The notes under the pieces are model-generated. The model did no database searches. It saw nothing but the letters and a program-made list of their open reading frames with translations, and was not told where the DNA came from. Positions 1 through 64,000 of a stretch of DNA of 64,000 bases are shown one piece after another. This stretch comes from Octopus sinensis. Lineage: Eukaryota. The translations under genes were made by a program, and so were the position numbers. The stretch is taken from NCBI RefSeq assembly GCF_006345805.1, contig NC_042999.1:141856001-141920000 (forward strand). Direction: 5' to 3'. The stretch's first letter is position 1. Every line of letters begins with the position of its first letter.

Positions 1-70
1 CCCTCATAACTTTTAGGAAAATGGGTTTTTTTTAAAATGAAATTTTATATAAATACCTTTCAAACGGCAA
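1..70. repeat. Fragment of the foldback element family seen at 9030-10086
   Basis: ccctcataacttttaggaaaatg...aaatacctttcaaacgg closely matches 9182-9245. Confidence 0.75.
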
Positions 71-199
71 AATGCAATTAACAATATGAACAAATTACCT
101 TCAAGTCTATGATGCAATACCGCATAAAAATTCAATGCGCACGGTTTATGTCGCAGGGATACTCCAAGTAATTTATCATTAACAACAAGGTGAAACATT

Positions 200-923
200 T
201 TCAGATCTTTTCGGTTTGAACGTCAGTTTTTTAAAATAATTTCTATGTAACTAAAAAATTTTAAACTTCGTATACTGGTAGAATGTGTTTATAAAACATC
301 TTTTTCTCTTGGCTTTCTTGAGAAAATTCTATAGTTTGCAAGATATTTGGTCTTTAATTTCTTGCATTTCGGCAATTTCAACCAATCAATGACGTTTATT
401 GAGGTGAAAACTATTTCTGTCGTAACATTTTATGGTAGCGTCATATGAAAATGTCCCTGTTTTTTATGAGAAAAAAAGATACCCTGTGGCCATGAACTGA
501 AGAGTCACTCGTAAACAGAGCTGGATAACAAAACCGTTCCCTCTTTAGTGTCCACCCATAGTTATGACCCTAGTATCGATCTATTGCATTTCAATCTGTT
601 TTAGGGTTAGGGGTGGGGGGAAGGATATCTATTTTTTTCTTCAGAAATGTAAATAAACCCAATCTGTTTCTTAAACGAGGGACATTTTCATATTTCACCG
701 CCAGAACATTTTACGGCAGATGTTTTCACCTCAATAGACGTCATTGATTGGTTGAAATTACCAAAACTGAAGAAAATATCTTACAAATTACAGAATTTTC
801 TCAAGAAAGCCAAGAGAAAAAGATATTTTATAAACACATTCTACCAGTATAAGAAGTTTAAAAGTGTTTAGTTACGTAGAAATTATTTTAAAAAAATACC
901 GTTCAAACCGAAAAGATCCGGAA
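200..923. mobile_element. Foldback/MITE-like element with ~210-bp imperfect inverted arms
   Basis: 200-411 (ttcagatcttttcggtttgaacg...gaggtgaaaac) is the reverse complement of 722-923 (gttttcacctcaat...cgttcaaaccgaaaagatccggaa). Confidence 0.8.
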
Positions 924-1063
924 TATCTTTTATCGGCGTAGATACAAAAATTCAATTCGAAAATAACTGCTCAGTAAAGTGGCAATCCAAGATAAAGCTC
1001 TGAAACTTGGGGTGCCTGGAAATGACAAACTTTTCAAAACAAGCATTTCATAGTTGGGATACC

Positions 1064-1423
1064 CAGCGCTGGATTAACCACGAAGCTTAGGGGGTACCAC
1101 AGAAATGGTAAATGGTTTACGGCACAAAAGAAATCACTTTAAACTTGCTGAAATAATATTCGGAATGCCTTTATCTCTAAGTATAGATGCTGATGTGTTA
1201 CCTAAGATTAATTTTGAGGATGTAGGAGAAAACTTTTCAAATATAAATAAAGTAAAACTATACAAAAATAAACATTTTCCCTCTTACTGTTTTATTTCGT
1301 TTCGAAAAATAAAAAATTATTTTATGGTTTGTTATTGTTTATATTTTGAATTACATAAGTTTTTATGAGGGCACCAAAATCTTTTAAGTGCTTAGGGCCT
1401 CGATAGGTCTTAATCCAGTTCTG
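1064..1423. mobile_element. Non-autonomous hAT-type MITE
   Basis: Termini cagcgctggattaa / ttaatccagttctg, flanked by a perfect 8-bp TSD gggatacc (1056-1063 and 1424-1431). Confidence 0.85.
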
Positions 1424-2184
1424 GGGATACCTCGTTTCTTTTCTTTCTTCTAATGAAATTAAAATCTAAGGTGTTCGAGCATTTTAGGCAGAATAAAAAT
1501 ATTTATTATTTTCAAATTAAGGGTGAGGAAAATGTACGAGTGCAAAAGAATACCTTCCATAACTTATTAAGCAACACAAGAAAATTCACATTTTCTTTTA
1601 CAAAACACCAGACTTCTTGGTGTTTTAATTATGTATTATTACTTTAGAATTACAATGAATTTTAAACAGTTGGCATTCCGAAAATGTTTGTGCAAATGAT
1701 TTGGCTTCTATGAATAGCTTTTCAATAAGAAATTATAGGCCCTCATGTTGAGTCGTACAGAAAAGAGAAGTAGGTTCAATATCGAAACTCGAACCCCGTA
1801 TCTAACACTTGTCAGACAGCCGTGTGTAACCTATTCATCAACAGAATGCCTGTAATGCAATCGATAACGCGGTTGGGTTAATTCCTGGTTTTTGCCTCAA
1901 TTTTGTTTCTTCTATCTCATATCATTTTGCGTTATACATCTTAGCAGGTAAATTTTCGAAGATTAAAAATGACAATTGTAAACTTCAGAGCTCTTTTTTC
2001 TTTATTCACTAAAGAAATCCGAATTGCTTGATGTTATTTAATTTGTTGCAGCCGTGACAACTAAGGAAAGCTATATCAGTGTAGTAAATTTCCTTCCTCG
2101 ATATATTTTGTTAACTAACCAAGCATTTACCTACACGATACCTATTTGATTATAATTTGTATTCCGTAACTTAGCTCACCGACA

Positions 2185-2193
2185 GTCACGTGA
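2185..2193. promoter_or_regulatory. Candidate E-box GTCACGTGA upstream of THAP exon copy 1 (duplicated at 3316-3324)
   Basis: Palindromic TCACGTGA about 200 bp before the ATG in a CpG-richer region. Motif match only. Confidence 0.35.
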
Positions 2194-2386
2194 TACACTT
2201 ATTGCCTTCCATACTTTATGCTTAGCTCCGCTACACAAAAAAAAAATCTGTTATTTAATACTTATAAGGTAACAATGTTGTTATCTCACTTTTATATTCA
2301 TTGGAAACAACCAGTCTCCAACTTTGGACATTTTCTCAACTTTCATAATGTTTTAAAATACGGCAGGGTTTGAATGAATTTCCATT

Positions 2387-2639
2387 ATGCCGTCTGACTG
2401 TATTGTTAAAGGCTGTCACTCGAGCAGTCGTATAGACAAGTCAATAACATTTTTTCTACTACCTTGGGACAACATACAGCTCCGAACAATCTGGGTTAGA
2501 TTGGCCGGTTACGACCCCCTCGATGCCAACGACGTGAAGCACATAACTAGGGAGCATAGCATTTGTAGTCTCCATTTTGTTGATAACCAGAATAACTTAC
2601 TGCACAGCAGCATTCCGACTCTGAATCTTCCTATCCAAG
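2387..2639 (+). CDS. First coding exon, copy A: complete THAP zinc-finger DNA-binding domain
   Basis: MPSDCIVKGC...P..W...CSLHF...IPTL fits the C2CH THAP signature. Donor CAAG|GTACGA at 2640 is phase 1; the ORF-track tail is intron read-through. Confidence 0.85.
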
Positions 2640-3517
2640 GTACGATTGTTTATTCCCTAGCTTCGTTAAAACACAAACTCATGCTCGTAAACGAGTTAAT
2701 CTATATTTATGTTTCGTTAACTTTCTATTACTAAATTGTATATTCTCCTTGTTTTGTGGGCGCGGAGGAATTTTTTCTTCGACGTCTCCGTACGAACTTA
2801 TTTAACTAAGGGGATTATTTTGGAGCGGCACCGATTGAAGTGAGTCTTAAGTTTTGTCTTTTGAGCATAATGGGACGTAACCCAACTCTTCTAACAACAT
2901 TAAATTTGTTTTTCCTTGAGGTAAAATAAGGCGTTTATTATTCCAACAGAAATGTAAAATAGAAATTATTACGTGAATGTTCATTAACTAATATTTTTGA
3001 TTGACGATCTTTGAATATGACGTACCCATTTCATTTCATGTTCAAGATGAAATATAAATTTGAGCGATGTTGCAGTATAAAGTACCCTTTTCACTTTCAC
3101 AAAACTCGTTATTACTTGACTAGCTAAGCACCGAACTGCGTAAACAACGTTCAACATATTGAATGGGTGAAGCACGTATTCACTGCATGACTTGTGAAGA
3201 GAAATATCAGTGTAGTAAATTTCCTTCCTCGATATATTTTGTTAACTAACCAAGCATTTACCTACACGATACCTATTTGATTATAATTTGTATTCCGTAA
3301 CTTAGCTCACCGACAGTCACGTGATACACTTATTGCCTTCCATACTTTATGCTTAGCCCCGCTACACAAAAAAAAAATCTGTTATTTAATACTTATAAGG
3401 TAACAATGTTGTTATCTCACTTTTATATTCATTGGAAACAACCAGTCTCCAACTTTGGACATTTTCTCAACTTTCATAATGTTTTAAAATGCGGCAGGGT
3501 TTGAATGAATTGTTATT

Positions 3518-3770
3518 ATGCCGTCTAACTGTATTGTTAAAGGCTGTCACTCGAGCAGTCGTATAGACAAGTCAGTAACATTTTTTCTACTACCTTGGGA
3601 CAACATACAGCTCCGAACAATCTGGGTTAGATTGGCCGGTTACGACCCCCTCGATGCCAACGACGTGAAGCACATAACTAGGGAGCATAGCATTTGTAGT
3701 CTCCATTTTGTTGATAACCAGAATGACTTACTGCACAGCAGCATTCCGACTCTGAATCTTCCAATCCAAG
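3518..3770 (+). CDS. First coding exon, copy B: THAP domain (D4N, I21V, N70D relative to copy A)
   Basis: Same THAP signature and the same phase-1 donor at 3771. Four nucleotide differences from copy A within the exon. Confidence 0.85.
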
Positions 3771-4982
3771 GTACGATTGTTTATTCCCTAGCTTCGTTAA
3801 AACACAAACTCATGCTCGTAAACGAGTTAATCTATATTTTTGTTTCGTTAACTTTCTATTACTAAATTGTATATTCTCCTTGTTTTGTGGGCGCGGAGGA
3901 ATTTTTTTCTTCGACGTCTCCGTACGAACTTATTTATCTAAGGGGATTTTTTTGGAGCGGCACCGATTGAAATGAGTCTTAAGTTTCGTCTTTTGAGCAT
4001 AATGGGACGTAACCCAACTCTTCTAACACCATTAAATTTGTTTTTCCTTGAGGTAAAATAAGGCGTTTATTATTCCAACAGAAATGTAAAATAGAAATTA
4101 TTACGTGAATGTTCATTAACTAATATTTTTGATTGACGATCTTTGAATATAACGTACCCATTTCATTTTTTAAAAGTTCAGTTTTGACAGTCGGCTGCCA
4201 ATTATTCGTAGTGTATTGCAAAAAACCTTTCTATTTCAAAGTTTTGATGTAATTTCATCAGTTTTCAGAATATTTTATTTCATGTTCAAGATGACATATA
4301 AATTTGAGCGATGTTGCAGTATAAAGTACCATTTTCACTTTCACAAAACTCGTTATTACTTGACTAGCTAAGCACCGAACTGCGTAAACAACGTTCAACA
4401 TATTGAATGGGTGAAGCGCGTATTCACTGCATGACTTGTTAAGAGAAACTCGATATTTCGCAGCCTTTTAGTGTTGTTTGTAAGAAAAGGGCATATTGCA
4501 ATTTGCAAAATATACCCGTGATGGCGTGCAGTTGGATATCGTTTATTGTTTCAGTAAGAAAAATGTATTTTTTTTCTATAAAAGCAGTGGGTTTTTTGAG
4601 TTGCTGCTATTGATTTAAATGAATACCTATAACTAAATAATATAAAGTAGACAAAACCAGAATGATTAAAGACTTGTATGTTTCTGTATTTGCTACTGGG
4701 TTCAGAGGACCCAACTGTTACCGGTGGATTCAATTTAACGAAACAAAATATTTCCACAAAGTATGCAAGAGTCTAATTGAGAGGGTGTCATTGGAGTTGC
4801 GAAGAAATGTTTTCTAGAAGTACTACATAACCGGAAAACACACTGTTGAATATTATAGGAAATAAAATTGCTCATAAGCGTTCGTATGTAAGAATGTCAT
4901 TATGACATGCATTTAATTACTGCATTGTGGATCACGGTAGGAACTTTCATCAATACTGCTAACCGTCAAGTATGTTCCCCAG

Positions 4983-5027
4983 TTAATGACTCAAAAATGA
5001 TCTCATGTCAAGAAATAATTGAAGCAG
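4983..5027 (+). CDS. Putative 45-nt symmetric (phase 1-1) coding exon, (V)NDSKMISCQEIIEA
   Basis: ttccccag acceptor and CAG|GTGAAT donor; open in the frame set by the THAP exon. Confidence 0.4.
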
Positions 5028-6133
5028 GTGAATAGTACATTTGGAAAACTTTTCAGTAGTTACTAAAACATGTCATTGCAAATTGTAAAATAGTGATGTA
5101 GCGTAGGGTGCGCGAATAGCACAGGGTGACCAATTAAATATACTTGTTTGCTGTAGGCAATTAAGGACGGGGACGGCCAATTTGGCTACTGTACAGAGCT
5201 GTTGAAGAGATCTGCAGTTGCCAAACTGGTATCAACAAACGTGAAAGTGACACACTACTCAGAGAATGCCTTTTTTGCCTGGATGTGGATATCTGCCTTC
5301 ATATTTCAGCATTAAATAATTATAAAGTATTGGGGATTGAAATGAAATGATAGGATCCATATTGTACTGTAGAGACATGACTTGCTCAGAAGGCAATTTC
5401 TTAGATGTCACTTGTATACATAAATAGAATTTTGGTATAAGAAAATAAAATACAATATTTCATTATATAGTGGGAAATTCCTCATGGAAATTATCAAAAC
5501 ATCTACAACTTTAAGAAGGTTATGTGTTTGATAAATAGTTATTGGTCTGACAAAATAAGATGGCAATATACACAAGAAAGAAAAATAGGATATAAGAGAG
5601 GCTTGATAATGGATGGTAAATATGAATATATTGCTTAATGTGGGGTGCAGCAAAATCATGCAATTGATCTAATTTTAAATAAAGAAAGCACACAGTAAAA
5701 GCACTCTTGTATAGTAATGTGGTCCAAGATTAATTGATACTGCTTATATGGCAACAAGAAAATGTAAATAGTTCTTCCTAGAACCTTGAGCTTGTACTTT
5801 TTCCCAAACAGGAATTTCTCCCAGTGACACACATATTGCACATAGTTGTTTAAATATACTTCAGCATTTAGAAAAATTTCTATCCATATCATATACTAGG
5901 TTTCAAACTTGAAACTACTCTTTCATCCTATAATTATATGAATGTGCCTGAATTGGAATCAAATAAAAATGGAATTTGGTATAGTCAGCTTGTTAACTGT
6001 CACTCCTTTGGAATTTCCCATGCATAAACTGGTGTTATTTCTTTAGATAAACTTTTACAATGCTAATGTAAATCACACTTAATTGTTAAAATATCACCAG
6101 TTTTATTTCACTGTTCATTTGTGTGTATGTATG

Positions 6134-6176
<43 letters not shown>

Positions 6177-6184
6177 TATATATA

Positions 6185-6747
6185 TCATCATTGTCCGCTT
6201 TCCATGCTGCTATGGGTTGGACGGTTTGACTGAAGACTGGCAAGCCAGGAGGCTGCACCAGGTTCCAATCTGATCTTGCAAGGTTTCTACAGCTAGATGC
6301 CCTTTTCTAACGCCAACCACTCTGAGAGTGTAGTAGATGCATTTTACATGCCACTGGCACGGGAGCCAGTCAGGCGAATCTGACTGGCTCCTGTGTTCGA
6401 TGCCAGTAGCCTCTGACTAGTTCGTTTGCCGTGGCACATAAAATGCACCATCTAAATGTGGCCGATGCCAGTACTCCCTGACTGGCCCGTGTGCCAGTGG
6501 AACATAAAAAGCACTATCCGAACGTGATCGATGCCAGGCCCGCTTGACTGGCTTCTGTGCCAGTGGCACATAAAACGCACCCACTAAACTCTCGAAGTGA
6601 TTGGCATTAGGAAGGGCATGTAGTTTAGCAGTAGAAACATTGCCAGATCAGATTGGAGTCTGGTGCAGCCACTAGCTCTCCTGGCCTCAGTCAAACCATC
6701 CAATCTATGCCAGCATGGAAAATGGATGTTAAACAATGATGATGATG
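6185..6747. mobile_element. Two RTE-LINE/SINE 3' tails head-to-head (minus copy ~6185-6375, plus copy ~6376-6747)
   Basis: Both outer ends carry the (CAT)n/(GAT)n tail and the ccatgc..gcatgg motif seen at 59450-59610. A 12-bp hairpin marks the junction. Confidence 0.8.
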
Positions 6748-7265
6748 TATATTTTTATTAATATTTAGCAACAGTGACTCAAAGTTCAAAAGTTTCGTGT
6801 ATCAGGACATATATATATATATATACATACATACATCCTGTACACGCACACACACACACACACACACGTGTGTTTCACCTGACAAAGCAGATGACAGAAG
6901 GTCATATCAACTGATGGTTCTACAGAAGATCTGACTTCGTGCACAAACTCTGCATACACACCTCCCTTGTCTATTGTTTTGTGCATGCATCCATCTATGT
7001 TTATTGTCCACTCTATACCTTTAGGATACATTATTACTGCTCAAATTGATGATATAGGACTTGATAGGTTGCCTTTTCTTACTCAAGACAAGGCAACCTC
7101 TATAATTATAAAGCTCTCAATACTATCTGGTTTAGGAAGGACATCCTACCATAAAAACCATGCCAAAAGTGAGACATTGGAGCAAAGCATTGTCCTTCAA
7201 CTAGTTAAATCTTCTCAAACTGTCCTACCCATGCTAGAATGGAAAATGATGATATATCTCTATAT

Positions 7266-7896
7266 ATCATCATCATCGTTTAACGTCCATTCTCCATGCT
7301 AGCATGGGTTGGACGGTTCGACTGGGGATTTGGGAAGCCAGAAGGCTGCACCAGGCTCCAGTCTTGTCTGGCAGTGTTTCTACACTGGATGCCATTCCTA
7401 ATGCCAACCACTCCTTAAGTGTAGTGGGTGATTTTTATGTGCCACCTGCACAGGTGCCAGGCGAGGCTGGCAACGGCCACGGTTGGACTGGTGCATTTTA
7501 CGTGCCACCGGCACGGAAGCCAGTCGAGGTGGCACTGGCATCGGCCACGATTCGGATGGTGCTTTTTACGTGCCACCGGCACGGAAGCCAGTCGAGGCGG
7601 CGCTGGCATCGGCCGCGATTCGGATAGTGCTTTTTACGTACCACCAGTCCAGGGGTCCTGGCATCTGCCAGGTGCCAGTCATAGGATTGGTTCAATTTCG
7701 ATTTCACTTGCCCCAACAGATCTTCGCAAGCAAAGTGGGGTTGGCATGGGTGCCTGTCGTCGGATGAGATTCGATATCGACTTTGCTTGCCTCAACAGGT
7801 CTTTATGTGTCCAAGGGAGGAAAGGCATGCATAAGTGGGCTGGACTCACTTGTCCTGCCTGGTCTTCTCACGCACAGCATATTTCCAAAGGTCTCG
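7266..7896 (-). mobile_element. 5'-truncated RTE LINE 3' end (last ORF codons, 3'UTR with ~60-bp repeats, GAT tail)
   Basis: Its reverse complement matches the ORF end at 58695-58743 (ctttgga..tatgctgtgcgtgagaa) and the tail at 59430-59610. Confidence 0.85.
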
Positions 7897-8226
7897 ACGG
7901 CAAAATGTCTGTGTGTGTGTCCTTTATACAAATTCACAATTTTTCAGTTAGAGGGATTGCACTTTCTATGGTCATTCAAAACCATTCAAGGGTGGTCGTG
8001 CACATCTTTACATTTCCCCATAAGAAAATCAATAGAAGTGACTTTTTTGTGAATTTTCTATCCAAAATCCAATCAAAATGCCCGAAACTTGATACGCCAA
8101 TTAAATGCCAGCTAGCTGTATGTGATTGGTCGGAGATTTGGACAGTACTCGCATGTATGTGCGCATGCAGCTGTATATGCATGCACTAGCACTATGACCC
8201 GGCATTGCCAGGTCATAGTGCTAGTG
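7897..8226 (-). mobile_element. Possible non-autonomous Helitron/Helentron-like element
   Basis: Starts (minus strand) with ACTAGCAC.. inside a perfect 16-bp hairpin (8184-8226) and ends in acacacagacattttgccgt, where the LINE interrupts it. Family call is from recalled motif style only. Confidence 0.35.
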
Positions 8227-9029
8227 TATGTATATAATAATGGACTCTCTTGTTAAGAACAAAACATGACTCAGGAGGAAACAAAGCATTGTTGTTGAAC
8301 AACATGCATAAATTTACTTTCAAATCAAATTTGTATGGAACTTATCTAATGCACTCCTTTTGTAACCTGATGTGCCAAGTTATGCAAAAAGAAAAAAAAA
8401 AAAGAAGCATGTTATGGAATACAGAGATGCCAAGCCCAAACAGATGATTGCTGATCTCTTTTTACCAGTATCATGTGGCAAGTTCCCCTTGCTGAAAAGT
8501 TTTGTCCAATACTACATAACATGTGCCTAAATGGATCATAGGCACAAACTGGAATACAGAAAATATTATATACTTAATGCTATGTTGAGATTTATAGAGT
8601 TCTATCACTCTTCAAGTGGTCTTACAATGTCACCATTTCTCATTTCAAGTACTTATACAACACCACTACTTATCGCTAGAAGTACCTTCCATGTGGGGAG
8701 CGGGTAACTAACATATAGTTTTTATTACTACTAACTAGCGTTCATATCAAATCTCTTTTATATAAAACTATGTAAAAAGTAGGTGTAAGACAAAATGAAA
8801 ACGCTCTCCTAAAGGTAGGGCTATTTGTACGAGGTGAATGCAGAATATCAAATTCTGGTGTACATCTGAAGCCATGTATGTTTACGGTTTTAATGTAGGG
8901 ATGTTTTGGAGTGAACCCACTCTTTTGAAAGTTACCAATGTAGACTGAATTCAGATTATAATGTTGCAGAAGAATCCACTAGCCTTTATTCAAGCCATTG
9001 TTGTATCTCACGAATTTAAGATTTGAAAC

Positions 9030-9475
9030 TTCGGTTAATGTTGACAAATCGAAAAAAAAAAAAAATAGTGCAACGGGTGTAATAAAAAAAGGTGTAGGAA
9101 ACGAATATGAAAACAAAAATTCCGGGAAAGCAACGGGGGTGGAGAGAGGCCTTCGAAAAATTCACAAGATCCGATGTGTTTCCCTCATAACTTTTAGGAA
9201 AATGTTTTTTTTTAGTGAAATTTTTTATAAATACCTTTCAAACGGTGTAGATTACTATTATAAAGAAATTTGTGGGGAAAATCTTTTCCTGGGGGCTGAG
9301 GAGAGGACTATGGAAAATTCACAAGATCCTAGTTTTTCCCTAGTAACTGAAAACATAATCCTTTTGAAGTCACAAATTAGGCTTTTCCTCAGGAATTTAA
9401 ATGCTAAACGTCCCTTTGAAAGGTTCAGGTCCTTCTATATATTATATAGATAGATATGTGTGTGTATACATACAT

Positions 9476-9531
<56 letters not shown>

Positions 9532-10086
9532 GGACCCAAACCCCTCTTCAGAGGGATGTTTAGCATCTAAGTTCCTGAGGAAAAGCCTAATTTGTGATTT
9601 CAAAAGGATTATATTTTCCTCAAAGTTACGAGGGAAAAACTCAGCTCTTGTGAATTTTCCGAAGTCCTCTCCCACCCCCGTTGCTCTCCGCGCATTTTTG
9701 TTTTCAGGTTCGTTTCCTACTTGGGTGTGAAGTAGAAAGATGTACATTTTCCTCTATGTTACGAGGTAAAAACATCGGATCTTGTGAATTTTCCATAGTC
9801 CTCTCCCCACCCCCTCGGAAAAGATTTTCCTCACAAATTTCTTTATAATCGAAATCTAAACCGTTTGAAAGGTATTTTTATAAAATTTCACTTAAAAACA
9901 CCTTATTTTCCAAAAAGAGGGTAAAACATAAGATCTTGTGAATTTTCCGAAGGCCTCTCCCCACCCCCTGTTGCTTTCCTGGAATTTTTGTTTTCATATT
10001 TGTTTCCTACACCTTTTTTTTTACACCCGTTGCACTATTCTTTTTTTGATCTCGTTTTCTGGTAATAATGTCAACATTAATCGAAA
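9030..10086. mobile_element. ~1.05-kb foldback element, palindromic around a central (TG)/(CA)/(TA) microsatellite
   Basis: 9030-9445 is reverse-complemented at 9528-10086. The right arm has one extra internal subrepeat (about 9645-9776). Confidence 0.85.
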
Positions 10087-12409
10087 TTTTTCCTGTTTTT
10101 AACAGAAGCTGTAACTATTCTGCTACTCGCTTAAAAGTTATTCTAAAAATAAACAATCACATCATCAAGATCTCAGAGCTGTGATATAATTGATGAGTTA
10201 TTGAAAACAATGTGAATAATGAGAATAATCTGAATGCTTAAGAGTTACGGAGCATTGTTTAGGTGTTGGACAATTACATCAAAAATGTTTCTGAAATTAT
10301 ATTAAGATTATAGTTTTAGAAACAAAAATATTAGAGAGACATTTTATTAATAATATTTATGATATTAAATGGAAAGACCCCCCCCCCATTTTCTCGCAAT
10401 TTTTTTCCCAAAAACTCGCGTTTTCGGAATTTTTAAATGTCTGCCCCCCCCCTTACTACCTCCCAATTTCTTCGTTTTCACTTCTTTCCGTAACCTTAAC
10501 TCTAAATTAGTGGTGGGGTACAAAAGGAACTCTTGCCTATTATATTCTCAGGTGATAAGAATTAGAGCAATCAAAACAATCGCTTTTTAAATGCATAAAT
10601 GCAACGCACTGCCTTTAATATCACAGAAAAACCAAGAGGGTTTATGGGAATTTTTCTAGAATATAATTCAGATTTTAATCATAAAATGTAATTGTTGTTT
10701 TTATCTCGATTGGGATGTAAATGATTGTCTTTGGAGTAACTTGTCCTGTTCACTTTTCAGTGTATCTCATGTACGGAAAACTCACCGACCAACAAGTTAC
10801 CTGTTAGCAAATTCACTTTTAAGCAATTCGGTTTATATTTAATAAAAGCTTAAATTCTCTTGTCATTCGAACATATGATAGTTTTTGTAGTTTTGGGAGG
10901 GTCATTACGTCGGTAATAATAAACACACGCACTATTATTATTGGTGCAATGAACCTCCCAAGACACAAGATTTGTTTCAACACGAATTCACATCAAGAAT
11001 CTTGCAAACCAAATGCATAAATAAAATGATAGTTCAAATGTTTTTAAAATATAACGTTTGAATTTTTCGAATCAAAGAGGATACAAAAAAATGTATATTA
11101 TTAGCCATTTTATTAAAGAAAAACAACTGAAAAAAGACAGTACTGTGGAAATGTGTGAAATATCAAAAATAAGCCATAGACGAATGAGTACAGTCGGTGA
11201 CACAAAAGTGAACACACCCACATTGTCGATGCATCAAAAATTTGTGAGTTAACTTTTTAACAAGTTGTTGATCACCGTTGATCGGCAAATTGCTGTTGGG
11301 GAATTTGTAAGCAGTGCATTTAAAACTTCGTTATTTAATGTATCTTTTTTGTGAATTGTAGTGTATCGAGCATATCGATTGATCACATAGAAGTTGTCTC
11401 GTTGGCTTGTGTTAGATTGTTTTTCATGAGTGCTTTTGCTATTGTATTTAATGAACGTATATATTCGATAATGAACATTTTCTATTTTAGTACTTTAAAA
11501 AAAAATTCAATATGTAACTTGCGGGTGTGTGGTAGAGTTACGCCCCTTTATGCCTAAATGAAATGATTTTGAAAGTCGGTCGTCTCCCTGCAAAATCCCC
11601 CAACAAAACAAGTAGACCGTAGCGCAGTTTCAAAAGAAAAGAATTCTTCCGCGGATACCAAACTATTTATTTTTCTCCTGCACAGAGGTCCATGTTTATT
11701 ATTATTTTATTAATAGTTATTCATTTCTTACGTTGACATACGACGTTAGAATAATTGAGTTGCCGATTTGAGAATATGTTCATTGTTTTCTAACGAGTAA
11801 CAATTCGTGTGTTTAATAGCTTACAGCCGAGATTCAAAACGAGTTATGCTTGTATACAATAGGACTCATCACTAAGAAGGTAATAAAGATAACTGCTGTG
11901 AGAGTGTCCTTTCAAGAGGAAATTACAAATCTATTTCTTTTTTAATGTACTTTCTTTCTAATTCAATCAGAATGTCTCAAAATTAATGTTATTTATTTAA
12001 AATTGCTTTCTGAAAATTAACTGCCCAAACTGTGTAAAATAACTTAGTTTCTTTCTCTGAAGTAATTTACTTTTCTCTCTTCTCTATACTTTCGTTGGAA
12101 GCAAAGCGAGTAGAGTCATTAAAATATCCACTAAATGATCAGAAGTTTGCATCCTCTGATTGGTTTGTAATTTGGCAAAGACGATCGGTAACTAAATGGA
12201 TACCATAAAACGATGATTTACTACTAAGTAAAACGGAATCACGAGAAAACACGAGCGAAAAGGAGAGCCTCTACGCAGTCATTTGGTTGGTAGAAATAGC
12301 AGCCAAAGCTCATATCTACTCTATACACATAGGTGGAGAGGGTTGAATATTACATCTGTGAAAACTAATATATATAATAGAGTATAATTGTGACTTCTTC
12401 ATTTAAATA

Positions 12410-14245
12410 CTTGCATTAATAAACCGATTCCTTTTTGAGAATTTTGATCACTTATATTGCCGAACATGTTAAAGTGTAAATCCTTTCATGTGCAACTTAA
12501 AATATTCTCGAAGCGCGATAATGCAAATTATTTTAATTTGCTTCGAGATTAAAATAACCTCGAAACAAATTAAAATAATCTCAGAGCAAATTAAATAGAT
12601 ATTTTTTTATATGAAAACGTAACGGACGTTTGTGTTTTGAAGTGCTTGGATTTACGTTGGATAGTTTTAAATTGGAATACATTGCATCGTTTAATTTATC
12701 CCTACAATGCTACGTTTGCTTACAGATAATGAAAATCAGTCCGAAAACAGCGAAAGCTTGACTCAAAGTATAAGTACTTCTATTTTACGAGGTGTCAAAC
12801 GAGGAAGCAAGCGAGGGCCATACAAGAAGTCTGCACTCGAAACTCGAAAGCGTGTACTGTCTGCAGCTGAACGAGGAAAAGATTTGAAATCTATTGCTGC
12901 AACACATGGCGTGAAGAAGACAACTGCATATAATTGGGTGCGCAGAGATCGTGCATCGCATTTGCGCCGTGGAGGTGTCCGTGATAAGGTGAAGAAGATA
13001 GAGCATGAACATATCGAGTCACTTATTGAGAGGTTAAACGAATGTCCACAATTAACATTGAAGAATCTTTGCGAACATTTACTTTCAAAGTATGGATTGA
13101 TTGTGTCCGAACAAACTATAGCCAATCATCTAGATGGAAGAATGATTTCATTGAAGCAAGTACATTTATGCCCAGAGACGGTCAACAATCAGAAAAACAA
13201 GCTTTTGAGGAAGGAGTACATCGAGACAGTGATGAAATCATCTGCTGAAGGAAAGTTCTTTGTATATATCGGCAAGTCAAATGTCAACCTTTTCCTTAGA
13301 AGAAGTAAAGGCGGGTTAATGAAAGGAACACGTTCAGTTCCGCATCTGCCTTCTTCCAAAGGTCCGACTATCCATATGATTGGGGCTGTTTGTCAAGCTG
13401 GATCGATCGATTTCCAAAGAACAAGAGGAAGTTATCGGAGTGACTCGTGCAATGTGTGGGTGCGAGACCTGTTGCAAAACGTTATTGGCAATGGTACTTC
13501 GTGTGAACAAATAGTGATGGTTACTGACAATGCCCCTTGCTACTCGGATTTAGAAAACGTCTTAAGTGAGTTCCAAGGAGCAACACTTCTTCGTCTTGCG
13601 CCTTATTCACCCATGTTAAATCCAGTTGAGGGTGTCTGGAGTGTGATTAAGACTCAACTCAAACAGAAGGAAGCCAATCAGCTTTCCGAATTGATAGCAG
13701 GTGATCCACAAAATATATTATCAAAATCTGAATGGAAACTTAGATTTGTGGAAAGGTTGATTGACGAAAGTGTAACCGTCATTACGCCTAGTATGTGTTT
13801 GAATTTCGTTAATCACATCCAGTTGTTATTTGGACGTGCCCTCCAAATGAAAGATATGCCTGTTGGTCAGTAAAAACAGTTTTACAAACTCATCATGTGA
13901 GAATGTTGTTGGTATGGCTATTTATATGACTGAATCGTTTTAACTTGAGGTGTGTAGGTACTTTGGGCTTGTAACTGTAGTTCTAAAATAGATGATGCCC
14001 ATAAATTCATGAAAGATATTTTGATACTTGTTCTATAATTATTGCCAGTTAAAATTAAACTAATTTATTACTCGTTAGATAAAGGCACCGGGAATATGGT
14101 AGGTGGCATTACCTAAATTAGAAAAGCAAAACATTAATTTTGTTTCGAGATTATTTTTATGTTTCATTGTTATTTTATTTCGATATTATTTTAATTTTCA
14201 ATGAAAAGGATTTGGTTCTGTGGTGAAAATGCACACTAACCACTG
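12410..14245 (+). mobile_element. IS630/Tc1-superfamily DNA transposon with degenerate TIRs
   Basis: Right end CACTG|TA (14241-14247). The left end tttaaatac..tgcatt..aaccgattcctttt is a deleted version of the right-end reverse complement. Subterminal taaaataa(c/t)ctcgaaacaaa repeats are inverted at about 12530-12600 and 14130-14200. Confidence 0.7.
12707..13873 (+). CDS. IS630/Tc1-like (DDE_3) transposase, 388 aa, uninterrupted but first catalytic Asp replaced
   Basis: N-terminal HTHs (GVKKTTAYNWV; LTLKNL..VSEQTIANHL), VTDNAPC and APYSPMLNPVE motifs with D-x33-E spacing. The expected YIDE motif reads YIGK. Confidence 0.9.
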   Translation: MLRLLTDNENQSENSESLTQSISTSILRGVKRGSKRGPYKKSALETRKRVLSAAERGKDLKSIAATHGVKKTTAYNWVRRDRASHLRRGGVRDKVKKIEHEHIESLIERLNECPQLTLKNLCEHLLSKYGLIVSEQTIANHLDGRMISLKQVHLCPETVNNQKNKLLRKEYIETVMKSSAEGKFFVYIGKSNVNLFLRRSKGGLMKGTRSVPHLPSSKGPTIHMIGAVCQAGSIDFQRTRGSYRSDSCNVWVRDLLQNVIGNGTSCEQIVMVTDNAPCYSDLENVLSEFQGATLLRLAPYSPMLNPVEGVWSVIKTQLKQKEANQLSELIAGDPQNILSKSEWKLRFVERLIDESVTVITPSMCLNFVNHIQLLFGRALQMKDMPVGQ

Positions 14246-14443
14246 TATTTAAAACTGGGAAAACGATATCGTAATGCGTCGTCTTAAACGCCGAGAACTT
14301 AGAAATGACGGTCTAACGTCTACAGTAATCGGGTTGGGTGAACCAGACTCATAGCGCTTGCGCGAGATTGTTAGTTGTTATCTTGGTGTCACATGCGTTG
14401 TGACTATTGTTTCTACGATTTCAAGATATCATAAAGGCTCGTC

Positions 14444-14983
14444 ATGGCGCAAACACCTACACGAAGGAAATACCAAGCTGGGTTTAAGTTGAACGTAATA
14501 GCATATGCAAAGAAGCACAATAATTGCGCTGCTGCACGAGAATATGGTGTAACGGAGAAGGTGGTGAGAGATTGGAGATTAAAAGAAGATATATTAAAGA
14601 AAATCCCTAAGAGCAAATGTGCAATGAGAAGAGGTAGTGCACATTGGCCAAATTTAGAAAATTATTTAGCAGATCTAGTTTGCGAGTATCGAAAAAATGG
14701 ATACGGTATATCAAGAAATAAAATCCGCAATATGGCACTCGAGTGGGCAAAAGAAAATCAAGCGGATTGTAAAGACTTCAAAGCCACCGCTTCATGGTGT
14801 AGTCGATTCATGGAGAGACATAACTTAGTATTGAGAAAGAGAACCAAATTAGCGAAGAAATTACCTACAGAGCTTGACACCGAAATAACTTATTCCCGTC
14901 GTTCTAAATTAATGCAGCGTAAAAAAAGTAATTACTTTCTTTATATCCCTTTGTCTTTTTTATTTGTAATTTCCGGCCTCTAA
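14444..14983 (+). mobile_element. pogo/Tigger-type N-terminal ORF: Brinker-type HTH plus CENP-B/Tc5 HTH, truncated before the DDE domain
   Basis: RRKYQAGFKL..AAAREYGV..VRDW, then WPNLE..L, FKATASWCSRFMERHNLVLRKRT. Followed by pogo-like subterminal cgtcttata motifs to about 15140. Confidence 0.85.
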
Positions 14984-16526
14984 CATGCTATATTTCGTGT
15001 GAAACTTTGTCTTATACGTTAAATATAAGACGAAATAAACATTTTGAGGGGAAATTTACGAAGTCGTCTTATATACCTTGTCGCATTATAGACCGACCCA
15101 CACGGTCATTTTTCTATCGGTGCATTATTATAGTCGGGATTAACTTTTCTTGACACCGCCATTAATGTTTATGTTGGCGTTGGTATATGAAAAGTTGCAC
15201 AACGCATAATTCAAAATCGAAGGTGGTACGAAATCTCGAAGCGAAAAAGATAAAATAGCTTGTTTACTGTTTGGATTAAAAACCCATACGGCGGAAGTAA
15301 AGAACATGAACTGCACCCACTTTCGGCTTTTGGGGAGTTTTTTTCCTACAGAAACCCACTTTTTTGACTGCAGAGATTCCGAATCGGCACTTCTTGTTAC
15401 TTTCACTCTTCCTACGAAATTGTGGGTTTCTTGCATAAGTTTTGTTGCACTTTTTCAACTCTTTACTAAAAATTCCCTGATAGGAATAAAAGTAATGTTT
15501 TATAACTTTCTTGGTCCAAGCTAAGTATTATATGTTTCTCTTCAGAACATGTTCTCGGCTGGTGTATGTTCCTGGAAAAGTATTTTAGAATTTGGTGCCA
15601 TTTAATCAGATTGTATGTCTGTCATCGTACTTCAATAGATGAAAATGAAGAGTTTTTTTTTTGTTTTTTTTGTCCCAAAGGTTTATAAGTAAATGGCTAA
15701 GACAACTAGCACATTGGTGTAAATTGATATTCCACAACAAGCATTCATTGTGTTACTTAACTGTGCTTACCGAGGAATTATGAAAAATATATGATTTAGA
15801 ATACGTTACACTTCTGCTTTATCTGTTTTTCGTTTGCTGCTAGAGTCACTATTGTTAAGGGCTCACAGTTTTCAACAATTCGTGAAAGCGTGAACATTTA
15901 CTTTCTTTTTGTATCAAATATAGAAGTTTTAAAATTATTACTTAAAACTGTTACTAATAATTTTAAAATGTAGATTATATATTGTTATCAGTGAGAACTC
16001 ATAATAGTTGCTCTTTGTAATGGGATAAACCGTTAATAATTAATGTATCTGATAATTATTTGGAAGGTGAAGATCCAACGATGGTAAATTTTTACTATTA
16101 CACTTGTCTCGTCAGTATGTATGGGTTTCTTAGAGAACAAGTGGAGTCCGACGGTTTTGATGGTCATATTCGTTCAAAACTCGTAAAAAAAGACTTAGGA
16201 AAAACGTACATATTATCTTCAAAGTATGACAGATGAAATAGTACGACTTTGGCTTATTGAGATTATGGTATACTGAGAAATTATTTCCGATTCATGATCC
16301 ACACATTTTCAAAAAGTAACTCAATAATGACTAAGTAGGTATAAGCTGTTAGCAGTCTGTAACCAAATCGTTGCTTATTTAATTTTCATGAATAGCTCTT
16401 TTCTTTCTCTCATCACAAATGCATCTAAAAGAAAATAAAAGAGTATTTCAAGAAGTGTTATCTTTATATCGTCCATGTAGTATTACATGAAAATTATTGA
16501 ACCTATAAACCACAAATGAATTTGTA

Positions 16527-16880
16527 CGTGGTTGAGAAGTTTGCTTACCAACGACATGATTTGGGGCAGTCCCTCTGAATGGCACCTTGGGCAATATCTT
16601 CTTCTATAGTACTGAACTGATCAAAGCTTTATGATTGGATTTGGTTGACAGAAACCGAAAGAAGGCCATCATATGTGTGTTTGCATCACATGATAGTTGT
16701 AAATGAGCATCACCATACCAGTGGTGTCCTTCGTTTCTAAACCTCTGTGAAACCATGTCTGACCAAGGGGAAATAATACGGTGCTTGGAAACAGGAGGGT
16801 TGGCAACAAAGGCATCAAGCCATAGATGATTTGCTTTGACAAATTCTGTCTGGCTCGTATAACCATTGAAAAGTGGAGTT
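16527..16880 (+). mobile_element. Degenerate tRNA-type SINE
   Basis: Head matches 57327-57476 (gtttgcttacc..ggcaccttgggcaa..gaaaccgaaagaa). Confidence 0.6.
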
Positions 16881-17111
16881 TAAAATGATGATAGCAATTT
16901 AATTTGCTTCCTTAATTACACTAGTAAAAGTTGACTAATGAGTTAATTAAAACAAAGCTTTATTGATTTTAGAACTTTTGTAGCCACAGCATTTCTAAAT
17001 TATTCTGAATGGTAATAGGGTTAATTTACCAGCACATAATTTCATATTTAGTAAATATGGTTATACAACCATTGGGGTATTAAATTAAGATGGACAGTAA
17101 TCCACAATCTG

Positions 17112-17482
17112 TCATCATCATCATCGTTTAACGTCCACTTTCCATGCTAGCATGGGTTGGACGGTTCAACTGGGGTCTGGGAAGCCAGAAGGCTGCACCA
17201 AGCCAGTCAGATCTGGCAGTGTTTCTACAGCTGGATGCCCTTCCTAACGCCAACCACTCCGTGAGTTAGTGGGTGCTTTTTATGTGCCACTGACACAGGT
17301 GTCAGACGAGGCTGGAGAACGACCACGCTCGGATGGTGCTTTTTATGTGCCACCGGCACGGAGGCCAGGCGAGGCTGGCAACGACCACGATCGGATGGTG
17401 TTTGTTACGTGCCACTTGTATGGAGGTCAGTTGATGCGGTGCTGGCTACGGCCACGTTCAGATGGTTCTCTTATGTATGCCT
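17112..17482 (-). mobile_element. RTE-LINE/SINE 3' tail with three ~60-bp repeat units
   Basis: Close reverse complement of about 59300-59610. Confidence 0.85.
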
Positions 17483-17586
17483 GCAAATTAAAAAAAAGTA
17501 TTCATAATATATTCATTATCAGTATAAATAGTAAATAATATGAAGACTGTATCAATGTATTTGACACTGTTTTATTTAAATTTCAG

Positions 17587-17651
17587 GTTCCAATGAGTAT
17601 GACAAGATTCTTGAAACTGCCTCAGAACTCTATACAGCTAATCAACTTCCG
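17587..17651 (+). CDS. BTB gene internal coding exon (phase 1-0), SNEYDKILETASELYTANQLP
   Basis: tttcag acceptor and CCG|GTAAAA donor; frame continuous with the next exon. Confidence 0.6.
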
Positions 17652-17835
17652 GTAAAAATAATATTAAAATTTCTTAGTAGTAGCTGGCTGTGTTAAAAGG
17701 GTTTCATCCATTTGAAAAGTTATGTAAGCACTCTGCTGCCCACACTATTGTTGACCCAATACATCATGCTATAAATAGATATAAGTATATGGACCCTTCC
17801 ACATTTACATGTACTTTTTCTATATTAGTATAGAG

Positions 17836-18036
17836 CAGGGATGGGCAACTTTTCCTCAATTGGAGGTCACATCGTACCATTTCCAAGTGGAAAAGGTCCA
17901 CATGATAAAACACATGCATGAAATATTACTTGCCTACTTTACACTGAATTTTTTGCAGTTCTTCTTAATTTTATTTATCTTAGTATGAAATTAGTAATCT
18001 AGAAACTTGTTGAAGGCCGCAGGTTGCCCATGCCTG
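17836..18036. mobile_element. hAT-Charlie-type MITE
   Basis: TIRs cagggatgggcaac / gttgcccatgcctg and a perfect 8-bp TSD gtatagag (17828-17835 and 18037-18044). Confidence 0.9.
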
Positions 18037-18530
18037 GTATAGAGTCATGCACTTAAATTGTGCTATTAATAAAATTTGTAGACTCGAGTTCAGGTAGTCA
18101 ATTCTTTGGAAAAGCATAATGTGCTTCACACTGTGATGCTTCCCAGCAATGACAAGTGTTAATAGAAACTAACACATCTTTTATTGTTTCCCTTATGATT
18201 TTTGTGCAAAATAACATTGTTTTTTCTTCAATATTAACTTAAAGTTTTTGGGAATGCCAAGTAATATTTCCATATTCTTTAAATAACATCTTTTTTACAC
18301 AAATAAAGGATTGAGATTTTTAATTGGGGATCTGAAAATTATGCCTTCCCCAGTGTCTTTAGTGACATGTCAGCCAATATTGATATTAGGGAATTAAAAT
18401 CATGTCCAAATCAGATTAGAAACTGGCAACACATGAGGTATTGAGAAAAAAAAGAATTACTGAAAGGTATGTTAAGTGATATTCACAACCAACTATTTTG
18501 ATTTTCATTTACTTCTATTATTCCTTGTAG

Positions 18531-18721
18531 GTAAAATCACAAGTGATTAAATCAGCCCATCAACAAATTACTCCTTCATATTCTTTAAATAAGTTAGATG
18601 TGGAACACCGGCGGAAAAATCCTTCTTCTTCAGCATCGAAATCCATCAATAGCTTATCAGATGCAAACCAATCATTTTCACCACCTGCAAAAGTTCCTAA
18701 AAAACATAACTTCTCTAAACC
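18531..18721 (+). CDS. BTB gene internal coding exon (phase 0-2), Ser/Lys/Pro-rich
   Basis: ttccttgtag acceptor and CC|GTGAGT donor; open reading frame. Confidence 0.7.
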
Positions 18722-20051
18722 GTGAGTGATTTCAGATTCATAACTTTTTTTTATTTTTAATTAATTTATTTTTTTAGATGTATTCATATTATTCATGCCA
18801 TTAAGCTATAGGAAAAAAAGAATCATGGATGGATAAAAGTTAAGTTGCTTTCTTCCTGGCTAAATGGGTAATAATGTGTATTCTGTTCTGTTGTTAAAGG
18901 AAAATGCTGAATTTCTAGACAAGACAATTCATAGTCAAACTGTCCAACCCATGCCAGCATGGAAAACGGATGTTAAACGATGATGTGAAAATGTATCTTC
19001 TACTGGTTAAAATGATGAATATTTCTGTTGTTCAATCAGCAAGCTCCTTAATCATTTGGATTATATTGTGTATGGGGCTAAGTATTCCACAGGTGCACAT
19101 GCCCTTAATGAATCGGGATCAGTATGACACAGTGTATCACAACACTGGCTCTTTGAAGTACAAGGACTGTCCATTTGACAGGCTTCTGTAGATTCCACCT
19201 ACCCAGTTTCACCCATAAGACCGAAGGCTATGGCAGAAGACACTTGGCCAAGTTAATGCACAGTGGGATTTAACCCAGGACCTCAGTAGTATTGAGTAAA
19301 GTATTAACTATTTTGCTAGTGTAAGTTTTACTTTCTGTTTTGAGTACAAAATTACATCTACTCAGAATAACTAGCATCTCAAGACATTTTTATTTATGAT
19401 ATCTTGTTAGGAAGGGCATCCAGCCATAAAAACTATGCCAAAACACACTCAGAAGAATGGTGCTGGCTCCCACCTAGCCAGCTCCATGCCAGCATGGAAG
19501 GAGGATGTTAAACAATGATGCTGATGATCTTCAGTAGCAATGCAATAACAAAATGCTTGAATGTTATATAGCTGAAAGAAACTATAATAGCATTCTCAAA
19601 ATTTATGTTCTATGTTTTATACCCAAGGTTGATTTCAGTAGAACAAATACCTATGTAGCAAGCAGTGCCCTTATTCCTAAAGACTCATCAGTGAATTCAA
19701 ATGGAACTTATTGTCAGCTAAGCCATGAACCTTGTTATAAACCTTGCCCAGTAAAACCTGTAATAATTCTGCACTAGCCTTTATTTCATTGATGAAATCA
19801 AATTATTTTAAGGCTGTCTTTAATTCTAGTTCTCTTTGTGTGATGAATTGTTTACTATTTCATGATATAAAATTTTTTGATATTAGTTTTACTTTTTGAA
19901 AGTTTATCTAAAATTCTCATACAATTCTATTTGCTTTTCATTATTAAAGTAACTTTTGCTGTAGATTTAGAAAATTATCAAAAATGATTTGGTTGGATTT
20001 TTTTTCTGCCTATAATTGACTTTTTTTATTTATTTTTTTTTTTTTTACTAG

Positions 20052-20382
20052 TTTTATTTCAGCTGGTCAAACTCATGTTATTGACAAACCAGCTGCTGTT
20101 TCATCGTCAACTACTGATACTAGATCCCAACCAATAGATTGCTCTAGTAGCTCTTCCAAAAATCAAAGTTTTTCATCAAAAAATATTCAAAAACCACAAA
20201 CTGCTCCTAAATCTGAGAAACAGTTGCAAATGAGTCCAACAATAGATGTATCTCACCAAAAAGAGAAACGCATGCTTGTAGTTCCAAACCATCAGTCATC
20301 TGTTATGTCAAACATGTCATCATTATGGAAAGCTGGTCGGTTGTGTGATGCTTACATCAGCAATGGTACAGTTAGTATTATG
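20052..20382 (+). CDS. BTB gene exon (phase 2-0) encoding the N-terminal part of the BTB/POZ domain
   Basis: ttttactag acceptor and ATG|GTAAGT donor; HQSSVMSNMSSLWKAGRLCDAYI matches the BTB start motif. Confidence 0.8.
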
Positions 20383-21938
20383 GTAAGTTTGCATTCAGAC
20401 TATGTTTGTAGATTCTTCTTCCCTTCTCTAGAAGAAGAGTTAATTAAAATAGCGTTTACTTTTATTTTGCTATTTTGTTGGAAGTTATAAGTATAGTTAA
20501 GTGACTCCAGATATAAATGCCTGAGCAAAGTATTGAAGTGAAAAGAACTAAGAAAGGAAAACAGTGTAGATGGAAGTAAGCAAATAATATGAATGACATT
20601 TATTATGTCATTGCCTTTCTACTGTTTGTTGACTACCACCACTATTAAGTGGAAGATAATGACAATTCTGATGACCACATAATGCTTTTCTTTGAATGTA
20701 TTTTTATTGGTGGGTGAAGACTATTGCATTTACAATTTGGAACTGTTGAGGATTCTTGAACTTTCTAAATACACTTAGAATAAATCATCAGCAAACAGCT
20801 ACACTAATTTTTCTCAACTATATGCATATTTGGTTCCAGTATTGACAACAGATTTCATTGTTATGTAAGAGTCAAAGATGGAGAACACTGGGATGGTTCA
20901 GCAGCCAATAGTTATGGGTTGGGAATGTTGACAAATTAAATATTGGCATATGACAGTCTCAGCTTTTTACTGCGTCATATTCTATTTAATTCCGTTTTCA
21001 CTGGACCATTAAAAGAACACCACACTATCACACTAATTACAAAACAAGCATCCTTCTACTAGGAAACTAATATAATTTGACTTACTGCAGCTCTTTTTAG
21101 AAAAAAAAAACTATATAGATGCCATTTTGAACTCAACTGGTTTGATGTTCTTGTCCTCCTCATCGACCAATTTTACTCAGTTAAAAATTTGGGGAATACA
21201 TTTAGTTTTGATTTAACTTGAGTTATGTTAATACTTTAGTAAAAAATTCTAGTATAAAAAATTTATTTTACTGCTATAAAGCTCAGTTTTACTTAATAGT
21301 AAACTTGAAAGGAATTAACATGAATTTGTTAGGATTGTGGGATGTGAAATAAGTTAATCCAAAGACCAAGCCTTTGGTAATACAATAGTGTTAATTTCTA
21401 ACATAGACACCATCATACTATTTGGTAAAGAGTATAAATAATTATGTGACATTTAAATAGGTGAACGGCAAATTTAATCTCCGGATTTGAATTCAGAACA
21501 TAAAAGTACGGAACCAAATATCACGATGCAGTTTATGTGATGTTCTATTGGTTCTGTTAATCCACCATCTTCTCTAGACAAGACAATTCATGGCCTTAAA
21601 CATTGGGCCAGAAATTATAGAGGAGAGGGTTAATTGATTATATCAATCCTAGTGTTCAACTGGTACTTATTTTAACAACTCCAAAAGGATGAAAGGCAAA
21701 ATTGATCTCAGTTGAATTTAAACTCAGACCACAAAGCCTGAAGAAATGCTGCTAAGCACTTAGTCTGATGTGCTAACGATTCTGCTAGGTTGCCACCTTA
21801 CTATCTTTTAATAATACTACTAACTTGTGGGATTTGAAATTAGGGCAAATGGGATTTGATTGGAATATGTTCCCTCTGGGGATAAGTTAATCTTTTGTTT
21901 TCATTCTATTAATTTTTGCCTTTGATTTTCATTTGCAG

Positions 21939-22928
21939 GTTCATCAAATTGTCTTTGGAGCTGTATGTCCCAAAGTGTTACCTGTATTTTACAATGCTTT
22001 TCATTCTGACTTACCTGCTGTAACATTCCCTTCCACTGTGAGTGAAGAAGCACTATTAGCTTTCTGTGAGTATATGTACGATGGTGTGCTGGAACTAGAT
22101 AAAAACATCCTGTCGCAATTGAAAATTATTGCCCAGTGTCTTGACATGCAGGGTTTTGATCAGCTTTGTAACAACCAGTTAAAAATAGCAGAAAATTCAG
22201 TAACAGTACCAACAGATATGTTGGAGTCAATACTTACTGAACCTTGCTCTTCATCAGGACTTATCTCAGACAATGCTACAAACACTCAAATTACATGCCA
22301 AGATAATTTCACTCCTGTTTCTCAAGTAATTCCTTCCAAACTTATCACTCTTTACAATCGTAATCTTGAGGAAAATTCCAATGTACTTTCCAGCAAATTT
22401 CCAACAGAGATAAAAAGAAAAGTTGTGAAACAGGAAATTTCTGATACTAGTAATGAACAAGATGATATTAACAGTAACCATGAAGATGACCTGATTAACA
22501 AACCACAAATCAAAGTAGAATTGATTGGTCCAGATGATCATCGATATGGATACCAGGACTTTTTGTTAGCACAACAAGGGTCAGACATTTCTGATGCAGA
22601 TTTAACTCAGTCAAGCTTACTTTCTCATAACACATCTCTGGATAACTTTGAACAAAATTCTGATATACAGCAAACTGAACAATCATTATTATCATCTTCA
22701 TCCCTCTCTCCTCATTTCTCACTTCATTCAGAATCTCATCCAGTTGGCTACATAACTCCTACATCAATCCGTAGACTAGTAAGTTGTGATAAATTCCAAC
22801 ATCTGAAAAATTCTGAGAATTCTAAGCCTTATCCTGTTAGTTTGTTCAGTGCAAATTATGAACCAATATCATTATCTTCATCCAACTTACAGTTAGTAAA
22901 TGTTAAAAAGAAGCATATAGCTAGATGA
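21939..22928 (+). CDS. BTB gene exon: rest of the BTB domain plus a long acidic/Ser-rich tail (probable last coding exon)
   Basis: tttgcag acceptor; VHQIVFGAVC..ALLAFCEYMYDGVLEL..LKIIAQCLDM..C. Stop at 22926-22928; a possible internal donor GTAAGT lies at 22779. Confidence 0.85.
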   Translation, partial: VHQIVFGAVCPKVLPVFYNAFHSDLPAVTFPSTVSEEALLAFCEYMYDGVLELDKNILSQLKIIAQCLDMQGFDQLCNNQLKIAENSVTVPTDMLESILTEPCSSSGLISDNATNTQITCQDNFTPVSQVIPSKLITLYNRNLEENSNVLSSKFPTEIKRKVVKQEISDTSNEQDDINSNHEDDLINKPQIKVELIGPDDHRYGYQDFLLAQQGSDISDADLTQSSLLSHNTSLDNFEQNSDIQQTEQSLLSSSSLSPHFSLHSESHPVGYITPTSIRRLVSCDKFQHLKNSENSKPYPVSLFSANYEPISLSSSNLQLVNVKKKHIAR

Positions 22929-24715
22929 CACCAAGGATTACTTATACTGGGTTTCATTTCAACAGAACAACATAAACAGATTCATTTTCTTTTTTTATTT
23001 TAGGTATCATGTATTTATTTTGTCACAAGTATGATTCTACTGCATAAGAGAAAAGTCTGTCATATGGGTGGTTATTCTCATTTATTCTAAGTGTAAAAAA
23101 ATATCCAACCTATGTAGCTTTTGTTTTAGATTACCATTAGAGTTTGCAGGCTATTTCTTTACAATGTTGTCTTTCCTTTTGATGTGGTAAGTGCTGCAGA
23201 ATGTCTGCAGAATGTTTTAATTTTCAGTTTTACTAAAGTTCTTGTCTGATTCTGTACCTATTCAAAAGGAAATCATAAGTATTTCTCTGGTGATTCTCAA
23301 TTTGAGAAAAGATAGCCTTTTTTTTATAATTGTAAACATTTTAGAATGGAAGGTGTTGTAATGAGGGAGCAAAAAAGCAATTCACATTGAATTTATTAAA
23401 TTATAAAATTGACAAATCATGTATAAGACATGAAAAACTGCAATTTTCTTTCAGATGGAAATTTTTTTGTTATTTAGATCCCAGGAGTATGTCAAAGCAA
23501 ACATTAATACATGCATAAAAACATTTTCAGGTAATTTTTTGTGTTTTGGTTTTCTTTTTGTGAAGAGAAAATGTTGAGCTGCTGCATATTCTTTGTTCTA
23601 GTTTCATGGCATCAAATGAATTTTGCACAAGACTAGATATGAATTCTTGACAGTTCAGTGAACTGAAACATGTAGACTTAATGTACTGTAAAAATATAAA
23701 ACAAAGCACTAATAAGTGGATTTGTAGTCCCAACCAGTGAGCTGGTAACTAATATTTACTCACCTACCACCACAACTATAAAAATGCCGAACATAACATT
23801 GTGCTACAGCTTGTCTTTATTAGTTTCTCGCCAAAAGATTTATACCAAGATCTGCTACACTCTTGGAAAAAGCTCCCACTTAAATGTCCCATTTGTATAC
23901 CGCTCCATATTTCTCAAACTCAGCAGAACTCCTCCAACATTGTTTCTTCTCTGCTCTACAAGCTTGACCACTACTCAGACACCAGATGCAAACACATCTG
24001 TCACTTTAAACCAATAAGACAATTGGTGCTAACAACATTTATATCACTGTCAGACACTGTATCTTCTTTGTCCCTCATTCTTTTTTTTTAACAGGTATTG
24101 AGGCTGATCTTTAGAATTGCATGGTACAGTGCATCTCATTCTCAAGAGGGGCAACTTCTCTGACTTTGCCAGCTCTCACTTTTCTATATTTTAAAAGTGA
24201 TGGAAAGGCATTAAGTTACTTTCCCTAATACTTGATTCCCTCTCCCTTTTTTGTAATAACTACCTCATGTAAAGCAGTTGGTAAATCTACATTAGTAACT
24301 TGCCAGATTATCCACTTATTTAAGTTTATGGATTGACCTCAAGATGTTTTCCCCAATGATCTGCAACAGGGTGATCAAATGTTGAGTAAAACAAATTGAA
24401 AAATACATCACTTTTATATAGGAGTCAATAGAAATAGTGTATTCTAAGTAGCAAAATTATCAATGTGAATTTACACAGTTCTTGCCCTTCTTCCATCTCT
24501 CAAAGTTGGATACCGTAGGGTTTTTTTTTTTTTGTCTCTTTACAAGTTAGTGGCATGAGGAAGAAAATGAGTGAAGAGAATGACAGTATCAAAATATTAA
24601 GCTAGATTGTTGCATTGATTTTAACTTGGGTTGTCAAGTGAAAATACTATGTAAATGAAAATGTAGGAAAATTAGTAAAATGCTTTCGCCTAGTTGATTG
24701 TCCTATCAACACATT

Positions 24716-24880
24716 CATGGCTGTGTGGTTAAGAAGTTTGCTTTTTGACCAAGTGTTTTCAAGTTCATTTCCACTGTACAACACCTTAGGTAGGTGTCTT
24801 CTACTCTAGCTGTAGACAAACCAAAGCCTTGTGAGTGAATTTGGTAGACAGAAACTGAAAGAAGCCCATCATGCATGTGT
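24716..24880 (+). mobile_element. tRNA-type SINE head
   Basis: tggctgtgtggttaagaagtttgct..ccaaagccttgtgagtgaatttggtagacagaaactgaaagaagccc matches the other SINE heads. Confidence 0.75.
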
Positions 24881-25539
24881 GTGTTTGTTTACAGTTGCAC
24901 TGTACCAAGGTCATGAGCTATAAGCATTCTTGTGTATTGTCTTGTGCCTTCACAGGGGTGTGAATTAAGAGATCCCCTTAACTGTAAAACAAGTAAGGGT
25001 TAAGTGCTTCAATAATGTATTCATCTAATCCATAACTCATAATGAATGAATAAGCTGCTAGAAATATATTAAACTAACTTGACTATTAGTTTTCATGCTG
25101 ATGGTATTCAATAATAATTTCTCCCAGTAATTTATTTGTTCAGATATAGTGGAATAATGTGAAAAAACATTTTCTTGAAACCTTTATTCTTTAACTTAAC
25201 ATAAGCATTTTGTTTCTATTTTCCTTATTTCTTTACATTTAATTTCACAAGTACTATGTGAGGACCCTCTAATACAGTCATGCAGCCTAACAAATAAAAC
25301 ACTCTGCAGTCTTATAAAAGGAAAGAAAAAAGTGACCAACAGTTTAGATCAATGGTTCTCAAACTGACAAATACCAGGCAATGGGGAAATGTTTTGCCCC
25401 ACCTTCCCCAGCCTATTTAATTAGAAGGAAATAGGGTTTGAATCCTTATGATTTTTTTTATCACACCATGATGTAGGATAAGTTTTAAATCACCATCTTA
25501 TATTAAACATAGCAATTTGTCCATCTCCTTTCTCCTATG

Positions 25540-26270
25540 AGAACTATTGTATTAGATAATGTGCTCTTAAATATATTGCTGGATCAGCATTGACTTTCTC
25601 TTTTACAGTAATGTAAGCTGAAGCATCTGCAACAGTATTATCCCTTAGTTATATCTCTGACCAAATACCCACTCAAACTACTCTTGTTCTCTTTCCAACT
25701 TCTAAATTCAGCCTTTGCCAAACTACAATCATATTTTATCACTGCCTAGTCAACATCCTGGCTGCTTAAAATTTAGTTTCACCTGTTTTACACCAGCTAT
25801 ACCTAGACGACATACATCACCTTTGAATCATTTAAAATCATCCCCTTAAGTATGTTCCTTAAAAGTTTCTCACAACTAAAACACAGATTTTCAAATAGGT
25901 TCATATGCAGCAATACAGGTGAAGAATATGGCCTATGATATCTTGAGAAACTCAATAACTGTGGATTTTACTCACAGCTACAACTCCTACCAGACTAGCC
26001 AGCTGAAAGAAAAGGATGTTTTGTGCATCACACAAACTCTGAACTCTCTTACTTTGAAATTGCAGCAAGTCTTGGTCCTTTAAGAGAGTCTCTACCTACT
26101 TTGTGGAATCATACCATGAAGTATGTCATCTCCAAGAAGAGTAATCTCTATGAATTTGCCATCTATTGACCTATTGTTTTCACTTCCAACATCTCAAAGG
26201 TGATAGAAAGTCATTAACAGTCACCAATACTTAGGTACCTGGTTAAAATATTCACTTCACAATCATGAGC
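25540..26270 (+). pseudogene. Highly degenerate CR1/Jockey-like LINE ORF2 relic
   Basis: About 26103-26215 translates to WNHTMKYVISKKSNL...Y*PIVFTSNISKVIES, matching the pre-RT motif WKxAxVxPxxKKG..NYRPIxLTSxxSK. Boundaries are approximate. Confidence 0.5.
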
Positions 26271-29200
26271 TACTGTACTCAATCCAGTTACTTGGCAAGT
26301 GCTTTCTATTGTAGCTGATCAAAACCTAGTGAGTAGAATTATGTTGACAGAAACTGTGCAGAAGTCCATATACGTCAATATCTTTCAGTGAAGGATATAA
26401 ACATTGGCAAAAACCCAGTCCTCTTGGGGAAAAAGCCCTCTGCATAAAATTCCAGATGCTCCCTTACCTCTTGTTATCAGAGATATAGTGAACCAGTGAT
26501 TGGCCCAATGAAAGCTCTGTAACTAACATTACTATAGTTAATAACACTGAATATACCTCATTACTAATCATCAGTATAGTCTCCTGTTCTTATTTGTCAG
26601 TCACCAATGATCCCTCACTCTCGAAAAGTTCAACAAAAGTAATGTTGGGATGCATTTGACTGTCTCATATGAAAATATCAGCTAACCTACCTACTTACAG
26701 GTGTCTCTGGGTTTGGATGTTTCCTGACAGATCACATCACCCATACTATCTCCTTAACCAGACTCTGCACTGATCACTATATCAAATCTTTCTTCACTCT
26801 CACAATGTCAACTTCCAAATGTATAAACAACTTCAACCATTTCATTCACAAAGATCTTGGCCTACAAAAGTCATGGCCAGAGTCCCTTCCACTCGACTAA
26901 TAAAACCAACAGTGAAAGTTTCACACATTTCAGTATGTTTGTTTAGGGTGTAAATACATTTCCACGTTCAATTAATTATAAATATTATAACTCTTACACT
27001 CCTTAGAGGCAATGTTTTTTTTTGTTTTTTTATAGGAAAAAAAAAGACAAAACTCAAAAAGATATAAACAGTAAAAACAATTGAATTTTTTTCAGAAAGC
27101 ATAAACTAAAAAAGTAAATTTATGTAAAAATAAAGTTTATAAAAATTGCAATGAGGAACCTGAGACAAACATGAATGCCAATAAAGTAGAAACAAATGAT
27201 TTCAGAAAGCAGGACAGCAGATATGAGTCAATCAGTTTGAGGCAAAAGGTGTTTGATCATGTTCAGATTCTTGACAAATAAAGCACACTACAAATCCCTT
27301 TGTCCCACAGTGTTGAATAAATGAATTTTAAATGTTTCAAATCATTTCGATTTTTCTCTTGAAAACAAGGCAATCTATCTGCCCTATTTTCAATCCCTGC
27401 CATACTCCAAGGGTATCAATTTTCTCTGAAAAATACTGCTATAACATATCCTGGATGTGTGTAGAATTACAACTGAAAACAAAGTGATAGCAAATGTTAG
27501 TTGGAAGCAGGAACCTATTGCAAGTCTATTAGAAAAATAATGCATCTTTAATTTTACAAATTCACATTAAATCAGTTTCAGCCAGGTTTAAATTACATTT
27601 TCATGTTGATTTTGGAGATAATTTGAAACATTTAAAACTTGTCCAACACTATGGCAAAGAAAGATAAAGTAGAAGGATGCAAACTTGTCTTCTCACTAAT
27701 GAGAGGGGGACACCGAAAAATTTTCCTAATATTTTAGTGCTGTTTGCTTGGTAGGAAGTGGGAATATCTTTGCTGATACATTCCTTATCTCTGTGGGGCA
27801 GGTATCATTATTTCAGAAACCAAGGAATGGAATGATTTTTAAAAAAAAGTGAAACTGGAAAAAAATCACTTTTCAGAGCCTTGGTTTTTATTTTTAGCAT
27901 GTTGAATGCCCACATTGAGGCTTCCCTTATTTCATCTGGTTCCAACAGACATCCATTCATACACAATGCACATTCTTATCTAATAACTGGGAATGGGGGT
28001 GATTTTTTTAAAAAAATGAAATTTTGAAAAATTATTTTTCAAAGATTTAGTTGTCATTTCAAGCATGTCAAACAACTAAAGTATCTCTCATTTCATCTAC
28101 TGGTTCAATAAGAATGCATGCATGCAAAAATAAGTAGCTGAGTTTAAAAACATCTGGAATGTCGGTATTGGGGTGAAGTAGTTATGCCAAAAAGCCAAGA
28201 GAGGGAGAGCAAGCAATGTTAACAAAACTGAAATTTGGAAGAAAAAATTTTTTTCTTTCTCAGAATCACAGTCTGTACTTTTCCAAGTAGAATTCCCCAA
28301 AATTTTTTGATAAAAAGTAAAACAAAAAATTTGGGAGGAGTAGGGTATTAAAATTTTGAAAAGCTGTTTTGGAAACCAACTCGTAATCTCTGCTGGTGAA
28401 AACAGGATTCTGAAGAAATTTTTTTTAAATAAAAAAAATCATAAAATGTGATGGGGTAAATATTCAACACAACTCATTTTTTCCACTTTTCAAACTGTTT
28501 ATACTAATTAATTGCAACTACAGTCCATCACCACTTAGCTCAGATCTTTTTTTAAATTTTATGTATACATGTGTTTATTTATACATATATACAAAAGCGA
28601 GATGGATGGAGTTTAGTTATTCAGTGATCATCCTCAAAATTGACTTTTTACTAAATTGTTTTCTACAATACCAATTTGGACATGAGTTTTCAGTATTAGA
28701 TTCCTCTCATTAGGTTAAGAAGCCTAATTATGCCAATTGTTTGTGAAAAAGTAAATGTTGGCCACAGCAATAAGTGAATGATATAAAATTTTCTTGATCA
28801 CCAAAAGCCATTCACATAAGAATGGCCATTGAAAAGTGTTTACACTGGCAGTGCCCCAGTATGACCACAGCCTATGGACTGAAACACATAAAAGAATAAT
28901 CAAAGCAGAAAGATTTGAATACAAATCTAACATTATATATTCTCTACATTATTTGTAAGCATAGCATACTGATGAGCAAATGAAGGTGCTCTATGGACTA
29001 GCTTGACTGGCAAGAAATAGCAGCTAAATCCCCCTACTGTCTTAAAAATGGAACACATTAGATTATATAGTCTATGATATACAAAATGACACAATGATCA
29101 TGGCTAAAACATAGGTCTGCCTGATCAGAGTTGACCTGAATCTAAATGATAACTATAGTGTTGTATAAATATATGACAGTTATATAACATAATTGTCTAT

Positions 29201-29639
29201 CACATTCTATGGTATACCATTGTCTATAGCTAATTTTGGAGATACAATTTTCCATTTGCATCAAATTTTAACAACGAAGCTTATGAGATTTCTTACTTCT
29301 ATTTTTATACTTTAAGTGAAGGCAAATGAGTACTCTTTAGGCATCTCTAGAATCAATGATGTTAAAAGATGTTGCTCATGCTATAAAATGGTCAGTGATA
29401 AGAAGAGCATCCAGCCATAAAAATCAACAAAATTAGTGCTTTTTTCTTTGCTGTTGTGTGTGTATCAAATGACAATGGACTGAGACGAGTGAGATGCTGA
29501 CATGAATAAGTAAATGTGAATATAATGATGCTGATGAGTCATAACTGAACAATTGTCCTTATAAGACATGATGCTTTACAATATACATTGCTATGACACT
29601 TAACTCTTGTTGAAACAGTTGCATATCTGTAAATGACTG

Positions 29640-30480
29640 AGGAAGTGTAGTATTCCAAAGGATTCTATAACTAACAGATGTTTTGCTGATCTTGAAGTGC
29701 AACTTCAAATCAGTTATAGTGGGTTTTTATTCCTGGTCTGCAGGAAGGAATGTGTCTATGGCTGTCACAAGCTTTTCAAGACCAGTAAGATTAACACAGT
29801 AATATTACATCTACACAATAAACATGTGTAGGAAGGGAAATTTCAGAAGAACCAAAGTTTTGGAGAAGTGGTTATGGAGTTTGGTGGAGGAAGCAATATT
29901 AGTGACAAGAGGTACACAAGTGACTCGAGACTACCTAAGCAGAGGTGAGACAAGACCAAACAAGGACTGTTATAGTAGCAGTTGGAAAGACCAGAGTGAG
30001 GAGAGAGCATGTATGAGTTGGCTAGTTACTTATGCCAACAAGATGGGTTACCTCTTTTTGGATGTCTGTATGTGTAGCAGTGCTCTATTGTGAGGCCCCA
30101 GTTGAGCTTTGTAAAGGATAAGTAGTTGTTGGGTCAGTAGAATTTTCTAGCCCTGGAGAGAAAGGCCAGTTTTGCTGTGTTGACAGTGTGAAAATGCCAG
30201 GAAAGATCTTCAGCTATGGTAAGACACAACATCTGTAGTGACCTTGATGGTTATAGTTGCATGTTGTTCATATTTAGATGTGCTGTACAACATTTTTTCA
30301 ATATCTGGAGTCGGATGTGAAGTGGCTAGGTTGCATAGAGATGAGGTTGGTTGTGGAAAGTTAAGAAGGATGAGTGGCATTATCTGCATATGAGTGGCAT
30401 TATCTGCATATGAGTGGACATTACTGGAGTGCAACACAACTAAAAAGACACTCTTCTGAACTCAAAGTGCTTGTCAATTA
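29640..30480 (-). pseudogene. Degenerate CR1-like reverse transcriptase relic
   Basis: The minus strand gives SNVHSYADNA (YADD motif) and LLILYKAQ (thumb region), with many stops. Confidence 0.55.
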
Positions 30481-32789
30481 TAGATGAATGCATTTGATCA
30501 GAAAAGGTTAAGACATTGGTTGACTAACTCATTTTTGTAAGATAAATAGGAAAGGAGAGAAAGGAAAAGAAAAAAACAAGATGAAGTGGTGGAGTGGATA
30601 TAATTCTCTCATAGAAGACACAGAGATGGTAGAGTTAATGCATCAGACAATAGTTCAAATCACACCCAGGTCACCTTTTATTCTTTGAGGGGAGGGAGTT
30701 AACCAATAAAATAAGTACCAGTTGAATAGTGGGGCTAATACAATTGGCTATTTTCTTCTCCCAAATAAAACCAATAGGGCTGAGTATCAATGATACTAGT
30801 GCATGGATCGATAAACCATAATCATAATTCTCTTACAGTAGCATTAAAAGGACATCAGAGAAACCACTACCTTTCTTCTCACCATCATCATGCATTTTAT
30901 ATTCTTTTATTCTCTTTACTGGTCTCAGTCACTGGACTATAACCATATTTGGGCACTATCTTCAAAGATTTAGTCAACCATATCAATTCTAGGACATATT
31001 TCAATTTGACACATATTTTCTTAATCATGATTTGTCAAACAATTATAAATGTAGCTAGTGCTTATGGAGCACTCTATTTGAACTACACTTCATCGATTCT
31101 GTTGTGCCCAAGGTTGGTTCCTCCTCACTACCACACCAGGAAAAGGAAAGGGTTTTTAATGTTTTGGACGCTAGTCCTTCATCAGTAAAAAAGAAAAGAA
31201 AGGAGGAAAGGTGGTGGAAAGAAAAAGAAAAGAAAAAATGTCTAGGGGCCAGATGAGAATGCAGTTCTATGGGGGAAGAGAGGCAGAGTGTTGTGTACAA
31301 GTATAGGAGAGTATCCATGAAGAGAGATGGGCATAGGAGGTGTGTGGGTGGTTGGTAGGGGTGTAAGGAGGTGTGCAAGTGTGAGATAAGAGGTGTGGGG
31401 GTGAATAGGTGAGAATGTGATATAGGAGAGAGGAAGGCGTGGGAAAAAAATTAGAAGGTACAAGAAACTGAAGTAAACAATATAGTTGATGAGAAAAAAA
31501 CAACATAAAAAAGTGCAAGGTCAGAGGGAAAAGGTACAAAGTCAATAATCAGTGTGAAAATGTAATAAAATTGAAAAGATTGTGAATAATATCCAAAGAA
31601 AAAGAATTCAAGCATAAAAGAGCATGTAAAATAGAAAGGAATTTCTTTTTAGTGTGTACATGCATACATAGATTTGTGTATGTAAATATATATGTATGTG
31701 TGTGTATGTACATATATATATATATATATTTATTTAGAGAGAGGAAGCTTGGTGCAGTCTTGCCAGTTCTTATCAAATAGTCCGACTCATGTCAGCATAG
31801 AAAATGGACATTAAATGATGATGATGATGACACACACGTGTATATGAGCATTTACATTCTGTACTTTGAGGGATGAGTGGAATACAAAAAAAAACTTTTT
31901 TTTTCTTGAAAAACAGGTAAGAGTTAGCAACAGGCATCTGGTGACAAAACAATTTCTCAATATGAACCCATCCAACCTATGCTAGCATGAAAACAATGGA
32001 AGTAAAATGAACAAATAGACATATGTAAGTCTAGTGATACAGATTAACCTGATTCAATGGGCCCTTGATTACACTTGGTGTTGAAGTCATAATCTTTAGG
32101 TTCTGGGTCTCATTATCAGTTCAGGTGGTGTGTTATATTCTTGAGCAAAGGACTTCATTTCACATTGCTTCAGTTCATTTAGTTGAAAATTAGTACCAGT
32201 GACATTAAGCATTCCACAAATATATGTACCCTTAATCAATATGACACAGTGTATAGCAAAGCTGGTCCTTTGGGTCACAGGTACAATCCTTCCAATGGGT
32301 CCCCATGCAGTTTCTCTCTACTCAGTTTCACTCACAAGCCTTAGTTCAACCAAAGGATTATGGCACAAGTCATTTTCACATGATATCATGTACTGGAACT
32401 GAATCCAAGACTTCATAATTGCAAAGTAAAATTCTCAGCTGTGCTTTAGAGATGTATGGTTGATATCACTGACTTGCAACTCTCTTCTTCATTACTTAGA
32501 GTGAAATAAATTCTCTCATTTTACGATACAAGTCCTAGCAGCATTTAAATCTACATGTCACAGCCAAGAATCCAAAGATCTTATCATATGTGAGATGATA
32601 ATGCTACTAACAATAAGGATTTCTGATATAGACAAAAGCCACAAACATGCTAGAGAGGAGGAAATGACTAGTAGTTTTATTTTATTGACCACACTTAGAA
32701 GACCTGCACAGGACTTGAACTAAAAACATGGAAGGGCTTAAATATTGCAAGGTAGGTGCTATACTTAGCACCCTATCATTTCTGCCACT

Positions 32790-33730
32790 TCATCCTGTCC
32801 TCTTCCCTTAATAACAATAATGGTTTCTAATTTAGGCACAAGGCCAGAAATTCTGAGGGAGAGGGGGTTAGTCAATGCCACTGACCCCAGTACTTGACAA
32901 GTATTTTATTTTATGGACTCTGAAAGGGAAAAAGTCAAAAATGACGTTGGTGGGATTTGAAGTTAGAATGTTATAAGTTAGAACAAATATTTTTTTAAAT
33001 GTTCCAATGCAGTGACAATTCTTCCAGTTCACAGCCTTAATAATAATAATAATAATAATAATAACAATAATAATAATAATTTTTACATGCCAGCCCACAT
33101 AAAAAGCATCCCATACACTTTGTAAAGTGATTGTGTTAGGAAGGGCATACAGCCATAGAAGCCAAGCCAAATCAGACTGGAACCTGGTGCAGCTTTCCAT
33201 CTTGTTTGTCAGCTCTGGTCAAACCTTCCAACCATGCCAGCATGGAAAACAGACATTAAATGACTATGATGATGATTATAATAATTCTTAGAAATTTTAG
33301 CATAAGGCCAGCAATTTTTAAGGGTAGAGGGTTAGTTGATTACATTAACCTCAGCACTTGACTGATACTTTATTTCATCAATGTCGGAAGATGAAAAGCA
33401 TAGTTGACCTTAGTGGAATTTGAACTCAGAATATAAAGAGCCAGAAGTAATGCTGCTAAGCAGTTTATGCATCTCACTAACAATTCTGCCAATAAATAAT
33501 AATAATAATAATAATAATAATAATCTTTTCTACTAAAGGCACAAGGCCTGAAATATTGGGGGAGGAGACTAATCGATTACCTCACCCCCAGTGTTTTAGT
33601 GGTACTTAATTTATCCCAAAAGGATGAAAGGCAAAGTCGACCTTGGCAGAATGTGGACTCAAAACGTGAAGACAGACAAAAGTATTTTTCCCAGCATGCT
33701 AATGATTCTGCCAGCTCAACGCCTTGTTAA
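32790..33730 (-). repeat. Cluster of nested SINE fragments with (AAT)n tracts and a LINE tail
   Basis: Three copies of the ..aggcacaaggcc..ggatgaaaggcaaagtcgacctt.. SINE plus a plus-strand LINE tail at about 33130-33275. Confidence 0.6.
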
Positions 33731-35443
33731 TAATAAAAATAATTGGTAACAGGTTCACAAACTGTGAGTATATAATCAATTATAAAACCCGGTCTGACTA
33801 TACTATTTCATTTACTCTGAGAGAATTGAAGGTAATATCAACCCAGGCAGGAATTGAACTTAGAATGTAAAAGGCTATAACTAGTATGGGAGAGCAGTTT
33901 ATCCAGTAAAGTAGATTAATTGTATCCAGGATATTGTGAAGTATAATGGCTTTGAATAATGTGCAGTGACAGTAAATTTAAGATCCTGAATTACTGACCT
34001 TGTAGTCATGGTAACAAACATTACTACATATATATTGTCTGGTAGCCCAGAGTTAACATCTTCCATTTCTATTTCATAATCAAGTGATTAGTAGTGCCAT
34101 GATCAACACCCAACTATAAAAACAAAATCAACCCAAATGTCTAAATTTTCATAAACAATGCTAGCATACAAAAATGGATCTATAATTGTAAAAAGACTGC
34201 TTTCCAATTCTTATCAGACATCAGCAGGTAGAAAAATTTGTATAGTTTATGTTTAAGTTGTAATAACAAATCACTGTTCCAAATATGTCAAATGGAAATA
34301 GATATGGAGGATATAAATGTAGTTTGATGAGAGCAAATTGACAATAGTAGTAATCTCTCTCAGTTTTCACTTTATTTCAGATAAGAGAGTAGTTATCATC
34401 AATTAGGAAGAAATTTAGTCATCATAGTTAATTAACTTGTAGGCAGGCAATTGGCTTGTAGCCACTCCTATCCTAAGCTATGGTTGAAATTCAATAAATG
34501 AAGATTGGAAAATGTAGATCAGATTGCCAACAAGCGTAAATTATGAGTTAAAAATAAAATACAAATAAGGAAACTGAATATACCCTTGGGTACGGCATTC
34601 ATGTCCTATTATATGATTCATGCATACAGACAAGATATATAAACACAATGCATTTCTGGCAAAAGACTGACAGGAGGACACATCTCTTTTGTTTTATTAA
34701 CTGTCCCTTTCAGTCCCTTGGTAAAATGTCTCCTTTTTGCCTGTATCTATGTTAAGCAAAAATGAAATTGTATGGCTTAGTGCTTAGCATGTTGGATTGA
34801 TGATCATAAGGTTGTGGGTTTGATCACCAAATGAGAAAGCAAGTTGTTTCCTTGGACACAGCATAATATTTCCTGTGGCTCCAGTCCATTTAGCTGAAAA
34901 TGAGTTGTCAGCTGCAATGTAGCCACCTTACAGACTATTAACCCAAAATCTGGCAAATGCAAGATGTCTTGGCTATGGAATACTGGATAATGATGATATA
35001 AGTGAATAGCATTTTAGCTTTGAATTAAGCAAACAAGAAACCAGGAACATAGCTACAAGGCCAAACCATAATTATTAAATGATGATGACGATTTCCAATC
35101 TATCATATTTATATTGCTTGTCACATGCAACCTTCTTGCTTCTTGCTTCATGTTCTAGCTTGGTGGGGCTGGGGTAATCCCAGAAATATCATCATGCAAA
35201 GGGCTGACCAGGTCCATTAATTACATGCCAAGGGTAGAACTCCAAAATACTTTAAATGTTATCCAATAACATCAGAATGATTCCTGCTGTTTATTCAGCA
35301 TCATACCAGTCATTATAGAATGAGGAGTATCCCTATGTGTGCTATGAATCTATTACATCAATACTGCTGTTGATAGAGCATATTTTATTTCATGGAAGTG
35401 TATACAGTAGTAATGACTATAGATACACAAGAAAATCATCATC

Positions 35444-35620
35444 ATCATTTAATGTCCATTTTCCATGCTGGCATGGGTGGACAGCTTGACAGGAGCTGGC
35501 ATGGGTGGACAGCTTGACAGGAGCTGGCAAGGCCAGGGGCCACACCAGGTTCCATTGTCTGCTTTGGCATGATTTCCCCAGCTGGATGCCCTTCCTAATG
35601 CCAGCCACAGCACAGAGTGC
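35444..35620 (-). mobile_element. RTE-LINE/SINE tail with an internal ~32-bp tandem duplication
   Basis: catcatcatttaatgtcc start; gctggcatgggtggacagcttgacaggagc occurs twice. Confidence 0.7.
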
Positions 35621-37755
35621 ACTGGTGATGGTGGTAAATAGAATTGTATCATAAATACAAATGTATGCATCTATAATATTGTATATATAATAGTATTTAT
35701 GTTATTTACATAGCTTAAAGTGTACAATCCACTCCTGTAGAAATATATACATACACATATATATATATGTATATATATATACACACACACATATATATAT
35801 GTATATATATATACACACACACATATATATATATAAGTCCCACCCATGCCAGCATAGAAGGCAGATGTTAAATGATGATGATGATATATATCATCATTAT
35901 CATAGTTCATAATTTTGTATCTGGCATAGGATGAATGAATCATATCACTTATTGTGTTTTCAGTCACCTGTCACACAAGAATATAGACAACTGGTTAATT
36001 TTGGCCTTGTGTAGTCTTACAGTGTGGACTGGATGTAATTTATTGAGATGGACTATCTCCTGCAGAAGAACTAGAATTTCCTCTACTTTGGATCAGTTCT
36101 TATTCAGAGTTCATGGATAACTCGAAATGTGGTCTTTGGAGTCCACATCTTAGTTATAGTGTTCCATGATTTTCAAATTCAAAATTAGCAATACCTGATA
36201 TAAAGTTATCAACAAATGGATTAGTTCGGGTAAAGTTAAAGATCTTGTCTTTTATCCTTGAAAATATGATATTACTTATCCTTGTTGGAAATAAGTTAAA
36301 AATTTATGCTATCTAATGTTATAAAATACAGACAAATATCTTTTGGATTAAATCATAATTATTTTAATGAAGAAAATTGAGCTCTCTTAGTTTCTTGTCA
36401 ATGCAAATTTCTCAAATTAAACTAAAAGTAGCTTTACCAAAATTTCTTAAATAACAAGTTGCTTACTTATTACTATTGAGCAATAAGTACAGTTTAGGTC
36501 TTCTCAAGATTATAATCAGTCTGACCAGTGATGTATTTCTTGCCTGTTTATTAAAATACATTTAATTACTTCTTTGCTGTTAATTTATAAGGTTTCCAAC
36601 CATTAACTCAAGCATATGTAAATTTTAGTTATCTTCAACATTACGCATTTGATTCAAGTTTAAGTTGAAAGTTTCAGTTGCAATTTTTCATTGAATTCTG
36701 TAAGACTGAAATAAGCCCTAACATACAATATAATTAGTTTAGTCTGTGTGACTAATTACAAGGTGTAAGCAAGGTTTTCTTTAATTTTTAGTTGTCACTA
36801 TGTTTTTTTCTTGTGACAAAAACAGGCGTGCACTGAATACTTGTGCAAATATAAACTTGAAATAAATATTAATTACTACTTCATTTTAGGCAACTAACCT
36901 TTTTGTGCACATTAATTCCTTTCATACACCAGTTGCAAAATATGTGTGCATGCATGTGCATAATTTAAAGGGATCAATGGTTGTAAGTATTTATGAGGTA
37001 ATAATATCTACACTGTAGAGGTCTAGATAAATATCTTCATTCTAGAAATGTTCACCTTTAATCTCAATGGTTTAATTTTTTTTCTCTCATTCATAAAATG
37101 ATTCTGGGTTGAAATTCAGATTGCAACCAGGAGTATATTCTGAAGTTAAAACTCTATTGATACAAGACACAGAGGAAAAGGATGAGAAAGGAGTTTTTGA
37201 TGGACACCTACTTGAGTTTCAAATTGCAAACAATCATTTATATTCACTCATGTCATCTCAACATTTGTTTCTCACAGAATATGATATTTATAGAATGTTA
37301 ATTCAGACTAAAAAATATATAATTCTCTGTAAGAAGTACACCCACAATATTTGCTTTTTATGTTGAAATACATTGTATGTAAGCTAGATATTAGATTTGT
37401 ATTAGCATTATTACAATAATAATAATTGATTGTTCATTAGTGAAACAATACTGAAATACAGTTTGTTAATAAACAAATGTTAAATTATTTATTTACTATG
37501 TATTGAAACGATGTTTACGATATATTTTCTGCACAAGCAGAAAGTTTTTAGGAAGTGAAATTTATACTTCAGGCATAATTATTGATCAAACTATTTAATT
37601 TCTCTCATGTCTACAATGTTTAACTGAATTGAAATAGCTTAAAATGGGATGTGCTCAACCAGGTTTTTAAACAATCATAAAGGTTTAGGTTTAAGGTATT
37701 TTATCAATTATTATTTTAATATTTTTCTACCACACTTGACTTTTAAGTAAACTAG

Positions 37756-37796
<41 letters not shown>

Positions 37797-40437
37797 TACA
37801 CACATTTATATATATATATATACACACACAAACATACACACATATATATTGAGATTAAAATATTTTTACAGATTGTCTTATGCTGGTATGGAATTTTGTT
37901 GACAATTTACTTTATGTCTGACACTGAATATTAACATGAGGCTAATTCCTGCAATAGGCTCTTAGTTGAATTAGCATGTCTGAAATGACTAAAAAGATGC
38001 TGTATTACAGCTCCACCCAATCTATGTTAGAATGTAAGTAAATATTAAATCACACTGTGATAATTTTGCCATCTATGAATTGAAAATGAATAAAGTACCA
38101 AATTGTTGAATTTCTGATTCTAAGTTTTATATTTGTTGCATGTTTTGTTATATTCTCTTATCTACATGTATTTTATGCTTTGTGTCAAATTAAGAAAAAT
38201 ATCACTTTCAGAGCTAACATGGATAAAAAAAATACTTAAGTGACCCTACTCATCTACACTGAGGAAGTTCTGGAACCAACCTGCCAGCTGCAATCTTTCC
38301 CTTACAAATCAAAATTCTAGTAAACTTCATAAAATCAATTCTAAATAGGTACCATGAAAAGATGTAGCTGGTTGCTTGCTATAAGCAAAACTTATACTCT
38401 CCAATTGAATCTTTCATCAACTTGCAATACTAAGTTCAATTACTCTCATGTGCTTGCATTGGCCAAGGTAAGATCATTTTAAGAAATCCATGGTCAATCA
38501 TAATTCTTCCACTATACTAACATGGATTGGATACTTATTTCTGTGCACATATTGAATTTCGTATCTTTTCTACATACTTCTTCTTGGTCTTATTTCAGAA
38601 CTTAAATCAGAAAAATTGAATTATTTTGTGGACCTTAAGTGACTTTCCATCCTCAATTTACACGACATTTCATCTTCCTGCATCCAGAACTTCTCTATTT
38701 TCAACAAGTCTTCCAAATAATAACTTTTAGTTCATGGTTTACCTATTCTTCTGGTTACATGTCAGAAATTCCATTACACCATTTCTGTATCCAGAAGGAC
38801 TATGTTCATTTTAGTCTTTGAAGAAAAGCCCAAAATTAGCATGGAAACATTAAAAGTTTGGGGGTGAATAAAAAGCATGAAGCCTACCATGACAAGACTA
38901 AATGAATGCTAGGATTATTTATTCTCCTCTAAATACTTCTTTCCATATTCCAGGTACAAACCTAAACTTGTATTCCATTCCATGCAAAGATTTTATGTAT
39001 GAATTTTACTCTCTGCTAAATGATTAGAAACTATTCCAGTTCGTTTGTGCACTATTGAAATAATTAACAATTTCACAAAATTATTACAAGCTCTCTATAA
39101 ATTGATATTAATTTTTTTTTAAGTGACACAAGGACTTAGTAAATGCTCAAACTCTTTCTGTAATTTCAAAGCATATTTAGAGAAAAGGGATGTGTCCTAA
39201 AGATTCCAGTACTTTTCAAACAATAATAAAAACAATAACCCTACTTGGTTAAACTAACGTAGTCCATTTTGCGTAAGAAATACGTAGAATTTGAATGTTT
39301 GATGTATATTGAGATGATCACTTTATATTATTTTTTACTGAAATAAAAATTAAGTACAGAACAAGTTCATACCTTGCAACTTTTATACATTGCTCACACA
39401 GCTAACATACAATGAATAACATTGTAAACCTCAAAACGCAGTAGGGCTTAAAAAACGTTTAGAATACAATTTTAAAATAATTTTCCCTTTTCTTTATTAA
39501 AAATTCATTTTCAAAAAAATATTGGGAGATATATGTATATAAAGGCATAGAATTGCATTTAAACAAATTTCGATATAAAGTTATGGGAATTTAATTACAT
39601 GTATATCTAATTAGTAAATGCCTTTACATTATTGCAATAATTTGGCTGCATTTTTGTGGTGGTCTTCTGGTCTGATTTTATAATAGGAAAATCCACAATT
39701 GTTTTAAAACAAAAATGAAAGAACAAGTTCACCATTCATTGTCATGGGGTTGAAACTTTCACTCGACCCTCCCCTTAACTGGAAGAAATCTAAGGCACAT
39801 GTGAATAATGTGAGAAAATCTATAAACAGACTTTCTTTTGATTATTTGATAAACACAGATGGTGCAAATTTAAAAACGTATGTGTTCATACACACACACA
39901 CACACACACATAATATATATATATATATATATACATACATACATACGTGTGCGTGTGTCAAATCAATTTTTTTTCTCCTTTTAACTAATAGAAGCCCATA
40001 TATTCAAAAGTAAAAATTATTTCTTACTCTTCCACATCCTGCCATAGTTGAAAATTTCCCAAGATCGATTCCGACCCATGCGTCCATTAAATCACAGATT
40101 AAGAAGTTTTGCACAGATGCTATTTCAGTAATGGAAGCAATATTCCTTTCTTCATCACACAACAAATTAGTTTTGTTCTTGGTTATTTGAAGTTGTTATC
40201 GTTTTCGTTAACTTGGTATAGTAAGTAAGTAGAGGCATAACATGCTTGGATGTGTGCGCTCATTTGAATTTCAGCGTGCGTGCATGTTATGAACTTCGTG
40301 TGTACATGTTTAAAATTTGTCGATTCTTAAAATGATTTCGTAATAATATTACCAACACGGGTCAACATTTGGAAATCTTTCATCACAAACTTAGTAAACG
40401 AAAAAGTTTGGTGTTTTGCCTTTCGTTTTCATCTTTG

Positions 40438-40830
40438 TCATTGTAGATCGTCCTTCTCAGAGACCTGTTCTTGTTGTTCCTGTACTTTTTGTAGTTTGGA
40501 GAGAAGAACATCGCCAAAAGAATTTCGGTACTCGGGACTGACGTTGTCCAAGAGGCTGTAGATGGTCTCAAAATATTTGCCATTACTGACATTATCAAGG
40601 CTATCGAAATCATGACCGACTATTTGAAAACCTTCTGTAGAAAGTTGTACGCAATACTTTTGGTTTTCTTTCGTGCGTAGATTGAGATAGATCAAGTTAT
40701 CGGCCGAGGGAAGGACATCTGAAAGCTGCACACATTTCACAGCATAAGCGATTTCATTTACAACCGACTCTGCCTCAATTTTTAGAGTATATTCCTCGTC
40801 GTCGCACAGAGTGGAATCGGTGTCTGCCAT
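40438..40830 (-). CDS. GSKIP: GSK3-beta interacting protein (DUF727 family), 130 aa, intronless CDS
   Basis: EAESVVNEIAYAV..YLNLRTKENQKYCVQLSTEGFQIVG..FETIYSLLDNVSPEYRNSFGDVLLSKL aligns motif-by-motif with vertebrate GSKIP as recalled. Confidence 0.93.
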   Translation of the reverse strand: MADTDSTLCDDEEYTLKIEAESVVNEIAYAVKCVQLSDVLPSADNLIYLNLRTKENQKYCVQLSTEGFQIVGHDFDSLDNVSNGKYFETIYSLLDNVSPEYRNSFGDVLLSKLQKVQEQQEQVSEKDDLQ

Positions 40831-41180
40831 TGTAACAGATAAGATTGTTTTGGCGTTTTAGAAATTGATAGAGATTCTTTTGAGTTAATTTCGTTTAGTT
40901 TAGTAAAATCACAGACTGGTTAAAAACTTTGGAAAAGTGTTTGTCGAGTCAATAAAATCTCCAAGATCACAGAATTTAAAACTTTTTTAAGGAATTATAT
41001 GACATAAAAAATTAGATATGCTAAGAAAGTTAATAAAAGTATGAGACAGCCTCAACTCAAACGAATTTTTTTCTGTCTGACTCAATGAATGTGTGACGTC
41101 ATGTTTACATTTCTTACCCTCTTCCTGGCGGTATTATCTATCACTACCACCATTCTGGAGGACAGTGGAAATTCCTCGCG
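40831..41180. promoter_or_regulatory. Putative bidirectional promoter between GSKIP and the THAP/CG-1-like gene
   Basis: Divergent ATGs 350 bp apart in a CpG-richer region; TGACTCA (41078-41084) and TGACGTCA (41094-41101). Confidence 0.7.
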
Positions 41181-41400
41181 ATGGTTAACTTTTGTGCTGT
41201 TAACGGCTGTTCAAGTCGTGCAGATCGCGATAGAGCTAACTCATTTTACCGTTTGCCAGCCATTATCACTAACCAAGGAGAAGAAACTAGAGAAAGATCG
41301 CGAAAACGTCGCGAACAATGGATAGCTAATATTAATCGACCAGATTTAAAAGAGACCAGTTATGCATATGTCCGGGTGTGCTCAGATCATTTCATATCCG
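41181..41400 (+). CDS. THAP/CG-1-like gene exon 1: most of the THAP domain
   Basis: MVNFCAVNGC..FYRLP..REQW..RVCSDHFIS; phase-1 donor CCG|GTAAGA at 41401. Confidence 0.9.
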
Positions 41401-42679
41401 GTAAGATGGAATCATAATTATGCAATACTCAATACTCTGTTGTTGTTATTGTTTCAATCGTTATCTTCCAAAACGAATTCTTTGTTTTTATCAGTAGTCG
41501 TGGAGGGAGAAATCAACGAGAGTCAGACATGTTGGATTCCCATATTATTGTGGTAGTTTTGTATAAATTCTAGCTTGAAACAGTTTATATCCACTGTGAC
41601 GTTCTGCTTGGAATAAGGATTATAATTGTTTATAAAATTCGGTTCTAAATGATTAGTAAAGAAAAGTTGTCAACTCACGAAAAGAACCGGCTCTTTCAGT
41701 TATGCCTCCATTCCTCCACCGTATACTATTAGCTCTGACAGTGCCTCGCTGACAACATCGTAAGCATGTGTATGTCGACCTATTTCATGGAATGTATTAA
41801 CCTCATAACAGAATTTGTTCGATGCTGCCTCAGAATATTTATTTTATCGAGTTGGTAGTAACAACAACTGTTATTATAGCTGTTATATCAAAATACATAG
41901 AACTGAACAAATATTAACTATTCAATGAACATGTTTTAACTAGCCGAGCTATAAAAATTGCGATTCCATTGATAAAATATTGTTGTTATGAACATGCTTG
42001 TTACCTTAGTAATTAATTCGGTGTGAATTGTGTATATTTTCGTTAAATATTCAGTATGATCATTATCTTTTCCTTGATTAGATTTAAATAATTCCACGAC
42101 TTAGGTAAATGTCAGTTCTTAACTCAGAATATGTTAACATTAGCACGTTGTTTATATATTATATAATAGTCTTTTATTTCTTCGATTGTTCTTCTAGCTC
42201 TGATAATTGATGTAAATATTCTGTAGAACCAACTGAGTGCCAAGGTAATCAGAAATGGTCGGTCACTTCACGTATTCCATTGTTTGCCTCTCTGAGATAC
42301 AATGGTAAACATAGTGGGAGCAGCAGAACACGCTGCCACTTGTCTCGATATTCTTGTCATGCGATATCATGTAATTCGTTTGAAGTTAGTTGGTGCTGTA
42401 TATAATATAAAGATTATATATATATTTGTGTGTGTGTATGTATATAAAACAAGAAGATAAAGAGAAAGATAAAGAATTTTTTTATAACAGATAGCACTAC
42501 ACAGAAAGTTTTTAAAATATACACAAAAAACAGGTCGTGATTAATTCATAAAATATAAACACAGAAGTCAACGTACGTGAATAAATAACAACACTAGCTT
42601 TGTTGTATAATGCGATAAGCATTTATTTGTTTACAAACAAACATTCATGATTCTTTAAGATCTATACTTGTTTAATCTT

Positions 42680-43350
42680 ATGTCAGCACTGATTACACAG
42701 ACCTCAGATCAAAGTATTCCATCCATGGCTATTCTGTCTTTTTAGAGGGGTGTGTTATAAATGACTACATTGTCGAAAGTATCCAAATATCCTTGTTTTA
42801 AGACAGTGATGTATTATTTGAGGAGATTTGCTATTTCTAGCAGGGTAAGCAACCATATAGATACTTCCTCGACGGTCCGATATATAGGAGTTGTCGTTTA
42901 GCCACTGGATGGCCCTTATCAAACAATCCTGTGATTAAAGACATTCCAGTCGTGACTATCCCACCTTTTCCCTATATACGGGGAACCTAAGACCATATCC
43001 AAAGTGTCATTTTGTAAGACAATAGTGTATGATTTGAGGGGAGTTTGGCTACTATTTCCACCGCTTTGAACGATCGCTTAGAGGCTCCTTCGTTGACTCG
43101 ACTCGATTTACAGTTATTGTTGTCGGTATCTTTGATGAACAGGGGGACAAAAAGACACACCTTTTTGTTGCACCTATACTTTTTTTTTATAGTTTTTCAT
43201 ACTGTAGTAGTTCTTTATTAACCATGATCGAACAGACCCATTACCAGAAGAATTTCATCCATAATTACCCCGACTTTATTGGGGTACTTGAGACTACGTT
43301 AGGACTGTAAGGTGTGATTTTGTTTCTATTTCTAGCAGATCAAAGTCAAA
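42680..43350 (+). repeat. Three diverged tandem copies of an unclassified ~200-250-bp interspersed repeat
   Basis: Recurring gatcaaa..attcca.. and gatttgagg..ctatttctagcag blocks; a reverse copy lies near 28990-29040. Confidence 0.45.
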
Positions 43351-44766
43351 GGACCACCCAGGCATCTATGTTGAATGTTGAATTAAATACGTAACTCCAT
43401 TATTTCAGACCACCTTCATTCTTCAAGTGTTTTATGTTAATTTATTTGTCAACTGCTCTGACTTGTAAAAAGAAGTGACACGGTGGATAGGTAGACTCGT
43501 TAGAGCTTGGGACACAATAATACCGTATTTGGTTACAGCCTTTTACATTTCAAGTTCAAATCCTTTAAGAAGTTTGATTATCTTAAAAGTTCCTTACAGT
43601 TAAAGTAACAACTACAAGTATTTACTTGCAGATCCAAACTGAAATTTAGCTTCAACTAGGATGGAAAGATTTTTCCTTTTCTTGTAGTGTCACTACATCT
43701 GTTTTAGTGTCAGAGCTTTTATCATCAATTTGCTGAATATATTCCATACTTTCCTTTTTAACACTCCAAAACTTTGAGAGTAGTTTTTTTTTGTTGTTGT
43801 TGCACAATTTATCTATCTTCCCGAATGCAGGATTTTTCTCTTTATTTTTTTAGCATGTTGATAACCATAAAATTTGTATTGAGAAAACTTTTTTCATTTT
43901 GCTCAAGTGATAATCATTGGAAACTCTATCTCTACTTTATGATAAATATTAATTCTTAGAATGCAATATCAATTCCTGTAAAGTGAATTTCATGTGTCAA
44001 GGACATATTTCCCAAATGCAGTTATTTCAACATTCTCGATCTTTGAGATATATGATACAGGTAGGCTCTCAATAAGTCTCATTTGTATTAAATCATCTTC
44101 AGTTCCTTAATCAATTCGACCAGGTTTATCAATATCAAAGCCTGTTGCAAAGTTAATGCCACAATCTTATAATGAATTTAAAAGGATTTTTGACAGAGAT
44201 ATAAACCTAGTGTCAGTGATAAACTTCTATTTTGGATTCACACTATGCACTATCATTTCCTCTATTCACTGAAACTCATCCATCAGCTACTTCAGATGAA
44301 CCATTAGTAACATTAGCCTACCTACTGATCATTAATAATTATCTCCTTGATACCGCCACACTCCTTACTATCATTTGATTTCTTTGCTTTCAAGGTTACT
44401 GTAATGCATCTTAACCATGTTTCAACAAGTTCAAGATCAGTCAGTACCAATGCAGAGCTTGCCAATGACACCATTGTTATGATGTAAGATATAACAATAA
44501 ATAGTCTGATAAAGAACGTATTTATTTAACAGGTAACATACAATATGTAAATAAAGGTTCAAAGTGGCATGTACAAATTTGTCACAGTAACTGCAATAGG
44601 AATCAAGCTATAATCCATCTAGTCTTCTCACTTGTATAGCATTGACTGTTTCATTAAAATATCTTGCTATTATATCAGAAGAGGAGCTTATTCACCATTA
44701 TCATTTTATGTTGACTCTTGCTTTACCTATTTTGTACATAGTTTATACAACTCACAAAGTTTACAC

Positions 44767-45041
44767 CAGGCCTAGCCAACTCGAATTACATTGTGGGCCA
44801 CTTTAATCACAGAAAGATTTTTAGGGCTGCGTGTATACTTTATGCTATTATTACAATGACAAATAAATGATTGTTGATTCAACATGAAATATCGTTGCAA
44901 AAACAGTAGTATCTTTCTTCAATTTTTGATAAAATTTTTAAAATGTTTAAATAAACCTATTTCAAGAAAGTATCAAGTGGGCTGCAAAATAAAAATCTGC
45001 GGGTCGCATGTGGCCCACAGGCCTCAGGTTGGCCAACTCTG
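44767..45041. mobile_element. hAT-Charlie-type MITE
   Basis: Termini caggcctagccaac / gttggccaactctg, GGCCC-rich subterminal motifs, TSD gtttacac / gtctacac. Confidence 0.8.
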
Positions 45042-46069
45042 GTCTACACCTAGTTCTCTTAATGAGTCATTTGTCTACACTTAATTTCTTTAGTAAATTA
45101 GTTTCATTAGTGAAATGTAATGTGAAACTAATAGTTTTGTATTTTATATTCCATACTGAGAATTTCATATTTCTCTATAACTCTAGTTTCTGTCTAACCA
45201 GTACAGGTACTAGAATCAATAATGTTGACTATAATCATCTGTCTCCTTCTTAACTTTCCCTTTAAACTTGCACTAAGAGAGAGAGAAAAAGGATAAGGCA
45301 AAGAGTGAGACAGAAGAAAAGAGAGAAGCATCCATGAGGTGAGGTAGGGGGAATGTAATGATTTTAGCAGAGAGAGAGGGGTGAGGAGGGAGAGACAGAG
45401 AGATATGAGGAGGAAGAGAGAGAGAGAGAAATGTGAGTAGGGAGAGAGAGAGATGTTGTGGTGGAGATGGAGTTGGAAGTGGTGGTGGTGATTAGATAGT
45501 GAAAAGGGTATTTTGTAAAAATTGAATTATGTTTTTTATATCAACTATCACTTAATGCATGCACATATGTGCAATTCTGTGAAATATTCAAGCTTATTTG
45601 TGTGGCAGATATATGCAATCTAACTAAAGGTTGTATCATATGTATGGGATTTCTTTTTTGCTTTTGGGAAAAATGGAAAAATAAGAGTGAATATTTATTT
45701 TATGAGTGCTGTATATTAAGTCTACAAAACTAGGCATAATGTATATAAAGTGCATTAAGTAATCATTGTATTCCAATTTCTTTCACTTTCCAATGAGTAA
45801 CAGATGAGCGACTATCTTTCCATACAGACACAACACAGGCTATGCTTTCAGGTTTTTTTGGATAAAGTTTTCAGAAATAACCCAATGATTTTACCATTAA
45901 TTCCATGAAATATTCATGTGTCCCGCTAGATATAAGTAATTATCAATGATTTTAGCTTACTACATTAGTGTCTTGTTAAGAAATAAAACAGTGGAATATC
46001 TGACACACCATACTAAAGAAAATATTTTACAATTCTCACATATGACAAAATTTTGTTTCTGTGCTTCCT

Positions 46070-46440
46070 TTAGCTAGCTTTGCAACCATGTGACCTTGTG
46101 TTCAGCCCCACTGCACTGCACCTTGTGCGACTGTCTTCTACTATAGCCCTAGGCCAAGCAAAGTCTTATGAATAGATTTGGTAGATGGAAACTGAAAGAA
46201 GACTGTGGTCTGTATAAATGTATATATCTGTGTGTTTGTCTCTCCAGCAGCACTTGACAGCCAATGATGGTTTGTTTACATCTCTGTAACTTAGCAGGTC
46301 AGCAAAAGAAACTGATAGAATAAGTACCAGGCTTTAAAAAAAAAAATAAACACTGGGGTCAATTTGTTTGACTAAATCCATCAAGATAGTACTCCAGCAT
46401 GGCCACAGTTTGGTGACTGAAACAATTAGAAGATAAAAAA
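46070..46440 (+). mobile_element. Near full-length tRNA-type SINE
   Basis: 5' half matches 57327-57476 and 3' half matches 60152-60362. Confidence 0.7.
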
Positions 46441-47293
46441 AAAGGTGTATATACATAACACACTTCTGCACAGTTTCTGTCTACCAAATTCTGTTCAGAA
46501 GTTTAGCTCAAGGTACTGTGCAATGGGATCAAATCTAGACTCCTAGTTTAAAGTTTCTTAAAACCACACAGCTATTTTGTCTTTTGTCAAAAAGTTCCTT
46601 ATACCATCATCATTGCTCATACTCCTTGAAATTGATGTCTTTATTCATAGTACACATGAACTTTGACCTTTAGTTTTAATGTCCCTTGCAAGCTTTACCT
46701 GTCATATGATGTTTTGTGGTGCCTAGCAACCAATTTATTATATATTTATCAGTTGTTCAAACATGTCTAAATCTAGCTATCATTCTATCTGTGTCTCTTC
46801 TACTTAAATTCTATTCTTTGATTTCTCTCTATTGACTGTCTCAACCACTGTTGCTGTTTCTACCTTTTTTTCTTAACTCTCATATTTCTTCTTTCTAGTT
46901 CAGCCTCCTTTTTCTTTCCACTCTGGGAATTCTATATTTTGGTTGAACTGGTTGGACTACTGCTCAGCTCTGTCTCTTAACAGCTGAGGTTTTACTTATC
47001 GGCTGTAGAGATTACTTTAAATTTCTTTGGTGAATGCTTTTTGTAAAATCAAAGACCTTAACTGCTGGGAATAAGTTACATGTTTACTCTTTGAAACTGG
47101 AATAATGTAGTATGATAGATATGGGGAATATATACAAAACTCTTGTTTCAACCTTTGGCATAAAAGAGAAAAATACAAAAGGAATGGGAGGTACTTTCAA
47201 ATCCAAACACTTCTATTGCATCAGAAACATATACAGCAACAGTGTGGCATTTAAAGACCAGCAAGTGTACAATTGCCTTACAAATGGTTTATA

Positions 47294-48020
47294 CAAGGGG
47301 TTACCTAAAAGTAACTGGAAACGTTCTCTGTGGGACAAGCCCATTGTAGTTCATGCTTCCACCACTAGAAGACACTTGATGGAACCCTCAGGTATCAGTC
47401 TGCTGACCAGCAGCAGCATGTTGAGTCATATTGCCATGCGGTATGTCTTTGTTTTGCAGTGCTTCTCCCCTGTTCATCGATTTTTGCAATAGCTGAAATG
47501 AAGGGACAACGTGCTTCTATGAAATTTGTTTTCTGCCAGGGAAAATGGCAGCTGAAACAGTTGTCATGCTTCAAACAGCTTACAAAGATACTGCCATGAG
47601 CAAAACACAAATTTACAAGTGGTTTTCACACTTTAGGAATGGTCATTTGTTGCTTGAAGACCAACCTCATTCAGGGCGACTATTGACCTCTCAAACAATT
47701 GATGAACTTGTTGATATGACAGGTATGTCCTGGAGCACCTGCCAATGAATTTTGAGTGAAGAATTGTGAATGAAAAGAGTTGAAGCAAAATTTATGCATC
47801 ACTTGCTCATGGAAGATCAAAAGCAGTCATGACTGAATGCATGTCATGAACTGAAAGAACAGTTGGAAGTTGATCTGGACCTTTTTATGAAGATCATCAC
47901 TGGTGACAAAAGCTGGTGCTATGGCTACAACCCAGAAACGAAGCAGCAATCCAGTCAATGAAAGCATCAAGTGAAGTCCAGTGTCAAAACAATGCTGATT
48001 TGTTTCATCGACGTCAATAA
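47294..48020 (+). pseudogene. Mariner transposon relic (5' TIR plus disrupted transposase, 3' part lost)
   Basis: TA|CAAGGGG..AAAAGTAACTGGAA TIR; AETVVMLQTAY..IYKWFSHFRNG..LEDQPHSGR and IITGDKSWCYGYNPETKQQSSQ motifs with stops. Confidence 0.85.
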
Positions 48021-48059
48021 ATTCATGTTTGTGAATGTATATGCATCCTTATATTTATG

Positions 48060-48420
48060 TATATATATGAGCAGGCTTTGGACTAGTGCCTTCTGATATA
48101 ACCTTGGGCTAACCAAAGCCTTGTGAGTGAATTTGATTGATGGAAACTGAAAGAAGCTTGTCATGTACTTATATGTATATATATGTGTGTATTTGTGAAT
48201 CCTTGTCTTGACATTGGATTAAAGTTATAAGCAAGCATCACTGTCATACAAGCAGTGCCATTTGCTTCCAATCTTTTATGAAAACATGTCCAGCATTGGT
48301 AAAATATTACCTTGTTTAGAAACAGGTGAATGTTAGTGACAGGTAGGTCTCTACCTATTGAAAATCTGCCTTGATAAATTCCATCTGACCCATACAAATA
48401 TGGAAAAATGGAAGTTTAAA
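48060..48420. mobile_element. SINE fragment followed by a LINE-tail-like end
   Basis: accaaagccttgtgagtgaatttg..gaaactgaaagaag core, then ccatctgacccatac..atggaaaaatggaagtttaa. Confidence 0.55.
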
Positions 48421-49367
48421 TTGATAGTAGTAGCAGCTGTTGCCTGATGGATGTGTGTATGTGTGTGTATTAAGTTTATTTTAAAATTTGTGACCTAATT
48501 TCCTGCATACAGAAAATGCTGTTTTAAACTGAAACTATATATTTTTATTTTAAAACTTCTTTGTACACAAATTTTTTTGTTTCTTTTCATACTATGAATA
48601 TATCCAAACCTAAAAAAAAACCTTTCTGATACCCTAGATAAGCAACATATATTTCACCATGTAAGGACACTGACTTTTGTTAAATCAGTGCAATTTTTTT
48701 AAAATGTTAGTCTTTGTAATTTATTTATAGTTATTACCATTGTTATTTAATTGGATACCATTTTCTTATTTCTGTAAATGCAAACTTGTCACCTCCAGAA
48801 GAAAGGTCAACTATTGGAATAAACATATAATTCTTGGGCCAAGAACACTTTCTTTTTGTTTGATAACTTTCATTCTAATTTTCTGAATAACTAAATAAGT
48901 GCCATTACACATCATATTTACTTGGCCAAGTAGTGTATTGCTCAATGACTGCAGCCTTATTTTTTAGCTTTAATAGCTGCATGATACATTAACCCATTAG
49001 CATTTAATCCAGCTGTATCTGGCTCAAATATTCTTCCTATTTTATGTTCAAACTGGCTCGATCCAGCCTCTCACACCTACAAAGCATTTGTCATTCTAAA
49101 CATAAACAGTAAACTTGCTGAAATCTGAAAGCTACAAGATAATGCATGATTAATTCAAAATAATGTGAATAAATAAGCATTATATATAACAGAATAATCC
49201 AAATGCTCAATAATTAGAAATATTTAAATATTCTTGTGTAAATTCAAAAAGTTCATAATGATCTCAACATTTATTATAACTGAACAATATTGTTTTATAT
49301 CCTCGAAACTAATTTCATATTGATTAAATCAACATTATTTGAAGCTAAAATCACAGTTTTTGTAAAA

Positions 49368-49631
49368 CATGGTTTGTTTCATAGTTTACAGAATCATTTG
49401 GGGGATATAACTTTCGCAAGCCAGGAGGAGGTCAAAACTGACATTTCAGAGTTCTTCACTTTGGAAACAAAAGAGTTTTACATTGATCAGATTAAAAAGC
49501 TTGTAAATAGATGGAAGGAAGTCATAGATAATCAGGGAAAGTACATTGATGATTAAATTTCAATTAAATATAACATGTGATCACTAGTTTTCTTTATTCA
49601 AAATTCGGACTGAACTTATGAGATGACCTGA
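49368..49631 (+). mobile_element. 3' fragment with right TIR of the mariner family at 53730-54984
   Basis: Near-identical to about 54724-54984; ends gatgacctga|TA. Confidence 0.9.
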
Positions 49632-49818
49632 TATTGAGATTATTGTTATTAATGGTAAAGTAGCAGGAGTAGTAATAGTTAAATGTTTGTTTGTATATTT
49701 CTAGCTCAACTGTGTTAAAAAGAAGTATTAATAATAATCTCCTTCTCCTGCACTTCCTTCAGGTTGGGTAACCATGTATTTCCTTCGTGGTAGTGCACCT
49801 GTTTCTATCTTCATTCCT

Positions 49819-49853
<35 letters not shown>

Positions 49854-49974
49854 AGCTAGGTAACCTTGTACTTCCTCTACAGCAAGACACCTATAATCTT
49901 TCATCATCCAACACAAAATCACCTCCTACAATGCTTCTTTCCCTCTTAAATTTTTTTTTTACTTTTTCTTGCAA

Positions 49975-50250
49975 GTACTTGGTGACTCTGTCAGTGCATG
50001 TGCCACTTAAAAGCACCCAGTCCACACTAAAGTGGTTGGTGTTTGGGAGGGTGTCCAGCTATAAAAAACCTTGCCAAAACTGACCTCACCTGTGCTTGTG
50101 CCATGTAAAAGCACTAAGTTCACTCTGCTGAGGGAAAAATCCTGCCAAAACAGTCACAGAAGTCTGGTACAGGCTTCTGCCTGGCCAGCTCTCGTGAAAC
50201 CATCCCACCTATGCTAGCATGGAAGGTGGACGTTAAACGATGAAGAAGAA
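49975..50250 (+). mobile_element. RTE-LINE/SINE 3' tail
   Basis: gtgccacttaaaagcaccca..ccatcccacctatgctagcatggaaggtggacgttaaacgatga. Confidence 0.7.
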
Positions 50251-50319
50251 GAGTTATGGTGAATTCCGACATGGGATTAGCAACAATGAGGCTTTCTGGT
50301 ACTTTTTTGTCTTCCCTAC

Positions 50320-51330
50320 TTGAAGATGTATCAGGATTCAACAACTTGCTGTCCACTTGGAAAATGGTCAGGTTTACTTCACTCAAATAACTGCTGTACA
50401 GCAAGCACTAAGTCTAAGGGACAGTACACTTATAGATTTAAGCTCTGCAAGTTTGATAGCTTTGAAAAACATTGCTGTACCATCAGCGACAACATGCAAT
50501 GAAGACAAAAAAATTAAGGTGCCCTTGTTAAGAGCCAACTGACATAATTTTTTTATTGCACCATTGGAAGGGAGTATACTATAAACAATGAATGCATTGT
50601 TCAAAAACCCTTCTCTTTAAAGTGTGAGGTTCAAGTTCATTTCAAGATTGATGAAAAGTACCAGGCAAAATTTAGATCATCCACAGAGAAACATGTTTAT
50701 ATTTAGATCACTGGAGAATGGTCACAATGGAATGCAACATAAAAGTTTCTGTATTTCAACCAGCCTAGGGTTCCTTTCACCATCCTGTTAGAACATTATG
50801 AACCAGTCAATCTGCTTCAGCTTTGGCTCAAGTATCATGATGACTTTGTCAAAGATTTCAAGCATCAAGCTCAACAGATGCACCTCGGTATGAAAACAGA
50901 ATGAAATCTATCATGTAGATTTCATTGACAAGCTCAAAGGCATAAATGGTCAAAGATTTCAAAAATATGATCTCCCTTGACCTAACTACACTGAAGGAAA
51001 AAGTCTAGCTACAGGAATTTTAAGACACTTCATATAATGTGAACAGTGTGTGTAAATAATAGTGAACACAAACTCACTGTGGAGTAGAGGGCAGTCTACT
51101 ATGGTATTAGGGTTTAGCAATAAGAAACTAAATTTGTTTCCTTTAATGTTATGGTTGCATTGGAAAGATATTCCAGAGCAGTCTATTGTTTGCCAAGTCC
51201 CAAAAGGAACAAAAGCTAATGAAATCTGCATGTCTGTGGCATACTCATCATCATCCTTCAACCAACCTATGCTTGGTCGGAACTCCATTGACAATCCCTC
51301 TCCATACTACATCCTGCATTGCTGTGTTCA
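50320..51330 (+). pseudogene. Degenerate Helitron Rep/Pif1-helicase relic
   Basis: QQLAVHLENGQVYF..RDSTL then frameshifted FKLCKFDSF resembles the Helitron LAVHLENGQRVYF..TL..FF.LC..D.F motif. VPKGTKANEI..LWH..STN resembles the Pif1 V..GT.ADE..ACLK.S.LW..L.TNMR motif. Confidence 0.65.
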
Positions 51331-51944
51331 GATCTTTAATACCTAGCCTTGAGTCCCAAAATATAGTATCTGGAAATGTTAGTTTCCAGAGGAATGCCAA
51401 AGGAGCAGGGATGAGATAACCTCTTTCTCTGCTCGATGACAGTGGCCATCAAATTGTAGCCATTTCTGCTTTGGCTTGAGGGATATTGGTATCAGATTTC
51501 CATAGATGTTACTAAGTGTTGAGTGTGATCTCCAACTGGTGTTCTGTATCTTTCTGAGCAGGTTGGTGTATGTTCCATATAGTTTGCATACTAATTCAGT
51601 GAGTAGGTTGTTTATTTGATCAAACAACTGGATGCTCATATTTTGTTCTCAACAGTGGAGTCCATCATAGATATAAATCATTTCATCATCATTTTGATGT
51701 CCACTATTCCTTGCTTGTATGGCTCAGACAGAGTCTATTGAGGTAGATTTTCTATGGCTGCATGCCTTTCCTGTTACCTAACCTCACCTGTTTTCAAATA
51801 AATATTTTTCTATGGCCAAAATATTTTCACAGGACATTGGAAATGACAGTGACATTCATTTATAACTATGTAAAAAGAGGAAACATAATTACATGCACAC
51901 ATGCCCACATGCGCAGGTGAATTCACACCCACACCCAAGGATCT

Positions 51945-52090
51945 TCTTTCAGTTTCCTTCTACTAAATCCACTCACAAGGCTTTGGTCAGCCCAGGGCTA
52001 TAGCAGAAGATACTTGCCCAAGGTACCATAGAACAGGACTGAACCTGAAACTATGTGGGTGCGATGCAAACTTCTTAACCACAGTCATGC
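51945..52090 (-). mobile_element. tRNA-type SINE head
   Basis: Reverse complement of the 57327-57476 consensus. Confidence 0.7.
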
Positions 52091-52657
52091 TTGCACCTAT
52101 ATTTCTATGTATATGTTTATACTTTTCAATTACAAATAAATTAGTGACTGCACATGTATGTATATGTATTATATTGCATTGTTTATCATATGCATTTTGC
52201 CTTACATGAGTAAGTTTGATTTGCCTGTGTACTTGCATTGAATGTTTATATTTGTGCTGCTGTTGCTACTATTACTATACTAAGAAGGAATAAGTATTAA
52301 AAAATACTGTTTGGGAGACCTTTTAATGAAATGTTAAGTTCTCAAGTGAACCAACAGGAGTGCCTGATTATCTATTGCTGATGTTGGTGGATAGGGCGGA
52401 ACATCAATTCATAAGCAATTATGATATGCTCTCCCAATTCAATGACTCAAAGTATTTATTCCTTGTCTAACCTTTACTGATCTATGTTTTACAGCGGTAC
52501 AGTATTATGTGACACTTCAGATACATCCAACAGTTTGTGAGGGAGAGAGAAAGTCAGAGAGAGAGAGAGAGACTCCAAGTCACATAACTTCACTACTCAC
52601 TACCAGCATTGTCTAACTAACTAGGTCATTTAAATAAACTTACTACTTGCAGTGGTT

Positions 52658-52718
<61 letters not shown>

Positions 52719-53729
52719 TATATATATGTATATATGTACAAAGATTAAGGATTCTGTTTAATGAAATTATGATTTTTTTTCTTACTGCGAAAGTTTCTGT
52801 GACCCAAGATTGACGAAGAATCTTTGGTTTAGCATCCATAACATAATTACATCCCTAGAGTTCTGGCACAGAAACTCTTTCACATTGCAACTAAGCTATG
52901 TTTATACAGGCTGAATTTAATTTCATTTAGCACAAAGAGAGACTATGTGAAAGGCATGAATTGGGTGATATGCAGTAAATGCAGACGATCTACTGGAAAT
53001 GAAAAAGAATTTAGTTTCTTAACGTCTATCTAGATAAGCATATAAATTAAATTGGTGACAGGTTCAGTGAAACTGGTTTTAGAAGGCAGCTAGGCATCAA
53101 TAATATTGATTAAGCCTTTCGATATCAACCCACCCAAAACCACCTCTGGCTCTGTGGTACAAATGTCTTGTTTTCAAAAGTTCTGAATTAAAATCTTCCA
53201 CCAAACCTTAGCCACAATTGATGTTCCTAACACTAGCTCAATGATAACTAAGTTATTTTACTAAATTATTTGTTATATTTAAAATTAATTGAAAGAAACA
53301 CAGAGCATCTCAACAGAAATATGGTACCAAAAGGGTTAACGTTTGAAGGAACCCTAACCCTAATTTTACTGGTTAAGACTCTTTAGACTCTGAGACTAAC
53401 TTTAAACTTTTTAGTTTTCATAAGATGTTTTGAGCAGGATTTGAACATATAATATCTAAATTATTGATACATAGAAAAAGATTAGTTATTGATCTTTTTT
53501 GGATTATTTAAGGGCAAAGAGTATGTTTGGTGTAAAAAATTATATTTGTGTGTGCAGTGAGGTATACAGCATGCTGTGTGAATGGAACAGACATGGCTGG
53601 GTGGCCAAGAAGTTCGCTTCCTAACCTCAGGGTTTCAGGTTCAGTCTCACTGCATGAGTGCTTCAACAAGTTTCTTCTACTACAGCCTCAGATTTTGTTG
53701 AGGTACATTTTCAACAAATTATATATATA

Positions 53730-54984
53730 TGAGGTCATCCCATAAGTTCTGTCCGATTTTACCTTTTTTAAAACTGAATGAAATTTAATAGTATTTTAGA
53801 ATGTCTAATGGAATTAAAAAGTATTTTTATGCATTTGTGTACATTTAAACTAATTAAATATTATTTTACAGAATAATAGAATTAAAATTTCTTTGATTAA
53901 AATCCTTTCTAACATGGAAGTATCCGAAGGCACATAATGCTTTATGAGTACAAAAAAGGAAACTCTGCAGCTGAAGTGAGACAGAACATACACTCAGTTT
54001 ATGGGAAAGAATGCTTGAATGAAAGAACTTGCAGAAGATGGTTTGCAAAATTCAGAAGTGGAGATTTCAGCCTTGAAGATGAAGATTGAACAGGATGTCC
54101 AGTTGAGTTTGATGATAACTCCTTGAGGCATTACTTGAAGAAAATCCTACATTATCAGTCGAAGAATTGGCAATAAAGCTTAGTTCAAACCATACAACTG
54201 TTCATCGTCATCTTCAACAACTTGGAAAATGGGTGCCTCATGAATTGTCTGAAAGCAACCGCAAATCCCAAGTTGACATCTGCTCTTCTCTCCATTCTCG
54301 CGAATTCATTTCACCCTTTTTAGATAGACTTTTGACTGGTAACAAAAAATGGATCTTCTATTGAAATGTTAAACGTAAACAGTGGCTTGGTAAAAGGGAA
54401 AAAGCTCAACCACAACCAAGAAGGGGACTTCATGGAAAAAAGGTTCTTCTCTCTGTCTGGTGGTATTGCAAAGGAGTAATTCACTTTGAATTGTTACCAC
54501 CTAATGCAACAATCAATGCTCAAATCTACTGTCAACAATTAGAATGTTTGAACCAAGCTTTGAAGAAAAAAAAACCCCGCTTTAGTGAATCGAAAAGGAG
54601 TGATGTTTCATCAGGACAATGCGCGATCCCACACTGCAAAGATCACATCACAGAAGATCAAAGAGCTTGGTTAGGAAAAAATTCCTTATCTACCTTATTC
54701 TCCCGACCTTGCTCCTTCAGACTACCATTTGTTTTGTAGTTTACAGAATCATTTGGGGGCATAACTTTCGCATGCTAGGAGGAGGTCAAAACTGACATTT
54801 CAGAGTTCTTCACTTTAAAACCAAAAGAGTTTTACATTGATGGGATTAAAAAGCTTGTTAATAGATGGAAGGAACTCATAAATAATCAGGGAAAGTACAT
54901 TGATGATTAAATTTCAATTAGATATAACATGTGATCACTAGTTTTCTTATTCAAAATTCGGACAGAACTTATAGGATGACCTGA
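53730..54984 (+). mobile_element. Full-length (1255 bp) but inactivated mariner (DD34D-type) element
   Basis: TIRs t(g/c)aggtcatcc(c/t)ataagttctgtccga with TA on both sides; WVPHEL, TGNKKWIFY, HQDNAR and YSPDLAPSDYHLF motifs; several stops and frameshifts. Confidence 0.93.
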
Positions 54985-55272
54985 TATATAGATAGGTAGA
55001 CAGACAGACAGAGACAGCCAGTTTATGGACGCGAAACTCTGGCTAACCCCAGCCATATCTCATCATCATCATTTAACATTGTCGTCCCTACATAATCCTT
55101 CCCCTATGTTCAGTAGCCATGGAAACATGTAAGGGTTGGAAATAGGAAGGGCATCTGGCTGTAGAAAATTTGCCTCAACAAATTCTGCTTGATGCATGCA
55201 TGTTAAATGATGATGTTAAATGACGATGATGATGATGATGAACAACAGCAACAACTAAGAGGAAGTACTATA

Positions 55273-55648
55273 CAGTGTGTGGAAAAACTCCCTTTTGTAC
55301 CCCACCATAAAATCTATTTTTTTAAATGTTGGAAAATTGATTTCCTACCATGTTTTATAATAATAATAATAATGAGAAAGTCATAAAAATTAAGAACTTA
55401 ATTTCTGTATTATGTATATTCATTTTGCCTAACATTATGGCCTAAATTGCCTAACTCTATGGAATTTACTTAGCCTAGAGACATGAATATACATAATATA
55501 GAAATGAAGTTTTTTTAATAGAAATTCTGAATTTTTATGACTTTCTCATCATTATTGTTGTAAGACATGGTAGAAAATCGATTTTCCACCATGTGTAATA
55601 TTAGAAAAAATTTTATGGTAGGGGTACAAAAGGAAGTCTCTCCCAGTG
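55273..55648. mobile_element. TA-flanked MITE, almost entirely palindromic
   Basis: cttttgtaccccaccataaaat / attttatggtaggggtacaaaagg and further inverted blocks toward the centre. Confidence 0.8.
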
Positions 55649-57326
55649 TATAATGTTTCTTGGAGCTTCTCTGAGTGATGTATTTCATACAGGAGCAACA
55701 TTTGGTAAGTCATCTGTCTGAAATAGTACTTGACATTAACCAGTAAATTTACCAGTAACTTATTTGGATTCTAGTCACTCTCTTATATTATTGTGAAAAG
55801 TCGCTTTGTTATTGTTTTAGGCTGGGACTGACAGAATAATTCTGAGGTGCTCTGAGTTACTTTGGAATTTTTTTTGTATTTGTTTTCCTTCCTCATTTTA
55901 GAAGTAAAACTTTTTATCATGCCCACTACCGTTTTATGTAATTCAAATTAAATTTTTACTTCCCAGTTTTAGTTCTACTTTACATTTTCTCATTTCAGTC
56001 AGACGTCCTAGTTTCCATCATTAATGTAACATTAGCCAACACCAGTAGTTGTAGTAGTAGTGGTGGTAGTAGTAGTAGTAGTTGTTGCAACAGCAGTAGT
56101 AAAGATGATAATGTTCTATATTATGCAGATAACTGTTAGTTTTAAGGTGAAAGAGGAAGTAAGTTGTAAACAGTAAAATGAAACAGTTCAATGTGAAATT
56201 AAAAAAGAAAAAATTGTTGCAGAAACAATTTGCATGGCACCAGCCACAGGAATAGCAATTATTTCCACTGTAGCACAAAGCCTCAGATTTGTGGAGAAAA
56301 TGAACTGAGATTTTGTGATATTCCATTCATGTTTTTTCCCACTGACATCAGAGACACAGCTGAAGAGAGGGGGTTACGTCTGGAAAGTTCATAGATCAAA
56401 TAAATATGACTTAGCACATTACCAGTATTTATAGGGAAAGATTATAGTCATTTCAGCTGAATACATTATATTACTGGTACTTCAGTAATTGAGACTGAAA
56501 AGGTAATATTTACTCTGGTGGAATTTCAAGTTTGGAAGATAGTGAGGACAGACAATAAACTGAAGCAATATTAACAAATTCATTTTTGCTTAGGCAGGAG
56601 CATAATTTTATATTGGAGGAATTATATTTGGCTAAATTGAAAATTAATGTATTACAAGTTTTTATATTATTGTTATGGAAAGATGAAAGGCAAAGTTTAT
56701 GGACAGCTTTGTTGCTTTATTATGTTATTTTCACTGTTGTAGTAGTAATAAAAGTTGTAATTTCTTACACTGCTGTGGAACCTTAGACATGTAAAATTAA
56801 GTATCTGGCCTACAGTAGAATATAAAATCATGACTCGGAACTTAGGATCAATTTCCTTATCCACTTGTTTGTTTACCTCTCAGTAGTAACAATGATTTCT
56901 TATTGCGTGCATCTGTAATCAATAATGTCACCGGATATTTGTGGCTCACATAGAATTCCAATGGGTGATCTGTTTCATTGAAGTGAACTAGTGATTGGTC
57001 TAAAATTATCCACTGTATTCCTCTTGTAATCTTTTATCCATGAGACAGTCCATCCAATCCTAGTAATTTGCCCTTCATACTGCTGTCCAGTATCTTCCAT
57101 ATTTCATCTCTTCACCTCACTTCACTTCTACTGAAAATTGTAGTAAACTGTCATGGTAAGCTCTAAAGACCTCTGATTCCAGTTCACTTAACACTATTAA
57201 AGATAAACAGCACAGCAAGGAGCTACTGAAAAATCTCACATGCTTGGAATTGAACACCACATATTCCCTGAAAATGTTAACCAAAGTAAAAGTTGCCAGA
57301 TATTAAGTGTTTAAAGTGATCGATAT

Positions 57327-57504
57327 AGTGGCTGTGTAGTAAGTAGCTTGCTTACGAACCACATAGTTCCGGGTTCAGTCCCACTGCATGGCACCTTGGG
57401 CAAGTGTCTTCTACTAGGGCCGACCAAAGCCTTTTGAGTAGATTTGGTAGACGGAAACTGAAAGAAGCCCATCGTATATATGTGTGTGTATATATATATA
57501 TATA
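57327..57504 (+). mobile_element. 5' half of a tRNA-type SINE up to its central microsatellite
   Basis: gtggctgtgtagtaagtagcttgc..gggttcagtccc (B-box-like)..gaaactgaaagaagcccatcgtatata. Confidence 0.8.
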
Positions 57505-58743
57505 TACCTGGCTTTTGTTGATATGGAGAAAGCCTTCGACAGGGTCCCCCGATCCCTCATCTGGTGGTCAATGAGGAAACTAGGGATAGATGAATGGTTA
57601 GTGAAAGCTGTACAAGCCATGTACAGAGACGCTGCTAGTAAGGTGAGGGTTGGCACCGAGTACAGTGAAGAATTCAGGGTAGAGGTTGGGGTCCACCAAG
57701 GCTCAGTCCTCAGTCCCCTCCTATTTATCATAGTCCTCCAGGCAATAACGGAGGAATTCAAGACAGGATGCCCCTGGGAGCTCCTCTATGCTGATGACCT
57801 TGCTCTAATTGCTGAGTCTCTATCAGAACTAGAGGAGAAGTTTCAGGTATGGAAACAAGGTTTAGAATCGAAGGGCCTTAGAATCAACCTAGCCAAAACC
57901 AAAGTCCTAATAAGTAGGAAGGTAGACCAATCACAAACGCCTTCAGGTAGATGGCCCTGCTCGATCTGTAGAAAAGGTGTAGGTAGAAACTCTATAAGAT
58001 GCACCAAGTGTAAGCTATGGACACATAAGAGGTGCAGCAATGTCAAAGGAAGGCTAACTAGGAAGATGGTTTTTGTATGTGGCAGATGCTCAGGAACAAT
58101 TAACACTGAAGATGCTCTGAGACCAACTTCCGTCACTTTCCAGGGAGAAAAGCTAGAAGTAGTTGATAGTTTCCGTTACCTAGGTGACCAAGTCAGTAGC
58201 GGGGGCGGGTGCGCTGAGAGTATAACTGCTAGAGTAAGAATAGCCTGGGCAAAGTTTAGAGAGCTCTTACCCCTGCTGGTGACAAAAGGCCTCTCGCTCA
58301 AAGTAAAAGGCAGACTGTATGATGCATGTGTACGTACAGCCATGCTACATGGTAGTGAAACTTGGGCTGTGACTGCTGAGGATTTGCGTAAGCTCGCAAG
58401 AAATGAAGCTAGTATGCTCCGATGGATGTGTAACGTCAGTGTTCATAATCGACAGAGTGTAAGTACCTTGAGAGAAAAGTTGAACCTAAGAAGTATCAGT
58501 TGTTGTGTGCAAGAGAGACGTATGCGCTGGTATGGTCATGTGATGAGAATGGCTGAAGATAGTTGTGTGCGAAAGTGCCACACCCTGGCAGTTGAGGGGA
58601 CCTGTGGAAGAGGTAGACCCAGGAAAACCTGGGTCGAGGCGGTGAAGCACGACCTTCGAACTTTAGGTCTCACCAAGGAAATGACCAGTGACCGAGACCT
58701 TTGGAGGTATGCTGTGCGTGAGAAAACCCGGCAAGACCAGTGA
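57505..58743 (+). CDS. RTE LINE ORF2 C-terminal portion: reverse transcriptase, PHD-type finger and C-terminal domain
   Basis: FVDMEKAFDRV, GVHQGSVLSPLLF, LYADDLAL, GLRINLAKTK and FRYLG motifs; no stops over about 410 codons. Confidence 0.9.
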   Translation, partial: YLAFVDMEKAFDRVPRSLIWWSMRKLGIDEWLVKAVQAMYRDAASKVRVGTEYSEEFRVEVGVHQGSVLSPLLFIIVLQAITEEFKTGCPWELLYADDLALIAESLSELEEKFQVWKQGLESKGLRINLAKTKVLISRKVDQSQTPSGRWPCSICRKGVGRNSIRCTKCKLWTHKRCSNVKGRLTRKMVFVCGRCSGTINTEDALRPTSVTFQGEKLEVVDSFRYLGDQVSSGGGCAESITARVRIAWAKFRELLPLLVTKGLSLKVKGRLYDACVRTAMLHGSETWAVTAEDLRKLARNEASMLRWMCNVSVHNRQSVSTLREKLNLRSISCCVQERRMRWYGHVMRMAEDSCVRKCHTLAVEGTCGRGRPRKTWVEAVKHDLRTLGLTKEMTSDRDLWRYAVREKTRQDQ

Positions 58744-58789
58744 GAACAGTCAAAATCAAGATCAAACCAAATTGAGGTCGATCAACATC

Positions 58790-59430
58790 AGGGCCCCCGT
58801 GCAGGTGACACGTAAAAGTACCATCCGTTCGTAGCCGTTCGCCAGCCCTGTCTGGCCCCCGTGTAGGTGGCACGTAAAAGCACCATCCGTTCGTGTTCGT
58901 TGCCAGCCTGGCCTGGCCCCCGTGCCGGTGACACGTAAATGTACCATCCGTTTGTGGCCATTTGCCAGCTCTGTCTGGCCCCCGTGCCGGTGACACGTAA
59001 AAGCACCATCCGTTCGTGGCCGTTTGCCAGCCCTGTCTGGCCCCCATGTCGGTGACATGTAAAAGCACCATCCGTTCGTGTCCGTTGCCAGCCTCGCCTA
59101 GCCCCCGTGCCGGTGACACGTAAAAGCACCATCCGTTCGTGGCCGTTTGCCAGCCCTGTCTGGCCCCCATGTCGGTGGCATGTAAAAGCACCATCCGTTC
59201 GTGCCCGTTGCCAGCCTCGCCTGGCCCCCGTGCCGGTGACACGTAAAAGCACCATCCGTTTCGTGGCCGTTTGCCAGCTCTGTCTGGCCCCGTGTTGGTG
59301 GCACGTAAAAGCACCATCCGTTCGTGTCCGTTGCCAGCCTCGCCTGGCCCCGTGCCGGTGACACGTAAAAGCACCATCCGTTCGTGGCCGTTTGCCAGCT
59401 CTGTCTGGCACCTGTGCAGGTGGCAGGTAA
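58790..59430 (+). repeat. Ten ~60-62-bp tandem units in the LINE 3'UTR, in two alternating variants
   Basis: Unit approximately gtgccggtgacacgtaaaagcaccatccgttcgtggccgtttgccagccctgtctggcccc. Confidence 0.92.
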
Positions 59431-59940
59431 AAAGCACCCACTACACTCACGGAGTGGTTGGCGTTAGGAAGGGCATCCAGCCGTAGAAACACTGCCAGAT
59501 CTGACTGGGCCTGATGAAGCCTTCCAGCTTCACAGACCCCAGTTGAACCGTCCAACCCATGCTAGCATGGAGAACGGACGTTAAATGATGATGATGATGA
59601 TGATGATGATATACAAATTAGTAAATAAATGGCACAACTAAGTACCGATATTTACTGGAAATAGCGAACGTAAAAATACGACGCTAATGTGTAGCTTCAC
59701 CGCGTATGTATTAGCAAAAATGCGTGTGTGCAACAAAATAGAGAAAAAAAACCGTCTTTATATATATATATAAAGTAAGATAGGGGTTATGGGTGTAACC
59801 CACTATGGGATATCATTTATCCAATATACTGTTGGTAAAGTACCCAAATTCTTAATACATAAATGTTTTTAATTGCAATGCAATTAAGTCATTTATTGCA
59901 TTAAATGCGTGAAGGTAAAGAAATATTTTTACCGTAAATT

Positions 59941-60362
<422 letters not shown>

Positions 60363-61278
60363 ATTAAATGACAATCATATAAATCTCTGTATTATAATAA
60401 TGAAAATGGCTTTTTAATATTTATCTATTGAGAAATTTAAGAGGTTGCTTTGACGCAATTTGAAGAGAAATTTGTGAGCCACAAAAATGTTACATTACAC
60501 CTCTTGTCATTTGAGATATCTGAAACACTGTATCTCCATTTCATTTGATCTGCTATTTATGAATTCTATTGTAATGAAAGTTAAGTCTAGTAGTATTTGA
60601 ATCTATAACTTCAGATTTTGGGTTCCTTTGCCAACATACAGTTGCAAGATAAATCAAGGGAAATAATCATTACAATACTAAGTTAAACATTAGAGGGAAT
60701 TCCAATAGTAGGTGTGGGAATTAAAAATTTGTTGCAGCACAATTCTTTAGTCATTGAAAATATATAGAAAAGCAGAAATCAAGGTTAACAATTATGAAAT
60801 AAGAACAAGAATTTTAGAATCCATGTTTTACTTTGAAAAGATGAACAAGAAATAAAAAGGGAAAAAGTAGAAAGAGAGAAAGCATTTACTTTTAGTCTTA
60901 TCTCCCTTCTCTCCATGAATAATTAGTCTATACTTAAATCTTTAGAGTACATTGAGTCAGTAATTAACTTTAGATTTAGCAGCATTAAACAGATGAGAGA
61001 AATCTCCCAGTGAATTCCATGGTAAATAATGGTCCCAGAAGTTCTGACGACTATTTTCAACTGCTAGGTGAAGTAAAGATGTAGAATGATATACTCTAAT
61101 TAGATACATAATAGAACGTTTGAAGTGAACTGAGCTCATAATCCTACACCATACCTTGGGTGTTTCAGCACTATTTCCTTATAACTGTCTCTAAAAAAAG
61201 TAAGTAAATAATATATTACTTATATGACTCATTCAACTGAAACCAAAAAGGCAGTTCAGTAAAGGATCCATCTTATGG

Positions 61279-61572
61279 CATCATCATCATTTAACATCCA
61301 CTTTCCATGCTGGCATGGGTTGGACAGTTTGACAGGAGCTGGCTAGGCAGAAGACTGCACCATGCTTTGCTGTCTTTTAGCATGGTTTTTATAGTTGGAT
61401 GCCCTTCTTAACACCAACCACTCTGCAGAGTGGACTGAGTGCTTTTTACATGGCACCAGCACAGGCGAGATCAGTTTTGGCATGGTTTTTTTTACAGCTA
61501 GATGCCCTTCCAAATGCCAACCACTTTATAGTGAGGACTAGATGCTTTTTACATGGCACCAGCACTGACAGG
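61279..61572 (-). mobile_element. RTE-LINE/SINE 3' tail with a partial internal duplication
   Basis: catcatcatttaacatccactttccatgctggcatgggttggac..; the gatgcccttc block occurs twice. Confidence 0.75.
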
Positions 61573-61959
61573 GCCACCAAATAACTTGCAAGATAAAGAT
61601 CCTTTGAGAAGAGATGTAGCTTTGGAAGTGACCCTTGTGCCTGATGATGAGAGGTTAGAGTGACAGTGAGACAGAAACAGGTGTCTTGCTGTAGAGGAGA
61701 TACATGGTTACCCAGTCAGTAGATGAAACTTGACATTTAAAAAGGATATTTTAAATTTGCTGTTAATAGCAGATTCTGCCAAATCCTACTCAAAACTTAA
61801 ATATGATAGTCATACAAATGACATCTATCATCTGAAACACCTTAACCATTTCCTTACCAAACTTTTGTTTGTAGTTATATTATTATCCCTCTTTGCACCA
61901 ATTTTGGTGGTAAAAGAAGCCTATTTACTTATTAGAGTTCCTTCTATTCTATTTTACAG

Positions 61960-62702
61960 GAAAATCTGCTACTCTATATGAAACGGCAAACCCCGATTGG
62001 GCTCCAACTCTTCGACTTGGTCGTGATCGTGCAAAGGATTTCCAAGCTGGTTCAGTCCGAGGTAAGACAAAACGCAAAAGAAAATTGGATTCCAGCTCTG
62101 ATGATACACTGTTTGCTCTGTCTGTTTGCAATTCTGAATTGCAACAAAGATGTCAATCCCTCACAAATGTTGGATCTGAATCTTACCGAAAAGCAGTTCA
62201 CAAATTTCTTGAAACAAAAGAAGTTATGGATTTATTAATGCTACCAGATGAAGTTTTTTCAAGTCAACCTCCTTGTGAGCCAATTCGGGGAGAAATTTAC
62301 CTCATGAAAATAGATCCTTCACAGGAATCCAGTGACTGGACTAAAGATGGCTACTCTTGGTTAAGTTTAGGATCGAATGATTTAATCTTGAATCAGAGCC
62401 CTGCTCTGCGTCAAAGTACTTTTCGAATGTTAGTTAATGAGATTGAAACTTGTCTGCTAAAACATGTTTATCGTTCTTTTAATAATAACCAAAAAGTTGT
62501 CATTCATTATGTTACTGATGAAAGACTTAGTAACAGTAAGTCTTATCCACATTCTATGGACATCACTGGAACTTCATCAGTACCACAAACCCATTTAGGA
62601 ATTACTCAGTATTACCACCAGCTAGTGGAAGATTGTAATGTTGACAGTCAGAAATCATCTGAGGCTCTCTGGGAGATGGCCCCCACCAACAAGGAGAAAT
62701 CT
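61960..62702 (+). CDS. THAP/CG-1-like gene exon 2: THAP C-terminal motif, basic patch and CG-1-like domain
   Basis: attttacag acceptor (phase 1) gives (G)KSATLYETANPDWAPTLRLG, completing exon 1, and is in frame with ORF 62085. PPCEPIRGEIYL..DWTKDGYSW..KHVY..VVIHY follows. Donor TCT|GTAAGT at 62703. Confidence 0.88.
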
Positions 62703-63029
62703 GTAAGTTAATGATACTTTTTCTTTCTTTTTTTTTTACCGATATTAGATCATATTACCTTATATTCTGGATTTTTATGTTAAGCTCTACATTCAGCCTG
62801 CTATACCAAGGTTTATTGAAGATCATTATTTTATTACTCTAATATCTACTTTTTTTCCATACTGGTATGCATTCAATAAGTCTCTAGTATTCCTCATCAC
62901 CATTTTTGTCTTTATCCTGCATCATTTTATCTGTGAAGTTCATTAACTTTCTCATACCTGGCCTCACTACTTCTTTCTGTTTTCTTCGATCTGCTCATCA
63001 CACATCTTCCACTATCTGTTGCTTTGCCG

Positions 63030-64000
63030 TAGTCAGTACCGCTTGTGGTACCAGTGCCGGTGGCACACAAGAATCCATCCGAACGTGGCCGTAGTCAGTA
63101 CCGCATCACTGGCCATCGTGCTGTGGGCACATAACAAACACCATCCGGTCGTGGCCGTTCGCCAGCCTCATCTAGCACCTGTGTCGGTGGCACATAAAAA
63201 CACTTTCCGAAGACCCGGCAAGACTAGTCAGGCCATAAACCATGGCCCCTACCTGGGACGTAGTCAGTCCACTGTGCATACCTTCCTCCTTGTGATACTT
63301 GTGAAGGCCTGTTGAGGCAAGTGAAAATCAAATCAAAATCAAAATCAATCAAAACAAATCAAAATAGATGAACATCAATGGAATTTGTATCTTTGTGGTA
63401 CAGTGCCGGTGGCACACAAGAGAAAACCATCCGAAAGTGGCCGTAGCCAGTACCGCATCGACTGGCCTCCGTTCTGTGGGCACATGACAAACACCATCCG
63501 ATCGTGGCCGTTCGCCAGCCTCATCTGGCACCTGTGTCGGTGGCACATAAAAACACCATCCGAAGACCCGGCAAGACTAGTCAGGCCATAACCCATGGCC
63601 CCTACCTGGGACGTAGTCAGTCCACCTGTGCATACCTTCCTTCTTGTGACACTTGTGAAGACCTGTTGAGGCAAGTGAAAATCAAATCAAAACAAATCAA
63701 AATAGATGAACATCAATGGAATCTGTATCTTTGTGGTACCAGTGCCGGTGGCACACACTTTGTGGTACCAGTGCCGGTGGCACACATGAGAACCATCCAG
63801 TGCCGGTGGCACACACTTTGTGGTACCAGTGCCGGTGGCACACATGAGAACCATCCGAACGTGGCCGTAGCCAGTTCCGCATCGACCGGCCTCCGTGCTG
63901 TGGGCACGTAACAAACACCATCCGATCATGGCCGTTCGCCAGCCTCATCTGGCACCTGTGTCGGTGGCACATAAAAACACCTTCCGAAGACCCGGCAAGA
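63030..64000 (+). repeat. Satellite-like tandem array (~353-424-bp monomer) derived from the RTE LINE ORF-end/3'UTR; runs off the window
   Basis: agacccggcaagac at 63211, 63564 and 63988; each monomer contains 3'UTR start sequence and ~60-bp units. Confidence 0.88.

Follow-up and report, generated by a model that had tools for sequence, protein, structure and literature searches.

The analysed window is a 64,000-nucleotide stretch of the Octopus sinensis genome. Positions 2387–22928 very probably represent the downstream two-thirds of a single gene, LOC115209547 (CM016861.1), in which one constant 3′ module is preceded by several alternative 5′ modules. The sequence of the window matches CM016861.1 of assembly GCA_006345805.1 (L003) at 100% identity. 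The features of the locus are listed in Table 1.

Table 1. Features of the THAP–BTB locus (positions in the window).
Feature	Position	Strand	Description
Conserved non-coding block	2159–2223	+	~165–230 bp 5′ of THAP exon a; contains GTCACGTGAT (CACGTG E-box)
THAP first coding exon, copy a	2387–2639	+	ATG, 84 codons + 1 base, phase-1 donor CAAG/gtacga
Second copy of conserved upstream block	3290–3354	+	inside tandem duplicate
THAP first coding exon, copy b	3518–3770	+	translation identical to that part of the deposited 609-aa protein
Tc1/mariner-like insertion	12478–14213	+	imperfect inverted repeats 12478–12596 and 14133–14213; intronic
Exonised Tc1/mariner-like HTH+DDE_3 ORF	12707–13865	+	donor G/gtcagt
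pogo/CENP-B-like alternative first exon	14444–14927	+	BrkDBD + HTH_Tnp_Tc5; phase-1 donor A/gtaatt
Common exon 1	17587–17651	+	phase-1 acceptor tttcag/GTTCC, common to all 5′ modules
Common exon 2 (linker)	18531–18721	+	
Common exon 3	20052–20382	+	linker and N-terminal part of BTB (BTB start ~20275)
Common exon 4	21939–22928	+	remainder of BTB, S/T/N/Q-rich C-terminal region, stop codon

The four common exons are bordered by AG and GT and form one reading frame that ends with the stop codon at 22926–22928, in agreement with the original prediction. Their common part contains 144 stop-free codons ahead of the first methionine, against a predicted figure of about 145. The codon formed at the 17587 junction has the form xGT and encodes Gly after the THAP and Tc1 exons, Ser after the pogo exon, and Arg after the CG-1 exon. 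The last 218 residues had been described as an acidic tail; they are only mildly acidic (27 D/E vs 19 K/R) and are mainly rich in S, T, N, and Q (81/218). Two motifs conserved in the family, IKVELIGPDDHRYGYQ (22509–22556) and PYPVSLF (22827–22856), are located in the C-terminal region encoded by exon 4.

The BTB domain lies in mid-protein at residues about 245–372. It matches Pfam BTB (PF00651) over profile positions 3–107 of 110 with a score of 27.4 bits (cut-off 20.5, E=3.9e-6). A first structural model, based on an alignment of six sequences, was of poor quality and was not used. The retained AlphaFold model has a pLDDT of 87.3 and a pTM of 0.77, and its best Foldseek matches are ZBTB9, BCL6, PLZF, and ZBTB7A (TM 0.77–0.86, target-normalised; 0.8–0.86 for the first three). 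ZBTB17 and ZBTB18 are in addition matched by the sequence profile (E about 1e-10). The predicted fold is of the transcription-factor (ZBTB) type. The monomer model also places, at high confidence, a segment MLVVP ahead of helix 1, where the N-terminal extension for strand-swapped homodimerisation would lie. Pfam detected no C2H2 domain in any isoform of this gene.

The two THAP exons sit in a tandem duplication with a spacing of 1131 bp and repeat arms of 97–99% identity, and differ from each other at 4 of 253 nucleotides. Each starts with ATG and contains 84 codons plus one base before GT, so both donors are of phase 1, as had been proposed. An in-frame stop is present four codons 5′ of the ATG of copy a. 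The encoded domain matches Pfam THAP (PF05485) over profile positions 1–87 of 87 with 39.1 bits (gathering cut-off 23.9, E=1.4e-9). The zinc-ligand signature C-X2-4-C ... C-X2-H is complete; the ligands are C5, C10, C60, and H63 in copy b, and all four are in register with the THAP11 structure 2lau (E=1.1e-5). By eye, SIPTLNL occupies the position of the AVPTIF box.

The five-exon join of 3518–3770 with the four common exons encodes 609 aa; the deposited O. vulgaris protein CAI9720207.1 (P0001) matches this sequence at 100% identity over 100% of its length. The locus does encode the predicted THAP-first, BTB-second protein without C2H2 fingers: an independent O. vulgaris annotation pipeline gives the same model, and the THAP exon is under strong purifying selection, which supports it further. 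As a deposited, uncharacterised isoform, this protein is already in the public domain.

The THAP–BTB join is correct but is one product among at least four alternative N-termini, rather than the sole product of the gene. At least four 5′ modules are found on the acceptor at 17587: CG-1-like, THAP (two tandem copies), Tc1/mariner-like HTH+DDE, and pogo-like HTH. The exons of the CG-1-like head precede the window by 12 kb and 2 kb, with a CG-1 exon at 10001–10531 of L003. The CG-1 domain (CAMTA-type, PF03859) scores 33.6 bits in protein P0004 (cut-off 23.5, E=3.5e-8). The BTB exons also begin from CG-1-like, Tc1, and pogo first exons, a situation that the original prediction had placed in opposition to its own model. 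Taken together, what had been observed is confirmed in part and the interpretation is supported in part.

In the Tc1-like ORF, Pfam detects DDE_3 (E about 6e-17) together with HTH models of transposases. The ORF is used as a first exon from the ATG at 12707 in an O. vulgaris isoform (P0013), and as a symmetric phase 1-1 cassette (12726–13865, 1140 nt) following THAP or CG-1 exons in O. bimaculoides (P0002, P0014). Its reading frame is uninterrupted in O. sinensis, O. vulgaris, and O. bimaculoides, with 86–88% amino-acid identity to O. bimaculoides. A weak match to Sleeping Beauty (E=0.45) aligns two of the DD34E residues, the second Asp and Glu, and the first Asp is, as judged by eye, apparently replaced by Gly/Ser. 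The pogo-like exon, to which isoform P0012 (CAI9720209.1) maps, matches BrkDBD and HTH_Tnp_Tc5 with E=1.7e-13 and 1.9e-11.

Other isoforms annotated for this O. vulgaris gene are CAI9720206 (CG-1–BTB), CAI9720208 (Tc1–BTB), and CAI9720209 (pogo–BTB). The Tc1 and pogo isoforms map to 12707–13865 and 14444–14927, respectively, plus the four common exons. Splicing in vivo is taken here from annotations by others; that of O. vulgaris draws additional splice forms from Iso-Seq and RNA-seq transcripts through PASA updates (PMC10700109). In the gene models, transposase-derived exons spliced to the BTB exons coexist with CG-1–BTB forms lacking those exons. The Tc1 and pogo exons are not present at the Argonauta locus and the Tc1 element retains its inverted repeats, so the two heads could be chimeric transposon–gene transcripts without function.

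The THAP exon of Octopus might be spliced mainly to the cassette at 12726–13865, giving a THAP-transposase-BTB protein of ~990 aa as the chief product. This is exactly the structure of the O. bimaculoides RefSeq isoform X2 (P0002, 976 aa), which is THAP–Tc1–BTB, and the cassette is symmetric in phase. The proposal is nonetheless rather doubtful, as the O. vulgaris annotation carries the direct 609-aa join and Argonauta possesses the THAP exon but lacks the Tc1 exon. The latter difference makes the direct THAP–BTB join the ancestral form. A chief product of this kind and a gene with multiple heads are not mutually exclusive.

The THAP exon is intact in Argonauta hians: the ATG, 84 codons, and the phase-1 CAAG/gtacga donor are kept, the amino-acid identity is 79%, and the exon joins in frame with the Argonauta common exons. 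The dN/dS ratios between the two species are 0.088 for the THAP exon (dS ~1.3), 0.072 for the BTB core, 0.41 for the linker, and 0.26 for the C-terminal region; the THAP exon is as constrained as the BTB core. In the Argonauta alignment, the interval from the THAP exon to the common exons holds no further collinear block of conservation to which the THAP exon could be spliced. Besides the exons, the sole collinear conserved block is that at 2159–2223 (81% over 69 nt), which may act as a promoter-proximal element for the transcript that starts with THAP. Judged from these alignments, the THAP exon is a real first exon that has been conserved.

In a second alternative, the THAP exons lie outside the BTB gene as a nested THAP-only gene or as the relic of a P-like element, and the THAP–BTB models are annotation chimeras. 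No transcript read or contig was seen across the THAP-to-17587 junction of this gene, and the Logan-derived match carrying this THAP (P0031) is a genomic read-through. The THAP isoform is also omitted by the Argonauta annotation and by RefSeq for O. sinensis, where the isoforms recovered are CG-1-headed only, and read-through of the donor yields a 118-codon ORF. Separate THAP exons are very unlikely, however, in view of the constraint on the exon (dN/dS 0.09 over dS ~1.3), its conserved ATG and phase-1 donor, and the lack of an alternative conserved exon downstream. Moreover, two independent pipelines (O. vulgaris and O. bimaculoides) join THAP with the BTB exons, and the THAP-then-BTB order is seen again in paralogues, Argonauta loci, and Haliotis.

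The exact model first proposed, a product of about 624 aa with a 45-nt exon at 4983–5027 between the THAP exon and 17587, is scarcely credible: the segment is stop-free with an AG acceptor, a GT donor, and phase 1-1, but it is missing from all deposited isoforms recovered, lacks nucleotide conservation with Argonauta, and is one of 603 equivalent segments in its intron (stop-free, AG..GT, phase 1-1, 30–150 nt; 42 after a crude splice-quality filter). The micro-exon was rejected as a chance match, and the supported product is therefore 609 aa.

The architecture had been regarded as unusual, but it recurs in the neighbouring paralogue, other octopus loci, Argonauta, cuttlefish, and abalone. A paralogue starts at 41181 in the window. 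The neighbouring paralogue LOC115209549 has the order THAP, CG-1-like, and BTB. A 3.5-kb Logan contig (run SRR8281692) carries an uninterrupted 901-aa ORF for a close relative of LOC115209549 and is most simply explained as a spliced transcript.

The abalone Haliotis rufescens gene LOC124116851 combines at least 12 alternative N-terminal DNA-binding domains with one BTB. Its isoforms are headed by C2H2, MADF, seven different THAP, and FLYWCH domains, and their BTB is identical. This gene and other molluscan genes with a variable head and BTB, all uncharacterised RefSeq models, resemble the octopus gene in architecture and have a related BTB, although the head set of LOC124116851 differs and its BTB is only about 26% identical to that of octopus. 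Five abalone THAP isoforms (X8–X12) have the same sequence from KHFVGGRG onward, so the His ligand apparently falls within the shared sequence. The heads of the molluscan battery include THAP, FLYWCH, MADF, C2H2, CG-1-like, pogo, Tc1, and FAR1/ZSWIM3-like domains.

In summary, the four constant exons encode a linker, a ZBTB-like BTB domain, and a C-terminal region that carries short conserved motifs. The 5′ modules encode different DNA-binding heads and each ends in splice phase 1, so that all fit the single acceptor at 17587. The 609-aa THAP–BTB protein, without the micro-exon, is one product among several. Each isoform may be a sequence-specific chromatin or transcription regulator, whose spliced-on head would set the choice of target and whose shared BTB and C-terminal motifs would govern dimerisation and partner recruitment. 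Isoforms could heterodimerise because the BTB is common to them. The Tc1 and pogo heads look like transposase captures in the octopus lineage, and the THAP head is older than both.

Octopus THAP and CENPB factors were reported in 2023 to mostly carry BTB/POZ; the proteins were listed as separate THAP or CENPB genes, and the BTB was treated as transposon-derived (PMC10027918). The THAP–BTB protein alone adds little, since it is already deposited and the octopus THAP/BTB association is in print. The layout of the locus is more useful: it illustrates how an exchange of DNA-binding heads on the 5′ side can redirect one dimerisation scaffold. The pattern of a variable head and constant BTB is visible in deposited isoforms, and no description of an inverted layout like that of lola/mod(mdg4) was found in the searchable literature.

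On balance, molluscs appear to possess a mirror-image counterpart of lola/mod(mdg4), in which mutually exclusive 5′ exons provide interchangeable heads, many captured from transposons, for one constant BTB, and the octopus battery is still recruiting transposon insertions. Successive stages of transposase capture are present side by side at the locus: a THAP head that is old and strongly constrained, a pogo head cut to its DNA-binding part, and, as a further stage, a Tc1-like element that retains its inverted repeats. Provided that the isoforms are expressed and form heterodimers, a few such genes could generate a large combinatorial set of regulators in cephalopods. Together with the abalone gene, this arrangement, if true, would be an independent and inverted reinvention of the lola/mod(mdg4) strategy beyond arthropods.

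In Drosophila, lola and mod(mdg4) combine constant BTB exons with many alternative DNA-binding exons, which encode C2H2 domains in lola and FLYWCH domains in mod(mdg4) (PMC11426971). The octopus gene likewise has a constant BTB exon block and alternative DNA-binding exons (four heads, four common exons), and presumably also yields a family of regulators with a common dimerisation module. The polarity is inverted, however. The variable DNA-binding exons, including first exons, are 5′ in octopus and the BTB module is constant and 3′, which places the BTB domain in mid-protein. The octopus heads also come from unrelated fold classes (THAP, CG-1-like, Tc1 HTH+DDE, and pogo HTH). The octopus BTB lacks the arthropod TTK motif FxLRWN, the corresponding stretch being NMSSLWKAGRLCD; a published survey reports that Mollusca lack the TTK motif (PMC11426971). 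Unlike lola/mod(mdg4), the octopus locus shows no sign of trans-splicing; its exons are all on one strand and collinear, so cis-splicing is sufficient.

KRABINER and SETMAR are host–transposase fusion genes that arose when a transposase was captured (Cosby et al., bioRxiv 10.1101/2020.05.07.082677). As in these genes, transposase-derived DNA-binding domains in octopus are on exons of their own and are alternatively spliced to a host regulatory domain, and parental and fusion forms coexist, in octopus as gene models. The octopus Tc1-like insertion is still identifiable as an element, as in other host–transposase fusions. The systems differ in lineage (mollusc vs tetrapod) and host partner (BTB vs KRAB/SET). 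In addition, octopus capture is 5′-sided, uses donors on the transposon side, and involves several independent captures at one locus.

The octopus THAP domain shares the C2CH zinc-finger signature of THAP11 and THAP1. In human THAP proteins, the finger is paired with coiled-coil or HCF-1-binding regions and is not known to be paired with a BTB domain.

The octopus BTB is closest in fold and sequence profile to the ZBTB/POK factors BCL6, PLZF, ZBTB9, and ZBTB17, with an identity of only about 20% to ZBTB BTB domains. ZBTB/POK proteins contain an N-terminal BTB followed by C-terminal C2H2 fingers, whereas the octopus protein lacks C2H2 fingers and carries its DNA-binding domain at the N terminus. 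The presumed logic, a dimerising BTB combined with a sequence-specific DNA-binding domain, is the same.

LOC115209547 is a multi-headed gene in which a constant BTB module, encoded by four common exons, is preceded by several phase-compatible DNA-binding heads, and the THAP-BTB protein is one deposited isoform of it. Window positions 1-32928 match O. sinensis chromosome CM016861.1 (GCA_006345805.1) with 100% identity, in locus L003, whose coordinates exceed those of the window by 22278. As in the original prediction, two THAP exons open with an ATG and end at a phase-1 donor, since each spans 84 codons plus one base. In both, an in-frame stop lies four codons 5' of the ATG. The four BTB-region exons likewise join as predicted, with AG/GT borders and an uninterrupted frame, and the stop-free stretch before the first Met of this frame, put at about 145 codons, counts 144. 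By Pfam, the first exon encodes a THAP domain of full length (E=1.4e-9) and the last two exons together encode a BTB domain (E=3.9e-6); each score exceeds its curated cut-off.

Features of LOC115209547, its paralogue LOC115209549 and their surroundings (window positions unless marked L003, the O. sinensis chromosome locus around the window)
Feature	Position	Strand	Remarks
CG-1 exons of LOC115209547 (two)	L003 10001-10531 and 20173-20241		5' of the window
Conserved non-coding block, 65 nt	2159-2223 and 3290-3354		about 200 bp 5' of the THAP ATG; conserved between Octopus and Argonauta
THAP first coding exon, copy a	2387-2639	+	ATG, 84 codons + 1 base, donor CAAG/gtacga
THAP first coding exon, copy b	3518-3770	+	ATG, 84 codons + 1 base, donor CAAG/gtacga
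Tc1-like head exon	12707-13865	+	mapped from O. vulgaris isoform
pogo-like head exon	14444-14927	+	mapped from O. vulgaris isoform
Common exons 1-4	17587-17651, 18531-18721, 20052-20382, 21939-22928	+	AG/GT borders, single frame, stop 22926-22928
psi-K-x-E-P...Y-G motif IKVELIGPDDHRYGYQ	22509-22556		3' of BTB; common to cephalopod relatives
YP-x-x-LF motif PYPVSLF	22827-22856		near C-terminus; common to cephalopod relatives
LOC115209549 exon 1, THAP N-part	41181-41400	+	phase-1 donor
Mos1-type HTH_48 fragment, mariner-like HTH ORF	few kb 5' of 54365		E=1.5e-8
Mariner transposase fragment	54365-54736	+	Transposase_1 E=7e-26
Reverse-transcriptase ORF	57451-58740	+	RVT_1 E=1e-21
LOC115209549 next exon, THAP C-part and CG-1-like region	61960-62702	+	after 20.5-kb intron
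Dispersed repeat	6393-6581, 7433-7645, 17272-17415; about 58.7-59.5 kb and 63.4-64 kb		G+C-richer; internal tandem units of 63-68 nt

The direct join of THAP copy b to the four common exons was used as the query for a protein search. It matched a deposited 609-residue protein with 100% identity over 100% of the length. A cluster look-up identifies this protein as CAI9720207.1, from the annotated O. vulgaris genome; the label it bears, 'XP_036357329.1 ... isoform X1', is taken over from its best match. The THAP head is joined to the BTB exons in two independent annotations, the second being the O. bimaculoides RefSeq, where XP_014774298.1 contains an additional cassette. The O. vulgaris consensus models were made with EVidenceModeler, and PASA updates with Iso-Seq and RNA-seq transcripts contributed splice forms (PMC10700109); from this procedure we infer that a non-consensus isoform of that annotation most likely rests on transcript evidence. 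The sole match in a search of transcript contigs for the THAP-to-BTB junction, with a THAP-plus-linker query, was a genomic read-through ORF (the database protein P0031).

All THAP and BTB exons of the predicted join are retained, but the 45-nt micro-exon at 4983-5027 is not, and the matching deposited product has 609 residues instead of about 624. The micro-exon occurs in none of the deposited isoforms and is without a counterpart in Argonauta. In the intron where it lies, stop-free AG..GT segments of equal phase and size class number 603, of which 42 pass a crude splice-site filter. The C-terminal tail, predicted to be acidic, is slightly so but chiefly rich in S, T, N and Q. A gene model for the proposed unusual THAP-BTB factor does exist, but the factor is not unique, nor is its sequence new: it is a deposited isoform within a molluscan family.

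Three more isoforms of the O. vulgaris gene are built on the same four BTB exons. CAI9720206 (719 aa) carries a CG-1-like head (Pfam E=3.5e-8), CAI9720208 (911 aa) a Tc1/mariner-like HTH and DDE_3 ORF (E ~7e-17), and CAI9720209 (686 aa) a pogo/CENP-B-like head (BrkDBD E=1.7e-13, HTH_Tnp_Tc5 E=1.9e-11). Each head has a phase-1 end and the common exon opens with GT, so that the junction codon depends on the head: GGT (Gly) for THAP and Tc1, AGT (Ser) for pogo, CGT (Arg) for CG-1. The predicted junction residues match the deposited proteins exactly. Pfam detected no further domain or head exon in the remaining plus-strand ORFs of at least 60 residues up to about 18.7 kb. Among ORFs of at least 70 residues in the upstream 22 kb, only the CG-1 exon, mariner fragments and a reverse-transcriptase fragment were recognisable by eye.

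The Tc1 head is the exonised, intact ORF of 386 codons of a Tc1/mariner-like element (12478-14213), and imperfect inverted repeats still flank it at 12478-12596 and 14133-14213. An acceptor inside the ORF (ttacag/AT at 12726) defines a symmetric cassette of 1140 nt, which follows THAP and follows CG-1 in O. bimaculoides models. The ORF has no match among PDB sequences at E<=0.01; at E<=10 it gives only a weak alignment with Sleeping Beauty (E=0.45), in which two residues of the DD34E triad, the second Asp and the Glu, are in register. Because this alignment is weak, the triad is read in part only. By eye, the first Asp seems replaced by Gly in the window copy and by Ser in O. bimaculoides. This apparent replacement suggests that the copy is domesticated and catalytically dead.

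The Argonauta hians orthologue (locus L002) is annotated with the CG-1 head alone. An intact THAP exon lies at L002 15775-16027, between the CG-1 exon and the BTB exons, and retains the ATG, 84 codons and the CAAG/gtacga phase-1 donor, with 79% amino-acid identity. Since an intact and strongly conserved exon is absent from it, the deposited Argonauta gene model probably misses a THAP isoform. Joining this exon to the Argonauta common exons preserves the frame. Between Octopus and Argonauta, dN/dS is 0.088 for the THAP exon (at dS ~1.3), 0.072 for the BTB core, 0.41 for the linker, and 0.26 for the C-terminal region. At the level of sequence, the THAP head is strongly constrained, and the comparative evidence supports the THAP-BTB protein as a functional isoform.

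Over window positions 1-23500, the collinear conserved nucleotide blocks comprise only the THAP exon, the four common exons and one 65-nt block, and the remaining matches to the Argonauta locus are dispersed repeat. The THAP exon thus has no other conserved splice partner. The 65-nt block contains a palindromic E-box, GTCACGTGAT, and may be a promoter-proximal element of the THAP exon's own. Around an ETS-like motif at 15291 the sequence shows no conservation with Argonauta. The Argonauta locus lacks the Tc1 and pogo exons; because of this absence and the persisting Tc1 inverted repeats, these two heads appear to be younger insertions, and their function is less certain than that of THAP.

The two THAP exons lie in a recent tandem duplication (2073-4448) whose units measure roughly 1131 and 1244 bp, with arms 97-99% identical and a spacing of 1131 bp. 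As assembled, the duplication carries the THAP exon and the conserved upstream block. The exon copies differ at 4 of 253 nt, with ORF and donor kept in both, and the exon is single-copy in Argonauta.

The THAP finger contains the zinc ligands C5, C10, C60 and H63 and aligns with the THAP11 structure 2lau (E=1.1e-5). Against solved structures, a profile of the BTB region matched ZBTB17, ZBTB18, BCL6 and NACC1, down to E=1.5e-10. An AlphaFold model of the BTB domain from a 32-sequence alignment is confident, with a pLDDT of 87.3, and in structure it comes closest to ZBTB9, BCL6, PLZF and ZBTB7A (TM 0.77-0.86 on the target); a model from a 6-sequence alignment (pLDDT 47.8) was set aside. The psi-K-x-E form of IKVELIGPDDHRYGYQ resembles a SUMOylation site.

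The octopus gene belongs to a molluscan family of such genes, with named members in Octopus species, Argonauta, Acanthosepion and the gastropod genus Haliotis. Searched exhaustively with phmmer, a set of 1.84 billion representative proteins gave 153 matches at E<=1e-3, of which 20 reached E<=1e-30; in the closest matches the BTB lies mid-protein. The family is visible by this exhaustive search; a BTB-profile search of a word-indexed database gave short fragments only. Pfam found BTB in 31 of 35 representatives scanned, with N-terminal THAP (6), HTH_Tnp_Tc5 (3), CENP-B_N (3), FLYWCH (3), C2H2 (2), DUF3504 (2), DDE_1 (1) or ZSWIM3_N (1, in a protein that also has FAR1). Most telling is Haliotis rufescens LOC124116851 (database proteins P0072, P0073 and P0179-P0191), where one identical BTB is combined with no fewer than 12 alternative DNA-binding heads at the N-terminus: C2H2 (X1, X6), FLYWCH (X2, X13), MADF (X4), and seven distinct THAP sequences (X5, X8-X12, X14). 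Isoforms X8-X12 are common from KHFVGGRG on, and the N-terminal two-thirds of the finger varies; the THAP His ligand therefore appears, at the protein level, in shared sequence.

LOC115209549, another gene of this type, lies head-to-tail with LOC115209547 on one strand, and its BTB exons are past the window end. A close relative, 82% identical across the first THAP exon, is an uninterrupted 901-aa THAP-CG-1-BTB ORF on a 3.5-kb Logan contig of run SRR8281692, most simply a spliced mRNA. In another isoform of this relative's protein cluster, a ZSWIM3_N/FAR1-like head replaces the others. The 20.5-kb intron of LOC115209549 is full of transposon debris, to which the tabulated reverse-transcriptase ORF and the mariner and Mos1-type fragments belong. 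The window sequence is AT-rich, and the G+C-richer dispersed repeat, also copied in the Argonauta locus, is a source of long spurious ORFs. Rfam and tRNA scans of the whole window, this repeat included, found nothing.

Each isoform would regulate in a sequence-specific way, its head determining the DNA target. The ZBTB-like BTB would dimerise and, together with the conserved C-terminal motifs, recruit partners; being common, it would also permit heterodimers of differently headed isoforms. The younger heads fit transposase capture by alternative splicing, known in tetrapods (bioRxiv 10.1101/2020.05.07.082677), with the capture here being 5'-sided.

The THAP-BTB sequence itself is already deposited, and the locus design is the part worth follow-up. 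BTB/POZ has been reported on most Octopus THAP and CENPB factors and regarded as a transposon part (PMC10027918); the shared-exon structure is not described there. No description of the variable-5'-head layout was found in the literature searched, where absence is not proof. The octopus and abalone genes fall outside the ZBTB/POK family because they lack C2H2 fingers and their BTB is not N-terminal. Their nearest conceptual relatives are Drosophila lola and mod(mdg4), in which a constant 5' BTB block is spliced to many alternative 3' DNA-binding exons (PMC11426971). The octopus and abalone genes are the mirror image of this arrangement, and their BTB is of the non-TTK, ZBTB-like type.
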